64,000 bases of DNA from an uncultured delta proteobacterium. GTDB taxonomy: Bacteria > Desulfobacterota > RBG-13-43-22. Shown one piece after another: positions 1 to 64,000 of the stretch. Where the stretch lies: assembly GCA_963711835.1 (NCBI GenBank), contig CAVQFQ010000017.1, positions 352,001-416,000 on the forward strand. Reading direction: 5' to 3'. Position numbers and translations under genes: made by a program. The first letter of the stretch is position 1. Every line of letters starts with the position of its first letter. Below the pieces are notes generated by a model. That model was not told the origin of the DNA. It worked only from the letters and a program-made list of their open reading frames with translations, and searched no databases.

Positions 1-1261
1 TAAAGCCGATCCTCCTGAGATCACCGCCAATGAAAATCCACTCCTTTTTTAGGCTCTGCAAAGTCACCGGGTCGACAACCAAGGCCCCCTTTTCATCCAA
101 AAGGTCCTCGGCCTGTAAAGCCGCCCTATCCGCCCCTTGGCCGACGGTAATGATTAAGATATCTCCTTCCACGGTGATGGTGTCGGAAAGGTCAAACTGC
201 GGATTAAACCCCGTCTCGTCAAAGACACCGGCACAGCGGGGACATTCAATTTTTTGAATCCGTCCGCTCTCCCCGAGAATTTTGCTTACCCCGCGGGAAT
301 ATAAAATGTGGATCCCTTCCTCCCAGGCCCCCCTGATTTCTTCCCAGTCGGCCGGTATATGGTCCTTTGACTTCTTATCCTCGCATTCCAAACAGATTAT
401 GGTAGTCTCTCCGCCGAGTCTTCGGGCCGACCTGGCTACGTCAAAGGCCACGTTGCCGCCGCCGATAACCAGGACTTTTTTGCCCACGAAGTAATTTGGT
501 CTAATCTCGCCGTGACTGACTTCATAAAGAAAGGTAGTTCCGTACATAATCCCTGAAAGCGATTGGTCCTCCACCTTTTCTCTGCCGAAGGTCAGGGTTC
601 TCGGAGCCGGGGTGCCTTTGGCAATAAAGAAGGCTTTGTAGCCTTCGTTTCTTAGTTTTTCCAGGGTCAATTTTCCTTCACCCACGTTGGCATTGTATTT
701 AACGTCGATACCCGCAATGCGGACGAGATTATCGATGGCCGAGGTTAATACTTTCTCGGGCAAACGATACCGGGGTATCAACCATAGAGCCCCACCCAAG
801 CGGTCGGAGGCCTCGAACAGAGTCACCCGATAGCCTCTTTTGCTGAGATCAAAGGCGCACATCAGCCCTCCGGGTCCTCCACCGACAACGGCGACGTTCT
901 CTTTTTGTTTTATAAGGTTAAACTCTTCTTTCTGATTTAAATAGACGGTGTAGGTATCCGAAATGAATCTCTTTAAGAGCCTTCTTCGGATGGCGCCCCC
1001 CTTGGCCTGGTAATTACATTCCAGTTCGCATAAACCACAGACATACCCGCAGACGGTGAACAAGGGATTTTTTTCAAAGAGGTAGTCCCCGATCTGAATA
1101 ATGCCATCGCGGGCTAATTCCAGATCATCCGGAAGGAGCGAAATGAGAATATTGGTCCTTTGGATGTCTTCATTAATGGGACACTGCATCTGGCAGGGAG
1201 GTAAGAACTGCTTTACTGCCGGTTCCACACTGGCCAGACCTTGATGGATAGATTTCCACAT
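1..1261 (-). CDS. GltD/SudA/NfnB-like FAD- and Fe-S-containing NAD(P)H oxidoreductase, 3' end runs off the window
   Basis: Manual translation from the ATG at 1261 (GGAGG upstream): PPCQMQCP and CGYVCGLCELEC Fe-S motifs, VAVVGGGPGG FAD motif, VLVIGGGNVAFDVAR NAD(P) motif; not in the ORF track because no stop falls inside the window. Confidence 0.85.
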   Translation of the reverse strand, partial: MWKSIHQGLASVEPAVKQFLPPCQMQCPINEDIQRTNILISLLPDDLELARDGIIQIGDYLFEKNPLFTVCGYVCGLCELECNYQAKGGAIRRRLLKRFISDTYTVYLNQKEEFNLIKQKENVAVVGGGPGGLMCAFDLSKRGYRVTLFEASDRLGGALWLIPRYRLPEKVLTSAIDNLVRIAGIDVKYNANVGEGKLTLEKLRNEGYKAFFIAKGTPAPRTLTFGREKVEDQSLSGIMYGTTFLYEVSHGEIRPNYFVGKKVLVIGGGNVAFDVARSARRLGGETTIICLECEDKKSKDHIPADWEEIRGAWEEGIHILYSRGVSKILGESGRIQKIECPRCAGVFDETGFNPQFDLSDTITVEGDILIITVGQGADRAALQAEDLLDEKGALVVDPVTLQSLKKEWIFIGGDLRRIGF

Positions 1262-1340
1262 GAGTATCCATCCTCCTTTCTGAGGTTGCCTTTTTAGTGA
1301 TGAAATTGTTAATAGAAATATATATCTTTGTGAAAGAATT

Positions 1341-1356
1341 ATCAATATCCGTGCCA
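1341..1356 (-). promoter_or_regulatory. Candidate sigma-54 -24/-12 promoter for the GltD-like gene
   Basis: Minus strand reads TGGCACGGATATTGAT versus consensus TGGCACG-N4-TTGC; the -12 element deviates (GA for GC). Confidence 0.45.
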
Positions 1357-1518
1357 CAAAAGAGGTTGTCTAAAAATAATCAAGGGGCAAAAAAATGCAG
1401 TTAAATCAAATAGAAATAATTTCTCAAGAAAAACCTTCTCAGGAGGAGATGTTAAGAAAGTCTCCTAAAAGTTTCATTAGCGATTAAACAAGAGACAATT
1501 TGAATTCCAGTGGTACAG

Positions 1519-1548
1519 TTGACAGTTTAAGGGGTTCACGGATATACT
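1519..1548 (+). promoter_or_regulatory. Candidate sigma-70 promoter for the DUF853 gene
   Basis: TTGACA-18 nt-TATACT, about 30 nt upstream of the start codon. Confidence 0.55.
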
Positions 1549-1576
1549 ATTCAAAAAATCCGGAAGGAAGAAAGCC

Positions 1577-3046
1577 GTGGCAGAGAAACCTGTTCCTATT
1601 TTGATTGCCAAGGGGAAAAAAGATATTTCCATCCTGCCGAAGATGGCCAACCGACATGGTCTGATTGCCGGGGCCACAGGGACAGGCAAGACCGTAACCC
1701 TGAGGGTGCTTGCTGAACAGTTCAGCCGGATGGGGGTGCCGGTCTTTATGGCCGATGTCAAGGGGGACCTCTCCGGGATCTGTCTGCCGGGTGGAGATCA
1801 CCCCAAGGTGAATGAAAGGGTCCGGGAATTGGGTCTAAGCGACTTTACCTTTGAAGGATACCCGGTTGTTTTTTGGGATGTTTATGGAGAACAGGGACAT
1901 CCCATACGCACCACGGTGTCGGAGATGGGCCCGCTTCTCTTGAGCCGCATCTTGAACCTGAACGATGTCCAAAGCGGGGTACTCAGCCTGGTCTTTAAGG
2001 TGGCTGATGACCAAGGCCTGTTATTACTGGACCTCAAAGACCTGCGGTCCATGGTTCAGTTTGTGGGCGATCAGGCCGGGCAGTTCCGGACGGTTTATGG
2101 GAATATTTCCCCGGCCAGCATCGGGGCCATCCAGCGAAATCTCCTGAACCTCGAGGAGCAGGGGGGAGACCGGTTGTTCGGCGAACCGGCCTTAGTTTTG
2201 CAGGACTTCATGCAAACCGATTCCCAGGGCCGGGGTATGATCAACATCCTGACGGCTGACCAATTGATGCAATCTCCACGCACCTATGCCACCCTTTTGC
2301 TCTGGATGCTTTCGGAACTTTTCGAACAACTCCCTGAAGTAGGAGATCCTCCGAAACCCAAGCTGATTTTTTTCTTTGATGAAGCCCATCTGCTGTTTAG
2401 CGACCTGCCTGAAGTCCTGGAAGAAAAAATCGAGCAGGTAGTGCGCATCATTCGATCCAAGGGCGTAGGTATCTATTTTGTAACCCAGAATCCTTTGGAC
2501 CTTCCCGAAAAGGTCTTGGGCCAGTTGGGCAACCGGGTGCAACATGCCCTGCGGGCCTTTACTCCCAAGGACCAAAAAACCGTTAAAGCAGCAGCCGAAA
2601 CCTTCCGGGCCAATCCTACCCTGGATGTGGTTGAGGCTATTATGGAGCTGGGGGTGGGCGAAGCCCTGGTCTCCGTGCTGGACGAAAAAGGTTCCCCCAC
2701 GATGGTAGAACGATCCTTGATCGTTCCTCCGAGGAGCCGCCTTAATCCTTTAAGTGTCGAGGAACGGAGCCGGATTATTCAAAATACCCCCTGGTACGGC
2801 CACTATGAAAAGACGGTAGACCGAGAATCGGCCTATGAGAAACTAAAGGTCAGGGCGGAGCAGATTCAAGCTGCTTCCGAAGATGAGGCCACGGCAAAGC
2901 GGACCCAAAAGGAACCCCGATCTCAAACCGGGACTCTGGTACAAGCTATGGCCAAAAGCGCCGCCCATGCCATCGGCAGCCAGATTGGCCGGCAGATTAT
3001 TCGGGGCGTACTGGGGTCATTATTCGGCGGGGGCCGGCGGAAATAA
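1577..3046 (+). CDS. DUF853/YjgR-family HerA-like P-loop ATPase
   Basis: [16 protein letters not shown] Walker [11 protein letters not shown] Walker B, IRSKGVG and [15 protein letters not shown] family motifs. Confidence 0.92.
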
Positions 3047-3129
3047 GAAAATCGGCTTTACTTTTTTCCGGGTCTCATTTACTTTTAAGCATCACAATTT
3101 TTTTATTAAAAGAAAAGGAGGTAGGGGAG

Positions 3130-3447
3130 ATGAAGCGAATTCTATTGGTCATGGCAGCGGTTGTTTTGTTTGCAACCTGGGCTTTCGCCGGTGCGCCCAA
3201 GGGCTATCAGGTAACCGGGCCGGTGCTGGACATCAAAGATGATGTCATTACCGTCCAAAAAGGGGATGACAAATGGGAACTGGCCAAGGACAAAGATACC
3301 AAAGTGACGGGTGATCTGAAGGTGGGGTCCAAGGTATTGATCCAATATCAAATGAAGGCCAGTAGTATCGAAGTAAAGGATGCCGCGAAGAAAGAAGAAC
3401 CCAAGAAAGCGGAGCCTAAAAAGGAAGAACCCAAGAAGAAAAAATAA
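3130..3447 (+). CDS. Small secreted protein (OB-fold-like) with a KKEEPKK low-complexity tail
   Basis: RBS, signal peptide ending AWAFA-like, Lys/Glu/Pro repeats at the C-terminus. Confidence 0.75.
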   Translation: MKRILLVMAAVVLFATWAFAGAPKGYQVTGPVLDIKDDVITVQKGDDKWELAKDKDTKVTGDLKVGSKVLIQYQMKASSIEVKDAAKKEEPKKAEPKKEEPKKKK

Positions 3448-3460
3448 GTCCAACGTTTAA

Positions 3461-3503
3461 GGGGCAGCGGCCTTGCAGTTCATAGAGGCCGTTGCTCCTT
3501 TTG
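3461..3503 (+). terminator. Intrinsic terminator hairpin
   Basis: GGGGCAGCGGCCT...AGGCCGTTGCTCC followed by TTTT, between convergent genes. Confidence 0.55.
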
Positions 3504-3533
3504 CCGCTTTCCCCCCAAAGGTCCATTCCGAAT

Positions 3534-3947
3534 TCATCTCTTTCCGTCTTGGTTACGATAAGATCCCTGGGCATCTTGGATGTGGGCGATAAGTTCGGCC
3601 ACCATGTTTTTCAAGGGTTCAGGATTGAGAAAATCTCCGGCCCAGGCATAGGCCTGAAGGAGACGGAATAGGCCGCTCCAGAGGCTTTCAAATCCTTCCC
3701 GGCCGGGTTGACAAACCTGACCGATGGGGCAGAGATTGCAGGCATTGCGGGATTCCAGATCCAGACAGAAGGGGATCGGGACCTGGGCGGCTTCCAGGAT
3801 GCTGACAAAATCCTCCTGGGAAAAGGCTGTGGCCAGGAAGGATTGAATGCGGAACCATTTGTCCAGAACCAGCCGGAAGGGGTCTTCCTGCCTTTGGTGC
3901 CGGGCATGCATCTCTTCAGAGGTCATCAGTTTTACTTCTTTGATCAT
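3534..3947 (-). CDS. Hypothetical protein with a Cys cluster (C-x8-CxxCP-x4-C)
   Basis: 137-aa ORF filling the gap; possible metal-binding motif. Confidence 0.6.
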   Translation of the reverse strand: MIKEVKLMTSEEMHARHQRQEDPFRLVLDKWFRIQSFLATAFSQEDFVSILEAAQVPIPFCLDLESRNACNLCPIGQVCQPGREGFESLWSGLFRLLQAYAWAGDFLNPEPLKNMVAELIAHIQDAQGSYRNQDGKR

Positions 3948-3966
3948 AGGGTGAATCCTGTTAGGC

Positions 3967-4088
3967 TAGATTCTTGCGTCTTTTGGTCCGAGAGTTTATC
4001 TCTAACTTTCCAAAATCAAGTGTAGGGGGGGACCCCCCTAGACTATTTCTTCAGGATTTTAAAAAAAATTGCAAATATCTTTGGTTAG
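3967..4088 (-). repeat. ~120-bp dispersed repeat, copy 1 (leader-positioned)
   Basis: Reverse complement of 32507-32623, including the identical block TTTATCTCTAACTTTCCAAAATCA. Confidence 0.85.
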
Positions 4089-4177
4089 GGTTTCAGAATG
4101 ATGGCCGGGAAGGCCGCCTGCAGCCAACCTTTTTATCTTAGCACGACCCCCATTTCTTTAAAACAAAAATGGAGTTT

Positions 4178-4497
4178 GTCCCAACGTTACGTGATTTTTA
4201 AGCCATCCATTCATAGAGGGCTTCGGGGGTCTTGATTTCAAGGTTGTCCGAAAGGTAATCCGTAGCCCCAACCCGGCCCGAATTTCTAAGTTGGTAGGGA
4301 GCCGGGCATTCACCCAGGACGATAAATCGCTTTGGTGTTGGCCTGTTTCTAAACCCCATTATAAACTTCCTGCCCGGGTTCAGGCTGCCAGTGTTTTGGC
4401 GGACAATCCTTGAAATCAAGACCCCTGAAGCCCTTTAAGGTGATTTTATATTTTAAGGCGCTAGTCCTTCGGTTTGGGAATCACGTAACTTTGGGAC
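4178..4497. mobile_element. MITE-like nested element, copy 1 (outer TIR GTCCCAA[A/C]GTTACGTGATT; inner hairpin element 4217-4434)
   Basis: 19-bp outer inverted repeats; ~34-bp inner inverted repeats; homologous to 8754-9134 and 42721-43040. Confidence 0.85.
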
Positions 4498-4665
4498 TAG
4501 CCGCAAAAAAGATAGGACGAAACAGGGGCGCGGCGCTCTTAGGGAGCACCTGCCGGGAATTATTACCGTCTTACCATAGGATAGAAAGTTTGATATACTA
4601 TAAAAAGAAAGGGTTGTTTCGTTAGGCTGCGGCCCATTCAAGAAAATGGTTAAGAGGAGGATGTG

Positions 4666-5253
4666 ATGGCTAAACGGTTTAAACTTGGATTGCTTTGTTT
4701 TTTGTTGCTTTTGATGTTTTCAGGCTGCGGCTATAATACCATTCAAACCAACGAGGAGGGGGTCAAGGCCGCCTGGGGGGATGTGGAGGCGACCTATCAA
4801 AGGAGGAATGATTTGATACCCAATCTGGTGGAAGTCGTTAAGACCTATGCCAAACACGAGAAAGAGACGCTGACGGCTGTTACGGAAGCCAGGGCCAAGG
4901 TCGGAACTATTCAGGCGGGTAAGGAGCTCCTGAACGACCCCCAGGCCTTCAAGCAGTTTCAGGAGGCCCAGTCCGGCATGAGCAGCGCCCTTTCCCGTTT
5001 GCTGGTGGTGGCGGAAAACTATCCGGATCTCAAGGCCAATCAGAATTTTCTCGACCTTCAGCATCAACTGGAAGGAACGGAAAACCGGATCAATGTGGCC
5101 CGGGGCCGCTATAACAAAGCCGTTGAGGTGTTCAATTCCTCCATCCGAATTTTCCCCAACAGCCTGACCAATAAGTTTTTATTGGGTTTGAAACTCAAGG
5201 AACCTTTTAAGGCCGAAGCCGGGGCCGAAAAGGCGCCGCAGGTGAAATTTTGA
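4666..5253 (+). CDS. lemA: LemA family lipoprotein
   Basis: Lipobox-like [44 protein letters not shown]. Confidence 0.93.
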
Positions 5254-5255
5254 TC

Positions 5256-5397
5256 CAACCCTCCCCTCAATTCCGCCTCGGCGGATCTTCTTCCCCTCCG
5301 ACTCGGCTGAGCTCGTCGGAGGCCATCCAGGCCTTTCCCCCGGCCTGTCTGCCTGGACTGCCGAAGCAGGCGGGAGAGGGAAGAGAGAGGGGAAAGG
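5256..5397. repeat. REP-like mosaic of short palindromes within CT-rich/GA-rich arms
   Basis: TCCGCCTCGGCGGA, CCTCCGAC...GTCGGAGG and CTGCCTG...CAGGCGG hairpins; similar architecture at 14884-14998 and 28296-28345. Confidence 0.55.
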
Positions 5398-5401
5398 GAT
5401 A

Positions 5402-6271
5402 ATGAAAACAAGAGCGGCCCTGCTGATCTTTCTTATTCTTTGCCAACCTCTCTTTTCCTTTGCCTTGGAAGTTCCCAAACTCCAGGGCCATATCAATGAT
5501 TATGCCGGGATGATTTCCCCGGCGACCGAAAGCCGCCTGGCGGAGGAATTAAAGGCCTTTGAAGAGAGCGATTCCACCCAGATCGTAATTCTGACCGTCC
5601 CCTCGTTGGAAGGGGAAAATATCGAAAGCTTCGGGATCAAGGTAGCCGAAGCCTGGAAGATCGGGCAAAAAAATAAAGACAACGGCCTGATCCTGATTGT
5701 GGCTAAAGAAGAGCGCAAGATCCGGATCGAGGTGGGAAAAGGATTGGAAGGGCGCCTGACGGATTTGCTGGCCGGGAGGATCATTGATCTCTCCATAAAG
5801 CCCAGATTCAAAAGGGGGGACTTTGAGGGCGGATTCACGGCCGGTGTTTCCTCTCTGATTGACGCCGCTCGGGGAGAATTTAAAGCCGGGGATCATCCCG
5901 GCGCCAAAAATGAAAAAGGCCTGCCTTCCTTCTTTACCCTGTTCATTGTACTGGGGGTCGCCCTGTTGGTCCTGGGAAGCCTTTCCCGTGTTTTGGGAGG
6001 GGCGGTCGGGGCCTTGGGGCTGCCTCTGATTATGCAGGGTATCCTCTCTTTGAAGCTTCTAACCCTCGTCCTGTTCGGCCTGCTGGGTCTGGCCATTGGG
6101 ATTATGTTGCCGGCCCTTTTTTCATTGGGCGGCCTCCAGGGCCGGGGCGGCTTATGGTCCGGTGGAGGTTTTTTCGGATCCGGCGGCGGAGGGAGCAGCG
6201 GGGATTGGGGCGGGGGGTTCAGCGGTGGAGGAGGGGACTTCGGAGGCGGAGGCGCTTCCGGGGACTGGTAA
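5402..6271 (+). CDS. TPM-domain (YgcG-like) membrane protein with Gly-rich tail
   Basis: Signal peptide, WKIGQKNKDNG, IRIEVGKGLEG, C-terminal GGGGDFGGGGASGDW; follows lemA. Confidence 0.92.
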   Translation: MKTRAALLIFLILCQPLFSFALEVPKLQGHINDYAGMISPATESRLAEELKAFEESDSTQIVILTVPSLEGENIESFGIKVAEAWKIGQKNKDNGLILIVAKEERKIRIEVGKGLEGRLTDLLAGRIIDLSIKPRFKRGDFEGGFTAGVSSLIDAARGEFKAGDHPGAKNEKGLPSFFTLFIVLGVALLVLGSLSRVLGGAVGALGLPLIMQGILSLKLLTLVLFGLLGLAIGIMLPALFSLGGLQGRGGLWSGGGFFGSGGGGSSGDWGGGFSGGGGDFGGGGASGDW

Positions 6272-6279
6272 TCAACTAA

Positions 6280-6567
6280 AGGGTTCAAGGGTCCAAGGAT
6301 TCGAGGGGTCGAGGGAAAATCAGGCTGCCGGCGTTTTGGCGGATAATCCTCGAAATCAAGACCCCGTAAACCCTCTATACTACTAATGTGTATTTTCTCT
6401 AACTTTTATTAAACTTTTTTGTGATAGGTCTTCAACCTGTTTGGATCATTCGAATTTTGGTCATTTGAATTTGTTTCGTATTTCGAATTTCGTGCTTCGG
6501 ATTTGATTGCGGCTTTGCCGCGCTGAGAATGGATAGCTTAAAAATTAGGTAACGTTGGGACAAACTC
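6280..6567. repeat. Intergenic mosaic: 8-mer GGTTCAAG-type repeats, a fragment of the inner hairpin element (6320-6374), a TTCGAAT-type heptamer tract (6440-6505) and a solo outer TIR (6549-6567)
   Basis: CAGGCTGCCGGCGTTTTGGCGGATAATCCTCGAAATCAAGACCCC matches 4381-4425; GTAACGTTGGGACAAACTC is the reverse complement of 4172-4190. Confidence 0.7.
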
Positions 6568-6574
6568 TAAAGTT

Positions 6575-7206
6575 ATGAACGCTGAAAATTTTTTTAGTCG
6601 GGAAGAAAAGGATAGGTTATAAAAAAAACAACCCGAAAGGTTGAGACCCGAACCATGGGAGAGATCGCGGTCATGGTAGTCGATCGCAGCGATCCTTACC
6701 TGGAGGCTGAAATAGGCGGCGGTGTTCTTCTGGGAAGTCTCCTGAGTATAGCGGTGACCCTATTATTTTTTCATTCCTCCCTCTGGACCTATATCCCCTT
6801 GAGTCTGGTGTTATTCTTTCCCTTTCGCTGGATTATAGCCGGAACCCCCGGTCTCAAAAGGATTTTTATCCTTCCCTTAAAAAAAGAGGAGTCTGTTCGA
6901 AAAAGAGCCCTGCTGGCTTTTTATGAAAAAGGCCTGTACCGGACCCGGCTCAATACAGGGGTCTTGTTTTTCATTTCCTTATTGGAGAAAAAGGTCTGGG
7001 TCCTGGCGGATAAGGGCATTTACGAGAAAATTCAGCAGGAGACCCTGGACCGATTCGCCGATAACGTATCGCAGGGAATCAGACTGGGGCGGGCCTGTGA
7101 GACCTTGTGTCAGGCCATAGAGGAGATGGGGGAACGGCTGGCCGAACATTTTCCCCTAATAGAAGGGGATATAGATGAGTTGCCGGATGAAGTCTTAACC
7201 GAATAA
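6575..7206 (+). CDS. Second TPM-domain membrane protein, with an apparent frameshift near 6617-6628
   Basis: MNAENFFSREEKDR in one frame continues as KTTRKVETRTMGEIAVMVV in another; family motifs TGVLFFISLLEKKVWVLADKGI and DELPD. Confidence 0.8.
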
Positions 7207-7288
7207 ATAAATGATTCATATCTCCCACCCCCCAGAACACCTGTTCACTCGAGTTCAGACCGATTGCTAACCTACCCAACCCACTGCG

Positions 7289-8620
7289 ATGGTGAAGGAT
7301 ACAGAACTTAAAATAAAATCCAAGAAGCGGGTGATCCTGTTTACCCGCTACCCGATTCCGGGAAAGACCAAGACCCGTCTTATCCCTGCCCTGGGGCCGG
7401 AGGGTTCTTGTGATCTGCACCGTCACCTGGTTCATCACCTGCTCCGGATGCTTAAGCCTTATACGGATTCAAGCCAGATTTCCCTGGAAATTCGTTTCGA
7501 AGGGGGGACCTGTTCCCTGATGGAACAATGGCTGGGAGTCGGTCTTTCGTATGTCCCCCAGGGAGAGGGTGATTTGGGTCTGCGCATGGAGCGGGCTTTT
7601 GATGAGGCTTTTAACAAAGGCGATGAACGGGTGGTCCTGATCGGCAGTGATTGTCCGGCCCTGACCGGAAGGCAATTGGATGAAGCCCTGGCCGGGCTCA
7701 ACCAGAAGGATCTCGTCCTGGGTCCGGCCCAAGATGGAGGCTATTATCTTGTCGGCCTGCGACACCGGGCGCCGGGCTTATTTCAGAATAGGCCCTGGGG
7801 GACCGATCAGGTGCTGACAGAAACCCGGCAGGCGGCTGAAAGACAGGGCCTGAAGATCCTCTTATTGGAAAGCCTTTCGGATGTGGATCGCCCTGAGGAT
7901 CTTTCTTGCTGCCCAAAGACCTTTTTCTCCCGGACAGCCCCGCAGGCGGAGATGTCAATTATCATCCCGGCCTTGAATGAAGAGGTTTTTCTCGACGACA
8001 CCCTGGCCGGCATTCCCAAGGACCCGGACCTGGAAGTGATCGTCGTTGACGGCGGCAGCCGGGATAGGACCAGGGAACTGGCCTCGGCAGCCGGAGCCGG
8101 TCTCATTTCAAGCCTGCCGGGACGGGCCAGACAGATGAACACAGGGGCCAGGGCGGCCCGGGGCAGGGTCCTGCTTTTCCTTCATGCCGATACCCGGCTG
8201 CCTCAGGGATTCCGGGATCATGTCGGCCGGGTGCTGTCCGGTCCGGGGGTGGCGGCCGGGGCCTTTCAATTATCCATTACCCCCTCTCTTCCGGGTTTGA
8301 AAACCATTGAGCGCTTGGCCAACTGGCGCTCCAAGGTCCTCCAGTTGCCGTATGGGGACCAAGCCCTGTTCCTGGAGGCAGCTCTATTTCACAGTCTTGG
8401 AGGATACGCCGAATTGCCTATCATGGAGGACCTGGACCTGATTCAACGGCTGCGCCGATGCGGCCGTATTGCCATAGCCCCGATTCCCGTTGTTTCATCG
8501 TCCCGCCGCTGGCAGGCTGAGGGGATCTGGAAAAGGACCTGGAAAAATCAGGTGATCCTGATCGGTTATTTTGGGGGAGTTTCCACCGGCCGTTTGGCCC
8601 GCTGGTATCACCGAAAATAG
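7289..8620 (+). CDS. Fusion of TIGR04282 (DUF2064/CofC-like) and TIGR04283 GT2 transferases (rSAM/selenodomain- or arsenosugar-associated)
   Basis: FTRYPIPGKTKTRL, QGEGDLG, IGSDCP, GPAQDGGYYL, DVDRPEDL; then SIIIPALNEE, VVDGGSRD, GRARQMN, FLHADT, PYGDQ, PIMED. Confidence 0.88.
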   Translation: MVKDTELKIKSKKRVILFTRYPIPGKTKTRLIPALGPEGSCDLHRHLVHHLLRMLKPYTDSSQISLEIRFEGGTCSLMEQWLGVGLSYVPQGEGDLGLRMERAFDEAFNKGDERVVLIGSDCPALTGRQLDEALAGLNQKDLVLGPAQDGGYYLVGLRHRAPGLFQNRPWGTDQVLTETRQAAERQGLKILLLESLSDVDRPEDLSCCPKTFFSRTAPQAEMSIIIPALNEEVFLDDTLAGIPKDPDLEVIVVDGGSRDRTRELASAAGAGLISSLPGRARQMNTGARAARGRVLLFLHADTRLPQGFRDHVGRVLSGPGVAAGAFQLSITPSLPGLKTIERLANWRSKVLQLPYGDQALFLEAALFHSLGGYAELPIMEDLDLIQRLRRCGRIAIAPIPVVSSSRRWQAEGIWKRTWKNQVILIGYFGGVSTGRLARWYHRK

Positions 8621-8753
8621 ACCGGCCATTTCTTTAGAAAACAACGATCTGCCTATCGATCCCAGGTTGAACCGTAATGCCCGTAATAAGCCTTTTTTGA
8701 ATGGAGATTGCATTTTCTTCCCGATGAATTATAATAATAAAACTTTTGGGATA

Positions 8754-9134
8754 GTCCCAAAGTTACGTGATTCTCAAACCGAAGGAGTAGCCTCTTAAAA
8801 TATTAAGTTACCCCAAAGGGCTTCAGGGGTCTTGATTGCAAGGATTGTCCGCCAAAACGCCGGCAGTCTGAACCCGGGCAGGAAGTTTATAATGGGGTTT
8901 AGAAACAGGCCGACACCAAAGTCCCGCCTTTGGCGGGATGAATGCTTGGCTCCCAACCAACTTAGTCCGCCGCGGCGGACGGGCCGGGTTCTTCGCATCC
9001 AAAACAATGCTCAGTCCCACTCCTGCGGAGTGGATCCCAGTTTGGGGCTACGGATTACCGTTCGGACAACCTTGCAATCAAGACCCCTGAAGCCCTCAGC
9101 GAATGGTTGCTTAAAAATCACGTGACCTTGGGAC
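8754..9134. mobile_element. MITE-like nested element, copy 2 (inner element 8817-9096 carrying extra small palindromes)
   Basis: Outer TIRs GTCCCAAAGTTACGTGATT / AATCACGTGACCTTGGGAC; inner arms AGGGCTTCAGGGGTCTTGATTGCAAGG / CCTTGCAATCAAGACCCCTGAAGCCCT. Confidence 0.85.
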
Positions 9135-9168
9135 AGCCTCAAACTTTTTGATTCAGAAAGGACACGCC

Positions 9169-9417
9169 ATGCCGCCCGTCAAAATGTATACTTTAAGTAC
9201 CTGCAGCCACTGTAGAAATACAAAAAAATTTTTGAATGACTGCGGGGTGGCCTATGATTTTGTGGATGTGGACCTCCTCCAGGGAGAGGAACGGGCCGCC
9301 ATGATCGAAGAGGTCAAAAAATATAATCCCAATTGTTCTTTTCCCACTCTGCTGATCGGAGATAAAGTCATCGTCGGCCACCGGGAAGACGAAATCAAGG
9401 AGGCCCTGGGTCTATGA
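9169..9417 (+). CDS. Glutaredoxin/NrdH-like redoxin
   Basis: YTLSTCSHC active site, SFPT cis-Pro motif. Confidence 0.9.
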   Translation: MPPVKMYTLSTCSHCRNTKKFLNDCGVAYDFVDVDLLQGEERAAMIEEVKKYNPNCSFPTLLIGDKVIVGHREDEIKEALGL

Positions 9418-9749
9418 ACGAGGTGGAACAACTCCAGGCCATGCTGAAGAAAGTCCAGGAACCCAAGGGCTATTTTTTCAACCAGGATAGAGAAAGGGTT
9501 ATTGATCTCCTGGCCGCTCTCCTGGAAAATAAAAGGCGCTACGGATATATGTGCTGTCCCTGCCGTCTGGCCTCCGGAGACAGAAAACTGGATGAAGACA
9601 TCATCTGCCCCTGCCGCTACCGGGAGGAAGATGTAAAGGAATATGGGAGTTGTTACTGTAATCTTTATGTATCTCAGGATTGGAATCAGGGCCGGACAGC
9701 CCATGTCTATGTCCCGGAGCGGCGGCCTTTATCCAAACTGCCCTATTGA
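9414..9749 (+). CDS. Ferredoxin-thioredoxin reductase catalytic-subunit family protein
   Basis: CPC, CPC and CYC motifs; ATGA overlap with the redoxin gene. Confidence 0.9.
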   Translation: MNEVEQLQAMLKKVQEPKGYFFNQDRERVIDLLAALLENKRRYGYMCCPCRLASGDRKLDEDIICPCRYREEDVKEYGSCYCNLYVSQDWNQGRTAHVYVPERRPLSKLPY

Positions 9750-9934
9750 GGAGGTCCTCTATCAAAGGTCCAACCGGCGGCAACCGAGAATTTTTTCAAC
9801 ATACCTTTACAAAGATAGCCCGAATGCTTAGTATAAAAATGCTAATTAGAAAGGGAGGTTAGCTTTTTTATTAGATCAGGAACCGGTAAGGATTCGTTGA
9901 AAAGAAAAAGCGATCCTGCCCGCTGTCCCGGTCA

Positions 9935-10192
9935 ACCTCGAAGTTGCATAAAAATTGATCGATAAAGGGTTTTTTCTAAATTAAAACGGTGTGTCCTAAC
10001 GATTTCAGAGTTGAGATCGAAATTCACTCCAGGTGAGGTTTGGCGTCCTAAAAAGTATCGATCAATTTTTACCCTTCGGGAAAGTCTGGGAAGCCGCATC
10101 TCCTTTGTTGTCCAGGGCTCGCGGTATGCATATACAGCTTCGCCCTGGACGCCTCGGATCTGCAACTTCCGAAACTTTTGCAACATCGAGGT
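9935..10192. repeat. Nested inverted-repeat element
   Basis: Outer IR ACCTCGA[A/T]GTTGCA (13/14), inner perfect 16-bp IR TAAAAATTGATCGATA (9949-9964/10056-10071), third IR GTCCAGGGC/GCCCTGGAC. Confidence 0.7.
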
Positions 10193-10238
10193 CAAGAGGA
10201 TTTCAGGGGATCATCAATTTTATTCGGAGGAGGCGACC

Positions 10239-10760
10239 ATGTATTCCAGCACCGTAATGGATCATTTTAAGAACCCTCGCAATGTGGGGGAAATTGAGAA
10301 GGCCGATGGGATCGGGGAAGTGGGAAATCCTCTCTGCGGGGATATGATGACCATTTACCTCAAGATCGAAGAGGAAAAAATCAAGGATATAAAATTCAAA
10401 ACCTTCGGCTGCGGAGCCGCCATTGCCGTTTCCAGCATGTTGACTGAAATGGCCAAGGGAAAAACCCTGGATGACGCCAAGAAGATTACCAACAAATCGG
10501 TGGCCGAAGCCCTGGAGGGATTGCCCAAAAACAAGCTCCATTGCTCCAACTTGGGGGCCGACGCCTTACATATGGCGATTCAGGATTATGAAGACAAAAA
10601 AGCCGGCATTGTCAGGCCTAAACCCAAAAGGGAAGATAAGCTTGAGCATATCCATGTTCACAAAGAGGGTGAGAAGTGTTATTGTCCCTACTGTAATATA
10701 GAGGTCACGGAACAATCGGCCGTATGTGTCGGATGCGGCGCCACCTTAAAGCCGGCCTAA
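10239..10760 (+). CDS. iscU: Fe-S cluster scaffold IscU/NifU-N with a C-terminal zinc-ribbon extension
   Basis: MYSSTVMDHFKNPRNVG, GNPLCGD, FKTFGCGAAIA, KLHCSNL; GGAGG RBS; tail CYCPYC...CVGCG. Confidence 0.92.
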   Translation: MYSSTVMDHFKNPRNVGEIEKADGIGEVGNPLCGDMMTIYLKIEEEKIKDIKFKTFGCGAAIAVSSMLTEMAKGKTLDDAKKITNKSVAEALEGLPKNKLHCSNLGADALHMAIQDYEDKKAGIVRPKPKREDKLEHIHVHKEGEKCYCPYCNIEVTEQSAVCVGCGATLKPA

Positions 10761-10785
10761 CCTGATCGGCCGAGGAAACGGAATA

Positions 10786-11958
10786 ATGAAGATGATCAAC
10801 TTAGATTATATTTCAGCCAATCCCCTCCTGCCCGAAGTCCAGGAAGCCATGATCGAGGCCATCCGGAACAATTACGGAAATCCCTCCAGCCCTCACCAGG
10901 TAGGGGACTTGGCGGCCGAAGCCCTTGAAAAGGCCCGTGCTTCCGTAGCCTGTTTACTAAACTGCCCAGAATCCAAGGAGATCGTTTTTACCTCGGGGGG
11001 TACGGAAGCGATCAATCAGGCCGTCAAGGGAGTCGCCTTGGCCAACGCCAAAAAGGGAAAGCATATCGTCACCTCCAACATCGAACACAATGCCGTGCTG
11101 CGTACGCTGCGCCGCCTGCGAATGATGGACTATAAAGTTTCCTCGGTGGAAGTGGATCAAAACGGGCGGGTAAATCCGGCTGATGTGGCCAAGGCTATTA
11201 CCGACCAGACCATTCTGGTGACCATTATGCACAGTAATAATGAAATCGGCACCATCCAGCCCATCGAGGAAATCGCCCAAATCACCCGCGAGAAAAAAAT
11301 TCCCCTGCATTGTGACGGCGTGACTTCCGTGGGGGTGGTTCCCATGGATGTTCAAAAGCTGGGGGTGGATCTGCTCAGTTTTTCAGCCAACCAGTTCTAT
11401 GGTCCTTCCGGGGTCGGGGCCCTTTATATAAGGCAAGGCACGGTTCTCTGGCCTCTGCTGGATGGGGGGGTCCAGGAAAATAATAAACGGGCCGGGACCG
11501 AAAATCTGATCGGGATCATCGGCCTGGGGGTGGCCGCCGATTTGGCGGTCCGTGACCTGGAGATCCGCACCCGGCAGACCCTTAAGCTGAAGAAGAAATT
11601 GATTCAGGGCTTAACCGAAAAAGTTGAAGATATCTTTATCAATGGGCACCCGGACCTTTCGTTGCCCAATCTGGTATCCGTTTCCATAAAATATATCGAA
11701 GGGGAAGGGATTGTCCTAATGCTGGACGAGGAAAAAATCCTGGTTTCCACCCGTTCGGCCTGTGCGGCCGGGGCCCTGCAGGCCTCACATGTATTGCTGG
11801 CTATCGGAAGAGAGTTTGCCGACGCCCAGGGAACCCTGGTCATTACCTTCGGCCAGGAGACCTCCGAGGCCGATATCGATCGTTTTCTGGACGTCTTAAA
11901 AACGGTGGTCCAGACCTTGCGGGAAATGTCCCCGCTTTACAAAAAAGGGACCAAATAA
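10786..11958 (+). CDS. iscS: IscS/NifS-like cysteine desulfurase homologue lacking the PLP Schiff-base lysine
   Basis: YGNPSS, FTSGGTEA, IEHNAV, NNEIGTIQP, RAGTEN, RSAC; SANQFYGP in place of SxHKxxGP. Confidence 0.85.
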   Translation: MKMINLDYISANPLLPEVQEAMIEAIRNNYGNPSSPHQVGDLAAEALEKARASVACLLNCPESKEIVFTSGGTEAINQAVKGVALANAKKGKHIVTSNIEHNAVLRTLRRLRMMDYKVSSVEVDQNGRVNPADVAKAITDQTILVTIMHSNNEIGTIQPIEEIAQITREKKIPLHCDGVTSVGVVPMDVQKLGVDLLSFSANQFYGPSGVGALYIRQGTVLWPLLDGGVQENNKRAGTENLIGIIGLGVAADLAVRDLEIRTRQTLKLKKKLIQGLTEKVEDIFINGHPDLSLPNLVSVSIKYIEGEGIVLMLDEEKILVSTRSACAAGALQASHVLLAIGREFADAQGTLVITFGQETSEADIDRFLDVLKTVVQTLREMSPLYKKGTK

Positions 11959-11960
11959 GA

Positions 11961-12098
11961 TTGATGGATTCGTAAAAAGTCACCAAAGCCGTCACCCCGG
12001 CGAAAGCCGGGGTCCAGAACTACGTGAATTTACTGGATTCCCGTTTTCACGGGAATGACGTAAATGGGCTTTCGATGATTTTTTCTGCAACGTTTAGG
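11961..12098. repeat. REP-doublet (REPIN-like) element, copy 1
   Basis: TTGATGGATTCGTAAAAAGTC is identical to 18393-18413; inverted pair GTCACCCCGGCGAAAGCCGGGGTCCAG / CTGGATTCCCGTTTTCACGGGAATGAC. Confidence 0.75.
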
Positions 12099-12128
12099 AT
12101 AACATAGGGAAGAAAAGGAGAACGTCAT

Positions 12129-12329
12129 ATGACCCGGGTTAAAATCAAAGGCATGAGCTGTAACCACTGCGTTATGGCCGTGTCCAAAGCTTTAAAAGAA
12201 ATCGAGGGCCTTGAGGAGGTCAACGTGGATCTGGCCAAAGGGGAGGCAACCTTTACCGAAGCGAAGCCGGTTGATCCGCTATTAATCAAGGAACGGATTA
12301 AGAAAGCAGGCTATGAGGTAGCGTCCTGA
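12129..12329 (+). CDS. CopZ-like heavy-metal-associated chaperone
   Basis: GMSCNHC motif, 66 aa, AGY near the C-terminus. Confidence 0.9.
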
Positions 12330-12351
12330 AAGACAACGAAAGGAGAGAAAA

Positions 12352-12510
12352 ATGGATCGATATATTTGTTCGGTTTGCGGCTATATTTACGATCCGGCCA
12401 ACGGGGATCCCGACAGCGGGATAAAGGCCGGGACCCGATTCGAGGACCTGCCTGAGGATTGGACCTGCCCAATCTGCGGGGCTACCAAAGATAAGTTTGA
12501 AAAGGAATAA
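12352..12510 (+). CDS. rub: Rubredoxin (52 aa, below the ORF-track cutoff)
   Basis: Manual translation [52 protein letters not shown]; AGGAG RBS. Confidence 0.97.
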
Positions 12511-12538
12511 AGGGGACCAGGCCGAGGCTAAACGCATC

Positions 12539-13636
12539 ATGAAAAAAAAAGGCCATTCCCCTGAGTCCGATCGCGAATGGGTGATCCTCAAGGGGGCTAT
12601 TGAAAATACCAATGAAGGCTTCGTCACCATCGGCGAAGACCATAAGGTGATCATTTTTAATAAAGCCGCCGAGAAGATCTTCGGAGTCAGCCGCGAGGAA
12701 GTGCTCGGCAGGGATTTGGGCCTCATTTTAACCTCGGAGTGCAATCAGGGACATAAGGAAGCGGTTTCCCGTTATTTGGCCAACCGAAAACCTAAACTGA
12801 TCGGCCATCAAAGCGAGTTCCAGACGGCCCGGCCCAATGGGGAGGTTTTCCCCTTATCCATTTCCTTTTCGGTCTCGGAAGTGTCCGGTAAATTATATTT
12901 CACTGGTCTGATCCAAGACTTGACCGAGACCAAGGCCCTTCAGGAACAGGTGGCCCGATCGGAGCGACTGGCTGCTGTGGGTCAACTGGTGGCCGAAATC
13001 ACCCATGAGATCAAAAACCCTTTAGTGATGATCGGAGGATTTGCCCGGCAGTTGATTCGAAGCATCCCGGATGAAAAAAGCCAATCCAAGCTGAAGGTCA
13101 TCGCCGAGGAGGTCCAGCGCCTGGAAAAATTGATCCTGGAACTCCGGGAGGTTTACCGGCCCAAGAGCCTTGCTTTTGAACCTTTGAACCTTATGCAGTT
13201 GTTGGAAGAGGTCTATTTCCTTTCCAGAGAGGATTGTGAAAAAGGGAATATCCAGATCCGGCTGTTGAAAATGAAGCGGCCTATTCGAATTGAAGGAGAC
13301 CCGGAGAAGTTGAAACAGGTCTTTTTGAATTTAATCCGCAACGCCATGGAAGCCATGGAAAAAGGCGGCAGTCTGATTATCAAACCCAAGGTGGTTAAAG
13401 ACAAGGTGGAGATCTTCATCGAGGATACCGGTCCGGGTATTTCTCAAAAGGACCAGGAAAAGCTATTCACCCCGTTCTTTACGACCAAAAGCAAAGGAAC
13501 CGGCCTGGGACTTTGCGTCTCCAAGAGGATTATCGAAGACCACCCGGGCAGCACCCTGCGCCTGGACAGCGTGGAGGGCAAAGGGACCGTCGTCAAAATC
13601 ACCCTGCCTCTTTACCAAAAGGCAAAAAAGGCTTAA
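12539..13636 (+). CDS. Cytoplasmic PAS-domain sensor histidine kinase (FixL/NtrB-like)
   Basis: PAS (IFNKAAEKIFG), H-box EITHEIKNPL, N-box QVFLNLIRNA, DTGPG, PFFTTK, GTGLGL. Confidence 0.92.
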   Translation: MKKKGHSPESDREWVILKGAIENTNEGFVTIGEDHKVIIFNKAAEKIFGVSREEVLGRDLGLILTSECNQGHKEAVSRYLANRKPKLIGHQSEFQTARPNGEVFPLSISFSVSEVSGKLYFTGLIQDLTETKALQEQVARSERLAAVGQLVAEITHEIKNPLVMIGGFARQLIRSIPDEKSQSKLKVIAEEVQRLEKLILELREVYRPKSLAFEPLNLMQLLEEVYFLSREDCEKGNIQIRLLKMKRPIRIEGDPEKLKQVFLNLIRNAMEAMEKGGSLIIKPKVVKDKVEIFIEDTGPGISQKDQEKLFTPFFTTKSKGTGLGLCVSKRIIEDHPGSTLRLDSVEGKGTVVKITLPLYQKAKKA

Positions 13637-13690
13637 GAAAGCCTCCCGGCCCGGGACGAGAAAAAAATAGTAAGGGATGAGGTGTAACCA

Positions 13691-14878
13691 ATGAAACCGG
13701 TAGAAGTCAGTAAAGATATTTATTGGGTGGGAGTCGTTGACTGGAATATTCGCGATTTTCATGGCTATGCCACCCCGATGGGCTCGACCTATAATGCCTA
13801 TCTGATCCTGGATGACAAAGTCACCTTGATTGATACGGTCAAGAAGGAATTTGCCGATCAGTTACTCGAACAGATCAGTGCGATTATTGATCCGAAAAAA
13901 ATCGACACTGTCATCAGCAATCACACCGAGATGGATCATTCCGGTGGGTTGCCTCGGGTTATGCATAAGATCGGGGAGGATAAACCCCTTTATTGTTCCA
14001 AAGTAGGGCAGAAAAATCTGTCCCTCCATTTCAGGGAAAAATGGAATTACCGACCGGTGGAAAGCGGCGGAGAATTAAGCCTGGGGAAAAAGACCTTAAC
14101 CTTTCTGGAAACCCGGATGCTCCACTGGCCGGACAGCATGTTTACCTATGTCAAGGAAGACCAGCTTCTTTTTTCCAGCGATGCTTTCGGCCAGCATTAT
14201 GCCGGTCTGGAACGCTTTGACGACCAGGTCGGCGAGGCCATCATGCCTCAGGCCCTGAAATATTTTGCCAATATCCTGTTGCTTTACGCTCCTTTGGTTC
14301 TTCAGTTGGTGGAAAAGGTGGCCCAGATGAAACTGGCCATCAAGACCATTTGTCCCGACCACGGGATCATCTGGAGAAAAGATCCGGGGAAAATTATTCA
14401 GGCCTACGTGGACTGGAGCACTCAAAAACCCAAAAAGAAGGCCGTGGTGGTCTATGATACCATGTGGCACAGCACCCAAAAAATGGCCGAGTCCATAGTG
14501 GACGGCCTGGCCAAAGAAGGGATCGAGGCCAGGCCCATGCACCTCCGGACCAACCATCGCAGCGACATTATAACCGAAATCCTGGATGCCGGGGCCGTCG
14601 TGGTCGGTTCTCCCACCTTAAACAACGGTCTTTTCCCCACCGTCAGTGACTTCCTGACTTATATGAAAGGCCTGAAGCCGAAAAAGAAAATAGCCGCGGC
14701 CTTTGGTTCATTTGGCTGGAGCGGGGAGGCCGTCAAGCTGATCAACAAAGAACTGGAAGAGATGAAATTCGACCTGATTGATCCTGGCCTGAAGATTCAA
14801 TTCGTACCCGATTCGGATGGCCTGGAAGCGGCTTTTCAATTGGGTTGCAAAATCGGGCAGGCCCTTCATAAAAATTGA
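13691..14878 (+). CDS. fprA: Flavodiiron protein (FprA/rubredoxin:oxygen oxidoreductase)
   Basis: NHTEMDHSG, MLHWPDSM, SDAFGQH, CPDHG and a flavodoxin domain (AFGSFGWSGEAV). Confidence 0.95.
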   Translation: MKPVEVSKDIYWVGVVDWNIRDFHGYATPMGSTYNAYLILDDKVTLIDTVKKEFADQLLEQISAIIDPKKIDTVISNHTEMDHSGGLPRVMHKIGEDKPLYCSKVGQKNLSLHFREKWNYRPVESGGELSLGKKTLTFLETRMLHWPDSMFTYVKEDQLLFSSDAFGQHYAGLERFDDQVGEAIMPQALKYFANILLLYAPLVLQLVEKVAQMKLAIKTICPDHGIIWRKDPGKIIQAYVDWSTQKPKKKAVVVYDTMWHSTQKMAESIVDGLAKEGIEARPMHLRTNHRSDIITEILDAGAVVVGSPTLNNGLFPTVSDFLTYMKGLKPKKKIAAAFGSFGWSGEAVKLINKELEEMKFDLIDPGLKIQFVPDSDGLEAAFQLGCKIGQALHKN

Positions 14879-15002
14879 TAGGATTCCCTCTCCCGACGAG
14901 GCAGAACGGATCCGCCTAAGCGGCTCGGCCTGAGTTCACCGGCAAGTGCCGCAGATAGATCTGATGGCCGGCTGGCTTGGGAGGGGAAGCGAGGGGAAAG
15001 TT

Positions 15003-15980
15003 ATGACAGGGAGCGGCATCAGGACCGGTTTCGCTGCTTCAATTTTGTTTTTTTTGGTCTTTCCTTTTTTCCAGGTAGGGTCGGAAGCCCTTTCCCAGGA
15101 AAAAAGGGACGCGGTTTACCGCAAGGTCTTTGACCTTGATCTGCCCTATGGCCAAGGCCCAGGCGCCCTGGGACTCCAGGACCGGCTCGACCAGCCGCCT
15201 CGAGGGCCGGAGTCCTTCAGCTCCGATGCCGAGGGCAATCTTTACCTTTGCGATACCGTTAATCGAAAGATAAGCATCTGGTCACCCCTCCGAAGATTCT
15301 TCACTGAAATTCTCCTACCGACCGATATAAGCCCCAATGATATTGTTCTCGACAGCCGGGGACGGCTTTATATTTTTGACGACCATAATGGAAAACTTTA
15401 CCAGCTCGATAAGTCGGGCAGTATTTTAAAAACCGTAGCGGTAGATCATACCCGCCGCTGGAGCCGGGGTCCGATTCATATTGTGGGAGATCTGATTTAT
15501 ATGGCCGGCGGCGATCAGGAGGACATCCTGATCGGAAAAATTGAAACCGGGATGCTGAAGGAATTGGCTGCCGCAGTCCCTTCCGCCATACCCGGCCGAG
15601 GTATCCATGGGGCCAGCGGCAGGCGGTATTTCCTGCGTCTGATCAAAGGGAAGGGGGCGACCGTTGAAATAGTCCAGCCGAGCGGTGTCTTGGTTCAGTC
15701 TTTGGAGTTGGCCCAGCCCAAGTTGCTGACCATCCAATTTTTAGGAGAGGATCAGAAGGAGAATTTTTATCTTCAGACCGAGTCCTTAGAAAATGAAGCT
15801 CTCATTCTGGAGGTTCAAAAATTTAATGCCCGAGGGGACTATCTGACTTCTATCCGGATTCCCGAAAATAACTACCAGCTCTGGTCCGTGAAGCTTCTTG
15901 CGGTAGACGAAAAAGGAACGGTTCATCAATTTTTGCCCACCCGGGACAAGGGCAAGCTAACGAGCTTCGGCTCCGAATAG
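15003..15980 (+). CDS. Secreted beta-propeller (NHL/SMP-30-like) protein
   Basis: Hydrophobic N-terminus; repeats GPESFSSDAEGNLYLCD, PNDIVLDSRGRLYIFD, LAVDEKGTV. Confidence 0.65.
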   Translation: MTGSGIRTGFAASILFFLVFPFFQVGSEALSQEKRDAVYRKVFDLDLPYGQGPGALGLQDRLDQPPRGPESFSSDAEGNLYLCDTVNRKISIWSPLRRFFTEILLPTDISPNDIVLDSRGRLYIFDDHNGKLYQLDKSGSILKTVAVDHTRRWSRGPIHIVGDLIYMAGGDQEDILIGKIETGMLKELAAAVPSAIPGRGIHGASGRRYFLRLIKGKGATVEIVQPSGVLVQSLELAQPKLLTIQFLGEDQKENFYLQTESLENEALILEVQKFNARGDYLTSIRIPENNYQLWSVKLLAVDEKGTVHQFLPTRDKGKLTSFGSE

Positions 15981-15991
15981 GTTATCAATAG

Positions 15992-17819
15992 ATGCCCTTC
16001 CCGAAATTCAGACACCTCTTGAATATCATTCTACTGGGGCTAGGGGGCGGCTTTGTGCTGCTGCCTTCCAATGGAGCGGCCTGGACGGGAGATCCCTGGG
16101 GACCGATTACCAGGGATCAGGTTATTGCCGCGGCCATTGAAATGGTCGATTTGCAATGGAGCCCCAACCGGAATATCACCAACTGGCAAGGCTGGGGCTA
16201 TTATGACGAAAATGGCTATTACATTGAATTTGCAACCTATTTTCGAAGGGACGTGATTTACACCGGCATTGCCTATACCCGGCGGGATCCTCAAGAAAAT
16301 TGGGATGAATTTTATTATGCTGTGACGAACACGGCCGGGGGAAACACGGCCTATGGGGTCGATTGTTCCGGTTTTGTTTCCGTAAGCTGGGGGTTGCCGA
16401 AAAGATATAATTCCGGGGATTTGGAATGTGACGCCGTTAATGCCCGCCACGATTGCTCCAATTACAGGTGGTTGACCGACGATTACGTGGTATCCCTGGC
16501 CGGGTTTGGCCAGGCCTTCAACGTAAACCTCTTGCCCGGGGATGCCCTGAATTACCCCGGCCATCACACTTTCCTTTTCAACCGCTATCTCGACAGCGGC
16601 ACTATAGAGGCCATGGAGCAGCTTCCCTCTGCTCCCCGGAGGAGTACCTGGGCTTACAGCCAATTGATCGATTACCGGCCCATACGAAGACAAATGATCA
16701 CCAACACCCATAGTTGGGATTTCGATGCTCCAAACAACCCCAAGGAAGGCTGGACCGCGGTCAATGCCGAACAATTTTTTGCTGAGAACGGCCTCTTAAT
16801 AATCGAACCCCGGGGCTTCAGATCCCCAGGTCATTAGCCCCCCCATTGTTGAAAATCCGGCCAATTCAAATATTGTCCAGATCCGCATGGCCAGCAATGC
16901 CCCGGACGGACAGGGCGCGGTGTACTTTACGGTCCAGGGAAGTTCAAATTTTTCGGAGGACAAAAAAGTTCCTTTTTCGGTGGTCAATGAACCGGGGGGA
17001 ACGGCCCGCTTTTACGAATATGTGGTGCCCATGTTGATCAACCCGAATTGGGCGGGGACCATTACCCGAATCCGGATCGATCCCTCCGATACCGGGATTC
17101 CAGGAAGCGGCTATGACGCCGTCGGATTCGATTATATTAAATTAACCCACTCTTCCCTGGTGACCGGCAATCAAGCCTCGTCGGCCGGGAATTCCGGAAA
17201 CAAAACCGCCACCCCCGGCCAGATGTTCACGGCCTGGTTCGATGTTAAGAACACCGGGTCTTCGGTCTGGTCAGGAGACCTTGGCTATGCCCTGGGATGG
17301 GTCTCCGGCGGCAGCGCTCCTTCTCACGCTTGGATCGGCCTGTTGCCCGGTGAGCTGATTAAGCCCGGGGAAATAAGAAGATGGAACCTCACTTTTACTG
17401 CTCCCCTATCTCCGGGGCTTAATACCATTACCTGGCAGATGGCCCAAGATCTGGTGCAGCGCTTCGGAGATCCTCTGGCCTTAACCCTGATCGTAGTGAC
17501 CGATGTTCCTCAAGCTGCCAACAATTTAATGGTTTCAAAAGGAGACTATCCTTTTGCCGTTCACCTGGGATGGTCGGCCTCTTCGGATGCTGATGGATAT
17601 AAGATATTCCGCAGGGAAGGGACCGCAGACTATGCCTTGATCGGGACTACCGGGGCCGTGCTGTTTAATGACCGGACAGCTGATGTGGGAAAGACCTACG
17701 ACTATTGCGTTAAAGCCTATAATGTAATCGGTGACGGCCCGGATGTTTGTGACAGTGGTTTCTATTCGCTTGCCCCCCAGACCATCATTTACATTCCTTT
17801 TATTCTAAATGAACCCTGA
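15992..17819 (+). CDS. Secreted NlpC/P60-like cysteine amidase with Ig-like (NBR1) and Fn3 domains; split by a +1 frameshift at about 16808-16811
   Basis: GVDCSGFVSVSWGL and GHHTFLF catalytic motifs; removing one C joins EPGASDPQVISPP to the 16887-17819 ORF; VKNTGSSVW and YDYCVKAYN. Confidence 0.7.
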
Positions 17820-17937
17820 AAAGGCCTTTCCTCCTTTCCCTGTTTAAAAAAATCCTCACTTAAATAAGTTTCTTTTAAAAAAAATTAATATGTGCTATTA
17901 TCCATCCGGCACATTATAGAGAAGACAATTCTAAATT

Positions 17938-18379
17938 ATGGGTCGTTTTCCTTCCGCCATGAGTTTGTTTGTAGTGGTTCATCTCCTGATTCTTTTGTGG
18001 CTCCCTCTTCTCTGGGCCGGCTCCGAGGGGTTTAAGGGCCGAATGGGAGGCCCCTGTGAATACAATCAGTACCGGGGGAAGGCCCGGATTGCATCCATCA
18101 AGGGGTTGCCGGAACCAAATCAGGGCCGGGAGAAATTCGAGGTAAAGTTTATTTTTCTGCCGGAGGAAGAGATCAAGGAATCCTTTGCCCGGGTGGAAGG
18201 CCGGGAATTTCTTGCTGCTCCTGGCCAATTCCACCTACCCGGAAGGCCCTTTCCTGGATCGTTATCAGATCAAGCCGGGCAGGGTCTTTGACTGTATCTT
18301 GAAAGTGATCAGGAAGGGGACCTGTACGCCAATGTTGTTTGATTTCCCCGGTATCAATCTGTCGGATTATGAAAAATAA
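17938..18379 (+). CDS. Hypothetical secreted protein, split by a +1 frameshift near 18208-18212
   Basis: Signal peptide and GGPCEY in the first frame; LLLLANSTYP...CILKVIRKGTCTP in the second; one extra T joins them. Confidence 0.6.
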
Positions 18380-18392
18380 AAAGAAACCTGAC

Positions 18393-18527
18393 TTGATGGA
18401 TTCGTAAAAAGTCGCTGAAAGCTCATTTTTGTCATCCCCGTGAAAACGGGAATCCAGTATTTTTAATTAGTTACACATGGCTTGGATTCCCGCCTGCGCG
18501 GGAATGACGACTTTTTACGAACTTGTC
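18393..18527. repeat. REP-doublet (REPIN-like) element, copy 2
   Basis: Ends TTCGTAAAAAGTC / GACTTTTTACGAA; inner GTCATCCCCGTGAAAACGGGAATCCAG and TGGATTCCCGCCTGCGCGGGAATGAC. Confidence 0.78.
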
Positions 18528-18558
18528 TAACTTAACTGTTTGAAAAAGGAGAGTTAAT

Positions 18559-20401
18559 ATGAAAAAAATCATCAGACCTTTACTGGCGCTTTTCTTTTTC
18601 TGTACCCTGTTTGGGATTACGTTTAGTCAACCGGTGCTGGCCAATGATTATGAAACCCTGAATGCCTCCATCATGCGGCCGGATCCGAGCTGACCTTGAT
18701 GGACTGGATTCAAAAGTCCAAAGAGGCCCCCAAGACCGTCATAGATGAGGATATTAAGCAGAAGGTCATACAATTCATGGCGGAAGGGATTGGGGCTTCC
18801 AATAGCTTGTTAAGCCATATCAGTTATATCCCGGCGGAACGCCAACAAGGAAACTGCGGGAATTGCTGGAACTGGGCCGGGACCGGGGTTATGGAAGTGG
18901 CCCTGGATGTGCAAGGTGTTGCCAAAAATCGTCTTTCAACGCAATATCTCAATTCCTGTAAAACCGATCAATTTGCCTGTTGCGGGGGCTGGTTGTCCAC
19001 CTATGCCAACTGGTACGCCCAGTCAGCACAAAAGAAGGCGATTCCCTGGTCCAATACCAACGCTTCCTATGCTGATGCCAATGCCGATTGCCGGAATGCA
19101 TCCAGTGCTCGCTCCTGTGGAAGTATTAGTACAACGCCCAACTATCCCATCAACGCTATCACCATGGAAACAGTTCCGGTTGTTGCCGGCAACCAGGTGC
19201 AGACCATCGCCAACATAAAGAGTGTCATTGACGGAATCCCAAACAGGGCCATCTGGTTTGGCTTTTTTCTGCCCAACCAGACGTCCTGGGATAATTTTTT
19301 TAATTTCTGGAACAATCAGAATGAAAGCGCCGTCTTCAATATGAGCGGCTATTGCGGCCAGACCTATGACCAAAACGGAGGGGGCCACGCCGTCGTCCTC
19401 GTAGGTTATAACGACAGCGTCGCTGAACCTTACTGGGAATTTTTAAACAGTTGGGGAACGGCCAACGGCAACCGTCCTAACGGCCTTTTCCGGATCAGAA
19501 TGAACATGAATTATGATTGCCAGTATAATTTTAGTAGCGGACCCGACGACGCCTTCTACTGGCAGACGCTGAATGTGCAATTCCAGGGGACCCCAACCCA
19601 ATGCACCTATTCCATCTCCCCGCAGAGCGAGTATGTCTCTGCCAGCGGCGGAACCCGAACGGTCAATGTGACCGCCAGTCTTGGCAGTTGCACCTGGACC
19701 GCCAGTGAATCCTTAGGTTGGGTTACCCTCAACAATTCAAGCGGGACGGGCAATGGAAGCGTTTCCTATACCGTGGCCGCCAATTCCGGCCCTCAACGGA
19801 GCGGAACCATTATCATTGCCGGCCAGACCTATACCGTCACCCAGGAGGGTACCGGCGGAACGGGAAGTCCAATCTTCTGAGGAATTACGGCTTTGAAGAT
19901 GGTGACTATGTTGCATTGGGTAGATTCTGGACTCTAGGATCATTTGGGATTTTCCCTGCGATCTCGGCAGCCACCTTTTGCGCTTATGACGGGAACTGGC
20001 TGGCCTGGTTGGGAGGATATCATAACGCTCAGGATGATATCTATCAGGTAGGTTTATATCCCGTGCCACCGCCACCAGGAAAAGCAATGGGATTAAGATT
20101 TATGTATGCCATAGGAACGAACGAATTACCGGGGACCCCCTATGATTTTCTTAAAGTGTATATTTCGAACGCCAGTGATCCCTATAATGACTGGGAAATG
20201 CTGCTTTCATTAAGCAACCTGGATGCTACGAATGGCTGGCGCCCCAGTCCTCTTTTAAGGATTCCACCGGCCTTTATTGGAAAAAACGTCTGGATTGAAT
20301 TTTACGGCACAACCGATTCGTCTAATAACACGAATTTTTTTATCGATAATGTCGTACTGGCTGAATTTAATTTTTTTTACCTGCCGCTTATACTGAAATA
20401 A
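18559..20401 (+). CDS. Secreted papain-like (C1) peptidase with a BACON domain and a C-terminal jelly-roll-like domain; frameshifts at about 18688 and 19868
   Basis: RBS and signal peptide MKKIIRPLLALFFF from 18559; QGNCGNCW, GGHAVVLVGY, NSWG; CTWTASESLGWV..GTGNGSVSYTVAAN; last segment NLLRNYGFEDG...FYLPLILK. Confidence 0.78.
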
Positions 20402-20445
20402 CCTAAACGTTGCAAAAAAATTATCGATTAACCGACTCACCTACA

Positions 20446-20492
20446 AAATCCCCCGCTGCCCCCCTTTGTCAAAGGGGGGCAGCGGGGGATTT
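20446..20492. repeat. Perfect 22-bp-arm palindrome (REP-like / bidirectional terminator)
   Basis: AAATCCCCCGCTGCCCCCCTTT-GTC-AAAGGGGGGCAGCGGGGGATTT between convergent genes. Confidence 0.75.
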
Positions 20493-20568
20493 ATTAAAGC
20501 GGTGACCTTCACCTTGGGTAAAATCCTCCGAGCAGATTAAAAAACCTTATGTTGTCGATTAACCCCAC

Positions 20569-21432
20569 CTATTTCTTCTTATACTCATACCACCCCGCGC
20601 CGGTTTTGCGTCCCAGACGGCCGGCGCGGATCATGTTTTTCAGCAGGGTAGGGGCGACCCACTTGCTTTCCTTGTTCAGTTCGTTATAGAAATAATCGGA
20701 AACGTATTTAGCGATATCGACACCCGTCAGGTCCATCAATTCAAAAGGCCCCATGGGATAGTTGAGCCCAAGCTTAACGGCCTTATCCACGTCCTCGGGC
20801 GTGGCAATCCCTTCCTGAACGATATTGATGGCCTCGAGCATATGAGGGATCATGATTCGGTTGACGATAAACCCCGGGGAATCTATCTTGACTTCCACGG
20901 TTTCCTTGCCCATCTTTTTGGCCAAATCGGTCGTAACCTGAACGGTTTCGTCGTTAGTATGAAAGCCGCGGATGACCTCCACCAGACGCATCAAGGGGAC
21001 GGGATTAAAGAAATGCATCCCGACCACCTTTTCGGGTCGCCGGGTAGCCACGGCGATCTCGGTAATGGACATGGAAGAGGTATTGGTGCCTAAAATGACT
21101 TCCGGCCGGCAGATGCCGTCCAATTCCTTAAAGACGGATTTTTTTAAATTCAGGTCCTCGATTACGGCCTCGACGACAAAATCCACATCCTTCAGATCGG
21201 TCATGTTGATCGTGCCTTTGATCCGGCCCAAAACGACGTTCTTCTGTTCTTCGGTCATTTTGCCTTTTTCAACGCTTTTGCTCAAAAAACGATTGATATT
21301 TTTTAGACCGTTTTCCACAAAACGCTCCTCAACATCCCGCATGACCACCTCACAACCAATCTGAGCCGCTATCTGGGCAATCCCATTGCCCATGGTGCCG
21401 GCGCCGACAACCCCAAGCTTCTTTATTTCCAT
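20569..21432 (-). CDS. hbd: 3-hydroxybutyryl-CoA dehydrogenase
   Basis: GVVGAGTMGNGIA, EAVIED, TNTSS, GMHFFNPVP, PGFIVNR, YPMGPF. Confidence 0.93.
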   Translation of the reverse strand: MEIKKLGVVGAGTMGNGIAQIAAQIGCEVVMRDVEERFVENGLKNINRFLSKSVEKGKMTEEQKNVVLGRIKGTINMTDLKDVDFVVEAVIEDLNLKKSVFKELDGICRPEVILGTNTSSMSITEIAVATRRPEKVVGMHFFNPVPLMRLVEVIRGFHTNDETVQVTTDLAKKMGKETVEVKIDSPGFIVNRIMIPHMLEAINIVQEGIATPEDVDKAVKLGLNYPMGPFELMDLTGVDIAKYVSDYFYNELNKESKWVAPTLLKNMIRAGRLGRKTGAGWYEYKKK

Positions 21433-21635
21433 TGGATAGAACCTCCTTTGAATTTTTTCCCGAGACTACAACAGAACCCGCCCTTTTGTCAATTCCGACC
21501 GGATCATCATCCATCGGAGCCATAAACATGGATTCCGGAACCTGCCCGCTCCCGGCCCCCTAACCACTTGACAGAATTAACAGAAGTCGCTAATGAATAG
21601 TTAATCTTCTTTATTTTTCATTACAAAGGCAACCC

Positions 21636-22304
21636 ATGGCCCAGTCCATCCCCAGGGAATTATTAGCCGCCTTTAATGATCCCGGCACGGGAACAGCCAT
21701 CCCCTGGGAAAACTATCTCCTTAACTCGGACTATCCACTTGGCAGTCGCCGGGCCTTATGGCTTGAATTTTTATTGAGGGCCGGGCCGGAGCGTTTTAAA
21801 GAAGGCTGGCAGCAATTACCCGTTGAAGATCGGAAAAGGTTGGGCTGCCTGATTTTGGAAGGCTATCTTTTTCAGCCCCTGGTAATCCCTATCTGGCCGG
21901 AAAAAAAGAACGGGCTCCCGGCCGGTCCTCTAAAGACCTACCGGGAGGGCGGGATACTCCGGGTGGAATCCCTTTCGGAGATTAATGGTCTTCCGCGCTA
22001 TTATTATCCTCTGGCCCATAACCGGCTTTGGCCTGTCTTGTTGCCTTTAATCCGGGAAGGGCTTTTTAATGTCCAAGGGCTCCCGGCGCTTCTTCAATCC
22101 ACCTTGAGGCTGGCTTCCCGATCCGGATTAAAGAAAATTCGGGATCGCCTTCAGGAAATCCAATCCCATGTTTTAAAAGAAAGGCCTATACCGGTTGAAG
22201 CCTTTGATCCTCCCCGAATTAAAAAAGCGGAAACCGGGGTTCCAAAGCCCCCCAAGGCGAGGAAAAAAAGCAAAGGCCCAACAGGGCAAATGAAACTTTG
22301 GTAG
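21636..22304 (+). CDS. Hypothetical protein
   Basis: 222-aa ORF with upstream TTGACA; ends QMKLW. Confidence 0.65.
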   Translation: MAQSIPRELLAAFNDPGTGTAIPWENYLLNSDYPLGSRRALWLEFLLRAGPERFKEGWQQLPVEDRKRLGCLILEGYLFQPLVIPIWPEKKNGLPAGPLKTYREGGILRVESLSEINGLPRYYYPLAHNRLWPVLLPLIREGLFNVQGLPALLQSTLRLASRSGLKKIRDRLQEIQSHVLKERPIPVEAFDPPRIKKAETGVPKPPKARKKSKGPTGQMKLW

Positions 22305-22382
22305 GCTGGTCCGAGGACGGTTTATTAGTCTTTATCGTTTGGGGGTCGAGGTTAAAAACTCACGGCGTTTTCCATCAGCCTA

Positions 22383-22958
22383 TCAGGCATGCCCGACTGT
22401 ATCGGTTAAGAGGCTTAGGTCGATTCCCAATAGTTTGGCGGCGTTTCCCCAACGTTTTTCAATAGGGGTGTTAAAAAGAATGGCCTCGTCTACAGGACAG
22501 GTTAACCAGGCATTGGCCATGATTTCGGACTCCAATTGACCCGGTCCCCAACCGGCACAACCCAGGGCGATGAGAAAGGATTCGGGACCTTTCCCCTTGG
22601 CCAGGGCCTCCAGAATATCTTTGGAGTTGCTCAAGGCCAGGGAGGGCGTGACCGGGTGAAATCCTTCCCATCCGAACGGCGGGCCATGAAGAATAAAAAC
22701 TTGGCCTTTATGCACCGGCCCTCCCAGGTGTATGGGAAGGGATTGGGTGGCCGGGTTGGATGGTAATCCCAATTCCTGGAAAACTGCATTGCTGTTCAAA
22801 TCGTCATAGACCCGGTTGATTACCAGACCTAAGGCCCCGTCCGGGGTGTGTTCACAAATGCAAGTGACTGTTTGATAAAAATTCGGATCCACCAGACTGG
22901 GCATGGCGATTAGAAAATGACCTTTTAGAGACGTACGGTTGCCTATTCCTGAACGCAT
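22383..22958 (-). CDS. yqgE: YqgE/AlgH (UPF0301) family protein
   Basis: HFLIAMPSLVDPNF, GALGLVINR, GGPV, GCAGWGPGQLESE; GAGGAG before the ATG at 22958. Confidence 0.92.
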   Translation of the reverse strand: MRSGIGNRTSLKGHFLIAMPSLVDPNFYQTVTCICEHTPDGALGLVINRVYDDLNSNAVFQELGLPSNPATQSLPIHLGGPVHKGQVFILHGPPFGWEGFHPVTPSLALSNSKDILEALAKGKGPESFLIALGCAGWGPGQLESEIMANAWLTCPVDEAILFNTPIEKRWGNAAKLLGIDLSLLTDTVGHA

Positions 22959-23140
22959 AGCTCCTCGTCCCCGTAAACCTGATTTTATTTTAGGGGGAGT
23001 TGGGTAGGTTGTCAAGAAATGCCTTTTTCTCGCCTGACCGGACCTCTGAGGGGAATTGACCCCTTTCAGGAAGATAGGCTATTTTTATGAGAGCTCTCTC
23101 TCCCGGGTTGGTCATCGTCAAAAGGAAGGAGAAGAACAAT

Positions 23141-23467
23141 ATGAGTCAACGAAAAATCCTGGTTAAGTACAAGGAGTCTCATGATTACCGGAAAGGAGCG
23201 GCCTCGGGGGTCTTCGGGGGGCCTACCCCGGCCGGGGGATTGATGTGTAATTTTTTTCTTGAAACGCGGGCTGTTCCCGACCAGGTGGAAATCGAAATTG
23301 ATTCGAGCGGTGCAGCGATTGAAAAACCCGTGACGGAGGAGGGGCAGGAGGTGTTTATCCGCGAAATCCTCTTCGGAGTTCTCCTGAGTCCCCAGGTGGC
23401 CCGATCCATCGGAGACTGGCTGATCCAGCGCTCGCGGGAAATGATGGAAAAACCCATACTGCAATGA
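23141..23467 (+). CDS. Hypothetical protein (DUF3467-like)
   Basis: RBS; ASGVFGGPTPAG and LSPQVARSIGDWL pattern. Confidence 0.6.
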   Translation: MSQRKILVKYKESHDYRKGAASGVFGGPTPAGGLMCNFFLETRAVPDQVEIEIDSSGAAIEKPVTEEGQEVFIREILFGVLLSPQVARSIGDWLIQRSREMMEKPILQ

Positions 23468-23540
23468 AAAAGGATCCCAGGATCCACGGCTTCCGGGGTT
23501 CGAGTAAGGAAAACCCTGCTCGCTCTTGAGTCCTTGACCC

Positions 23541-24137
23541 CTAAAAGCTTATGACCTTTTCAGCTACCTGCAGGCTGGTCACAATATCGAGCATATTGGT
23601 GGTTTCCCCGACCTGTTTCTTTTCCAGGAGGCCGAAATGATTAAGGCAGGTCCCGCAGACCAGGATGGATACCCCTTCGGATTCCAGTTCTTTCAAAGGT
23701 TCCAACGCCTCGGCCCCTTCCACTGTCAGCTTGACCCCTGAATTCAAAAAGACCAGTCGCCACAGGGAAGGCCCCATTTCCTTCAAGGTCTTAAGGAAGT
23801 TCTGCATGAGCAAGGCGCCCAATTGGTCATCCCCACGGCCGATCTTGTCCTGGACGATCAGAACCATGAGCTTCTCGGGGGCTGCCAATTCTTCTGATGT
23901 TGAAAGAGAGCATCCGGCAGACTCCTCTTTTTTCCCGGTGACCTTATAGCCCGCACCGGAACCTTCAATGGAAGCTGCAAATCCCCGTGTTCCGAGAAAT
24001 CGTTCCACGTTTTGAGCGGCTGCCGGGTTGTCCACCAGGACCGATAAAGTCTGGGTTTTGGGATAGGTCTCTAAAAAGGTCTTGGTTTCCAGGACGGGTT
24101 GAGGACAGCTCAGCCCCAGACAGTCTACCGTTTCCAT
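23541..24137 (-). CDS. yedF: Sulfurtransferase-like selenium metabolism protein YedF (TusA plus DsrE-like domains)
   Basis: DCLGLSCPQPV, GRGDDQLG, NSGVKL, CGTCLNHF, TNMLDIV. Confidence 0.9.
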   Translation of the reverse strand: METVDCLGLSCPQPVLETKTFLETYPKTQTLSVLVDNPAAAQNVERFLGTRGFAASIEGSGAGYKVTGKKEESAGCSLSTSEELAAPEKLMVLIVQDKIGRGDDQLGALLMQNFLKTLKEMGPSLWRLVFLNSGVKLTVEGAEALEPLKELESEGVSILVCGTCLNHFGLLEKKQVGETTNMLDIVTSLQVAEKVISF

Positions 24138-24296
24138 AGGGATCAGGCTCCTTAACTAAGATTAGGTGATAGTAATCCGATCTATTCGGGATTGGTTTTA
24201 ACTTAGTAAAACCCCAGAAGAAAAGTCAAATAGGAAATGATAGGGAAAGTGGCAATATATGATAGTTTTTCCCTATGGTGTCGGCAGCGATTTCTT

Positions 24297-26003
24297 TTAT
24301 AGGGGCGTATAGGTGGAGTGATTTACTTCCGAATCAGGTTCTTTTTGATCGCGGATTTTGGCTAAGTCCAGGCAGCGAATGCCCTTCGATAATTCCTCAA
24401 AAATCGTCAGGTCAATCTCCCGGACCATTTCACTGAGTTGTTGGAGGCTGTTCAACAACTCCAAATGAAGATTGCTGGTCTCTTCGGTTTCTCTAACGCC
24501 TTCGGACAAGCGGTGGATGTGGTTTTGGCGGTACTCCCGGATCAAAGCAATGATTCGAGGGTGCTCGCCAAGGGTCTCTTCGGCCAGACAGGAGTTGTTT
24601 TGAACCAGGGCCTTATGGGTCATGCGCATGACCCGGGTCAGCCTGCCGACCAGGACCAGCAACTCTTCTTTCCCGAAAGAAGAAAAGTGAATGCCCTGGC
24701 TCAACTTGGATTCGATTCGGTATTTGACATCCCGTTCGACCACATCATTTATTTTTTCCAGACTATCCAGGATATGGATCAAGCCCATGGCGTAGGCATG
24801 CTCTTCCCGGTTTAGGGGCTGGCGAAGAACCCGGGTCAGGTATTCCATGGCGGCCTTAAACAAGACATCCATAACTTTCTCCCGGTAGACAATGCGCTCC
24901 AAAAATTCCACATTGCTGCTCTCCAGGGACCGTTTGATATACCAGACCATGCGCAGGGTGCCGGCGGAGAGCCGGATCGTTTCCTTGTGAGCCAAACCGA
25001 TCGCTACCGAAGGCATGGTGATGACTTCTTCCCGCAGATACTTGGGCTCCAGTTCCGGGATTCTTTTATCGGGCAGGATTTTTTCGATGAGACGTGATCC
25101 CAGATTGCTGAAAGGCAGAAAAAGGGCGGTCAGGCCGACGTTGAAGAAAGTATGGGCATTGGCCACCTGGAAGGCCGTCGAAGAAGTTAAGGAAGCCAAA
25201 AAGAGGCTGAACCAGGGGACAAACGGAAAAAGCAGGACCGTCCCTCCCAGTTTGGAGAAAAAATGGGCTAAGGCAACCCGCTGGGCCTCACGGCGCGATC
25301 CCAGGCTGGCCAGGAGGGCCGTGAAAGAGGTCCCCACATTGCTGCCCAGCAGGATATAAATAGCGGCGTTTAAATCCAATAAATGATAACCGGCCAGCAC
25401 CATGACAATGCCCAGGACGGCCGCACTGCTGTGGACCAAAAAAGTAACCAGCGCCGAAACCAGGACCGCCAGCAGAGACCAGCGGCTGACCAAAAGCAGG
25501 ACTTGGCTGAATTCGGGAAGTTCTTGCAGGGGCTTAAGGCAGTCCCCGATTATTTTAAGCCCCAGGAATAAAAAACCAAACCCGATTACGGCTTGGCCGA
25601 TGCGTTTGTAGCGGTCTCTCTTGGCGAAGAAAACGACCGGGGCTCCCAGGCCGACGAACAGGAAAGATAATTCGGTAAACTTAAGGGCGATCAACTGGGC
25701 CGTGACGGTAGTTCCAATATCGGCTCCGAGGATGACCGGCATGGACTGCCTGAGGGTTATTACGGCCGCATTAGTCAAGCCGACCAGGATCACGGTAGTG
25801 GCGGTACTGCTCTGAAAAAGGACAGTAATGACGGCACCGGCCAGGACCCCCAGCAAGGGCTTTTTGGTCACCGATTCCAGGAGGGCGCGGAGCTGGCGTC
25901 CTAAGATCTTCTGCAATCCATCGCCCATGACCTGGATGCCGTAGAGCAGGATGCCGATTCCACCGAAGAAGCCCAGAAAAGTTGTCAACCATAAACGGTT
26001 CAA
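24297..26003 (-). CDS. Na+/Pi cotransporter family protein with PhoU domains
   Basis: QSSTAT and HSSAA repeats, GADIGTT, GSNVGT, ANAHTFFN; helical C-terminus. Confidence 0.9.
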   Translation of the reverse strand: MNRLWLTTFLGFFGGIGILLYGIQVMGDGLQKILGRQLRALLESVTKKPLLGVLAGAVITVLFQSSTATTVILVGLTNAAVITLRQSMPVILGADIGTTVTAQLIALKFTELSFLFVGLGAPVVFFAKRDRYKRIGQAVIGFGFLFLGLKIIGDCLKPLQELPEFSQVLLLVSRWSLLAVLVSALVTFLVHSSAAVLGIVMVLAGYHLLDLNAAIYILLGSNVGTSFTALLASLGSRREAQRVALAHFFSKLGGTVLLFPFVPWFSLFLASLTSSTAFQVANAHTFFNVGLTALFLPFSNLGSRLIEKILPDKRIPELEPKYLREEVITMPSVAIGLAHKETIRLSAGTLRMVWYIKRSLESSNVEFLERIVYREKVMDVLFKAAMEYLTRVLRQPLNREEHAYAMGLIHILDSLEKINDVVERDVKYRIESKLSQGIHFSSFGKEELLVLVGRLTRVMRMTHKALVQNNSCLAEETLGEHPRIIALIREYRQNHIHRLSEGVRETEETSNLHLELLNSLQQLSEMVREIDLTIFEELSKGIRCLDLAKIRDQKEPDSEVNHSTYTPL

Positions 26004-26302
26004 TGAAGACCTCCGTCGGCTATTTTACAATCAGTACCGGTCTAACGCGTTAGGTAAGCCACCAAATCCTCTGCGGCGGACTCCCCCCTCTGAGGGGGAC
26101 GGCCATGAGCCGGGTCAAAGAGGAAAATTTCAATTCTCTTTGGTTCGTAATTATTCCTGATAGCATACAATGCGGCTCATTTCAAGAAAACCAAGGCCGA
26201 AGAAGCGGAGGGCGCCAAAACCATTTTCCGAATGGTGAAGCAGAAAAAAATACCCAAGCGGCTTCAACTTGACTTTTCCCCTCGGAAAAATTAGAAAAGA
26301 AA

Positions 26303-28204
26303 ATGAACCACCATGCAGAAAGGACGCTGATGTACCAAAAGAAGCTGATTACCGTAGGCGAGGCCTTAAAGACCATTAAAAAGGGGAGCCGGATTTTTAT
26401 CGGCTGCGGCTGCGGCGAGCCGCAATTCCTGGTGGAAAATCTGGTGGCCCAAGCCGATAAAATGTACGATGTGGAAATTCTGCATGTGCTCTCCATACGT
26501 GATCCGGGCTATACCGCCGCCCGGCTGGGAGGGCATTTCAGGGTCCAGAGCTTCTTTGTTGCCGGCCGGGGGGCCCGAGAAGCGGTCTGGGAAGGCCGAG
26601 CGGAATACATCCCCATTTTTATCTCCGATATCCCCCGTCTATTGAATGACCGGCGACTCGAGATTGATACAGCCTTTATCCAAGTTTCCCCGCCGGACAA
26701 AAATGGCTTTATGAGCTTGGGGATTGCCGTAGATGTGGCCAAGGAAGCCATCGAGGCGGCCGAAAAGGTTGTCGTCCAAGTCAATCCGGCTATGCCCGTC
26801 ACCTTTGGCGACAGTTTTATCCATATCAGCGAAGTGGATTATATCGTGGAACAGGAGGAGCCCCTTTTGGAAGTGGTTTCTCCCCATCTGTCTGAAAGGG
26901 ATATGCTCATCGGCCGTAATGTGGCCCGTCTCATAGAGGATGGATCAACGATTCATGCTGATTTGGGCCACCTTCCGGCAGCGGCCCTACACTGCCTAAA
27001 AGACAAAAAGGAGCTTGGGGTCCACACCGACATGCTTACCCCGGCCTATTTGGATCTGATCCGGTCAGGGGTGATCACCAACCGGAAAAAGGAAATCAAC
27101 CGGAAGAAGGTAGTGGCCTCCTATTGTCTGGGAAACAAGGAGCTGTTTGATTTTGTACATCTTAATCCCTTTGTGGAATTTTACCCCATCGCCTATACCA
27201 ATAATCCCCAGGTGATCGGCCAGCACGAGCAGATGATTTCCATTCATGAGGCCATGGAAGTGGATTTTACCGGGATGGTCTGCGCCTCGGTTCAGCAAAA
27301 TAAAATTTTCTCCGGCATTGGGGGCTTGGTGGATTTTATGCGGGGTACCTGGCAATCCAAAAAAGGAAAATTTATTATGGCCCTCCATTCCATTTCCTCG
27401 GACGGCCGGGATTCCCGCATCGTCCCCTCACTTGCGCCCGGGTCAGGCATCATCGCCAGCCGGGCCGCCGTAAGCTATGTCGTAACCGAATTCGGCTCGG
27501 TAAATCTGCACGCCAAATCCCTTCGGGACCGGGCCCTGGCCATGATTGAAATAACGCATCCCAAATTCCGCCAAGAATTTCTGAATCGAGCCAAGGACGA
27601 AGGACTCCTGGCTCATGGAGAACCCATCACCTTTCAAACTGCGATGCCTTATCCTCAGGAACTGGAAAGGAAGATATCCGCAGAAGGTGAAGTTATGATC
27701 ATTCGTCCGGCCAAACCGACCGATGTCAGGATCATCCAGGAATTTTTTTACGGTCTCAATGACCACGATATTTATTTTCGCTTTTTGAGGTCCAGGCGGG
27801 CCTTCCCCCGGGAAGAGATGGCGGCCATGGCCGACATTGATTACCACAATAAAATGACCCTGTTGTGCCTCACCGGCGAGGTAGGGTTTGAAAAAGTCAT
27901 TTCCATCTGCCGCTACATCTCGGTTGCCGAAAAGGACATGGTTGAAATAGATATTGCAGTGGCCGAAGAGTATCGCCAGAAGGGCATCGGCAAGGCTATG
28001 CTGGAAAAGATCTTTGCGATTGCCCATGAAAAAGGGTTTAAGGGCATCATGGCCAATGTGGATTACGACAACCCGAAAATGCTCCATCTGCTGAAACAAT
28101 TGGGATATAACCTGCGGGCCGCCCTGGATCATGGGGTCTATGAAATAGAAATCCTTTTTGAGGAGAAGTCCGACGATCCTTCCTTTGTAGTCACCTATAC
28201 CTGA
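26303..28204 (+). CDS. Acetyl-CoA hydrolase/4-hydroxybutyrate CoA-transferase-like domain fused to a GNAT acetyltransferase
   Basis: GCGEPQ, QVSPPDKNG, VVTEFG, IEITHPKFR; GNAT VAEEYRQKGIGKAM. Confidence 0.88.
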   Translation: MNHHAERTLMYQKKLITVGEALKTIKKGSRIFIGCGCGEPQFLVENLVAQADKMYDVEILHVLSIRDPGYTAARLGGHFRVQSFFVAGRGAREAVWEGRAEYIPIFISDIPRLLNDRRLEIDTAFIQVSPPDKNGFMSLGIAVDVAKEAIEAAEKVVVQVNPAMPVTFGDSFIHISEVDYIVEQEEPLLEVVSPHLSERDMLIGRNVARLIEDGSTIHADLGHLPAAALHCLKDKKELGVHTDMLTPAYLDLIRSGVITNRKKEINRKKVVASYCLGNKELFDFVHLNPFVEFYPIAYTNNPQVIGQHEQMISIHEAMEVDFTGMVCASVQQNKIFSGIGGLVDFMRGTWQSKKGKFIMALHSISSDGRDSRIVPSLAPGSGIIASRAAVSYVVTEFGSVNLHAKSLRDRALAMIEITHPKFRQEFLNRAKDEGLLAHGEPITFQTAMPYPQELERKISAEGEVMIIRPAKPTDVRIIQEFFYGLNDHDIYFRFLRSRRAFPREEMAAMADIDYHNKMTLLCLTGEVGFEKVISICRYISVAEKDMVEIDIAVAEEYRQKGIGKAMLEKIFAIAHEKGFKGIMANVDYDNPKMLHLLKQLGYNLRAALDHGVYEIEILFEEKSDDPSFVVTYT

Positions 28205-28226
28205 AAGCAGGGTAGGGTCTTAAAAT

Positions 28227-28283
28227 TTGACTTCCCTTTTAAGATCCAATATTATTCAATTATCAAACATTGTTCGATAATTG
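28227..28283 (+). promoter_or_regulatory. Sigma-70 promoter with an adjacent palindromic operator
   Basis: TTGACT-17 nt-TATTAT (28227-28255), then CAATTATCAAACA-T-TGTTCGATAATTG (12/13 dyad, 28257-28283). Confidence 0.65.
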
Positions 28284-28409
28284 CAGTTCTTAATAAACCT
28301 CCCCGTAGTCCCGCTGTGAGCGGGAGGGGATAGAGGGGGAGGAGACTAAGAGGTTCCCAGTAGCGAGTTGCGGGGAATAATCAAGTTTAATTAAAAGAAG
28401 GGTTAAGTC

Positions 28410-29246
28410 ATGCTGGAGGATTTGAAAGAAAAGGTGGCCCTGGTGACCGGGGCCGGCAAGAGGACCGGAATCGGCTATGCCATTGCCAAGAAGTTGGCCT
28501 CCCTGGGGACCCATGTGGTTGTGGCTGATTTGGGGAACCTGGCCCAGGAAAGCGGCGAAGTGGCCTTCGGAAGCCTGGAGGAGATGGAGAGCATCGCCGG
28601 GGAATTGAAGCAGGATTTCGGCGTCCGGAGCCTGGGGGTACCGCTGGATGTCTCCCGCAGCGATTCGATCGATCACATGGTAAAAGCCCTAAAGGATCAC
28701 TATGGGGCTATCGATATCCTCTGCAATAATGCCGGGGCTTCTTTCGGAGTCCCCAACAGCGTGGTGACCTACGATGAGGCGGCCTGGATGAAGACCATCG
28801 AGGTCAACCTGCACGGGGTTTTCCGGGTTTCCCGGGCCGTCCTGCCCCTGATGATGGGCCGACCCGGAAGCATTATCAACACGGCCTCCCGGGCCGGAAA
28901 GGTGCCTCCGATTTTTAACGGGGCCTATGCCGTGGCCAAGGCCGGGGTCATCATGTTGACCAAGGTTATGGCCAAGGAACTGGCCGGGGCCGGGATCCGG
29001 GTCAATGCCATCTGTCCGGGACAGATCCAGACCGATCTGGAAAAATGGCGCTTTGAGCTGGAGGCCCGTTTCTTCGGAAGCACGGTGGAGGAGCGGGAGC
29101 AAGAGATGTGCAAAACCATTCCCTTGGGACGCATCGGCTCCACCGAGGAGGTGGCTAATCTGGCGGCCTTTTTGGCCTCCGAGGCCTCCTCGTATATGAC
29201 CGGCCAAGCCATTAATGTGACCGGCGGCCAATTGATGGAACTATGA
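28410..29246 (+). CDS. Short-chain dehydrogenase/reductase
   Basis: VTGAGKRTGIG, NNAG, YAVAK, VNAICPG. Confidence 0.92.
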   Translation: MLEDLKEKVALVTGAGKRTGIGYAIAKKLASLGTHVVVADLGNLAQESGEVAFGSLEEMESIAGELKQDFGVRSLGVPLDVSRSDSIDHMVKALKDHYGAIDILCNNAGASFGVPNSVVTYDEAAWMKTIEVNLHGVFRVSRAVLPLMMGRPGSIINTASRAGKVPPIFNGAYAVAKAGVIMLTKVMAKELAGAGIRVNAICPGQIQTDLEKWRFELEARFFGSTVEEREQEMCKTIPLGRIGSTEEVANLAAFLASEASSYMTGQAINVTGGQLMEL

Positions 29247-29272
29247 AATAAATTCAGATTATTACCGTTATT

Positions 29273-29350
29273 ACCGCAAAGGCGCAAAGGACGCAAAGAA
29301 ATCACCTAAGAAGAAAAGATTTATCTTTGCGTCCTTTGCGCCTTTGCGGT
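29273..29350. repeat. Perfect 27-bp inverted repeat built of CGCAAAGG[A] units
   Basis: ACCGCAAAGGCGCAAAGGACGCAAAGA / TCTTTGCGTCCTTTGCGCCTTTGCGGT. Confidence 0.8.
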
Positions 29351-29369
29351 GAATCCTAAGGAGGAGAAG

Positions 29370-31064
29370 ATGGAAGCTGTAACCGGAGCTGCCTTAGCCG
29401 CCGAAGCCTTGATCGAAAGGGAGATCCCTTACATTTTTACCTTAAGCGGCGGGCATATTACCCCTATTTATCAATACCTGGAAAACTCACCGATTAAACT
29501 CTTCGACACCCGCCATGAACAGGCCGCTGTTTTCATGGCCGAGGCCTGGGGCCGCCTGACCCGCAACCCGGGAGTGGCCATGGTTACCGCCGGGCCGGGC
29601 TTCACCAATGCCCTGACGGCGGTTGCCAACGCCCGTCTGGCCAATTCTCCTCTGGTGCTTCTATCCGGCTGTGTCGGGCTCGAATGCAACGAAAAGCTGG
29701 ATCTCCAGGATATGCGCCAGGCCCCGGTTATCGAGCCCATGGTCAAAAAGGCCTTGATCTGCCACAAGCCCGAACGGGTCCATGAATTCGTGGATCTGGC
29801 CTTCCGAACGGCCCGAAGCGGCCGGCCGGGTCCGGTTTATCTGGAGCTGCCAGTGGATGTCTTGAACAGCCAGGCCCCTTCATCGGCTATCAAAAAGACC
29901 CATACCCGGGTCGAGTCCCGCCCGATGGATCCGGACCAGTGCCGAAAAATACTGGGGATGATCCAGGAGGCCGAGCGGCCGATCGTCATCGCCGGAAGCG
30001 GCGCCTGGTATTCCGATGCCGAAAAGGAATTAGTCTCTTTCGTCGAAAAAACCGGCCTTCCGGTCTTTACCTCCAGCCTGGGCCGGGGTACTATTTCCGA
30101 CAGCCATCCCCTCTGTTTTGAATCCTCTCTGGCCATCCGCCCCGGAGCGGCCATGTTCGCCAATATGAATGCCGATCTGGTCCTTTTTTTAGGTGCCCGC
30201 ATGAGTCTCTTTTACATCTTTGGGGACCTCTTTAATCCGAGCGCTAAAATCATTCAGGTGGATATCGAAGCCGAGGAAATAGGCCGCAACCGAACCATTG
30301 ATCTGGCCGTGGTCAGCGACCTCCAGGCCCTGCTCCGGAACTGCAATAAGATCCTGGAGGAACCCGGAGCCTACCAAGCCCGGCCCGAGCGGTTGGAATC
30401 CTGGGTCTCCTCGTTGCGGGCCGCCCATGAGGAAAATAAATCCTTTTATAAAGCCCCCTGGGAAAGCACCGCCGTGCCCATTCATCCCCTTAGGCTGGCC
30501 GCCGAAATCAATCGCTTCATGGACCGGGAGGGGGATGTCGTTGTAGCCGACGGCGGAGACACCCAGGTCTGGATGGGCATGACCCGCACGATCCGCAGGC
30601 CCGGCCATTACCTGGATTCAGGTTTATACGGCTGCCTGGGCGTGGGCCTGCCCTACGCCAATGCCGCCCGGCTCCTTTACCCCGACCAGCGGGTCTGCCT
30701 GATCACCGGCGACGGCTCGGTGGGCTTTAATTTTATGGAATTTGAAACGGCCCTGCGAAAGCAATTGCCCATTGTGGTGGTGATCAGCAATGACCTGGGC
30801 TGGGGCATGATCCGCCACAGCCAAGAACTGCGCCTGGGCCACGCCATCCCGGATGGAACCTATATCGGCAAAGTGGACTACCACAAAATGGTTGAGGCCC
30901 TGGGTGGCAAAGGGCTTTATGTGGAACGGCCGGAAGATATCCGTCCGGCCCTGGAAGAGGCCTTTACCTCCGGGAAAACAGCCTGCATCAATGTGATGAC
31001 CGATCCGACCACGATCAGCCCGGGCAGCGTAGCCCTGGCAAATCTAGGGGCGTATAAGGCTTAA
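29370..31064 (+). CDS. ThDP-dependent enzyme, acetolactate-synthase-like (ILVBL/2-hydroxyacyl-CoA lyase type)
   Basis: FTLSGGHI, RHEQAA, TAGPG, ADGGD, GCLGVG, GDGS...ND ThDP motif. Confidence 0.85.
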   Translation: MEAVTGAALAAEALIEREIPYIFTLSGGHITPIYQYLENSPIKLFDTRHEQAAVFMAEAWGRLTRNPGVAMVTAGPGFTNALTAVANARLANSPLVLLSGCVGLECNEKLDLQDMRQAPVIEPMVKKALICHKPERVHEFVDLAFRTARSGRPGPVYLELPVDVLNSQAPSSAIKKTHTRVESRPMDPDQCRKILGMIQEAERPIVIAGSGAWYSDAEKELVSFVEKTGLPVFTSSLGRGTISDSHPLCFESSLAIRPGAAMFANMNADLVLFLGARMSLFYIFGDLFNPSAKIIQVDIEAEEIGRNRTIDLAVVSDLQALLRNCNKILEEPGAYQARPERLESWVSSLRAAHEENKSFYKAPWESTAVPIHPLRLAAEINRFMDREGDVVVADGGDTQVWMGMTRTIRRPGHYLDSGLYGCLGVGLPYANAARLLYPDQRVCLITGDGSVGFNFMEFETALRKQLPIVVVISNDLGWGMIRHSQELRLGHAIPDGTYIGKVDYHKMVEALGGKGLYVERPEDIRPALEEAFTSGKTACINVMTDPTTISPGSVALANLGAYKA

Positions 31065-31069
31065 CCGTG

Positions 31070-31151
31070 TTAGAGGTTGGAGGACCGTCCGCCTCCGGCG
31101 GACTCGAGGGTGGAGGCAACGGCCTCAAACCTCCAACCTCAATCCTCCAAC
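31070..31151. repeat. Heptamer (GAGGTTG/CCTCCAA-type) inverted tract with an embedded GTCCGCCTCCGGCGGAC palindrome
   Basis: Seen directly in the spacer between the ThDP enzyme and the MFS gene. Confidence 0.6.
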
Positions 31152-31205
31152 AGGTTGGGGTGAGTCTGAAAGAATGCCATGAACTTTTTATAGGGGGGAG
31201 GCATT

Positions 31206-32510
31206 ATGAACAAGGTCATTAGTGATTCCGAAGGCTATTTGCTGTCCAAAGGCCATTCCTATTATGTCTTTATCCTCCTTTTTCTGCTCTACTTTTTTGA
31301 CTACGTCGACCGGATGGTGGTGGTCTCGCTTTTCCCCTTCCTGCAGAAGGACTGGGGGCTATCGGATACCCAGTGCGGCATGCTGGTTTCGGCGGTCTAT
31401 TGGGCGATCGTTCTTTTTTCCTTCCCAATTTCGCTGTTGATCGACCGCTGGAGCAGGAAAAAAAGCATCGGCCTCATGGCCATCCTGTGGAGTTTGGCCA
31501 CGGCCGCCTGCGCCTTCACCAGAAATTTCAGCCAACTTTTTGCGGCCCGAACCGCCATCGGCCTCGGCGAGGCCGGGTATGCGCCGGGGGGCACGGCCAT
31601 GATCTCAGCCCTTTTTCCTGAAAAAAAGCGGGCCATGCTGGTGGGCATCTGGAACATCTCTATACCCCTGGGCAGCGCCATTGGCATCGCCCTGGGCGGA
31701 TATATCGCTGTGCATTACGGCTGGCGCCAGGCCTTCGGACTGGTGGCCCTTCCGGGCTTTATCGTTGCGGTGCTTTTCTTTTTTATCCGGGATTATAAAA
31801 CCATTGAACTGGTAAAAACCAAAGAAACAGATAAGGCCTGTCCTGTCCCGACCAAACTAAGCCCCAGGGATGTGGTCCGTGAATTGGCTCGAACCCCATC
31901 CCTGCTCTTGACCTATATCGGTTTTGCCGGCAACACCTTTTTAACCACCTCTCTCTTAAGCTGGCTGCCTACTTTCCTTCATCGCTTTGAAAACCTCCCT
32001 ATGCAACAGGCTTCACTGAAAGGGGGCCTGGTCATGCTGCTGGCCATCGTCGGTTCCCCGCTCGGCGGTTTTCTGGCCGATAAATGGCTCAGAAAAAGGG
32101 CCAATGCCCGCCTGCTGTTCAGTGCCCTTTCCTCTACTTTGACCGCCGTTATCTTTGTTTTGGCCTTTGGGTTGTTTTCCGGAGGCACGCAATACGTTCT
32201 TTTCTTAATCGGAGGGGTGTCGGCTATTGCCTTTGCTTCTTCGGCCATCGCCGTCACCCAGGATGTGGTTCATCCGGGCGTCAGGGCCATTTCTTACAGT
32301 ATTTGCGTTGTCGCCCAGAACCTGTTGGGTAGTTCTTTAGGGCCGGTCTTTACAGGATTTCTCTCGGACCGATTTGATATTAGAACAGCCCTGACCGTGG
32401 TTTCCTTTTTTCCCATACTGGCCGGTATCTTCTTCTACATTGGATCCCGCTTTTACGAAAAAGACTTGGCTAAAGTGGAAAAAATCGCCGTCTGCCTGGA
32501 GGAAGGCTAA
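31206..32510 (+). CDS. MFS transporter (spinster-like)
   Basis: FDYVDR, IDRWSRKK, ARTAIGLGEAGY, about 12 hydrophobic segments. Confidence 0.92.
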   Translation: MNKVISDSEGYLLSKGHSYYVFILLFLLYFFDYVDRMVVVSLFPFLQKDWGLSDTQCGMLVSAVYWAIVLFSFPISLLIDRWSRKKSIGLMAILWSLATAACAFTRNFSQLFAARTAIGLGEAGYAPGGTAMISALFPEKKRAMLVGIWNISIPLGSAIGIALGGYIAVHYGWRQAFGLVALPGFIVAVLFFFIRDYKTIELVKTKETDKACPVPTKLSPRDVVRELARTPSLLLTYIGFAGNTFLTTSLLSWLPTFLHRFENLPMQQASLKGGLVMLLAIVGSPLGGFLADKWLRKRANARLLFSALSSTLTAVIFVLAFGLFSGGTQYVLFLIGGVSAIAFASSAIAVTQDVVHPGVRAISYSICVVAQNLLGSSLGPVFTGFLSDRFDIRTALTVVSFFPILAGIFFYIGSRFYEKDLAKVEKIAVCLEEG

Positions 32511-32623
32511 CCAAAGGTATTCAAAATTTTTTTAAGGTCTGAAGAAATGGTGGTAGGGGGCCCCCCCCACCTGATTTTGGAAAGTTAGAGATAAATTCTC
32601 AGACCAAAAGATGTAAGAATCTA
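32507..32623 (+). repeat. ~120-bp dispersed repeat, copy 2
   Basis: Homologous to the reverse complement of 3967-4088. Confidence 0.85.
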
Positions 32624-32633
32624 AGGGAAGACC

Positions 32634-33434
32634 ATGTTTGCAGGAAAGGTGATTGCCGTAACCGGCGCTGCCAGCGGGATCGGGTTGGCCATTTGCAGGC
32701 GCTTCGGCCGCGCAGGTGCCCGGATGGCCCTGATTGATCTGGACGAAGAGGGCCTCCGCCGCCAGGAGAAGGCCCTGCGTGAGGTGGGGATGGAGGCCGC
32801 CGCCTTTCCCTGTGATGTAAGCAGCGAAGAGGAGTGCCGCCGCGCCATCCAGTCCGTCATGGACCTCTACGGGGGAATCGACATCCTGGTCAACAATGCC
32901 GGGATCACCCAGCGGAGCGCCTTTATCCATACGGAAACCGCGGTCTATCACCAGGTTATGGCCATAAATTTTTTCGGCGCCCTGTACTGCACCCAGGCGG
33001 CCATACACAGTCTGATGGAGCGGAAGGGTGCCATCGTGATAACGTCCAGTCACGCCGGATATGCTCCGCTTCTGGGTCGGACGGCCTACAGCGCCAGCAA
33101 ACACGCCCTGCACGGTCTGTTTGAGAGCTTGAGGACCGAAATTCGGGATCAGGGCGTCCATATTATGATGGTCTGCCCCGGGTTCACTAAAACCAATCTC
33201 CAGGACCGGGCACTTGACGGAAACGGCGGGGTGACCCGCCATCCGCAATCGAAGGTGGGCCGCGAGGATACGCCGGAGCAGGTGGCCGAAAGAGTTTTTC
33301 AGGGCCTTATCAAGAAAAAGCGCCTGCTGCTGCTCACGCCGGTGGGGAAAATGACTTATTGGCTCAGCCGGCTGGCTCCGGGTCTTTTTGAGACGATCAT
33401 GGCCAACCAATTAAAAGAGGAACTGCGGCGTTAG
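32634..33434 (+). CDS. Short-chain dehydrogenase/reductase
   Basis: TGAASGIG, NNAGI, YSASKHAL, VCPG. Confidence 0.92.
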   Translation: MFAGKVIAVTGAASGIGLAICRRFGRAGARMALIDLDEEGLRRQEKALREVGMEAAAFPCDVSSEEECRRAIQSVMDLYGGIDILVNNAGITQRSAFIHTETAVYHQVMAINFFGALYCTQAAIHSLMERKGAIVITSSHAGYAPLLGRTAYSASKHALHGLFESLRTEIRDQGVHIMMVCPGFTKTNLQDRALDGNGGVTRHPQSKVGREDTPEQVAERVFQGLIKKKRLLLLTPVGKMTYWLSRLAPGLFETIMANQLKEELRR

Positions 33435-33521
33435 CAGGAGATACGAAGGGGGCTCAGAAGGATCGAAATTTGTTTTTTTAAACATCTAAAGTGTTACAAA
33501 AATCCAAAGGAGGTCAAGGGA

Positions 33522-35243
33522 ATGGCAAAGATGACGCCTTCCGAAGCCCTGGTGGAGACACTGGCGGCCGAAGAAGTCAAGGTGGTTTTTGGAATTGTTG
33601 GCAGTGCTTTCATGGATGCCCTGGATTTGTTTCCGGCGGCCGGGATTCGTTTCGTTTCCGTGGCCCATGAACAGGCGGCGGCTCATGCCGCCGACGGTTT
33701 GGCCCGGGTGACCGGCAAGCCCCAAGTCTGCATCGCTCAAAACGGTCCCGGGGCGGCCAACTTTGTCTCAGCCATTACGGCGGCCTATTGGGCCCATTCT
33801 CCGGTAGTGGCCATTACCCCGGAAACCGGGAGCCTGGGCCTCGGGACCGGAGGTTTCCAGGAGCTGGATCAAATGCCCTGGTTTGCCGCCTGCACCAAAT
33901 ACCAGGTGCGGGTAAACCGTCCGGAACGGATGGCCGAACTGGCCCGGCGCTGCTTCTATATCGCCAAGGCGGAATCGGGTCCTACCCAGCTTAATATCCC
34001 CCGGGATTATTTTTATGGAACTATTGAAGCAGAGATTTTTAAGACCGCAGAGGTCTCCCGCGGTGCCGGGTCGGTTGACGGCCTTAAAAAGGCTGCTCAG
34101 ATGCTGGCCAAGGCCTCCTTCCCGGTTATCCTGGCCGGCGGGGGTGTTTCCCAAGGGGATGCTGTGGAAGAAACCAAGGCCCTTGCCGAAACGCTGACCG
34201 CACCGGTAGTCAACAGTTATCTTCATAATGACAGTTTTCCCGCCGACCATGAATTGTGTCTCGGTCCTATCGGCTACTGTGGCTCCAAGGCGGCCATGAG
34301 GACCCTGGCCCGGGCCGATGTGGTTCTGGCCCTGGGCTGTCGTTTAGGCCCTTTCGGCACCCTGCCGCAATACGGCTTGGACTATTGGCCTAAAGGGGCC
34401 AAGGTCATCCAGGTGGATCAGGATCATCGGGTTTTGGGTTTGAGCCGGCCGGTTCATCTGCCTGTGGCGGCGGATGCCGGGGAATTTGCCCGGCAGCTTC
34501 TCGGGATCCTGCGCAGGGAGAAAAAGGTCCGTCAACCGGTTCTCCAAAGATTGGCTGAGGTGCAAAAGGAACGGGAGGCCTGGCGCCGGGAGTTGAAGGG
34601 CTGGTCCGGAACGACACCCAAAAAAATGCATCCCCGCCGTTTCCTGGAAGAACTCTCCGCCGCCATCCCTAAAGGTTCAATTATCACTACCGATGTGGGG
34701 AATACCTGCTCCATGTGCAACAGCTATTTTGGGTTCAGCGGGCCCCGGCAGTATCTGGCCCCCCTTTCCTGGGGTAATTGCGGTATCGCCTACGGGGTAG
34801 CCTTAGGGGCAAAAACAGGGGCCCCGGATCGCCCGGTATTCGCCCTTCAGGGAGACGGCGCCTACGGCATCAGCGGGCTGAGCGAGGTGATGACCGCGGT
34901 GCGGGAAGAACTCCCGGTTATTGCGGTGGTTTTCAACAACAACCAATGGGGCGCTGAAAAGAAAAACCAGATCGATTATTATGATAACCGGTTTGTAGGG
35001 ACCAATTTGCGCAACCCGGACTTCGCCCGGATTGCCCGGGATATGGGGGCAGTCGGCTTTCGGGTGGAAAAACCCCAGGAGGTCAAGGCCGTGGTCAAGG
35101 CCGCCCTGAAATCTAAAAAGCCGGTGGTGATTGACGCGGTTATTGACGGTGCGGCCGAGGTCCTGGCCGAACCCTTTCGCCGCGATGCCCTAAAATTTCC
35201 GGTCCGGCATCTGCCGAAATACGCCCATTTGAATGCTAAATAA
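33522..35243 (+). CDS. xsc: Sulfoacetaldehyde acetyltransferase
   Basis: MTPSEALVETL, GIVGSAFMDALDLFPAAGIRF, QNGPG, GTLPQYG, WGAEKKNQ, EPFRRDA, all characteristic of Xsc. Confidence 0.88.
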   Translation: MAKMTPSEALVETLAAEEVKVVFGIVGSAFMDALDLFPAAGIRFVSVAHEQAAAHAADGLARVTGKPQVCIAQNGPGAANFVSAITAAYWAHSPVVAITPETGSLGLGTGGFQELDQMPWFAACTKYQVRVNRPERMAELARRCFYIAKAESGPTQLNIPRDYFYGTIEAEIFKTAEVSRGAGSVDGLKKAAQMLAKASFPVILAGGGVSQGDAVEETKALAETLTAPVVNSYLHNDSFPADHELCLGPIGYCGSKAAMRTLARADVVLALGCRLGPFGTLPQYGLDYWPKGAKVIQVDQDHRVLGLSRPVHLPVAADAGEFARQLLGILRREKKVRQPVLQRLAEVQKEREAWRRELKGWSGTTPKKMHPRRFLEELSAAIPKGSIITTDVGNTCSMCNSYFGFSGPRQYLAPLSWGNCGIAYGVALGAKTGAPDRPVFALQGDGAYGISGLSEVMTAVREELPVIAVVFNNNQWGAEKKNQIDYYDNRFVGTNLRNPDFARIARDMGAVGFRVEKPQEVKAVVKAALKSKKPVVIDAVIDGAAEVLAEPFRRDALKFPVRHLPKYAHLNAK

Positions 35244-35256
35244 AGGAGGCAGCTTG

Positions 35257-36045
35257 GTGAAAGAATCTGATGTGCTTTATACGGTAGATGGGGCCGTAGC
35301 CACCCTTTTTCTAAATCGGCCGGCGAATAAGAATGCCATCAGCCTGGATATGGTTCGGCTTTTACGCCGGTTCCTGATGGAGGCCCAACAAGACGAAGCC
35401 GTTAGAGGCATTATCTTGACTGGAAAGGGGGATGCTTTCTGTGCCGGCGGGGATGTGCGGGCTATGGCCGAAGGGAAGCTCCGCTCCTGGGATATGAAAA
35501 AATTTCTCTGGGAAGAGGTCCACCGGGTTATCTTAATGGTCGAGGAAATAGACAAACCGCTGATAGCGGCCGTGAATGGGGACGCCACGGGGGCCGGCAT
35601 GGGATTTAGCCTCATGTGCGACCTACGCGTCTGCTCCGAGCGGGCTCGTTTTGCCGAATCCTTTATCAAATTAGGATTAGTGGCCGGGGATGGCGATGCC
35701 TATTTTCTGCCCCGCTTGGTGGGCATCGGCAAGGCCCTGGAGCTCCTGCTGACCGGCGACCTGATTACGGCCGAGCAGGCCTTTCAATTGGGCATCGCAA
35801 CCAAGGTGGTTCCTCATGAACGGCTTATGGAGGAAACCAGGGTTTTGATGGAAAAAATCATTCGCAACCCGATTCAGGCCGTCCGGATGATGAAGCGGGC
35901 GGTCTATCAGGCCCAAACCGGCTCCTTGAGGGGCCATCTCGATTATATTTCCTCTCAGCTTTCTCTTTTAACCGAGACCGAGGATCACCTCGAAGCCGCC
36001 AGGGCCTTTCTGGAAAAAAGAAAGCCGGTTTTTAAAGGGAGATAA
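35257..36045 (+). CDS. Enoyl-CoA hydratase/isomerase (crotonase) family protein
   Basis: AFCAGGD, IAAVNGDATGAG, CDLR, FLEKRKPVFKG. Confidence 0.9.
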   Translation: MKESDVLYTVDGAVATLFLNRPANKNAISLDMVRLLRRFLMEAQQDEAVRGIILTGKGDAFCAGGDVRAMAEGKLRSWDMKKFLWEEVHRVILMVEEIDKPLIAAVNGDATGAGMGFSLMCDLRVCSERARFAESFIKLGLVAGDGDAYFLPRLVGIGKALELLLTGDLITAEQAFQLGIATKVVPHERLMEETRVLMEKIIRNPIQAVRMMKRAVYQAQTGSLRGHLDYISSQLSLLTETEDHLEAARAFLEKRKPVFKGR

Positions 36046-36063
36046 GGGGCGGGGTAGCCTCCT

Positions 36064-36963
36064 TTACCGATCACTTCCCCAGCGAATAATCTTAGGGATA
36101 GTTTCAAGTTTGAGATTAATTCCTTGCTTTTTGGCCCATTCACGGCCGGCAGCGGCCAGCTCGGCATTCCCGCACCCATAAAAGTTTTCAGCCATCCGGA
36201 TATAGCCGTTTCGATCCAAGGCTTTCATTAGAACGGCCTCCGTCCCCGGTTCCCCCCGGCGAAGAAAAAAGGCATGAGCCCCGGCGACAATCTCCAAATT
36301 TTCCTTTTTTAAGGCTTCGATCAGGACCTCGGCAGCCTGCTTATCGTTGATCTCTCCCAAGGCGGCGGCTGCCCGACGCCGGACCAATCCTTTATCATCC
36401 TTGAGCGCGGCCATCAGGGGATCGACAGCCCGGTTGTCCCTGAGCTTGCCTAAGGCAATCGCGGCAGTCCGCCGGACTTCTTCCTTTTGATCCTTAAGGG
36501 TAAGAATTAGGGGTTCCACGGCCCGGGGGTCCATGAGCTTACCCAGCGCACTGGCGGCTTCGCTACGAACCTCGGCTTCCTTATCTTTTAAGGATTCAAT
36601 CAGAGGTCCTACAGCCCGGGAATCCTTAATCCTCCCCAGGGCACTCGCGGCCTTTCGGCGGACATAGCTTTCATTATCCTTGAGGGCAGCAATTAAAGGT
36701 TCGACAGCTTTGGGATCCTTAATGTCTCCCAAAGCGCTGGCCGCCCGGCGGCGGACATATCCTTTTTCATCCTTCAGGGCAGCGATAAGGGGTTCCACGG
36801 CCCGTGGATCCTTGATTTTGCCTAAAGCGCTGGCGGCATCGCTTCGGACAATCCAATTAGTATCTTTTAGATGCTGAATTAGCTGGCTGACATCTTTGGT
36901 CTGGGTTTCGGCATGGGCAGCGGTCCATTCAAGGAGCAGAAAAGAGAAAGCGATAAGCACCAT
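36064..36963 (-). CDS. Exported HEAT/PBS-lyase repeat protein
   Basis: About six tandem 31-aa repeats VRxxAAxALGxIxDxxAVxPLIxALKD; N-terminal signal-like sequence. Confidence 0.88.
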
Positions 36964-37040
36964 TATCTCTACCCGTAAAAATCTTTCTTATTACGTTACC
37001 GTTAAGGCGCTTCATCATTGTATCTCTTCTTTCTATTTTT

Positions 37041-38036
37041 TTAAGGTTTCAAGGAAGTGGGATTCAGGGCCTTTTCCCCGGTATCAGTCTTGGGAATAAC
37101 CAATTGATAGTTGACCTCACCTGTGGCCGAGACCATTTGAACCGTAAGTTCATTCTCTTTAACCAGGAGATAGGCAAACCCCAGTTGGTCCGCAACATAG
37201 AGGGTGCGAGGCCCTCTTTCTAATTCGGGACGGAGCTTGCCGGCCGACCCGGAAATGACCAAGGGAAGTCCACAGTCGGCTTTAAGAACCTGTTGATTAT
37301 GCTCATGGGCGGAAAGATAGAGGTCAGCCCGCCCGCAGAGAATGGGCAGAATATCGGCTATCATAAAATCGGTGTCGCCGTGGTAGCCGTAAGAATGGAT
37401 GGGTTTGTGTCCCATGACCACGTTCCAGCGGGCTTTTGATTTATCCAGTTCATCCCGGAGCCAGCTTGCCTGGGTCGTGGAGGTGGGGATAGAATTGGTG
37501 TTGAGGGCTAAAATTTTTAGTTCCCCGAACGTTACGGAATAGACATCCGAAGGCATCCGCCAGATCTTCGATTTTTTGGTGTACTCAATCTGGGCCTTCC
37601 AATTATACAGGGCTCCTCTACGTCCCCAATCGTGTTCCCCCAGGATGGCAAAAATGGGAATGCCCAGCCCGGCATAGGGTTTTTCAAATTTCTCAATAAA
37701 CTGAGGATCATCGGCAGACTGTACCCCGGCCGGATGAATATTGTCTCCAAGCATAAGTGCCAGATGGCATTCATGTTTAGCGCAGAAATTCCGCATACCC
37801 AGAGCAACTTTCATCTGGTCCTCATCGCCTGTTCCGCTATCTCCAAAGATGAGGATTCGAATCCCTCCGGCCTTCAATTCTCCGGCGGAAACCTGGAGGG
37901 GAACATCCCGGGGGATCACAAGGGCAGCGGGCGGCTCCTCGACGAGGTCGTAGGAAAGGGTAACCGCCGCCTCCAGGACTGGACACCAGGCCAGCAGGGA
38001 AACTAGGGCAGGTAAGATCACTATAAGACGTCGCAA
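37041..38036 (-). CDS. Secreted calcineurin-like metallophosphoesterase (purple acid phosphatase-like)
   Basis: GDSG, GDNIH, GEHD, VMGH and AHEH motifs; signal peptide. Confidence 0.85.
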   Translation of the reverse strand: MRRLIVILPALVSLLAWCPVLEAAVTLSYDLVEEPPAALVIPRDVPLQVSAGELKAGGIRILIFGDSGTGDEDQMKVALGMRNFCAKHECHLALMLGDNIHPAGVQSADDPQFIEKFEKPYAGLGIPIFAILGEHDWGRRGALYNWKAQIEYTKKSKIWRMPSDVYSVTFGELKILALNTNSIPTSTTQASWLRDELDKSKARWNVVMGHKPIHSYGYHGDTDFMIADILPILCGRADLYLSAHEHNQQVLKADCGLPLVISGSAGKLRPELERGPRTLYVADQLGFAYLLVKENELTVQMVSATGEVNYQLVIPKTDTGEKALNPTSLKP

Positions 38037-38086
38037 ATGATGAAACCTTTCTTTGGAAATCGGCTCTTACTTTTTTAACGAGAATA

Positions 38087-38122
38087 GAAGGCAGGCCCTT
38101 TTTTTTACGGGGCCTGCCTTCC
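38087..38122 (-). terminator. Hairpin, possible terminator or processing stem
   Basis: GAAGGCAGGCCC...GGGCCTGCCTTC. Confidence 0.5.
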
Positions 38123-38144
38123 AATGACCCAATCAGAAGGTTGA

Positions 38145-38360
38145 TTAGACAAAGAGCGTCCCGGCTTTCTGGACAGAAGCAAAAATTGGCCCGTTATCTG
38201 ATTTCTTTTTCTTTTTCTTCTTTTTTTTGTCCTTGTCTTTCTTGGCTACTTGAGTGTAAGCGCTTATCTTCCCCTCTTGGGTGATATTTCCGCCGAATAC
38301 TGCCGGCGAGGTAGACAAACCAAAAAGAAGGGCTATCATCAAGGCTGCCAGTTTTTTCAT
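38145..38360 (-). CDS. Small secreted Lys-rich hypothetical protein
   Basis: AAGGAGGT RBS, MKKLAAL signal peptide, poly-Lys tract. Confidence 0.6.
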   Translation of the reverse strand: MKKLAALMIALLFGLSTSPAVFGGNITQEGKISAYTQVAKKDKDKKKKKKKKKSDNGPIFASVQKAGTLFV

Positions 38361-38414
38361 CTCAATCACCTCCTTTCTTTTGCGACATTATGATAAGGAA
38401 ACGACCTAACGGCT

Positions 38415-38612
38415 TTAATTACTTTTTGGCTTGGTCTCGACGGCGTTAGTTCCCTGGTTTTCCTCGCCGTCGGGCTTTTCTTCCATGGCCTTTTTAAAAG
38501 AGTGTATGGATTGCCCCAGACTCTTCCCCAAATCCGGGAGGGCCTTGGCCCCGAAGACCAAAAAAGCAATCACCAGAATAATTATGAGTTCTTGGGTACC
38601 GATACCAAACAT
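38415..38612 (-). CDS. tatA: Twin-arginine translocase TatA/E
   Basis: MFGIGTQELIIILVIAFLVFGAKALPDLGKSLGQSIHSFKK. Confidence 0.93.
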   Translation of the reverse strand: MFGIGTQELIIILVIAFLVFGAKALPDLGKSLGQSIHSFKKAMEEKPDGEENQGTNAVETKPKSN

Positions 38613-38662
38613 GGCTTTCACCTCCTTTTATTCAGGCAGGGTAAAAAAAGGTATCGGACGTC

Positions 38663-38980
38663 CTAACAGAGAAGAGGAGAATTTTGTCGCTCGAGAGGAG
38701 AGGGGAGAAAAAATAGATGTGGAAGGTTTTCAAAAAGGTTAACCAAAGGCATAACGAAAAGGATGGCGGACCCGACCAGGTGTAGGGAGTTTTTATGGCT
38801 TCCCTGGAGATCTTCCTGATTGGGATTTTCAAAAGATAGATTTGTGGCCAGAAAGTCAGCTTCCATCAAATTGTAGTAATCAAGGTAGATGGAAAGGCCC
38901 AGGAACAGAAAGGAGACCGCACCAATCAACAGGATTCGCCTGACTTTAGATGCGCTCCTGATTTTCATACTCAACATCAT
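38663..38980 (-). CDS. Hypothetical membrane protein
   Basis: ORF with an N-terminal TM segment, upstream of tatA. Confidence 0.45.
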   Translation of the reverse strand: MMLSMKIRSASKVRRILLIGAVSFLFLGLSIYLDYYNLMEADFLATNLSFENPNQEDLQGSHKNSLHLVGSAILFVMPLVNLFENLPHLFFLPSPLERQNSPLLC

Positions 38981-39176
38981 TAATGGATCACCGTTTAGCG
39001 GCTATTCAGAAAAGTAATCTCTTAAAGTTAGGGCAAACCCAACCTAAAGCCTAACTTCCGCACCTTTTTTAATTTTAATGCAATTATTTTATCTGTCAAT
39101 CTATAAAAAATTCTCGGTCAACCCCTCGGTCTCGCTGACAAGGTACTGGAATTAGGTATAGATTCAAATGAGTGCG

Positions 39177-40883
39177 TTAGGCCGATTCGATAGCTTTAAT
39201 ACGAAGTTGCAGGAGAGAATCGCCTCCCCGGTGCGAGACGGTGGGAATATAGGCCAGATCGATCAGATCTCCGGGTTCCATTTCCATCTCCCCCATTCCA
39301 AATCCGATTCCGTTTAGGATTACCCCCTTTTGTTCCAGGCGCAGGCGGAGATGGCCGTTCCCAACCAGCCGCCGATCCCTGATACGGACTCCCCGGGTGG
39401 CCAAGACCGGCTCCGGATTCCCAGCCCCGAAGGGGGCCAGGTTGGGCAGGTAAGGAACCACCTCCCTCCTCAAATCCGGGAAGTCCATTTCTCCCTCGAT
39501 AGACAGAGCCGGCCTGAGGGTTGTTTCGGGTAGCGACCCGGCCGCCAATTCTTCAAAGGCCTTTTCAAACAAAGGCAGATCTTTGGCCTTGAGGGTAACT
39601 CCGGCGGCAGCAGCATGGCCTCCGAATTTGAGGAGAAGGTTTTCCAGGGCCTCTAATCCTTTGACCAAATGGAAGCCTTCGATACTCCGTCCCGAGCCGT
39701 GGGCCAGTTCTCCCTCGATGGCAAAAACGAAGGCCGGCCGGGACCAACCCTCCACCAACCTGGAAGCTACAATACCCAAAACGCCCCGGTGCCAGTTTTC
39801 CGACCCGAAAACCAGACTCCTTTTGGAAGCGGTCGCCGGTTGGAGCTGGAAATGGTTTTCGATTTCCTTGAGAATGGCCTTTTCCATTTCCTGGCGCCGG
39901 GTGTTTTCCTGGTGCATCAATTGGGCTATTCGGCGGGCTTCCTCCCGGTCGTTGCTGAAAAACAATTCGACCCCTGCCGCAGCCGACTGCAGCCGTCCCA
40001 AGGCGTTGATCCGGGGCGCGAGACGGAAGGAAACATCATAGGAAGAAACCGGTTCCCCGGATTGTAAGCCGCTGACCTCCTTCAGGGCCGCCAGGCCGGT
40101 TCGCAGACCTTTGGTCATTTCCGCAAGCCCCTCCCGGACCAGGATTCTATTGGCTCCGATCAAGGGAACCATGTCGGCCAAGGTCCCCAGGGCCGCCAGA
40201 TCCAGATACGGTCTTAAATTGGGTTTCCCTTGGGCGAAAAGACCCTGTTGGTCCAGGGCCTGGCGAAGGGCAATAACCAGATAAAGGGCCACCCCAACTC
40301 CGGCCAACTCCTTGAAAGGGAAGGAACAGCCCTCCTGCCTGGGGTTAATAACAGCCAGGGCCGGTGGGGGGCCTTGGCGGGGAATTTGATGATGATCGGT
40401 AACGATTACTTCCAGGCCCAGTTGCCGGGCAAAGGCGATCTCGTGGTGATTGGAGATCCCGCAATCCACCGTTATGATCAGAGAAACTCCCTGCTCTTTG
40501 AGCTCTGAAATCCCGCTTAGGGAAAGGCCGTAACCTTCCCTGGTTCGATGGGGCAGGTAGAAGGTAGTATCCGGAGAAAGGGGCTTCAGGAAGTGAAGCA
40601 GCAGGGCCGTAGCCGTGATCCCATCGGCATCATAATCGCCGAAAACGGCCATGCGTTCCTTTCCCTGAATAGCCCGGCTGATGCGGGCAACCGCTTTTTC
40701 CATATCCTTTATCAGCCCGGGAGGAGGCAGGTTGGAGAGGGAGGGAGAAAGAAATTCCCGGGCTTGATCCAAATCCTTTATGCCCCGATTGAGCAGAAGC
40801 CGGGTCACTTGAAGAGGAAGGTTGAGTTGCCTGCTCAGGTCTTCCGCCTGGTCAGGGTCAGGAGTTAAGAGGTTCCATTTCAT
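39177..40883 (-). CDS. recJ: ssDNA-specific exonuclease RecJ
   Basis: GDYDADG, TVDCG, TDHH, GTLAD, PRINALGR, GSGRS, FGGHAAAAG, PFGAGNPEP. Confidence 0.96.
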   Translation of the reverse strand: MKWNLLTPDPDQAEDLSRQLNLPLQVTRLLLNRGIKDLDQAREFLSPSLSNLPPPGLIKDMEKAVARISRAIQGKERMAVFGDYDADGITATALLLHFLKPLSPDTTFYLPHRTREGYGLSLSGISELKEQGVSLIITVDCGISNHHEIAFARQLGLEVIVTDHHQIPRQGPPPALAVINPRQEGCSFPFKELAGVGVALYLVIALRQALDQQGLFAQGKPNLRPYLDLAALGTLADMVPLIGANRILVREGLAEMTKGLRTGLAALKEVSGLQSGEPVSSYDVSFRLAPRINALGRLQSAAAGVELFFSNDREEARRIAQLMHQENTRRQEMEKAILKEIENHFQLQPATASKRSLVFGSENWHRGVLGIVASRLVEGWSRPAFVFAIEGELAHGSGRSIEGFHLVKGLEALENLLLKFGGHAAAAGVTLKAKDLPLFEKAFEELAAGSLPETTLRPALSIEGEMDFPDLRREVVPYLPNLAPFGAGNPEPVLATRGVRIRDRRLVGNGHLRLRLEQKGVILNGIGFGMGEMEMEPGDLIDLAYIPTVSHRGGDSLLQLRIKAIESA

Positions 40884-41059
40884 GCAGGCAACTTAACCCA
40901 GGACCGGGCTCCGATCAAGGGGATTCTGTTTTTCCGTTGTCAATTCCCGCCGGTTTAAGTATAATTCCGGGTATGAAGGGTTTTTCTTAATATTAACTGT
41001 CTTATAATTGTATTTCCATGGTGGGGCTGCCTTTTCTTTAGTCTGTGGCTCTCGGGCTG

Positions 41060-41170
41060 GTCTTTTCCTCGGACTTATCAACGGGGGATACTTTACCCCC
41101 TCCGCATTCCCGCCCGCTATAACTCAGCGGTCGAGCTGCGGTTTCCCCCATTGATAAATCCGAAAAAGAC
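41060..41170 (-). repeat. Long imperfect hairpin between divergent recJ and selA
   Basis: Arms TCGGACTTATCAACGGGGGA / TCCCCCATTGATAAATCCGA. Confidence 0.6.
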
Positions 41171-41282
41171 GGCGCCCTTCCGCCAATGACCTCAGAAAAA
41201 ACAGCCCCACCGTTTCGGTTAATGTTTAGACTATTTTGAGACTGTTAATAACTACTTGCCAATAGGACTAATCCAAGCGTCC

Positions 41283-42680
41283 ATGAATCCCGAACAAACA
41301 GAACTGCTTAAAAAAATTCCGGCCGTTACCCTGCTCCTTGAAGAACCTGAATGTCAGGCGTTTCTGGCCCGAACTTCACGGAAACATCTCCTGGCCGTGA
41401 TCCGGGAGATCCTGGATCAGAAAAGAAACCAGATTCTTTCCGGGCAAAGCCCAGCCCTTGAAAAGCATCATTTATGGGAGGAAATCGGGGAACGCCTCGA
41501 CTCCAAGGCCGCCTACCACCTGCGGCGGGTGGTCAATGGAACGGGGGTCATTGTTCATACCAACTTAGGACGATCCTTGTTGGCCGCCCAGGCCCTGGAG
41601 CAGATGCAATGGGTGGCCCGCTATTATTCCAATCTGGAGTTTGACCTGGAACAGGGCCGGCGTGGCAGCCGTTATACCCATGTAGAGGATATCCTCATGG
41701 AACTCACCGGGGCTGAAGCGGCTTTAGTGGTGAATAATAATGCGGCGGCGGTTCTTTTAGCTCTCAATACCCTGGCCAAGGGCAAGGAAGTTATTGTCTC
41801 CCGGGGGCAATTGGTGGAAATCGGCGGTTCCTTTCGGATCCCGGAAGTAATGACCCGGAGCGGTGCTGTGTTAAAAGAAGTGGGGACCACCAATAAAACC
41901 CACCTCAGGGACTATGAGGCGGCCATCTCCGAGGAAACGGCCCTGTTGCTGAAGGTCCATACCAGTAATTACCGGATTGTCGGCTTTACGGCCGAGGTGT
42001 CTCTGGAGGAGCTGGTGGACCTGGGGCAGCGGCATCGCCTTCCGGTCATGGAAGACCTGGGAAGCGGGACCCTGCTGGACGTCTCACGCTGGGGATTGGA
42101 GAAAGAACCTACCGTGGTTGAAGTGGTTCAATCCGGCTGCGATCTGGTTACCTTCAGCGGGGACAAGTTGTTGGGGGGGCCCCAGGCGGGAATTATTGTG
42201 GGCCGGGAAAAATTGGTCCAGGCCTTGCGAAGCAATCCTTTGAACCGGGCCCTGCGCATTGACAAATTGACCCTGGCTGCCCTGGAAGCCACCTTAAAGC
42301 TATACCGGAACGAGGAACAAGCCCTGCGGGATATTCCCACGCTGGCCCAAATGGCCATTCCCTTGCCGCAACTGCACCGACGGGCCAGGCGCCTTTATCG
42401 CCTATTAACCAAGGATCCGCTTCCCGAAATAAGCCTCGAGATCATCCCTACCACCTCTCAAGTGGGGGGCGGTGCCCTGCCCTTGTCCTTTCTTGACTCC
42501 TATGCCTTGAGTTTTACACCCGGCCGGATCTCGGTCGCAGAATTAGAGCAGAAATTTCGCAGCTTTTCGACCCCCATTATCGGGCGGATTGAAAAAGACA
42601 GATTCCTGCTGGATGTTCGGACCCTGCAGGACGACGACCCGCCCTTTATTTCCGCCTGCCTTAAAGAACAAGCCGGGTAG
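41283..42680 (+). CDS. selA: L-seryl-tRNA(Sec) selenium transferase
   Basis: VNGTGVIVHTNLGRS, VNNNAAA, SRGQLVEIGGSFRIP, EVGTTNKTH, FSGDKLLGGPQAG. Confidence 0.96.
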   Translation: MNPEQTELLKKIPAVTLLLEEPECQAFLARTSRKHLLAVIREILDQKRNQILSGQSPALEKHHLWEEIGERLDSKAAYHLRRVVNGTGVIVHTNLGRSLLAAQALEQMQWVARYYSNLEFDLEQGRRGSRYTHVEDILMELTGAEAALVVNNNAAAVLLALNTLAKGKEVIVSRGQLVEIGGSFRIPEVMTRSGAVLKEVGTTNKTHLRDYEAAISEETALLLKVHTSNYRIVGFTAEVSLEELVDLGQRHRLPVMEDLGSGTLLDVSRWGLEKEPTVVEVVQSGCDLVTFSGDKLLGGPQAGIIVGREKLVQALRSNPLNRALRIDKLTLAALEATLKLYRNEEQALRDIPTLAQMAIPLPQLHRRARRLYRLLTKDPLPEISLEIIPTTSQVGGGALPLSFLDSYALSFTPGRISVAELEQKFRSFSTPIIGRIEKDRFLLDVRTLQDDDPPFISACLKEQAG

Positions 42681-42720
42681 ACCGGGATAGGGATTAGGCC
42701 GCCTCTTAAAATTCGAGTTT

Positions 42721-43040
42721 GTCCCAAAGTTACGTGATTTTTAAGCACTCCATCCATAGAGGGCTTCAGGGGTCTTGTTTTCAAGGATTGTCCGCCAAAA
42801 CGCCGGCAGCCTGAACCCGGGCAGGAAGTTTATAGGTGGGTTTAGAAACAGGCCAACACCAAAGCGATTTATCGTCTTGGATGAATGCCCGGCTCCCAAC
42901 CAACTTCGAAATTCGGGCCGGGTTGGGGCTACAACTTACCTTTCGGACAACCTTGAAAACAAGACCCCTGAAGCCCTTTGGGGTGATTTAATATTTTAAG
43001 AAGCCTACCTTTCGGTTTGAGAATCACGTAACTTTGGGAC
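42721..43040. mobile_element. MITE-like nested element, copy 3 (inner element 42760-42977, inverted relative to copies 1 and 2)
   Basis: Perfect outer TIRs GTCCCAAAGTTACGTGATT / AATCACGTAACTTTGGGAC; same 320-bp length as copy 1. Confidence 0.87.
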
Positions 43041-43045
43041 TATCC

Positions 43046-44545
43046 CTAAAATTCCAGCCGGAGTTGGCCGCCGCTGCGATCCTGGTGAAATTTCTCCAGC
43101 TCAACTTTTAACCAATCAGGCCAAAAAAGCTCATCAATGGGATAGCTGGCATCCAGGGCCTGGAAGGAACCCCGGCCGGCCACCTTTTGGATCCTGCCCT
43201 GTTGATTATAGCGCACCTCATCTACACCGACCAACCGAGCTACGGCTTTATTGATTTCATCCAAATCCTTGTCGTAGGGATTATCACCTTTAAATGCCCT
43301 TTGAACAGCCAGTTCCTGCAGACATTCCGGGCCGCGATGCCATTCCTTGAAGGAAGGGAAAAACATCGGGCCATAGGAAACCCAGAATTCAATATACTTG
43401 GCCCCGGCATTGTAGGTCACCCAGACCGATCCGCCCTGGCTGACGCTGCCCCTGACGATACTGTCATCCCCCATGGCCACGTTCTTGTCCTTCAGCAGGG
43501 ATTCCACCCCGCCGAACTTAAGGCCTACCTCCTTGGTTCTGGTCTGGCTTTCCCCTTCCTGAAAGGTCCGCACCGCCTGGGGAAGTTTTATCAGGGCCGG
43601 GAAAAGGTTCTTTTTCAGCCCCTCGGCAATGCCTACGGTAACCCCCCAGCCCGATTCAGGGTTGGGGATGACCACCTCAGCCCGGGAATTTTTATAGTGG
43701 TCCACCAGTTCCAAGCCCAGTTCCCGGCGCAATTGGAATATCTCTTTGCCCCGGAAGAGGGAACCCACATTTCCGAAATAAACCCCCTGAAAGATATCGG
43801 GCATGAGGGGTTCTTCTCGTAACCGGCGGGTTTGGCATCCTCCGGAAGAACAGATAGTCATCTCGGCACCCTCATATTCTTTCTCGGTGATCCCTTCCAG
43901 CCGGCGGTGGGAGCAGGATTCGGAGCTGGCGACGAAGGTTCCATCAATCAGGGCGTAACAGAAAGGTTCAAAGGCCTTGGCGTCATTTAAGGCAATCAGG
44001 TGCGTTTCTCGGCCGTCATAGACCAGGGCCGCCAAAGCGAAGGTGGCCCGACCGGCCAGCTTCTCCAATAGTTTTTGACCGGCCTCAAAGGTCAGGCCTT
44101 CCTGGGTTAGATATTTGTGCAGGAGAGCGCCGATGATTTCGGTCTTGTTGTCGGTCTGAAGGGCATAGTCACCCTCCAACTCGGCCTTCAGGTCCCCTTC
44201 GGTAATCAGATACCCATCCATGGTCAAAGCAACCTTCAACCGGGACCCGCCCCGAGGGTAGATTTCCACCGGCTCGGCATTAATCTTTTCGGCAATTTTT
44301 CTCTTGGTGTAGCCCAAATTTCCCAAGGCCGCCATGGGATCGAGGTCTTGGAAATTTCGGATGACATTATAATCGATGACTTCAGCGATCCGGCCCAAGC
44401 CCTTATGAATGTAAATCCCCTTTTTGGTTCCGATGGCTATTCCGGTACTGGCCTTGCCCCGGTGCTGGCAGGCCCCGGTGGCCAAAAAGGTTTTGTTGAC
44501 CAACTCAGGGTCGCCAGGTCCGTAAATGCCTACGATACCGTCCAC
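43046..44545 (-). CDS. Amidophosphoribosyltransferase (PurF)-like protein lacking the N-terminal Cys
   Basis: MDGIVGI, QHRG, VIPNPESG, RTF, DDSIVRGS PRPP loop; GGAGG RBS before GTG. Confidence 0.8.
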   Translation of the reverse strand: MDGIVGIYGPGDPELVNKTFLATGACQHRGKASTGIAIGTKKGIYIHKGLGRIAEVIDYNVIRNFQDLDPMAALGNLGYTKRKIAEKINAEPVEIYPRGGSRLKVALTMDGYLITEGDLKAELEGDYALQTDNKTEIIGALLHKYLTQEGLTFEAGQKLLEKLAGRATFALAALVYDGRETHLIALNDAKAFEPFCYALIDGTFVASSESCSHRRLEGITEKEYEGAEMTICSSGGCQTRRLREEPLMPDIFQGVYFGNVGSLFRGKEIFQLRRELGLELVDHYKNSRAEVVIPNPESGWGVTVGIAEGLKKNLFPALIKLPQAVRTFQEGESQTRTKEVGLKFGGVESLLKDKNVAMGDDSIVRGSVSQGGSVWVTYNAGAKYIEFWVSYGPMFFPSFKEWHRGPECLQELAVQRAFKGDNPYDKDLDEINKAVARLVGVDEVRYNQQGRIQKVAGRGSFQALDASYPIDELFWPDWLKVELEKFHQDRSGGQLRLEF

Positions 44546-44646
44546 GGTTATTTCCTCCTCTTAGATGGGATTGGGCCTCAAACGAAAGGAGTATAGGGGC
44601 AACCCCCAAACGGGTCAAGAAAGAAAAATAAATCCGGCGCCCCATC

Positions 44647-45156
44647 CTACCGGACCGCCGGGCTGGCAAATATTCCGGTCCAATAGGACCCGCAGGAACC
44701 CCCGGCGGCAAAACCGATTCCAATTTCCCTGTAAAAAGGATTCAGCATATTTTCCCGGTGGGTCTTATTTTTAAACCAGGCCTCAAAAATAAGCCGCGGA
44801 GATTCCTGTCCGCAGCCGATGTTTTCTCCGAAGGCCCGCCAGGCATAGCCGCTCTCCTCCAAGCGGGCTTTTGGCCCCTGGCCATCGGGATTGGTATGCT
44901 GGAAAAAATCCCTGCCCGACATATCCCGGCTATGGTTTCTGGCGACTCGGCTGAGCAAAGGGGATTTTTTCAGGATCGGGACTCCCAGCGTCCTCCTTTT
45001 TTGGTTCACCAGGACTGCCAGTTCCTCCTCAAAGACCAGGCCTTGGGTTTGGAGTTTATTGAAGGGCTGAACCGCCCAGGCAGACAAAACCAGGGCCGTA
45101 AGCGTAACAGCCGTTACGATAAAAAAAATAAGTCCCGACTTTAGGAAGACAACCAT
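44647..45156 (-). CDS. CAP/SCP-domain secreted protein
   Basis: ARNHSRDM, FFQHTNPDG, GENIG, HRENML, EIGIG. Confidence 0.88.
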   Translation of the reverse strand: MVVFLKSGLIFFIVTAVTLTALVLSAWAVQPFNKLQTQGLVFEEELAVLVNQKRRTLGVPILKKSPLLSRVARNHSRDMSGRDFFQHTNPDGQGPKARLEESGYAWRAFGENIGCGQESPRLIFEAWFKNKTHRENMLNPFYREIGIGFAAGGSCGSYWTGIFASPAVR

Positions 45157-45197
45157 CTTTTCAGGAACTGCCCGGACGCGGTTGATTGGGTGGGGAG

Positions 45198-45495
45198 TTA
45201 TTAAGGGTCTCAAAATAATAGTGACCAAGAGGGACCGGGGGGTCTTCTTCTCTGGGGTTGTCCAAAGGGTAACTCATCGCCCTATCCCGGCCCGGACGGC
45301 TAAGTGGATTAGGTGCAGGGCATTCACCCGAATCCGTTTCGGGCATTAGTGTAGGCCTGTCTCTAATTGATCCCGATTTGGCCGGCAAAGAAGCTTTGGG
45401 CTTGAAGGTGGACAACCCAGAAAAGAAGACCCCCCGGTCCCATTTAATGCAAGCTCCTCAATTTCATGTCAAGACTACTATGAGACCCTTAATAA
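45198..45495. mobile_element. Second type of outer element (15-bp perfect IR TTATTAAGGGTCTCA) enclosing a divergent copy of the inner hairpin element (45231-45441)
   Basis: IRs at 45198-45212 and 45481-45495; inner arms GGGACCGGGGGGTCTTCTT..GGTTGTCCA / TGGACAACCC..AAGAAGACCCCCCGGTCCC; core aligns with 4217-4434. Confidence 0.75.
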
Positions 45496-45734
45496 ATAAT
45501 ATTTTCTTCTTTGAGTTTGCCGATAAAAAAATAGAAGGCGATCAGGTCGGCTTCTTCCACTTCCAGATTCCAGCCGTCTTTGACAGGATGAATTTTGAAT
45601 TCAAAAGCAAGGTCCCAGCGGCCAAACAGCTTCTTTAATTCAGGTGCTATCAGGTCCGGATCTCGAGAGACTAACTGGATTCCGTACCTCTCTTCCATCA
45701 GAGATCCTATGGCCAGGGGAAAATGGATCTGCAC
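45489..45734 (-). CDS. Small hypothetical protein
   Basis: 81-aa ORF directly after livF; no family recognised. Confidence 0.45.
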   Translation of the reverse strand: MQIHFPLAIGSLMEERYGIQLVSRDPDLIAPELKKLFGRWDLAFEFKIHPVKDGWNLEVEEADLIAFYFFIGKLKEENIIY

Positions 45735-45750
45735 GGCCCAAGGCTTTCAG

Positions 45751-46455
45751 TTATAACCCCAGATAAGCGCGGCAGACATGGTCGTCCTGCAGCAGTTCCT
45801 GAGCCGGGCCGTGCATGACCATTTCACCGTTTTCGAGAACATAGGCCCTGCGGGCCAGGCGCAGGGCGTGGTGGATATTTTGCTCCACCAGAAGAATGGT
45901 CATTCCATCCTGATTTATCCGGTGGATGATCTCGAAGATAGTGTTGACTAAAATGGGAGACAGGCCCAGAGAAGGTTCATCCAGCATCAAAATTTTAGGT
46001 TTGGACATGAGGCCCCGCCCGATAGCCAGCATCTGCTGCTCTCCGCCGGAGAGTGTGCCGGCGGTCTGACCCTTCCGTTCCTCCAGACGGGGGAAAAGCT
46101 TATAAATCCCTTTCAGATTCGCGTTTTTGTCCTTGCGGGCCTGGGGGTTCAAGGCCCCCAATTCCAGATTTTCCAGGACCGTCATGGAAGGAAAAAGTTG
46201 CCGGCCTTCCGGAATCTGGATGAGGCCCATTTCCACAATATCCGAGGTGGATCGATTGGAAATGGGCTGGTTGTACCAGGTGATGGCGCCTTTCCGGGCC
46301 CGCAGCATCCCGGAAATAGTCTTGATCAGGGTGGATTTGCCGGACCCATTGGAGCCTATGATCGTGACGATCTCGCCTTCCGATACCTCCAGGGAGACAG
46401 CGCGCAGGGCCTGCAAGTCGCCGTAAAAGACGTCTACCTTTTCAACCTTTAACAA
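45751..46455 (-). CDS. livF: HAAT-family ABC transporter ATPase (LivF-like)
   Basis: GSNGSGKST, LSGGEQQM, LDEPSLGL, LVEQN. Confidence 0.93.
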   Translation of the reverse strand: MLKVEKVDVFYGDLQALRAVSLEVSEGEIVTIIGSNGSGKSTLIKTISGMLRARKGAITWYNQPISNRSTSDIVEMGLIQIPEGRQLFPSMTVLENLELGALNPQARKDKNANLKGIYKLFPRLEERKGQTAGTLSGGEQQMLAIGRGLMSKPKILMLDEPSLGLSPILVNTIFEIIHRINQDGMTILLVEQNIHHALRLARRAYVLENGEMVMHGPAQELLQDDHVCRAYLGL

Positions 46456-47174
46456 GGCTTATAATCCTCTCCCAGATAGGCTTCAACAACCAAGGGATTC
46501 TTGACCACCTCATCAGGCAGGCCCTCGGCGATCTTTTCCCCGAAATTCAAGACCAGAATGCGTTGGGAGAGGGCCATCACCCCGCGCATGACATGCTCGA
46601 TCAGGAGCACCGTGATACCCCGTTGATTGATCTCCTTGATCAACCGGATCAGGGTATCGGTTTCCGTGGGATTGATCCCGGCCATGACCTCGTCGAGCAT
46701 CAACAGGGTAGGGTCGGTGGCCAGGGTGCGGGCCAGCTCCAGGCGCTTGCGGTGGGGAAGGGTCAATTCGTTGGCCAGGGCCGATTTCTTGTCTGCCAGT
46801 CCGACCAGTTCAATCACCTCGGCCGCCTTTTTATGGGCTTCCCTTAGCGATGTAAGACGGTTAAAGGCGGCCACGATGACATTGTCCATGACCGTTAATT
46901 CCAGAAAAGGTTTGACAATCTGGAAGGTCCGGGCCATTCCCAGCCGGCAGATCTGATGGGGTTTGAGCCCCAGGACCGACCGGCCCTGAAAATAAATCCG
47001 GCCGCTGTCCGGCCCGATATAACCGGTCATGATGTTAAAAAGGGTGGTTTTTCCGGCGCCATTGGGGCCGATGACCGCCACCATCTCCCCTGGGTCGAGC
47101 TGCAGGGAAACATCATTCAAAGCCCGGAGGCCGCCGAAATTCTTGCCCACCTTTTCAACAGCCAACAGGCTCAC
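46449..47174 (-). CDS. livG: HAAT-family ABC transporter ATPase (LivG-like)
   Basis: FGGLRAL, GPNGAGKTT, ARTFQ, LDE, IEH, EAYLG. Confidence 0.93.
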   Translation of the reverse strand: MSLLAVEKVGKNFGGLRALNDVSLQLDPGEMVAVIGPNGAGKTTLFNIMTGYIGPDSGRIYFQGRSVLGLKPHQICRLGMARTFQIVKPFLELTVMDNVIVAAFNRLTSLREAHKKAAEVIELVGLADKKSALANELTLPHRKRLELARTLATDPTLLMLDEVMAGINPTETDTLIRLIKEINQRGITVLLIEHVMRGVMALSQRILVLNFGEKIAEGLPDEVVKNPLVVEAYLGEDYKPC

Positions 47175-48142
47175 GGTTTGTCCCCTTTAATAAAAAACGG
47201 CCTCAAGACCCTGTTCAGGAGCGGCATGATCCCCCTGGGAAAAAAGAAAACCGCGAAGATCAGGACAAAGCCATAGATGACCATGTGCAGTCCGGGGCGG
47301 CCCACTTCGGCCAGATAAGCCCGGGTCCATTCGGCCGGCAAGGTGATTAAAAAGGAACCCACGATAGGGCCCAGCACGGTGCCCATTCCCCCAATGATCG
47401 GACGCAGGATTATTTCAATGGAGAGTCCCATGCTCATGACCCGGTCCGGGCTCAGATGGAAAATGCGGTTGGCATCAAAGGTGCCTCCCAGGGCGGTCAT
47501 AAACCCGCTCAGGGCAATGGCCCACATTTTGTATTTGAAGGTATTGACCCCCAGGCTTTCGGCGGCCTCCTCATCATCACGGATAGCCACCAGACAGCGG
47601 CCGAATTTTGAAACTTCCATGGTTCGAACGACCAGGACTGAAAATAAGAGCAAGCCCAGGGCAATATAGTAGTAGGGGATGTTTCCTTTAAACTGCATAT
47701 TCCAGAAACCCGGTTTATAATCGAGAAACAGGCCCATGAAAGAACCGAGACTATCCATATGCAGGGCGATCAGGCGGCCGATCTCGGCGAAGGAAATGGT
47801 AATCAGGACAAAATAAACACCCCGGAGACCGAAACGAAACCCCAGAAAGCCGATAAATAGACCGATAGCCATGGCGAAAAAGGCCCCGATGACCATCCCC
47901 ACCCAGGGAGTCAGCCCGAAAACGATAGCCAGGCGGGTGGAGGTATAGGCCCCGATACCGACATAAAGGGCATGACCCAGGGAAATGCTCCCCGTATAGC
48001 CGGTCAGGATATTCCAGCACTGCCCCAGATAGGCGTAGAAGAAGATCAGGATAAAAATCTCCAGCCAGTAATTACTGAGAAACTGGGGAAGGAATAGGAG
48101 GATGACCAGGAGGCCTCCCAGAAAAAAATAAAGGCGTTTCAT
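47171..48142 (-). CDS. livM: HAAT-family ABC permease (LivM-like)
   Basis: WNILTGYTGSISLGH, GIGAY, AIRDDEEAAESLGVN, IGGMGT; ATGA overlap with livH. Confidence 0.92.
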   Translation of the reverse strand: MKRLYFFLGGLLVILLFLPQFLSNYWLEIFILIFFYAYLGQCWNILTGYTGSISLGHALYVGIGAYTSTRLAIVFGLTPWVGMVIGAFFAMAIGLFIGFLGFRFGLRGVYFVLITISFAEIGRLIALHMDSLGSFMGLFLDYKPGFWNMQFKGNIPYYYIALGLLLFSVLVVRTMEVSKFGRCLVAIRDDEEAAESLGVNTFKYKMWAIALSGFMTALGGTFDANRIFHLSPDRVMSMGLSIEIILRPIIGGMGTVLGPIVGSFLITLPAEWTRAYLAEVGRPGLHMVIYGFVLIFAVFFFPRGIMPLLNRVLRPFFIKGDKP

Positions 48143-49008
48143 CCCTTGCCTCCGAAGAGGCCCTGAGGTCTGAAAAGCAGGATAACGACCATAATAGTGA
48201 AACTGACCACCTGTTTCATGGAACTGGGCAGGAAGACCGTTCCCAGAGATTCGGCCACCCCGATGATCAAGCCCCCGACCAGGGCTCCGACCAGGCTGCC
48301 CATACCCCCCAGGATGACAATGACGAAGGAGACCATGGTGTAGGGGGCGCCCATGGTGGCCTTGGCCGGCATAAGCGGCACCAGCAGGGCGCCGGCCGCA
48401 CCGACACAGGCCGCCCCGATGCCGAAGCAAATCCCGTAAATTCGGTTGATATGGGTGCCGATGATCAAGGCCCCGAAGCGGTTGTCGGCCGCGGCCCGGA
48501 TCGCTTTGCCGATGCTGGTTTTTTTTAAGAAAACCATGACCATCAGGGTGATCAGAATGGCCAGACAAAAAGCGATCAGCCGGGGGAGATCTATGGTGAT
48601 GCCGCCCAACTGGAGCGAGGACAGGGCCAGGCTGGTCTTGGGGCTGATATCGCTGCCTCCCCAGATCATCAGGGTCCCGTTTTCAAAAATAATGCCCAGG
48701 CCCACCAGGACCAGGACCTGCATGGCCTCCGGCAGTTCCAGAATGCGGTTGACAAAAATCCGCTGGACCAGATAGCCGATGCCGAACATGATCGCCGCCA
48801 CGATCACCAGGGAAAGATAGGGATCCATCCCTAACCAGAGCAGCAAGGTGATGGAAATGAACATGGCAAAGACCATCATCTCGCCATGGGCGAAATTGAT
48901 GACCCGCATGACCCCGAAAATAAGGGAGAGGCCTAAGGCGATCAGGCCGTAGACCCCTCCCATTAGAAAGCCCTGGATAGCCAGTTGGAGGACTAACTCA
49001 GGATTCAT
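48139..49008 (-). CDS. livH: HAAT-family ABC permease (LivH-like)
   Basis: ALGLSLIFGVMRVINFAHG, GKAIRA, LGGMGS, RPQGLFG. Confidence 0.93.
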   Translation of the reverse strand: MNPELVLQLAIQGFLMGGVYGLIALGLSLIFGVMRVINFAHGEMMVFAMFISITLLLWLGMDPYLSLVIVAAIMFGIGYLVQRIFVNRILELPEAMQVLVLVGLGIIFENGTLMIWGGSDISPKTSLALSSLQLGGITIDLPRLIAFCLAILITLMVMVFLKKTSIGKAIRAAADNRFGALIIGTHINRIYGICFGIGAACVGAAGALLVPLMPAKATMGAPYTMVSFVIVILGGMGSLVGALVGGLIIGVAESLGTVFLPSSMKQVVSFTIMVVILLFRPQGLFGGKG

Positions 49009-49014
49009 CCATTT

Positions 49015-50298
49015 TTACCCGCGATCCCAGAGTTGCTTCCAGGGAAAGACATAAGGGGCTTCGGCGGCTTCTTTCGGCAGAACGACCTTAACCCGGTCGT
49101 CCATTTTGGGGTCCGGCAGGACCTGGACCATGGCCGTGGCGGCATGGATATTATCGCCCTTTTCATCAAAGACTACCGGTCCGCCGACCATGGGGTTGTC
49201 TTTAAAGTTGGTCTTCCTCAGGGCCTCCCTCAAAGCGTCCGGTGAGGTTGATTTGGCCCGTTCCAGGGCGTCGGCAATGACCAATACGCCTAAATAGGCA
49301 TAGCCTGAATTGGTATCGAGATATTTTCCGGGATAGGCTTTCTGGAACTGGGCATCGGCCTCTTTAAATTTAGGGCTTTTGGGATTGACCCAGGGCACGT
49401 TATCCAAAACATAGTAGGCCAGCTTGTCCATATCGCGGACGAATTCCGGTTCATACCAGCCCGGGCTGCCGGGGCTGATGATGCCCAGCAACTCAACCCG
49501 CTGTTTGTAGAGCTCCCTGATCAGCAGCTTGGCGTCCCCGGGCCGGGCAACAGGACATAACAGATCCGGTTTGGCCGCCTTGATCTTGGCCACTTCGGCC
49601 GATAAGTCCTTAACCCCCAGGGGATATTCGATGTGTTCAACGATCTCATAAGGAAGTTTATTATCCTTCACGTATTTAATGAAGGCCGCCCCCTGGCCGC
49701 GACCAAAGGCATCCCCGGCATTGGTCACGGCTATCCGTTTTATGCTGACCTTTTTTTCCTTGATGATCAGATCCAAGTACTTGGCCATGCTGGTCATGAA
49801 ATACTCGGTTTTGGCGAAGCAGCGGAAGACATTCTTATAACCCTTTGCTGTAATTGCGTCCAAGGCCGCAACATCGATTACGAAGGGAATGTTTCGCTGT
49901 TCGGCCAGGGTGGCGATGGCCATGGCTACTCCGCTCAGAAAAGGACCGACCAGGCAGACCGCCCCCTCCTTGAGTTGCCTTTCGGCCACGGTCCGGCCGA
50001 CCTCTTCTTTGGCTTCGTTGTCTCCCAATAGAAGCTTTAACTTGGCCCCGCCCATGGACTTGATGCCACCCTTGGCATTGATTTCATCCACCGCCAGCTT
50101 ATTCCCCCGCTGCATGGAAATGCCGATGTCCGGCAGGGGTCCGGTGACCGGTTGGATGGAGCCGATGATGATCTCCTTGGGTTGGGCCTTCAGGATGGCC
50201 GGAAAACCGGTGATGGTGGCCGCTGCACCCAGGGCGGCTGACGTTTTGATAAAAGTCCTGCGGTTCATTCCTTTGGTTTCTTCCTTGATCGCTTCCAT
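49015..50298 (-). CDS. Liv-type periplasmic substrate-binding protein with a Tat signal
   Basis: NRRTFIK twin-arginine motif; AVDEINAKGGI; type I periplasmic binding fold pattern. Confidence 0.9.
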   Translation of the reverse strand: MEAIKEETKGMNRRTFIKTSAALGAAATITGFPAILKAQPKEIIIGSIQPVTGPLPDIGISMQRGNKLAVDEINAKGGIKSMGGAKLKLLLGDNEAKEEVGRTVAERQLKEGAVCLVGPFLSGVAMAIATLAEQRNIPFVIDVAALDAITAKGYKNVFRCFAKTEYFMTSMAKYLDLIIKEKKVSIKRIAVTNAGDAFGRGQGAAFIKYVKDNKLPYEIVEHIEYPLGVKDLSAEVAKIKAAKPDLLCPVARPGDAKLLIRELYKQRVELLGIISPGSPGWYEPEFVRDMDKLAYYVLDNVPWVNPKSPKFKEADAQFQKAYPGKYLDTNSGYAYLGVLVIADALERAKSTSPDALREALRKTNFKDNPMVGGPVVFDEKGDNIHAATAMVQVLPDPKMDDRVKVVLPKEAAEAPYVFPWKQLWDRG

Positions 50299-50472
50299 AC
50301 GCTCCTCCTTGATTAAAGTTTACACCCTGATTTTTCCGGCGATTTCCTCACCGGCTGGTCTTGCCGAATCTCTTTCTCCTCCCCCATCAGCCGCAGGGAA
50401 GGCCGGAAAATCCCCAATCGGATCCCACCTTATAGCATAGGAAGAAGGGCTTCTTCAACAATGAAAGCACTC

Positions 50473-51771
50473 TTAGAAGCCCCCGGGCAGCTCAGGCAAA
50501 ATAACGCCGCCCGAGGGAACCACCTGGACCTCGGGCTGAGGACAGAACCGGGCGCTGATGGCAAAGGCCTCTTTCAGATTTTCCGCAAAATGAAAGCCCA
50601 TCCTCTGGGCTGTTTCCCTCGGAATGTCCTCGGAAAGGAGGATGGTCTTGAATTTATCCTGGACGGCCAGGGTCATGGCCAGGGCCATATTAAAATCAAT
50701 GGCCCCCTCGGGCATGATCAGGCGTTTTCGATTAAAATGCTCCAGGACCCCTTTCAGAAGCTGATTCTTATAGCGGGCGTGAAACCGTTCGAAAGCGGCA
50801 ATAAAGGCCTCGGGAAGATTCCCGCTGCAATCAGCGGCCAGGATAATGCATCCTCCTTCACGCGTTATGAGGGAGGCCGGGGCCAAGGGTTTTACGATCT
50901 GGGGACCTTCCTTATAAGGAAAAGAAGTGATCAGGGTCAGATCCCCTTTTTTCAAAAATCGTTGGCTGGTGATCTTTTGGCAGGTTTTGATCCCGGCCAG
51001 ATGGGCCTGAACAGGGTCCCCGGCTACTACATCATAAACCTGGTCGTTCTGGTCTAAAACACTATTGACGATAAAATCAAGCCCGGCTGACCGGGCTATG
51101 AAACAGACCTCTTCATAGAACCGATTCCTTTCGATTTTTCCCAGACCTGTTCCTTCATGAAAGGTATAGGTCAGATGATGATCCAGGATGGCCTCGAAAT
51201 CGGCGACCCCGGGAAAGAGGATTTTTCCCCCGCCGCCGAAGCCGTTCATGGGATGAGGGAAGATGGACCCCAGACCGATTCGGAAGCCGGCCTGCCGCAC
51301 CAGCCGGTTGATCTTCACTTCCCGGCCGGTCTTTAACCGGGCGGCCGGCACCAGATCCGGAGCCCGGCAATCGTGATTGCTTATTTTATAACGCCTGAGT
51401 AAATCCCGACCAAAGGTGGCTTCCATTTCCTCGGAAGTCAAACCGCGGTGGGTGCCCAGGGCCAGAACAATGGAGATCCGGTCCTCAGGAAGACCGGCCT
51501 CAGCCAGCTCCTCTAAGAGGACCTTCAGGATCAAGGCCTTCGGGGACGGGCGGGTCAGGTCCTCGACCAGAATCGCAACCTTTTCCTCAGGGGGAAGGCT
51601 TTCCTTTAGGGGCAAGGCATTGATAGGCTTTCTCAAGGCCCGCCGGACAAGTTCGCCGACAGCCCTTTCTTCCGCCTTTCCGGTAAAACCGGCGAAGGTT
51701 AGAAGCTTCCAATCCGAAGGAAGCTGAAAGTGATGCCGTTTATGGCCATAGTTGATAAAAAGGTGTTCCAT
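50473..51771 (-). CDS. LarA-family nickel-pincer 2-hydroxy-acid racemase/epimerase
   Basis: DLTRP, ALGTHR, NHD, PHPMNGFGGGGKILFPG. Confidence 0.83.
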   Translation of the reverse strand: MEHLFINYGHKRHHFQLPSDWKLLTFAGFTGKAEERAVGELVRRALRKPINALPLKESLPPEEKVAILVEDLTRPSPKALILKVLLEELAEAGLPEDRISIVLALGTHRGLTSEEMEATFGRDLLRRYKISNHDCRAPDLVPAARLKTGREVKINRLVRQAGFRIGLGSIFPHPMNGFGGGGKILFPGVADFEAILDHHLTYTFHEGTGLGKIERNRFYEEVCFIARSAGLDFIVNSVLDQNDQVYDVVAGDPVQAHLAGIKTCQKITSQRFLKKGDLTLITSFPYKEGPQIVKPLAPASLITREGGCIILAADCSGNLPEAFIAAFERFHARYKNQLLKGVLEHFNRKRLIMPEGAIDFNMALAMTLAVQDKFKTILLSEDIPRETAQRMGFHFAENLKEAFAISARFCPQPEVQVVPSGGVILPELPGGF

Positions 51772-51775
51772 GCCC

Positions 51776-52516
51776 CTAAACCCCTTGTTCCAGGATCCTT
51801 TTGATTTCCGGTCCCTGCCGCTGATAGAGGTCATCAATCTGTTCTTTTAAGGAGGCCCGGATTTCCCGAAGAGGAGGCAGCGGGTCTAAGGAAGGGATCC
51901 CCGCCTGGGAAAGGTCAAGAGGCCGGAGGAGTAATTTTTTTTCCAATTCCGGCACGGCCCTGGGATCCGTATTCTGACCCAGGACCCCTTTGAGATCGTC
52001 GCTATTTTCAATGGCTTTAGTAAGAGATAAAATCTCGGCCAGGTTGTAACAGCCATTAAATTTTCCCAGATCCTCGTTGAATAAACCCACCCCCTTCTGA
52101 AGCGTTTTAAATTCCTCATGGATCGAACCTGCCTTGATAACCGCCGCATCATACAAGGTCATAATCAGCTTCTTATAGCGTCCCCGGCGCGTCAAGGCCA
52201 GGGGAGGCCTGCCGGTCCCGGCCGCCTGATGGGTCGGGCCCTGGCGGTCCGCTTCCTCCAGGGGTCCAATCAGATCTTCCCGGTTAATCAGACTTAAAAA
52301 AGCCCGGCCGGCCTCGCCCCCGGTCAATAAGCGGTAGATCCTGAGCAGCAGGGGCCGGACCTCCTGTTCCCAGGACCGTTGCAGTTTTTCCCCCCTTCGA
52401 ATCAGGTCCTCCCGTTCTTCTTCCAGGTCCTTTCGGCCTCCGAAATAGTTTTCGGCTATTTCCTTTTTGACCTGATAGGCTAAAGCTGCCGCGATGTCGC
52501 CGACTTCAGGGGACAT
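51776..52516 (-). CDS. Hypothetical helical protein
   Basis: 246-aa ORF tightly packed in the minus-strand run. Confidence 0.7.
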   Translation of the reverse strand: MSPEVGDIAAALAYQVKKEIAENYFGGRKDLEEEREDLIRRGEKLQRSWEQEVRPLLLRIYRLLTGGEAGRAFLSLINREDLIGPLEEADRQGPTHQAAGTGRPPLALTRRGRYKKLIMTLYDAAVIKAGSIHEEFKTLQKGVGLFNEDLGKFNGCYNLAEILSLTKAIENSDDLKGVLGQNTDPRAVPELEKKLLLRPLDLSQAGIPSLDPLPPLREIRASLKEQIDDLYQRQGPEIKRILEQGV

Positions 52517-52519
52517 AAA

Positions 52520-53524
52520 TTATTCCTGGGTCCTCGGCAACCCAGCCAACGACAGCCCTTCCTTCCAAAGCACCAGGAGGCCCATCCCGGTCATGGGGAT
52601 AAAGTTGGTCAACCAGAGGACCATGGCAAAGCTTTTGGCCAGGTTGGGTTCCACCCCCAGGAAGAGCAGGCCGGCGGCACAGGCCCAGTGATAGGTGCCG
52701 ATAAAACCCGGGGCGGAAGGAATGCTGACCCCGAAAACCAAAATAGTCTCTACAAAAAAAGCCGATAATAAAGAAAGCTTCAGATGAAAGCCCAGATAGA
52801 GCAGGTAGATGGAGAAAGAAAGAACGCCCCAGAGTAGAAAGGAATAGAGGATGATGATAAGGATGTCCTTATCTTTTTTCAAGACCTCAAGACCGCTGAC
52901 AAAGGAATGGATCTTTTCCCAGACGGGCCGGGAAATACGCTGGGGCAATCGTTCCAGGAAAAATCCGATCAGCCGCCTGGCCTGGTCATTCTGAAACCGC
53001 AACAGGAGCAGGATCGTCAGGATCAGGGCATAGAAAAGGAAGCTGAGAAACCCGATCATCTTAAGGGTCTCCGGGGTAATCATCCGGCTCCGGTCCTGGG
53101 GCGGGAAGGGCATGAAGAGAAGGACCATAAAAAATAAGAACAAGATGGTGAAGCCGTCAAACAAACGCTCCACCACGATGGTGGCCAAAGAGGCGGTCCG
53201 GCTGATCCGGGCCCGGCTGCCCAGGAGATAGGCCCTGACGATTTCGCCGATCCGGGCCGGGAGGAGGTTGTTGGCCATAAAGCCGATGGCCGTGGCTTTA
53301 TAAAGTTCGTTGAGAGGCACTTTCTTGATGGGCCGCAACAGAACCCCCCAGCGGATGGCTCTTATCCAGAGGGTCAGGATATTAATGGCCATCAAAAGCA
53401 GGGTATAACGGTAATCAACGCTTTCGAAGATGGCCCACATGGCGCCGAGGTCGGTCTTCCTGAAAAAAAGTATCAGGAAAATCAGACTCACGGCCAGTCC
53501 AATCCAATAGCTCTGTTTTTTCAT
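52520..53524 (-). CDS. Lysylphosphatidylglycerol-synthase TM / AglD2-like flippase-domain protein (UPF0104)
   Basis: RAIRW, NNLLPARIGE, ERLFD, PSAPGFIG. Confidence 0.88.
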   Translation of the reverse strand: MKKQSYWIGLAVSLIFLILFFRKTDLGAMWAIFESVDYRYTLLLMAINILTLWIRAIRWGVLLRPIKKVPLNELYKATAIGFMANNLLPARIGEIVRAYLLGSRARISRTASLATIVVERLFDGFTILFLFFMVLLFMPFPPQDRSRMITPETLKMIGFLSFLFYALILTILLLLRFQNDQARRLIGFFLERLPQRISRPVWEKIHSFVSGLEVLKKDKDILIIILYSFLLWGVLSFSIYLLYLGFHLKLSLLSAFFVETILVFGVSIPSAPGFIGTYHWACAAGLLFLGVEPNLAKSFAMVLWLTNFIPMTGMGLLVLWKEGLSLAGLPRTQE

Positions 53525-53627
53525 CGGGGTATCCGACAGCCAGGATGCTTCGGACTTAAAAGTCCGGTGTTTAAGACCGGGGAGGGGAAACCTGGGGCGG
53601 GAAGAAAAAGAATTTTTCCGCATCCGG

Positions 53628-54767
53628 TTAATGACCCAGGGACAGGCGCCTCACCCGGCCGCAAACCGTTTCAATCTGATCCTGGGATAGGGTCAAGCCG
53701 GAAGGCAGATAAAGCCCTTGCTCGGCAAGTCTCTCCGCAACCGGGAAGGGTCCAAAGCATCGGGCCTTCAGAGCCCCCCCCTGGAAAAGAGGCTGGCGAT
53801 GCATGGGTATAAAAAAAGAACGGGTTTCAACGCCTCTTTCCAACAACCGGACCATGAGCTGATCTCGGGACAACCCAAAGGCCGGATCAATCAGGATCCC
53901 ATACATCCAGTAGACATTCTTGGCCCAGGGTTTCTCGATGGGCAAGGTTAAGCCAGGAATCCCCTTTAACCCTGACCGGTAATGCCGGGCCATCCGGCGT
54001 TTCTTCCGGATATGACTGGTGATCTTTTTTAGCTGGGCCACTCCGATAGCCGCCTGCAGATTGGTCAAGCGGTAATTGAAACCCAGCTCGGAATGCAGAA
54101 AGCGTCGGCCGGGGATATGGGAAAGGTCTTTCAGAGAGCGGGCCCTTTCGGCCAGGGCCGGGTCATCGGTCACCACCATACCGCCCTCTCCGGTGGTGAT
54201 GATCTTGTTGGCATAGAAGCTGAAACAGCCCAGGTGGCCCAGGCTGCCGCATTTTTTCCCTTTGTATTCGGCCCCATGGGCTTCGGCCGCATCCTCGATC
54301 AGGAGCAGGTTATATTTTTTCGCCAGGTCCAGCAGAGGATCCATATCGACCGGATGGCCGTACATATGAACCGGGATAATCGCCTTGACTTTAAGCTTGC
54401 CCCTTTTCCCCTGCCGTTGGAGATAGGCGGCCGCCCGGTCCGGATTGATATTAAAGGTTTCCGGCTCCGAATCGATAAAGACCGGGGCGGCCCCGCAGTA
54501 GCAGACCGCAAAGGCCGTGGCGGCCATGGTAAAGGTGGGCAGCAAAACCTCATCCCCTGGCCCCACCCCCGCGGCCGCCAGGGCCAGGTGCAGGGCCGTG
54601 GTACCGCTGGTGGTGCTGATGCCAAAGCGCACCCCGCAGTAGCGGGCGAATTGCTCTTCAAAGATCCTCAGGTACTTGCCCTGGGAAGATATCCAGTTTG
54701 TTTTTAGGCAGGAAGCGACCTTGCGCCCTTCCTCTCGGCCCAGTAAGGGTTCGTTGACCCGGATCAT
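53628..54767 (-). CDS. DegT/DnrJ aminotransferase (perosamine synthase-like) 1
   Basis: WISSQG, SGTTALH, EDAAEAHG, SFYANKIITTGEGG, GFNYR. Confidence 0.92.
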   Translation of the reverse strand: MIRVNEPLLGREEGRKVASCLKTNWISSQGKYLRIFEEQFARYCGVRFGISTTSGTTALHLALAAAGVGPGDEVLLPTFTMAATAFAVCYCGAAPVFIDSEPETFNINPDRAAAYLQRQGKRGKLKVKAIIPVHMYGHPVDMDPLLDLAKKYNLLLIEDAAEAHGAEYKGKKCGSLGHLGCFSFYANKIITTGEGGMVVTDDPALAERARSLKDLSHIPGRRFLHSELGFNYRLTNLQAAIGVAQLKKITSHIRKKRRMARHYRSGLKGIPGLTLPIEKPWAKNVYWMYGILIDPAFGLSRDQLMVRLLERGVETRSFFIPMHRQPLFQGGALKARCFGPFPVAERLAEQGLYLPSGLTLSQDQIETVCGRVRRLSLGH

Positions 54768-55174
54768 GTCGGTCCGAAAAACTCCTTATCTTCCACCCCG
54801 GCATAGGGACCCTGTTTAACCTCCAGAATTTTACTGGGGGTCAGGATTTTGATGCCGTGGCCGCCGTAAGCCAGGAGGATGGTATCTCCCTGGTTCAGGA
54901 TGCGGGAGGTGAGATAGTGCTTGTTTTCATCGTAGAGGGTGATCTCAAGGCTTCCCTCAATGATGTGCAGCACCTCCTGGGTAACCCGCACATCCCGGGC
55001 AATCACTTTGTGGATATGGGGAGAAACCGAATGGCCCGGCGGATGGACGATGATCCCGAGCTGTTGAGAAAACTCAAAGGGGCTGAAAAAATGGACGCCC
55101 GTTTCGGCGAATGCTTTTCTGACGATAATAGCAATGGGTTTATCGTCGCCCTGAATACGCTCAACTGTTTCCAT
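54764..55174 (-). CDS. Cupin-fold protein (WbuC-like, sugar-nucleotide cluster)
   Basis: QQLG, PHIH, QEVL, GGHG, EVKQGPY. Confidence 0.78.
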   Translation of the reverse strand: METVERIQGDDKPIAIIVRKAFAETGVHFFSPFEFSQQLGIIVHPPGHSVSPHIHKVIARDVRVTQEVLHIIEGSLEITLYDENKHYLTSRILNQGDTILLAYGGHGIKILTPSKILEVKQGPYAGVEDKEFFGPT

Positions 55175-55362
55175 CCTTCTCTCCATTAATACGCCGATTA
55201 AAAAGACCTTTCTGTCTTTGGCGGTCCGACCCAATGGCTATCAGGGTCTTCATGAGCAGCCGGTCAAATCGGACCTGGTCGGCCTTCTGTTCCTTGCGGC
55301 CCAAACGACCTCGATGCCCCGGCCGCTGGGCAGGATAACCCGGGCTCAAAAGCGAACCGGGG

Positions 55363-56424
55363 TTACATCCGCATGGCCCGGGTCAGTATATTCATATCAT
55401 TGGGATAGTTAAGGGCATCCCAGGGGAATATTTCCCCCTTTTGCCAGCGCTGCCAGCGCTGCAGGTCTTCCTCGACCATAATCCGGACCAATTCCTTAAA
55501 GCGCACCTCGGGTTTCCAGCCCAATTTTTTACGGGCCTTCGAATAATCCCCTTGGAGGAAATTCACATCAATGGGCCGTAAAAAGCGTTTGTCCTTTTTG
55601 ACATATTTTTTCCAGTTCAGGCCGACCACCTCAAAGGCCTGTTGCACAAACTCTTCCACCGAATGGGATTCATTAGTGGCCACCACATAATCATCAGGTT
55701 TCGAATGCTGCAGCATCAGCCACATGGATTTTACGTAATCTCCGGCAAAACCCCAATCCCTTTTGGTCGAGAGGTTGCCCAGACACAATTCCTTTTCCAA
55801 GCCGATGGCAATCTTGGCCACCGTATTGGTAATCTTTCGAGTCACAAACTCCAGACCTCGCAGAGGGGATTCGTGATTGAAAAGTATACCGTTGACGGCA
55901 AAAATACCATAACCTTCGCGATAGATCTTGGTAATCCAGTAGCCGTAGATTTTGGCCGCCGCATAAGGGCTGGCCGGCTGAAAGGGCGAGGATTCATTCA
56001 GGAGTTTTTTCCCGTGGTTGCCGTATAATTCGCTGGTGGAAGCCTGGTAAAATTTGATCTTGGGATTGACCTGGCGAATCACTTCCAGAATGCGGGGCAC
56101 GGCCAGGCCGGAAACATTGGCCGTGCTCATCGGTTCTTCAAAGGAAGCGCCCACAAAACTCTGGGCCGCCAAGTTGTACACTTCATCGGGCTGGGAACTG
56201 ATGATCGCTTCGGTTATGGAGGCCGTATCAATTAATTCCACAGGAATCAGACTGATCTTGTCAAAAATATTCAAGGACTGCATCCGCCAGAAATTCGGAG
56301 TGGACAGTCTCCGGAAGGTCCCAAAAACCTGATAGTCTCTCTCCAAGAGAAACCTGGCCAGGTAGGCTCCGTCTTGTCCGGTTACCCCTGTAATTAAAAC
56401 GCGTTTTTTGATGGGTTTATTCAT
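55363..56424 (-). CDS. gmd: GDP-mannose 4,6-dehydratase
   Basis: ITGVTGQDGAYL, NLAAQSFV, YQASTSELYG, SPYAAAK, NHESPLRG, FVTRKI. Confidence 0.95.
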   Translation of the reverse strand: MNKPIKKRVLITGVTGQDGAYLARFLLERDYQVFGTFRRLSTPNFWRMQSLNIFDKISLIPVELIDTASITEAIISSQPDEVYNLAAQSFVGASFEEPMSTANVSGLAVPRILEVIRQVNPKIKFYQASTSELYGNHGKKLLNESSPFQPASPYAAAKIYGYWITKIYREGYGIFAVNGILFNHESPLRGLEFVTRKITNTVAKIAIGLEKELCLGNLSTKRDWGFAGDYVKSMWLMLQHSKPDDYVVATNESHSVEEFVQQAFEVVGLNWKKYVKKDKRFLRPIDVNFLQGDYSKARKKLGWKPEVRFKELVRIMVEEDLQRWQRWQKGEIFPWDALNYPNDMNILTRAMRM

Positions 56425-56553
56425 GAAGCTTTCCTTTCTTTATTCCGAGCTCCCCCCGGACGGTCTTGGTCTTGGGCCGACCGTTTTCTTAATTCCCGTC
56501 CCGGTTGAGGGCACCCATCGGCCAGGCCGGCAGTGCCGGCATGTAAGCGGGGC

Positions 56554-57258
56554 TCAAAACCCAAGCCGCAACCTGACGATGGTAGCCAGGTATTTTCTTC
56601 CCCGGGAAAGATATCCCCAGAGATGGGTGGCTGTTTTGGATTCGCCGGAGCGTCGTGGCAGGCACCGGTAAGGAATTTCCTTGATCCGATATCCCCGTTT
56701 ATAAGCCCGGTAAATAAGGTCAATAAAATACTCGCCGTAATCTCCCCGTAAGGGAAGGGCCTCGAGTACTTCGCGGCGAGCGCCGATATAGCCGCTGGTA
56801 TAATCTTTGATAGCGGGGCTTAGAACCCAGGAGGATAGGGCGCAGATAACCCGGCTCAAAAATGAACCCAAAGGGGAATGCCCCCGCTCTTCACCCCCGG
56901 TGATATAACGAGAGGCCATGGCGATATCATGGTCGTCCAAGGCCCGCAACAGTTCAGGGATCTTATCCGGGGGCATGGAGAAATCGCAATCCATCCAGAA
57001 GATGGTCTCGCCTTGCGATAAGTGTATACCTTCCTGCAAGGCGGAAGTCAAACCCTTCCGCCCGATCCGCCTCAGCAGCCGGACCCTCGCGTCCTGCCGT
57101 CCAAAGGCCTCCACCGCCTCCCAGGTCCGGTCAGGAGAATCATCATCGACCACAAGGATCTCGGTCTCCCGGGGAACATAAGATAGGATCTCCTCAATCA
57201 GAGGGATGATATTATCGGCTTCATTGTAGGTTGGGAGGACGACGGATACCTTGACCAT
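56554..57258 (-). CDS. GT2 polyprenol-phosphate glycosyltransferase (DPM1-like)
   Basis: LPTYNE, VVDDDSPD, MDCDFS, DYTSG, RRSGESK. Confidence 0.9.
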   Translation of the reverse strand: MVKVSVVLPTYNEADNIIPLIEEILSYVPRETEILVVDDDSPDRTWEAVEAFGRQDARVRLLRRIGRKGLTSALQEGIHLSQGETIFWMDCDFSMPPDKIPELLRALDDHDIAMASRYITGGEERGHSPLGSFLSRVICALSSWVLSPAIKDYTSGYIGARREVLEALPLRGDYGEYFIDLIYRAYKRGYRIKEIPYRCLPRRSGESKTATHLWGYLSRGRKYLATIVRLRLGF

Positions 57259-57410
57259 ACCTTGGGGCCCCTAGTGAAACGCTCCTCAAACCCGGCCTGT
57301 CCGGGCAATCCTTTAGCCTTCATCAGATAACCCTGCCAGGATGCCAAGCGGCCCCTCATTTTCAGGGGATCATCACCTTTGATTGGGATGCGCTGTCAGG
57401 GATAATTTTA

Positions 57411-57437
57411 GGGACAAACTCTAATTTTAGAGGCAGC
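57411..57437. repeat. Solo end of the outer MITE-like family
   Basis: Reverse complement GCTGCCTCTAAAATTAGAGTTTGTCCC matches 42698-42725. Confidence 0.55.
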
Positions 57438-57439
57438 TT

Positions 57440-58852
57440 TTAACGGTACTTTTCCTGTTTAAATAATAAGAGTAGAAAGATAAAACCCTTACGGATAAGC
57501 TCCCAGGATTTATTGGGATTGAAGACCATAGTCATATAGCGGAAAAGGATCTTGGGTTGGAGATAAAACTGGCGGTAGATCCCTTTTACGGCTGCCTGCA
57601 GCTCTTCAGCCGAGATGCCCGGTGGGGTATACCCAACCCGGTAAAGGTCCATATCTTTCCAGCGGACGACCCGATCGCCGATAAGGTCCTGAAAGGCCTT
57701 GGAACCTGGAATGGGGGCAAAGAAACTGATGTGAAGGTCGTCGAGAGGGATCCGTTTAATGAGCGCCTTGGTTTCGGCAATCGAGGCTTGGTCTTCCGGA
57801 GGAGAGCCGACGATGAGATAGGCCCGGATTCGTATCCCCCATTTGTGGGTCAGGCGAACGGCCTTTTCAATATCGGGTACGCTGATTTTCTTATTAAAAT
57901 AGTCCAGGATCCTCTGAGAGCCGGTTTCAATGCCATAGGAAATCTGCCAACAACCGGAGGCCTTCATCATCCGCAGGGAGTCATCGGTTACGGTATCAAT
58001 ACGGCTTTCACAGGACCAGGACACCCGGACCTTGGCCCGGTCCAGCTCCTGAACGAAGGCCATCAGCCGCTGCTTGTTATAGGTAAACAAATCATCATAG
58101 AAGCTGACTTCCCGGACCCCATACCGTTCCTGATAGAACCGAATCATGTCCACCACGTACTGGGGAGAGAAGGCCCGAACCCGATGGCCGAAAACGCTCT
58201 GATCGCAGAAGGTGCAAGAAAAAGGACAGCCCCTGGAGGTGACCAGAGAAACCACCGGCTTTTTGAGGTAATTGTTCGGTGTCGGTTGGTACAAGTCCGG
58301 GAAACCCTCCAGGAGGTCCAGGGCCGGGTAGGGCAGTTGATCCAAATCCCGGATCTGAGCGCGCTTCTTGGTCAGGACCGGTTGCCCCTGATCCCGGAAG
58401 ACAAGCCCATCGACCTCATGGTAATCCCGGCCGGGATCTTCCATCAATTCCAGCAGCGTGTCCTCGCCCTCGCCGACGACCCCCAGGTCAAAGGCAGGAA
58501 ATTCTTCCATGGTCTGGATCGGCATGGCCGACATATGGGAGCCGCCGATGATGGTGGTCACCTGTTCTAAGCGGGCCTTTATTTTTTGAGCACACTGATG
58601 GGCACTTTCGATGAAGGAGGTCGTGGCCGTAATCCCCACAAAATCAGGGCCGATTCGGCCGACCAGATCGACCACCGCCTCGGGGGAAATACCCCGGTTC
58701 AAGGCATCGATTAGAAAGACCGGGTGCCCTTTGGCCCGGAGATAAGCGGCCAGGCTGCACAACCCGAGAGGGGGAAGTTTACTGCCCAGTTTGACCTCCC
58801 AATAAAAATCCTTGAGATCAATGGGTGGATTAATAAGACAAATTTTCTTCAC
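57440..58852 (-). CDS. Cobalamin-binding radical SAM protein (class B methyltransferase-like)
   Basis: PPLGL..LAAYL, GGSH, GEGE, SRGCPFSCTFC, YGIETG. Confidence 0.92.
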   Translation of the reverse strand: MKKICLINPPIDLKDFYWEVKLGSKLPPLGLCSLAAYLRAKGHPVFLIDALNRGISPEAVVDLVGRIGPDFVGITATTSFIESAHQCAQKIKARLEQVTTIIGGSHMSAMPIQTMEEFPAFDLGVVGEGEDTLLELMEDPGRDYHEVDGLVFRDQGQPVLTKKRAQIRDLDQLPYPALDLLEGFPDLYQPTPNNYLKKPVVSLVTSRGCPFSCTFCDQSVFGHRVRAFSPQYVVDMIRFYQERYGVREVSFYDDLFTYNKQRLMAFVQELDRAKVRVSWSCESRIDTVTDDSLRMMKASGCWQISYGIETGSQRILDYFNKKISVPDIEKAVRLTHKWGIRIRAYLIVGSPPEDQASIAETKALIKRIPLDDLHISFFAPIPGSKAFQDLIGDRVVRWKDMDLYRVGYTPPGISAEELQAAVKGIYRQFYLQPKILFRYMTMVFNPNKSWELIRKGFIFLLLLFKQEKYR

Positions 58853-58858
58853 AGGTGT

Positions 58859-59656
58859 TTACTCCTTTGGCCCCCCGCTTTCCACTTTCTGAAAGCGGTT
58901 ATACTTCCGCAGGAGATAAGCGATTCGGAACAGAAATAATAATTCGGAGAGAATGGTAAAGGATCCTTTAAAAAAGGGTAATTTGGTTTTACCCTTTTGC
59001 CGCCAGCGATAGGGCGTTATAACCTCCTTAGCGGGCAAACCCAGCTTGGTTACCAGGACAAAAACAGGGATTCCGTAAAGGACCCGGGAAAACGGGTTGA
59101 GGTCATATTGGCCCCCCAACTCCCGCACGGCAATCAGATGTTCCCGGGATATGGCGATGTAGCCGTTGGTATGATCATTAATCCCAGTCTGGACCAGGTG
59201 TTTGGTGGTAAAGTTAACAATCCGGGTGGCGAGATGGCGGATCCAACTGGTTGTAATACTGGAACCCTTGACAAATCGGCTTCCGGCGGCCACATAGCCT
59301 TCTCTTACGGCAGCCAACATCATCGGGAGATGGTCCGGCGGATGGGATAAGTCGGCATCCATAGTAACGATGATCGTTCCCCGGGCGTTATTTATACCCC
59401 GTTCGTAAGCGCTGGCAATCCCGAATTTTCCAAAGCGGGCGATCAGGCGGATATTTCCGAACCGGGCAGCCAGACCCCGCACCGCCTCCCCGGTTCCGTC
59501 CTTGCTGTTGTCATCGACCACAATGATTTCTCCCCGCAGTCCCTCGGCCTGAAAAACGGCTTCGACAGTCTGGATCAGGTCGGCAACATTTTCGCGTTCA
59601 TTGTAAGTTACCGTTACGACGGAGACGTCCAGCCTATCGTCCATAAAGCCCCTCAC
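58859..59656 (-). CDS. GT2 polyprenol-phosphate glycosyltransferase (DPM1-like) 2
   Basis: TYNEREN, VVDDNSKDGT, MDADLSH, GSRF. Confidence 0.9.
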   Translation of the reverse strand: MRGFMDDRLDVSVVTVTYNERENVADLIQTVEAVFQAEGLRGEIIVVDDNSKDGTGEAVRGLAARFGNIRLIARFGKFGIASAYERGINNARGTIIVTMDADLSHPPDHLPMMLAAVREGYVAAGSRFVKGSSITTSWIRHLATRIVNFTTKHLVQTGINDHTNGYIAISREHLIAVRELGGQYDLNPFSRVLYGIPVFVLVTKLGLPAKEVITPYRWRQKGKTKLPFFKGSFTILSELLFLFRIAYLLRKYNRFQKVESGGPKE

Positions 59657-60740
59657 GGATCATTTCGGCCAGATAGTCCAGATCCTCCGGTTGGAGACGG
59701 GGGGAACAACTGACATAGAAGCCGTTAAGACCTATCTGCTCGGCGACGGGAAACAGCTCCGGATAAGGGCCGAAGCGTTTTTCGAAAAAGGGCTGGCGGG
59801 ACATGGGTCCGAACATGGGTCGGGTTTCAATCCCCTTCTCGTTCAGAAAACGACAGAGGGCATCACGTCGGTTGGGCTTCTTCAAGAGGATGGGATAACT
59901 GAAATAGATAGGCTCGGCATAGCCCATCTCCCTGGGCAACTGAAGCTCCTCCAGGTCAGCCAGTTTCCCGTTCAAAACAGCGGCATTCTCCCGCCTTTTT
60001 TCAATGCTTTTAGGAAGCTTATCCATCTGAGCCAGGCCGATGGCCGCCTGGACATTGCTTAATTTGAAATTGTGCCCGTAGAGTATGTGGTAAAAAGGCC
60101 GGTCCGGATCCTGGCCATGATGGCGAATGATCCGGGCCAGTTGAGCCAGTTGGGCGTCCTGAGTCACCAGCATGCCCCCCTCGCCGGTAGTAATCATCTT
60201 GTTGGCATAAAAAGAGAAACAGCCGGCGGATCCCAGGGTGCTGACATAACGGCCCCGGTATTTTGCCCCCATGGCCACGGCACAATCCTCAATGATAGGC
60301 AGTCGATATTTCTCGGCTAAGCCCCGGATAGGATCCATATCACAAGGATGGCCATAGAGATGAACCGGCAACAAAGCGCCTGTCTGCTCGGTAATATGGG
60401 ACTCGATCTGTCCCGCATCTATATTATAGGTGGCCTCTTCCACCTCGACAAAAATTGGTTTGCAGCCGGCGTGTAAAATGGCATTCAGGGTAGGCACACA
60501 GGAAGCCACGGAAGTGACAATTTCTTTTCCCTCCAGATCCAGGGCCCGCAGGGCGACCTCCACGGCCGCTGTCCCGGAAGACACGGCAACGCCCTGTCCG
60601 GCCCCCAGATAATCGGCCACTCGTCTTTCAAATTCCTCCACCTCCGGACCACGGGCCAGCCAGCCTGATCGGACCACTGCGGCTACCGCCTGCACTTCCG
60701 CTTCGTCAATCCAAGGTTCGGATACCGGTATTTTTCTCAT
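59634..60740 (-). CDS. DegT/DnrJ aminotransferase 2
   Basis: SSGTAA, PVHLYG, EDCA, SFYANKMITTGEGG, GHNFK. Confidence 0.92.
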   Translation of the reverse strand: MRKIPVSEPWIDEAEVQAVAAVVRSGWLARGPEVEEFERRVADYLGAGQGVAVSSGTAAVEVALRALDLEGKEIVTSVASCVPTLNAILHAGCKPIFVEVEEATYNIDAGQIESHITEQTGALLPVHLYGHPCDMDPIRGLAEKYRLPIIEDCAVAMGAKYRGRYVSTLGSAGCFSFYANKMITTGEGGMLVTQDAQLAQLARIIRHHGQDPDRPFYHILYGHNFKLSNVQAAIGLAQMDKLPKSIEKRRENAAVLNGKLADLEELQLPREMGYAEPIYFSYPILLKKPNRRDALCRFLNEKGIETRPMFGPMSRQPFFEKRFGPYPELFPVAEQIGLNGFYVSCSPRLQPEDLDYLAEMIREGLYGR

Positions 60741-60903
60741 AGTAGAATAGTCCCTAAATTAGGATTCAGCAGCATGAGCGATGCCTAATATAAAGCGGAT
60801 GAAAAGTCAAGTTTTCTTTTTTAGTCAGACAGATAGCTCAATGGGCGCCTTCGAGCCGGAAGGCAATCGCCCGCGATCTATCGGTGAACCGCCGGCCAAG
60901 CCC

Positions 60904-61998
60904 TTACCCGTCAATAAATTGCTTAATATGTTCGATTACGGTGCTTATTTGTTCCGAAGTTAACGTGGCGGCTGAGGGAAGGCTGATACCCTGTTCGGAA
61001 ATCGCTTTGCTTACCGGGAAGAAGCCCCCTCCCTGATAAAAAGGCATATCGGGTATGGGATAAAACAAAGGACGGCTTTCCACCTGGGATCGATGGAGGT
61101 AGTCAATCAGATCATCGCGCTTTTTGCCGGTTTCAGGGCGAACCAGGATCGAGTAAAGCCAGAAAACATTTTTGGCCCAGGTTTCCTCGGGAGGCAGGAC
61201 GATCCCGGTCACCTTTTCAAATCCTTGGGCATAGGCCTGAGCCACCCTTCTCTTCTGAGCAATCAGGTGATCCAGTTTTTTCATCTGTCCCAGGCCGATG
61301 GCGGCTTGAATGTTAGTCATGCGATAATTATAGCCGAGGATGGGATGCCAGTATTTCCTTTCTTTGGACATCCCGTGATCGCGAAGGATTCGGGCCCGCT
61401 CGGTCCACTCCGGATTGTTGGTGACGACCATCCCCCCTTCTCCGGTGGTGATGATCTTGTTGCCATAAAAGCTGAAACAACCCATATGGCCTATCGAACC
61501 GGCCTTCTTTCCTTTATATTCGGCACCATGGGCCTCCGCAGCATCCTCAATGACCCAGAGCCCGTAGGCAGAGGCTATTTCCAAAATAGGGTCCATATCG
61601 GCCGGATGACCGTAGAGGTGAACCGGTAATATCCCCTTGGTCCGCTGCGTAATCAGGTCCTTTAAGGCCCCGGGATCCATGGTCCAGGTCCGGGCATCCA
61701 CCTCGACAAAAACAGGCTTGGCCCCGCAATAACTTACGGCATTGGCCGTAGCAATGAAACTCAAAGCCGGTACCAAGACTTCATCGCCCGGACTTAACCC
61801 CAGGGTCGCTAAAGCCAGGTGTAGGGCCGCGGTTCCGTTGGAGGTGGCAATTCCATACCCGCTTCCGCAATACCCGGCAAAGGTGTTTTCAAATTCAGGG
61901 ATATAGGACCCCTGGGATGAAATCCAGCCGGTTTTCAGGCAATCCAAGACCAGGTCGATTTCTTGATTATCAATGAGAGGTTCCATGATGGGAATCAT
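60904..61998 (-). CDS. DegT/DnrJ aminotransferase (perosamine synthase-like) 3
   Basis: WISSQG, NGTAALH, EDAAEAHG, SFYGNKIITTGEGG, GYNYR. Confidence 0.92.
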   Translation of the reverse strand: MIPIMEPLIDNQEIDLVLDCLKTGWISSQGSYIPEFENTFAGYCGSGYGIATSNGTAALHLALATLGLSPGDEVLVPALSFIATANAVSYCGAKPVFVEVDARTWTMDPGALKDLITQRTKGILPVHLYGHPADMDPILEIASAYGLWVIEDAAEAHGAEYKGKKAGSIGHMGCFSFYGNKIITTGEGGMVVTNNPEWTERARILRDHGMSKERKYWHPILGYNYRMTNIQAAIGLGQMKKLDHLIAQKRRVAQAYAQGFEKVTGIVLPPEETWAKNVFWLYSILVRPETGKKRDDLIDYLHRSQVESRPLFYPIPDMPFYQGGGFFPVSKAISEQGISLPSAATLTSEQISTVIEHIKQFIDG

Positions 61999-62377
61999 TG
62001 CTGCAAGACCTCAGAGTTCAGGGGCCGGCCCGATTCGGGAAGGATAGTCCCCAAGGCCCCTTACAATTTCAGGATTTGTCCAGACTGCTTTTAAGCATCT
62101 TTGTAAATTAGTTAATTTACCTGAGAGAAACAATATTTTCAAGAGATTACCGGCCCGGATTATCGGACTATGGCCCTTTATATCCTAACCCATTAAAATA
62201 ATGAATAAAAAAAATAAAAAGGGATGCTATTTTCCAAATTCTATGATAGACAATTAGCGGGAAAGAGGGCTCTCTTTGGGGAAGGGATGGCTTAAGGACG
62301 GCCCTTTATCATCGGGGATCCGGTTCCTGTTTAAACCTCATCCGTCCGAGAGGCACCATTAAGGGGGGAAAACTCCT

Positions 62378-64000
62378 GTGAGTGAAAAACGAGCTCGGGA
62401 CTGGCTGAAAGATAGTTTTATTTTGTTATTTTTGGCCGGCCTGGTCCTGATAAAATTCTGGGATTTCCTCGTTCCCGGGGATAAGCTGTTTTGGGGGGGG
62501 GGATTTTATTGAGATCACCTCCCCGAGGAATGCCTTTTATCAAAGTCTCCGGAAGGGATTCCTCATCCTTTGGGATACCCAGATCGGGGCCGGTATGCCC
62601 TATTTAGCCGAAGACTATGGGGTTTTCTATCCGATAGATCTGCTTATGGGGATGTTATATCCCAACTATTTTGATCCCTATCGACTCTCCGTTATCCACG
62701 CCCTGCATTTTTGGCTCGCAGGGGTGTTTATGTATCTCTATACCCGGCAACTGGACTTTTCCCGCATCCCCGCTTTACTGAGTTCCATCTGTTTGATGCT
62801 GGGGGGGTTTTTAATGGGCCATGCCGGACAAAGAAATGTGGTCGAAACCTATATCTGGCTCCCCCTGATCCTCACCTTTTTAGACAAGGCCCTCCTTCAA
62901 CGCCGGATAGTCTGGGCTGTCTTGGCCGGGTTGTTCCTGGCCGTCTCCTTTCTGGCCGGTCATCCCAATTTTTTTTATTTTATTCTTTTATTTGTTGCCT
63001 TCTATTTCCTTTTTAGACTGGTCCAAAGGATCGGGGATAAAGCCTGGAAAATGATGGCCTGGGATACCTCCTGCTTCCTGGTTTTTGGTTTGATTTGTCT
63101 CGGGGTTTCAGCCATCCAGTTACTGCCCTTATTGTCTACCAGTCTCAACACCCACCATGGAGCCCTGCCTTTTGAATGGAAGGCCGTTTATCCTTTTCCC
63201 CTTTTTAACCTGGCCCATTTAGTGATCCCCGGGGTTACCCAATGGACCGCCACGGACATTGGAGAACAATACGCTTACATCGGATTTCTTCCTTTACTGT
63301 TGGCCGGCTGGGCCATTTTACAAGGGAAAGATATCAGGGTCCGGTTCTTGGGTTTGGTCGTCCTTTTTTCTTTTATCGCTTCCTTGGGAGACCTGACTCC
63401 CCTGTACAAGCTCCTTTATGACCACCTGCCCGGACTGGATCAATTCCGTATCCCGGCCCGCTTTAATACCCTGATCATTTTCCCTCTGGCCCTTCTGGCT
63501 GGATTCGGATTTCAACGATTTTTTGGAGAGGGGAACCGGGAGGAGATCCAAAAGCGTCTAAAATCCATTAAAAGGTTGCTGGCCGGCTCCCTGGGAGTGG
63601 GATTGTTGATCCTGATTTGGGTTGGATTCTCCTTGCCCCCTCTTGAGCAGGGCACCGGACTCCTGGGACCCTGGATAAAACTGAAGGGAGCCTTCATCGG
63701 ATTTTTCTTAATCTGGGGGGCATCCTATATCCTGATCTCATTGAGGAATAGGAACTTCTCGCAGAGGTGGTCCAAGGTCTCCCTGGTCTTTCTGATCAGC
63801 CTCGATTTACTTTTTTTGGGCCGCCTTGACGGAAACTATTCAAGAAACAATCCAACCGGCCTTTCTCCCCAGGCTCACGAGGTTATTCGGGAGATTAAAA
63901 AGGACCCTTCCCTTTATAGAATAAGCAATATCGACCGCTGGTTATCCCCTTTCTGGTGTTATCAGGAAGGCCTTTCCGCCTATGATCTGGAAAACCTTTT
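62378..64000 (+). CDS. YfhO-like GT-C membrane glycosyltransferase, frameshifted at a G10 tract and truncated by the window end
   Basis: GTG at 62378; with G9 the frame reads WGGDFIE...LWDTQIGAGMPYLAE..FYP...AGHP...AIQLLP...FRIPARF; many TM segments. Confidence 0.8.

Follow-up and report, generated by a model that had tools for sequence, protein, structure and literature searches.

What is the ~215-nt hairpin that recurs in the genome of this uncultured delta proteobacterium (GCA_963711835.1), how does it spread, and does it act as RNA or as DNA? The window analyzed here (64,000 nucleotides, positions 352,001 to 416,000 of contig CAVQFQ010000017.1) holds four copies and a fragment, and we confirmed the coordinates given for all five in a first-pass annotation. 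That annotation saw a multi-copy element with a conserved core inside matched arms, and proposed a mobile structured RNA or single-stranded DNA element. Genome-wide, we counted 122 long copies.

The hairpin is carried inside small transposons

Nearly all copies of the hairpin, hereafter the cassette, are located within gene-less transposons (MITEs) of 290-390 bp with target-site duplications, and 2 of the 122 long copies overlap a long ORF. Around every copy in the window we found outer IS-type ends and target-site duplications, overlooked in the first-pass annotation. Its view that the element is mobile is supported. Its contrast with ordinary MITEs (which keep their ends and lose the interior, where this element would keep interior and pairing) fails because the true ends, of IS type and with duplications, lie outside the coordinates then assigned. 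The cassette-bearing units are MITEs by every feature we could score: they have IS-like inverted ends and family-typical duplications (AT-rich 8-bp or TA), and are small, non-coding, intergenic and present in high copy number.

The units in the window span 292-393 bp. Copy 1 is a type-A shell around a cassette (unit 4172..4503, plus strand) with inverted ends and the 8-bp flanking repeat CAAAAATG/CAAAAAAG; its cassette occupies 4217..4434 on the plus strand, with arms at ~4217-4250 and 4400-4434. Copy 2 (8748..9140, minus strand) is also a type-A shell, with an exact 8-bp duplication, AAACTTTT; its cassette (8817..9096, minus strand) is lengthened by small palindromes and by a 53-bp insertion at ~8990-9042 that is common to ~10 genomic copies. 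Downstream of selA, a gene identified by Pfam, copy 3 (42715..43046, plus strand) has a type-A shell and the exact 8-bp duplication TAAAATTC, and its cassette (42760..42977, minus strand) is flipped within the shell relative to copies 1 and 2. Copy 4 (45201..45492, plus strand) has a type-B shell with IS630-type ends and TA at both sides, and its cassette (45231..45441, plus strand) has B-type arms and interior. Two remnants complete the set: a fragment at 6307..6374 (plus strand), in which a type-A cassette survives as its right arm and the interior next to it, with a piece of its shell end at 6524-6570, and a type-D shell at 3970..4084 (plus strand) that has lost its cassette and retains a palindromic arm scar at 4019-4044.

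Across the genome, the profile of shell ends found both ends of one type around 104 of the 122 long copies, one end around 11 and none around 7. At least seven end types carry the cassette, among them one with a match to ISH6 ends and another with a match to IS630 ends. Type C ends are identical at 19-20 of 25 positions to those of a complete ISH6 element, type B ends at 19-21 of 25 to an IS630 element in genome G007, and type A ends, measured on copy 3, at 14-17 of 25 to ISH6 ends, so that by end similarity the type A shell is probably ISH6/Mutator-like, a second ISH6-like end; type D shells have no inverted ends. Mutator-like elements generate 8-9-bp repeats, and the ISH6 preference is AANATNTT (PMC3942029). 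Eight-bp duplications within one mismatch flank 21 of 30 type-A and 18 of 25 type-C copies (3-4% for mismatched flanks), and TA is exact in 11 of 15 type-B copies. The units thus resemble MITEs of ISH6 (p-MULT 2, Mutator-like) and IS630 in being non-coding, with IS-type inverted ends and 8-bp or TA duplications; unlike those, they share a homologous interior that is common to at least seven end types and is not a transposase-gene remnant; this interior is bounded by long inverted arms of its own, can flip and is swapped between shells.

The cassette was present in 19 of 20 genomes of the same family, confirming that it is conserved outside the source genome, and a single marginal match was found among 146 other genomes; roughly 900 matches were listed beyond those collected. 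The scans covered 28 of 64 parts of the genome collection and 8 of 64 parts of the metagenomes; of 129 metagenome and viral loci, 11 proved to be true copies, and these share the same build. Two viral scans with the cassette pattern gave 2 and 9 matches, none a true cassette, and two with shell-end patterns gave 0 and 16 matches, none with the second end close by; plasmid and phage BLAST searches with the element gave no meaningful match. No description of the element appeared among the papers listed on hairpins and MITEs in Desulfobacterota, MITE passengers, ISH6 MITEs and deltaproteobacterial structured ncRNAs (ISfinder and subscription journals lay outside the search).

No enzyme of the cassette's own was found

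The first-pass annotation saw no mobilizing protein in the window, and our scan of 56 of the 119 window ORFs of at least 100 aa agrees, with no member of the transposase, RT, TnpB or IscB families. No enzyme belonging to the cassette was found. Half copies in this genome, inspected as a possible autonomous form, adjoin ordinary genes, and the 2.1 kb that interrupt one C10 copy belong to a different IS, which has inverted ends of its own. Inspection by eye of the ORFs around 252 copies (1170 in all), in their 25 largest clusters, showed no recurring mobile protein, and none of 87 transposase or RT loci has a cassette beside it. The sole reverse transcriptase in the genome is of group II intron type by its flanks and has no copy within 3 kb, on which grounds a retron, group II intron or other RT-linked element was rejected, as was a spliced-intron reading. 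Transposases of the ISH6-like (PF06782, whose control matched nowhere), IS256 and IS630 kinds were not found in this 89%-complete genome.

Could the cassette instead be moved as a single strand? Under one alternative, it is a non-autonomous element like REPINs or TIR repeats, which are mobilized by RAYT or TIRYT HUH enzymes, and was put into MITE shells by a host HUH tyrosine transposase. It is a long hairpin and, like those repeats, a multi-copy intergenic one with matched arms; TIRYT-type Y1 transposase genes are abundant, with 11 matches in this genome and presence in 20 of 20 relatives; and the inverted repeats of the Y1 genes start GGGGTCA or GGGGACG, with GGGGTC found in most cassette arms. 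Known tags of this group at the arm end are GTAG, CGTC or GGGG[AT][CG]A[CG] (10.1101/279083, PMC3733652). The cassette has neither GTAG nor CGTC, and its arms show GGGGTCT or GGGTCTC, or have no such motif; they depart from the TIRYT consensus at the seventh base, and one divergent cassette group lacks GGGGTC entirely. No cognate gene comes with the arms: a full cassette lay beside none of 30 such genes (best partial match E 0.009), and the cassette's repeat flanked neither this genome's Y1 genes nor those at 30 loci out of ~180 matches in the class. The copies sit instead inside DDE-type shells with duplications, and this genome yielded neither a clearly free-standing cassette nor a shell without an arm scar. 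We consider this reading highly improbable.

Flips, swaps and losses point to exchange within the arms

The inverted arms of copies 1-3 consist of 27 near-perfect bp, a 1-nt bulge and 7 bp (~34 bp in total). As first described, the three arm variants are compensated, and copy 4 has different but still paired arms and keeps the ordered interior motifs. In 23 of 104 copies the cassette lies flipped within its shell. A mismatch at arm position 9 tracks the shell and a bulge at position 28 tracks the interior; exchanges therefore fall within the arms. A-type interiors occur inside 8 of 28 type-C shells, in several subclades. Deleted cassettes leave short palindromic scars, and 24 cassette-less shells retain such arm scars with varied breakpoints. 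Template switching is known to yield arm homogenization and spacer inversion (PMC8604942). Among interior insertions and deletions, the sizes (+53, -21, +9 to +13, -53) are suggestive of helical phasing, with events too few to count.

Two interior boxes are constrained

The interior was claimed to be conserved, and the constraint is concentrated in two boxes: CCGGCCC (4273..4279 in copy 1, plus strand), the lowest-change 7-column window across the 122 copies, and GGCCTG (4340..4345, plus strand), ~65 nt past the first. In copies collected without use of the boxes (n = 122), their columns show 1.6 parsimony changes each, compared to 7.8 in other G/C columns, and this ~5-fold lower rate indicates that the interior is constrained. 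CCGGCC is invariant across 49 representatives, and the boxes with their spacing, which is fixed across four genera, are retained in genera whose arms and shells differ.

These observations weigh against the possibility that the cassette is neutral stuffing, that is, a palindromic repeat of old origin that shells took up, that recombination spread among them and that serves as mere length between ends. There is something to be said for it: the same shell types hold other palindromic cargo elsewhere, copies with interior deletions or insertions exist and some have multiplied, and one cassette-less shell is present in one of two contigs and missing from the other. Neutrality accounts poorly for the low rate of change in the boxes and for their persistence among other arms and shells, and cassette-bearing shells outnumber empty ones (99 vs 24) despite repeated loss. 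We find it very doubtful.

Folded DNA is a likelier reading than RNA

The boxes are one-sided, as their fold-back mirror partners decay (3-9 changes), and they can pair with each other in 49 of 49 and 70 of 70 sequences, so RNA fits them as well as DNA. A rival reading along the lines of the first-pass proposal is a small structured RNA, ribozyme-like or guide-like, closed by the long stem, with the GGCC boxes as its core and the shells as vehicles. The fixed box spacing would suit such an RNA, and the fold is stable (z -9.95 and -7.91, reached by 0 of 200 shuffles in each case). There are weak hints (z ~3) of a crossing pairing of the boxes, and interior fold-back helices are 82% paired, as high in 4 of 500 shuffles, in a test that includes the inner arm and ignores relatedness. 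Metatranscriptome contigs from three runs of one study cover the copies and, with depth summed over many of them, say nothing on ends, strand or level. A precedent is ssr9/MITEPpu9, an sRNA that rides a MITE and is moved in trans (PMC12288879), and like which the cassette is a non-coding passenger.

Covariation points the other way. By our own R-scape-like test, to which invariant pairs contribute no power, only pairs in the arms covary significantly (5 at E < 0.05); the best interior pair has E 3.2, which sets the cassette apart from both ssr9/MITEPpu9 and bridge RNAs. Arm mismatches show no G-U bias (26 G-T vs 28 A-C), and arm-only covariation without that bias is what DNA arm conversion predicts; arm symmetry arising through intra-element conversion had itself been named as an outcome that would tell against the structured RNA, and it is what we observed. 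Two other G-U vs A-C counts are inconsistent (427:318 and 53:77), and none of 528 pairs of alignment segments per strand stands out. The box-box helix is uninformative because it never varies. Copies 1 and 3 both admit the pseudoknot proposed for copy 3, yet it is not conserved: with 62% of cells paired over 49 sequences it is at shuffle level (411 of 500 shuffles equally high).

The guide option fared no better. In 72 elements and four tests, the longest match to the element's own flanks equals the null, and flanks, shells and junctions gave no sign of a guide; orientation relative to co-directional neighbour genes is even (41 same, 37 opposite). The cassette resembles the bridge RNA (seekRNA) of IS110/IS1111 in size (bridge RNAs are ~150-250 nt; PMC11208160) and as a rod with internal loops. 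That candidate was rejected: its loops match neither flanks nor junctions in the 72 elements, and the interior profile, run against 13 IS110 loci of this genome and of five relatives, found no likeness to their non-coding ends (best E 1.5). As the first-pass annotation supposed, the element belongs to no Rfam family, with 0 window matches at the gathering threshold and, by E-value around copies 1 and 4, a best E of 1.3-1.4 to unrelated models. On balance we judge a structured RNA unlikely, and a role as a single-stranded DNA hairpin likely.

Proposed model: a hairpin cassette in borrowed shells

The reading that we favor, at a probability of roughly 55%, is that a hairpin DNA cassette resides in unrelated MITE shells that are likely moved in trans, and that its boxes are likely a cis-acting site aiding the spread of the carrier. 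Shell and cassette jump together, as the duplications of 8 bp (types A and C) or TA (type B) show. Given the observed ends, cognate ISH6-type and IS630-type transposases would move the shells in trans. During replication the cassette may fold back as DNA, and template switching or recombination between the arms would then keep them matched, flip the interior and sometimes delete it, outcomes that are all seen among the copies. The tree suggests that cassettes move between shell types through recombination in common arm sequence. The weakest step is that copies with intact boxes would multiply; most simply, a host protein binding the boxes or the folded strand may help the ends to pair, assist priming or let the long hairpin survive.

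A likeness to a priming site is a lead only. At the A-site of the ABC primosome, a hairpin of single-stranded DNA whose stem has a DnaA-box-like 9-mer suffices for DnaB loading (PMC6127211), and the inner end of each cassette arm reads TT[GT]TCCA plus two bases. In contrast to a DnaA box, the left 9-mer ends CACA in 7 of 72 elements, 6 of which fit TT[AT]TNCACA; the common forms are off by 1-2 bases, and the main type-A form departs further.

Against a helping role stands the cassette-less type-D shell of the window, which is missing from the near-duplicate contig C27, so that shells may move without a cassette. In other families, type-D shells hold unrelated palindromic cargo, and shells therefore need no such cassette in general. 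A bolder and distinctly unlikely extension would make the cassette a parasite of parasites. In that view it is a module complete in itself, of RNA or single-stranded DNA, whose activity (guiding, priming or cleavage via two tandem GGCC-headed units) is of an undescribed kind. It would have invaded non-autonomous elements derived from whichever IS families are local, and raised their spread, ever since the bacterial class arose.

Implications

What lies inside a MITE is commonly viewed as a leftover of the element from which it derives. The interior described here is common to shells of different transposase superfamilies, is found family-wide, is exchanged between shells and has two constrained boxes. 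If the cassette is neutral, it would be just an unusually layered repeat. It is also a clean example of DNA arm conversion mimicking RNA covariation. If the boxes raise transposition independently of transposase family, the cassette would be a portable cis-acting enhancer of IS mobility.

A hairpin cassette present in many copies

The four copies and one fragment of the ~215-nt hairpin element (the cassette) that the first-pass annotation had located in the window were found in place, with copies 1 to 4 at 4217-4434, 8817-9096, 42760-42977, and 45231-45441 and the partial cassette at 6307-6374. Their arms are ~34 bp long with a one-base bulge, the compensated arm differences described earlier are genuine, and the folds of copies 1 and 4 are far more stable than those of shuffled sequences (z = -9.95 and -7.91, respectively). 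The absence of a mobilising protein from the window was borne out for the 56 ORFs scanned with Pfam (of 119 ORFs ≥100 aa), none of which encoded a mobile-element protein. Tiny palindromes were inserted into or had replaced cassette parts at 8923-8937 and 8966-8980, as also seen genome-wide, with 44 occurrences of CCCGCC..GGCGGG and 9 of TCCGCC...GGCGGA. The fragment and its shell end are broken up by a cluster of other short repeats at 6277-6520, where contigs from RNA runs pile up.

When the 3.9-Mb genome was searched with an iterated profile, 155 cassette pieces (112 near full length) were recovered, which after merging gave 124 copies longer than 150 nt, or 122 with contig C27 set aside; this contig, a 97.6% near-duplicate of the start of the window (positions 3113-12958), probably represents a second strain in the assembly. 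As for relatives, which the annotation had suggested searching, a sequence-only model found the cassette in 19 of 20 genomes of the same family (both strands counted, between 1 and 117 matches per genome), this family being the only one of its class in the collection, while the phylum's other families (146 genomes) yielded one marginal match (E 7e-4) under stricter filters. In a genome-collection scan (28 of 64 parts), the true matches among those listed came from records titled Deltaproteobacteria, Thermodesulfobacteriota, or Pseudomonadota, including RBG_13_43_22. Two genera have a divergent form with different arms and the same boxes (two interior motifs, CCGGCCC and GGCCTG) and spacing. 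Four loci in relatives (L007, L055, L135, and L139) have a double hairpin of ~45 nt inserted at the same position of either the left or the right arm.

The cassette travels in several types of shell

Flank clustering placed the cassette between the ends of a larger element, a gene-less mini-transposon (the shell) with the testable features of MITEs. Both ends were of one type in 104 of the 122 copies (A 40, C 29, D 18, B 17; window copies 1-3 are type A and copy 4 type B), one end was recognisable in 11, and no end was found by profile in seven, five of which show D-, C-, or F-like ends by eye; relatives added types E, F, and G, also read by eye. Duplications of 8 bp within one mismatch flanked 21/30 type-A and 18/25 type-C anchored copies (10 A and 4 C copies that could not be anchored being excluded), compared with 3-4% of mismatched flanks, and type B was flanked by TA, exact in 11/15. 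In the window, copies 1-4 showed 7/8, 8/8, and 8/8 matched bases, and TA.

Type-C ends match a complete ISH6 element in one genome (G096) and type-B ends an IS630 element in another (G007). Type-A ends are identical to ISH6 ends at 14-17 of 25 positions, and type A is probably a second Mutator-like end; in the available text of one report, Mutator-like elements have 8-9-bp repeats and the ISH6 target is AT-rich (PMC3942029). Type D lacks inverted ends and shows a short TA/TAG-like repeat. Such shells, with many kinds of palindromic repeat, also occur in 12 genomes outside the family (L496-L525), and among them no transposase with type-D ends was found.

Other passengers and an insertion were observed as well. 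A second, unrelated ~200-nt rod-shaped passenger lies between IS630-type ends that are almost identical to the ends of the G007 element, at C17 ~43790-44047, C17 ~392990-393249 (window ~40990-41249), and C22 ~9790-10047 of the source genome. In another family, a type-A-like shell (L579, G301:C7:310800-311450) holds a different cargo, whose own inner inverted repeat of 12 bp includes a DnaA-box-like 9-mer. One type-C cassette of the source genome has been entered by an insertion sequence with two ORFs (190 + 415 aa, DDE_Tnp_1 match) at G000:C10:53700-55840.

The cassette behaves as a DNA hairpin

Relative to the shell, 23 of 104 cassettes were inverted (A 9, D 8, B 3, C 3), window copy 3 among them. 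In type A, a position-9 arm mismatch tracks the shell and a position-28 bulge mostly tracks the interior, so that exchanges occur inside the arms, at points that are not fixed. The cassette was complete in 99 shells, partial in 9, and gone from 24, where it left short arm scars whose breakpoints vary. A tree built from 103 interiors spread the type-C shells with A-type interiors (8/28) over several subclades, and strongly supported branches forced at least three changes, although the bootstrap had not settled. An R-scape-like in-house test on 53 representatives found five covarying pairs at E<0.05, all in the outer arm (best non-arm pair, E 3.2), and arm mismatches comprised 26 G-T and 28 A-C. 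The cassette thus behaves as a DNA hairpin. Template switching, to which the available text of PMC8604942 attributes arm homogenisation and spacer inversion, may be the mechanism acting here.

Two constrained boxes and the RNA alternative

Across the 122 copies, which were gathered without using any motif, the boxes averaged 1.6 parsimony changes per column; the remaining 64 G/C columns averaged 7.8, and 68 A/T columns 8.7. The fold-back partners of the boxes changed 3 to 9 times, which means that arm-type conversion does not account for the constraint. An inner arm motif, TT[GT]TCC, is as stable, most copies have the boxes spaced 64-66 nt apart, and alignments of 49 and 70 sequences agree on the boxes, though these sets were partly chosen by the motifs. 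The two boxes could pair with each other, yet they never vary. The constraint is one-sided, each box heading a ~35-nt unit with a decaying far end, a pattern compatible with oriented DNA sites for protein binding and also with the core of an RNA.

Several results bear on the RNA alternative. Fold-back helices were paired in 82% of cases, a level reached by 4/500 shuffles, but inner-arm pairs are part of this figure and relatedness is not taken into account. The pseudoknot proposed in the first-pass annotation did not hold up, pairing in 62% of cells, the shuffle level. Interior wobble counts conflict (427 G-T vs 318 A-C, pseudo-replicated, in one count; 53 vs 77 in the other), and when 528 window pairs per strand were scanned with tolerance for misalignment, the top z values were 3.3 and 3.9 (spread, 1.2). 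Where the flanking genes were co-directional, the cassette ran in their direction 41 times and in the opposite direction 37 times. Its sequence appeared in three RNA runs of one study, as contigs only.

Among known systems, the cassette, which could not be assigned to a family at first pass, matched none in Rfam. Nor did it behave as a bridge RNA (model in the available text of PMC11208160), since interiors showed no closer match to the flanks, shells, and junctions of their own unit than to those belonging to other shells. It likewise lacked the tested properties of RT-linked elements and of REPIN/TIRYT repeats (features as in the accessible parts of 10.1101/279083 and PMC3733652). The interior profile had no match in 13 IS110, 10 Y1, and 1 RT locus, nor in a set of 87 transposase or RT loci. 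All 21 genomes of the class have Y1 transposase genes of the TIRYT type, whose inverted repeats read GGGG[AT]C[AG] (L018-L027, L420-L449), at up to 26 matches in a single genome. For a passenger moved in trans, the closest precedent is ssr9/MITEPpu9, which, unlike the cassette, uses one IS family, according to the available text of PMC12288879. The literature searched, outside ISfinder, subscription journals, and supplements, showed no description of the element.

A probable cis-acting helper for mini-transposons

Three observations count against any requirement for the cassette: type-D shells elsewhere carry other palindromes, some interior-deleted cassettes have multiplied, and an empty type-D shell lies at 3970-4084 in the window. 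This shell is absent from C27, which thus shows its empty site, so that its cassette was either missing when the shell moved or lost once it had arrived. Because neither its flips nor its orientation to genes makes a difference and no sign of an RNA was seen, we favour the reading that the cassette is a cis-acting DNA helper, for which a DnaA-box priming hairpin, a system known from PMC6127211 (available text), might be one concrete candidate.
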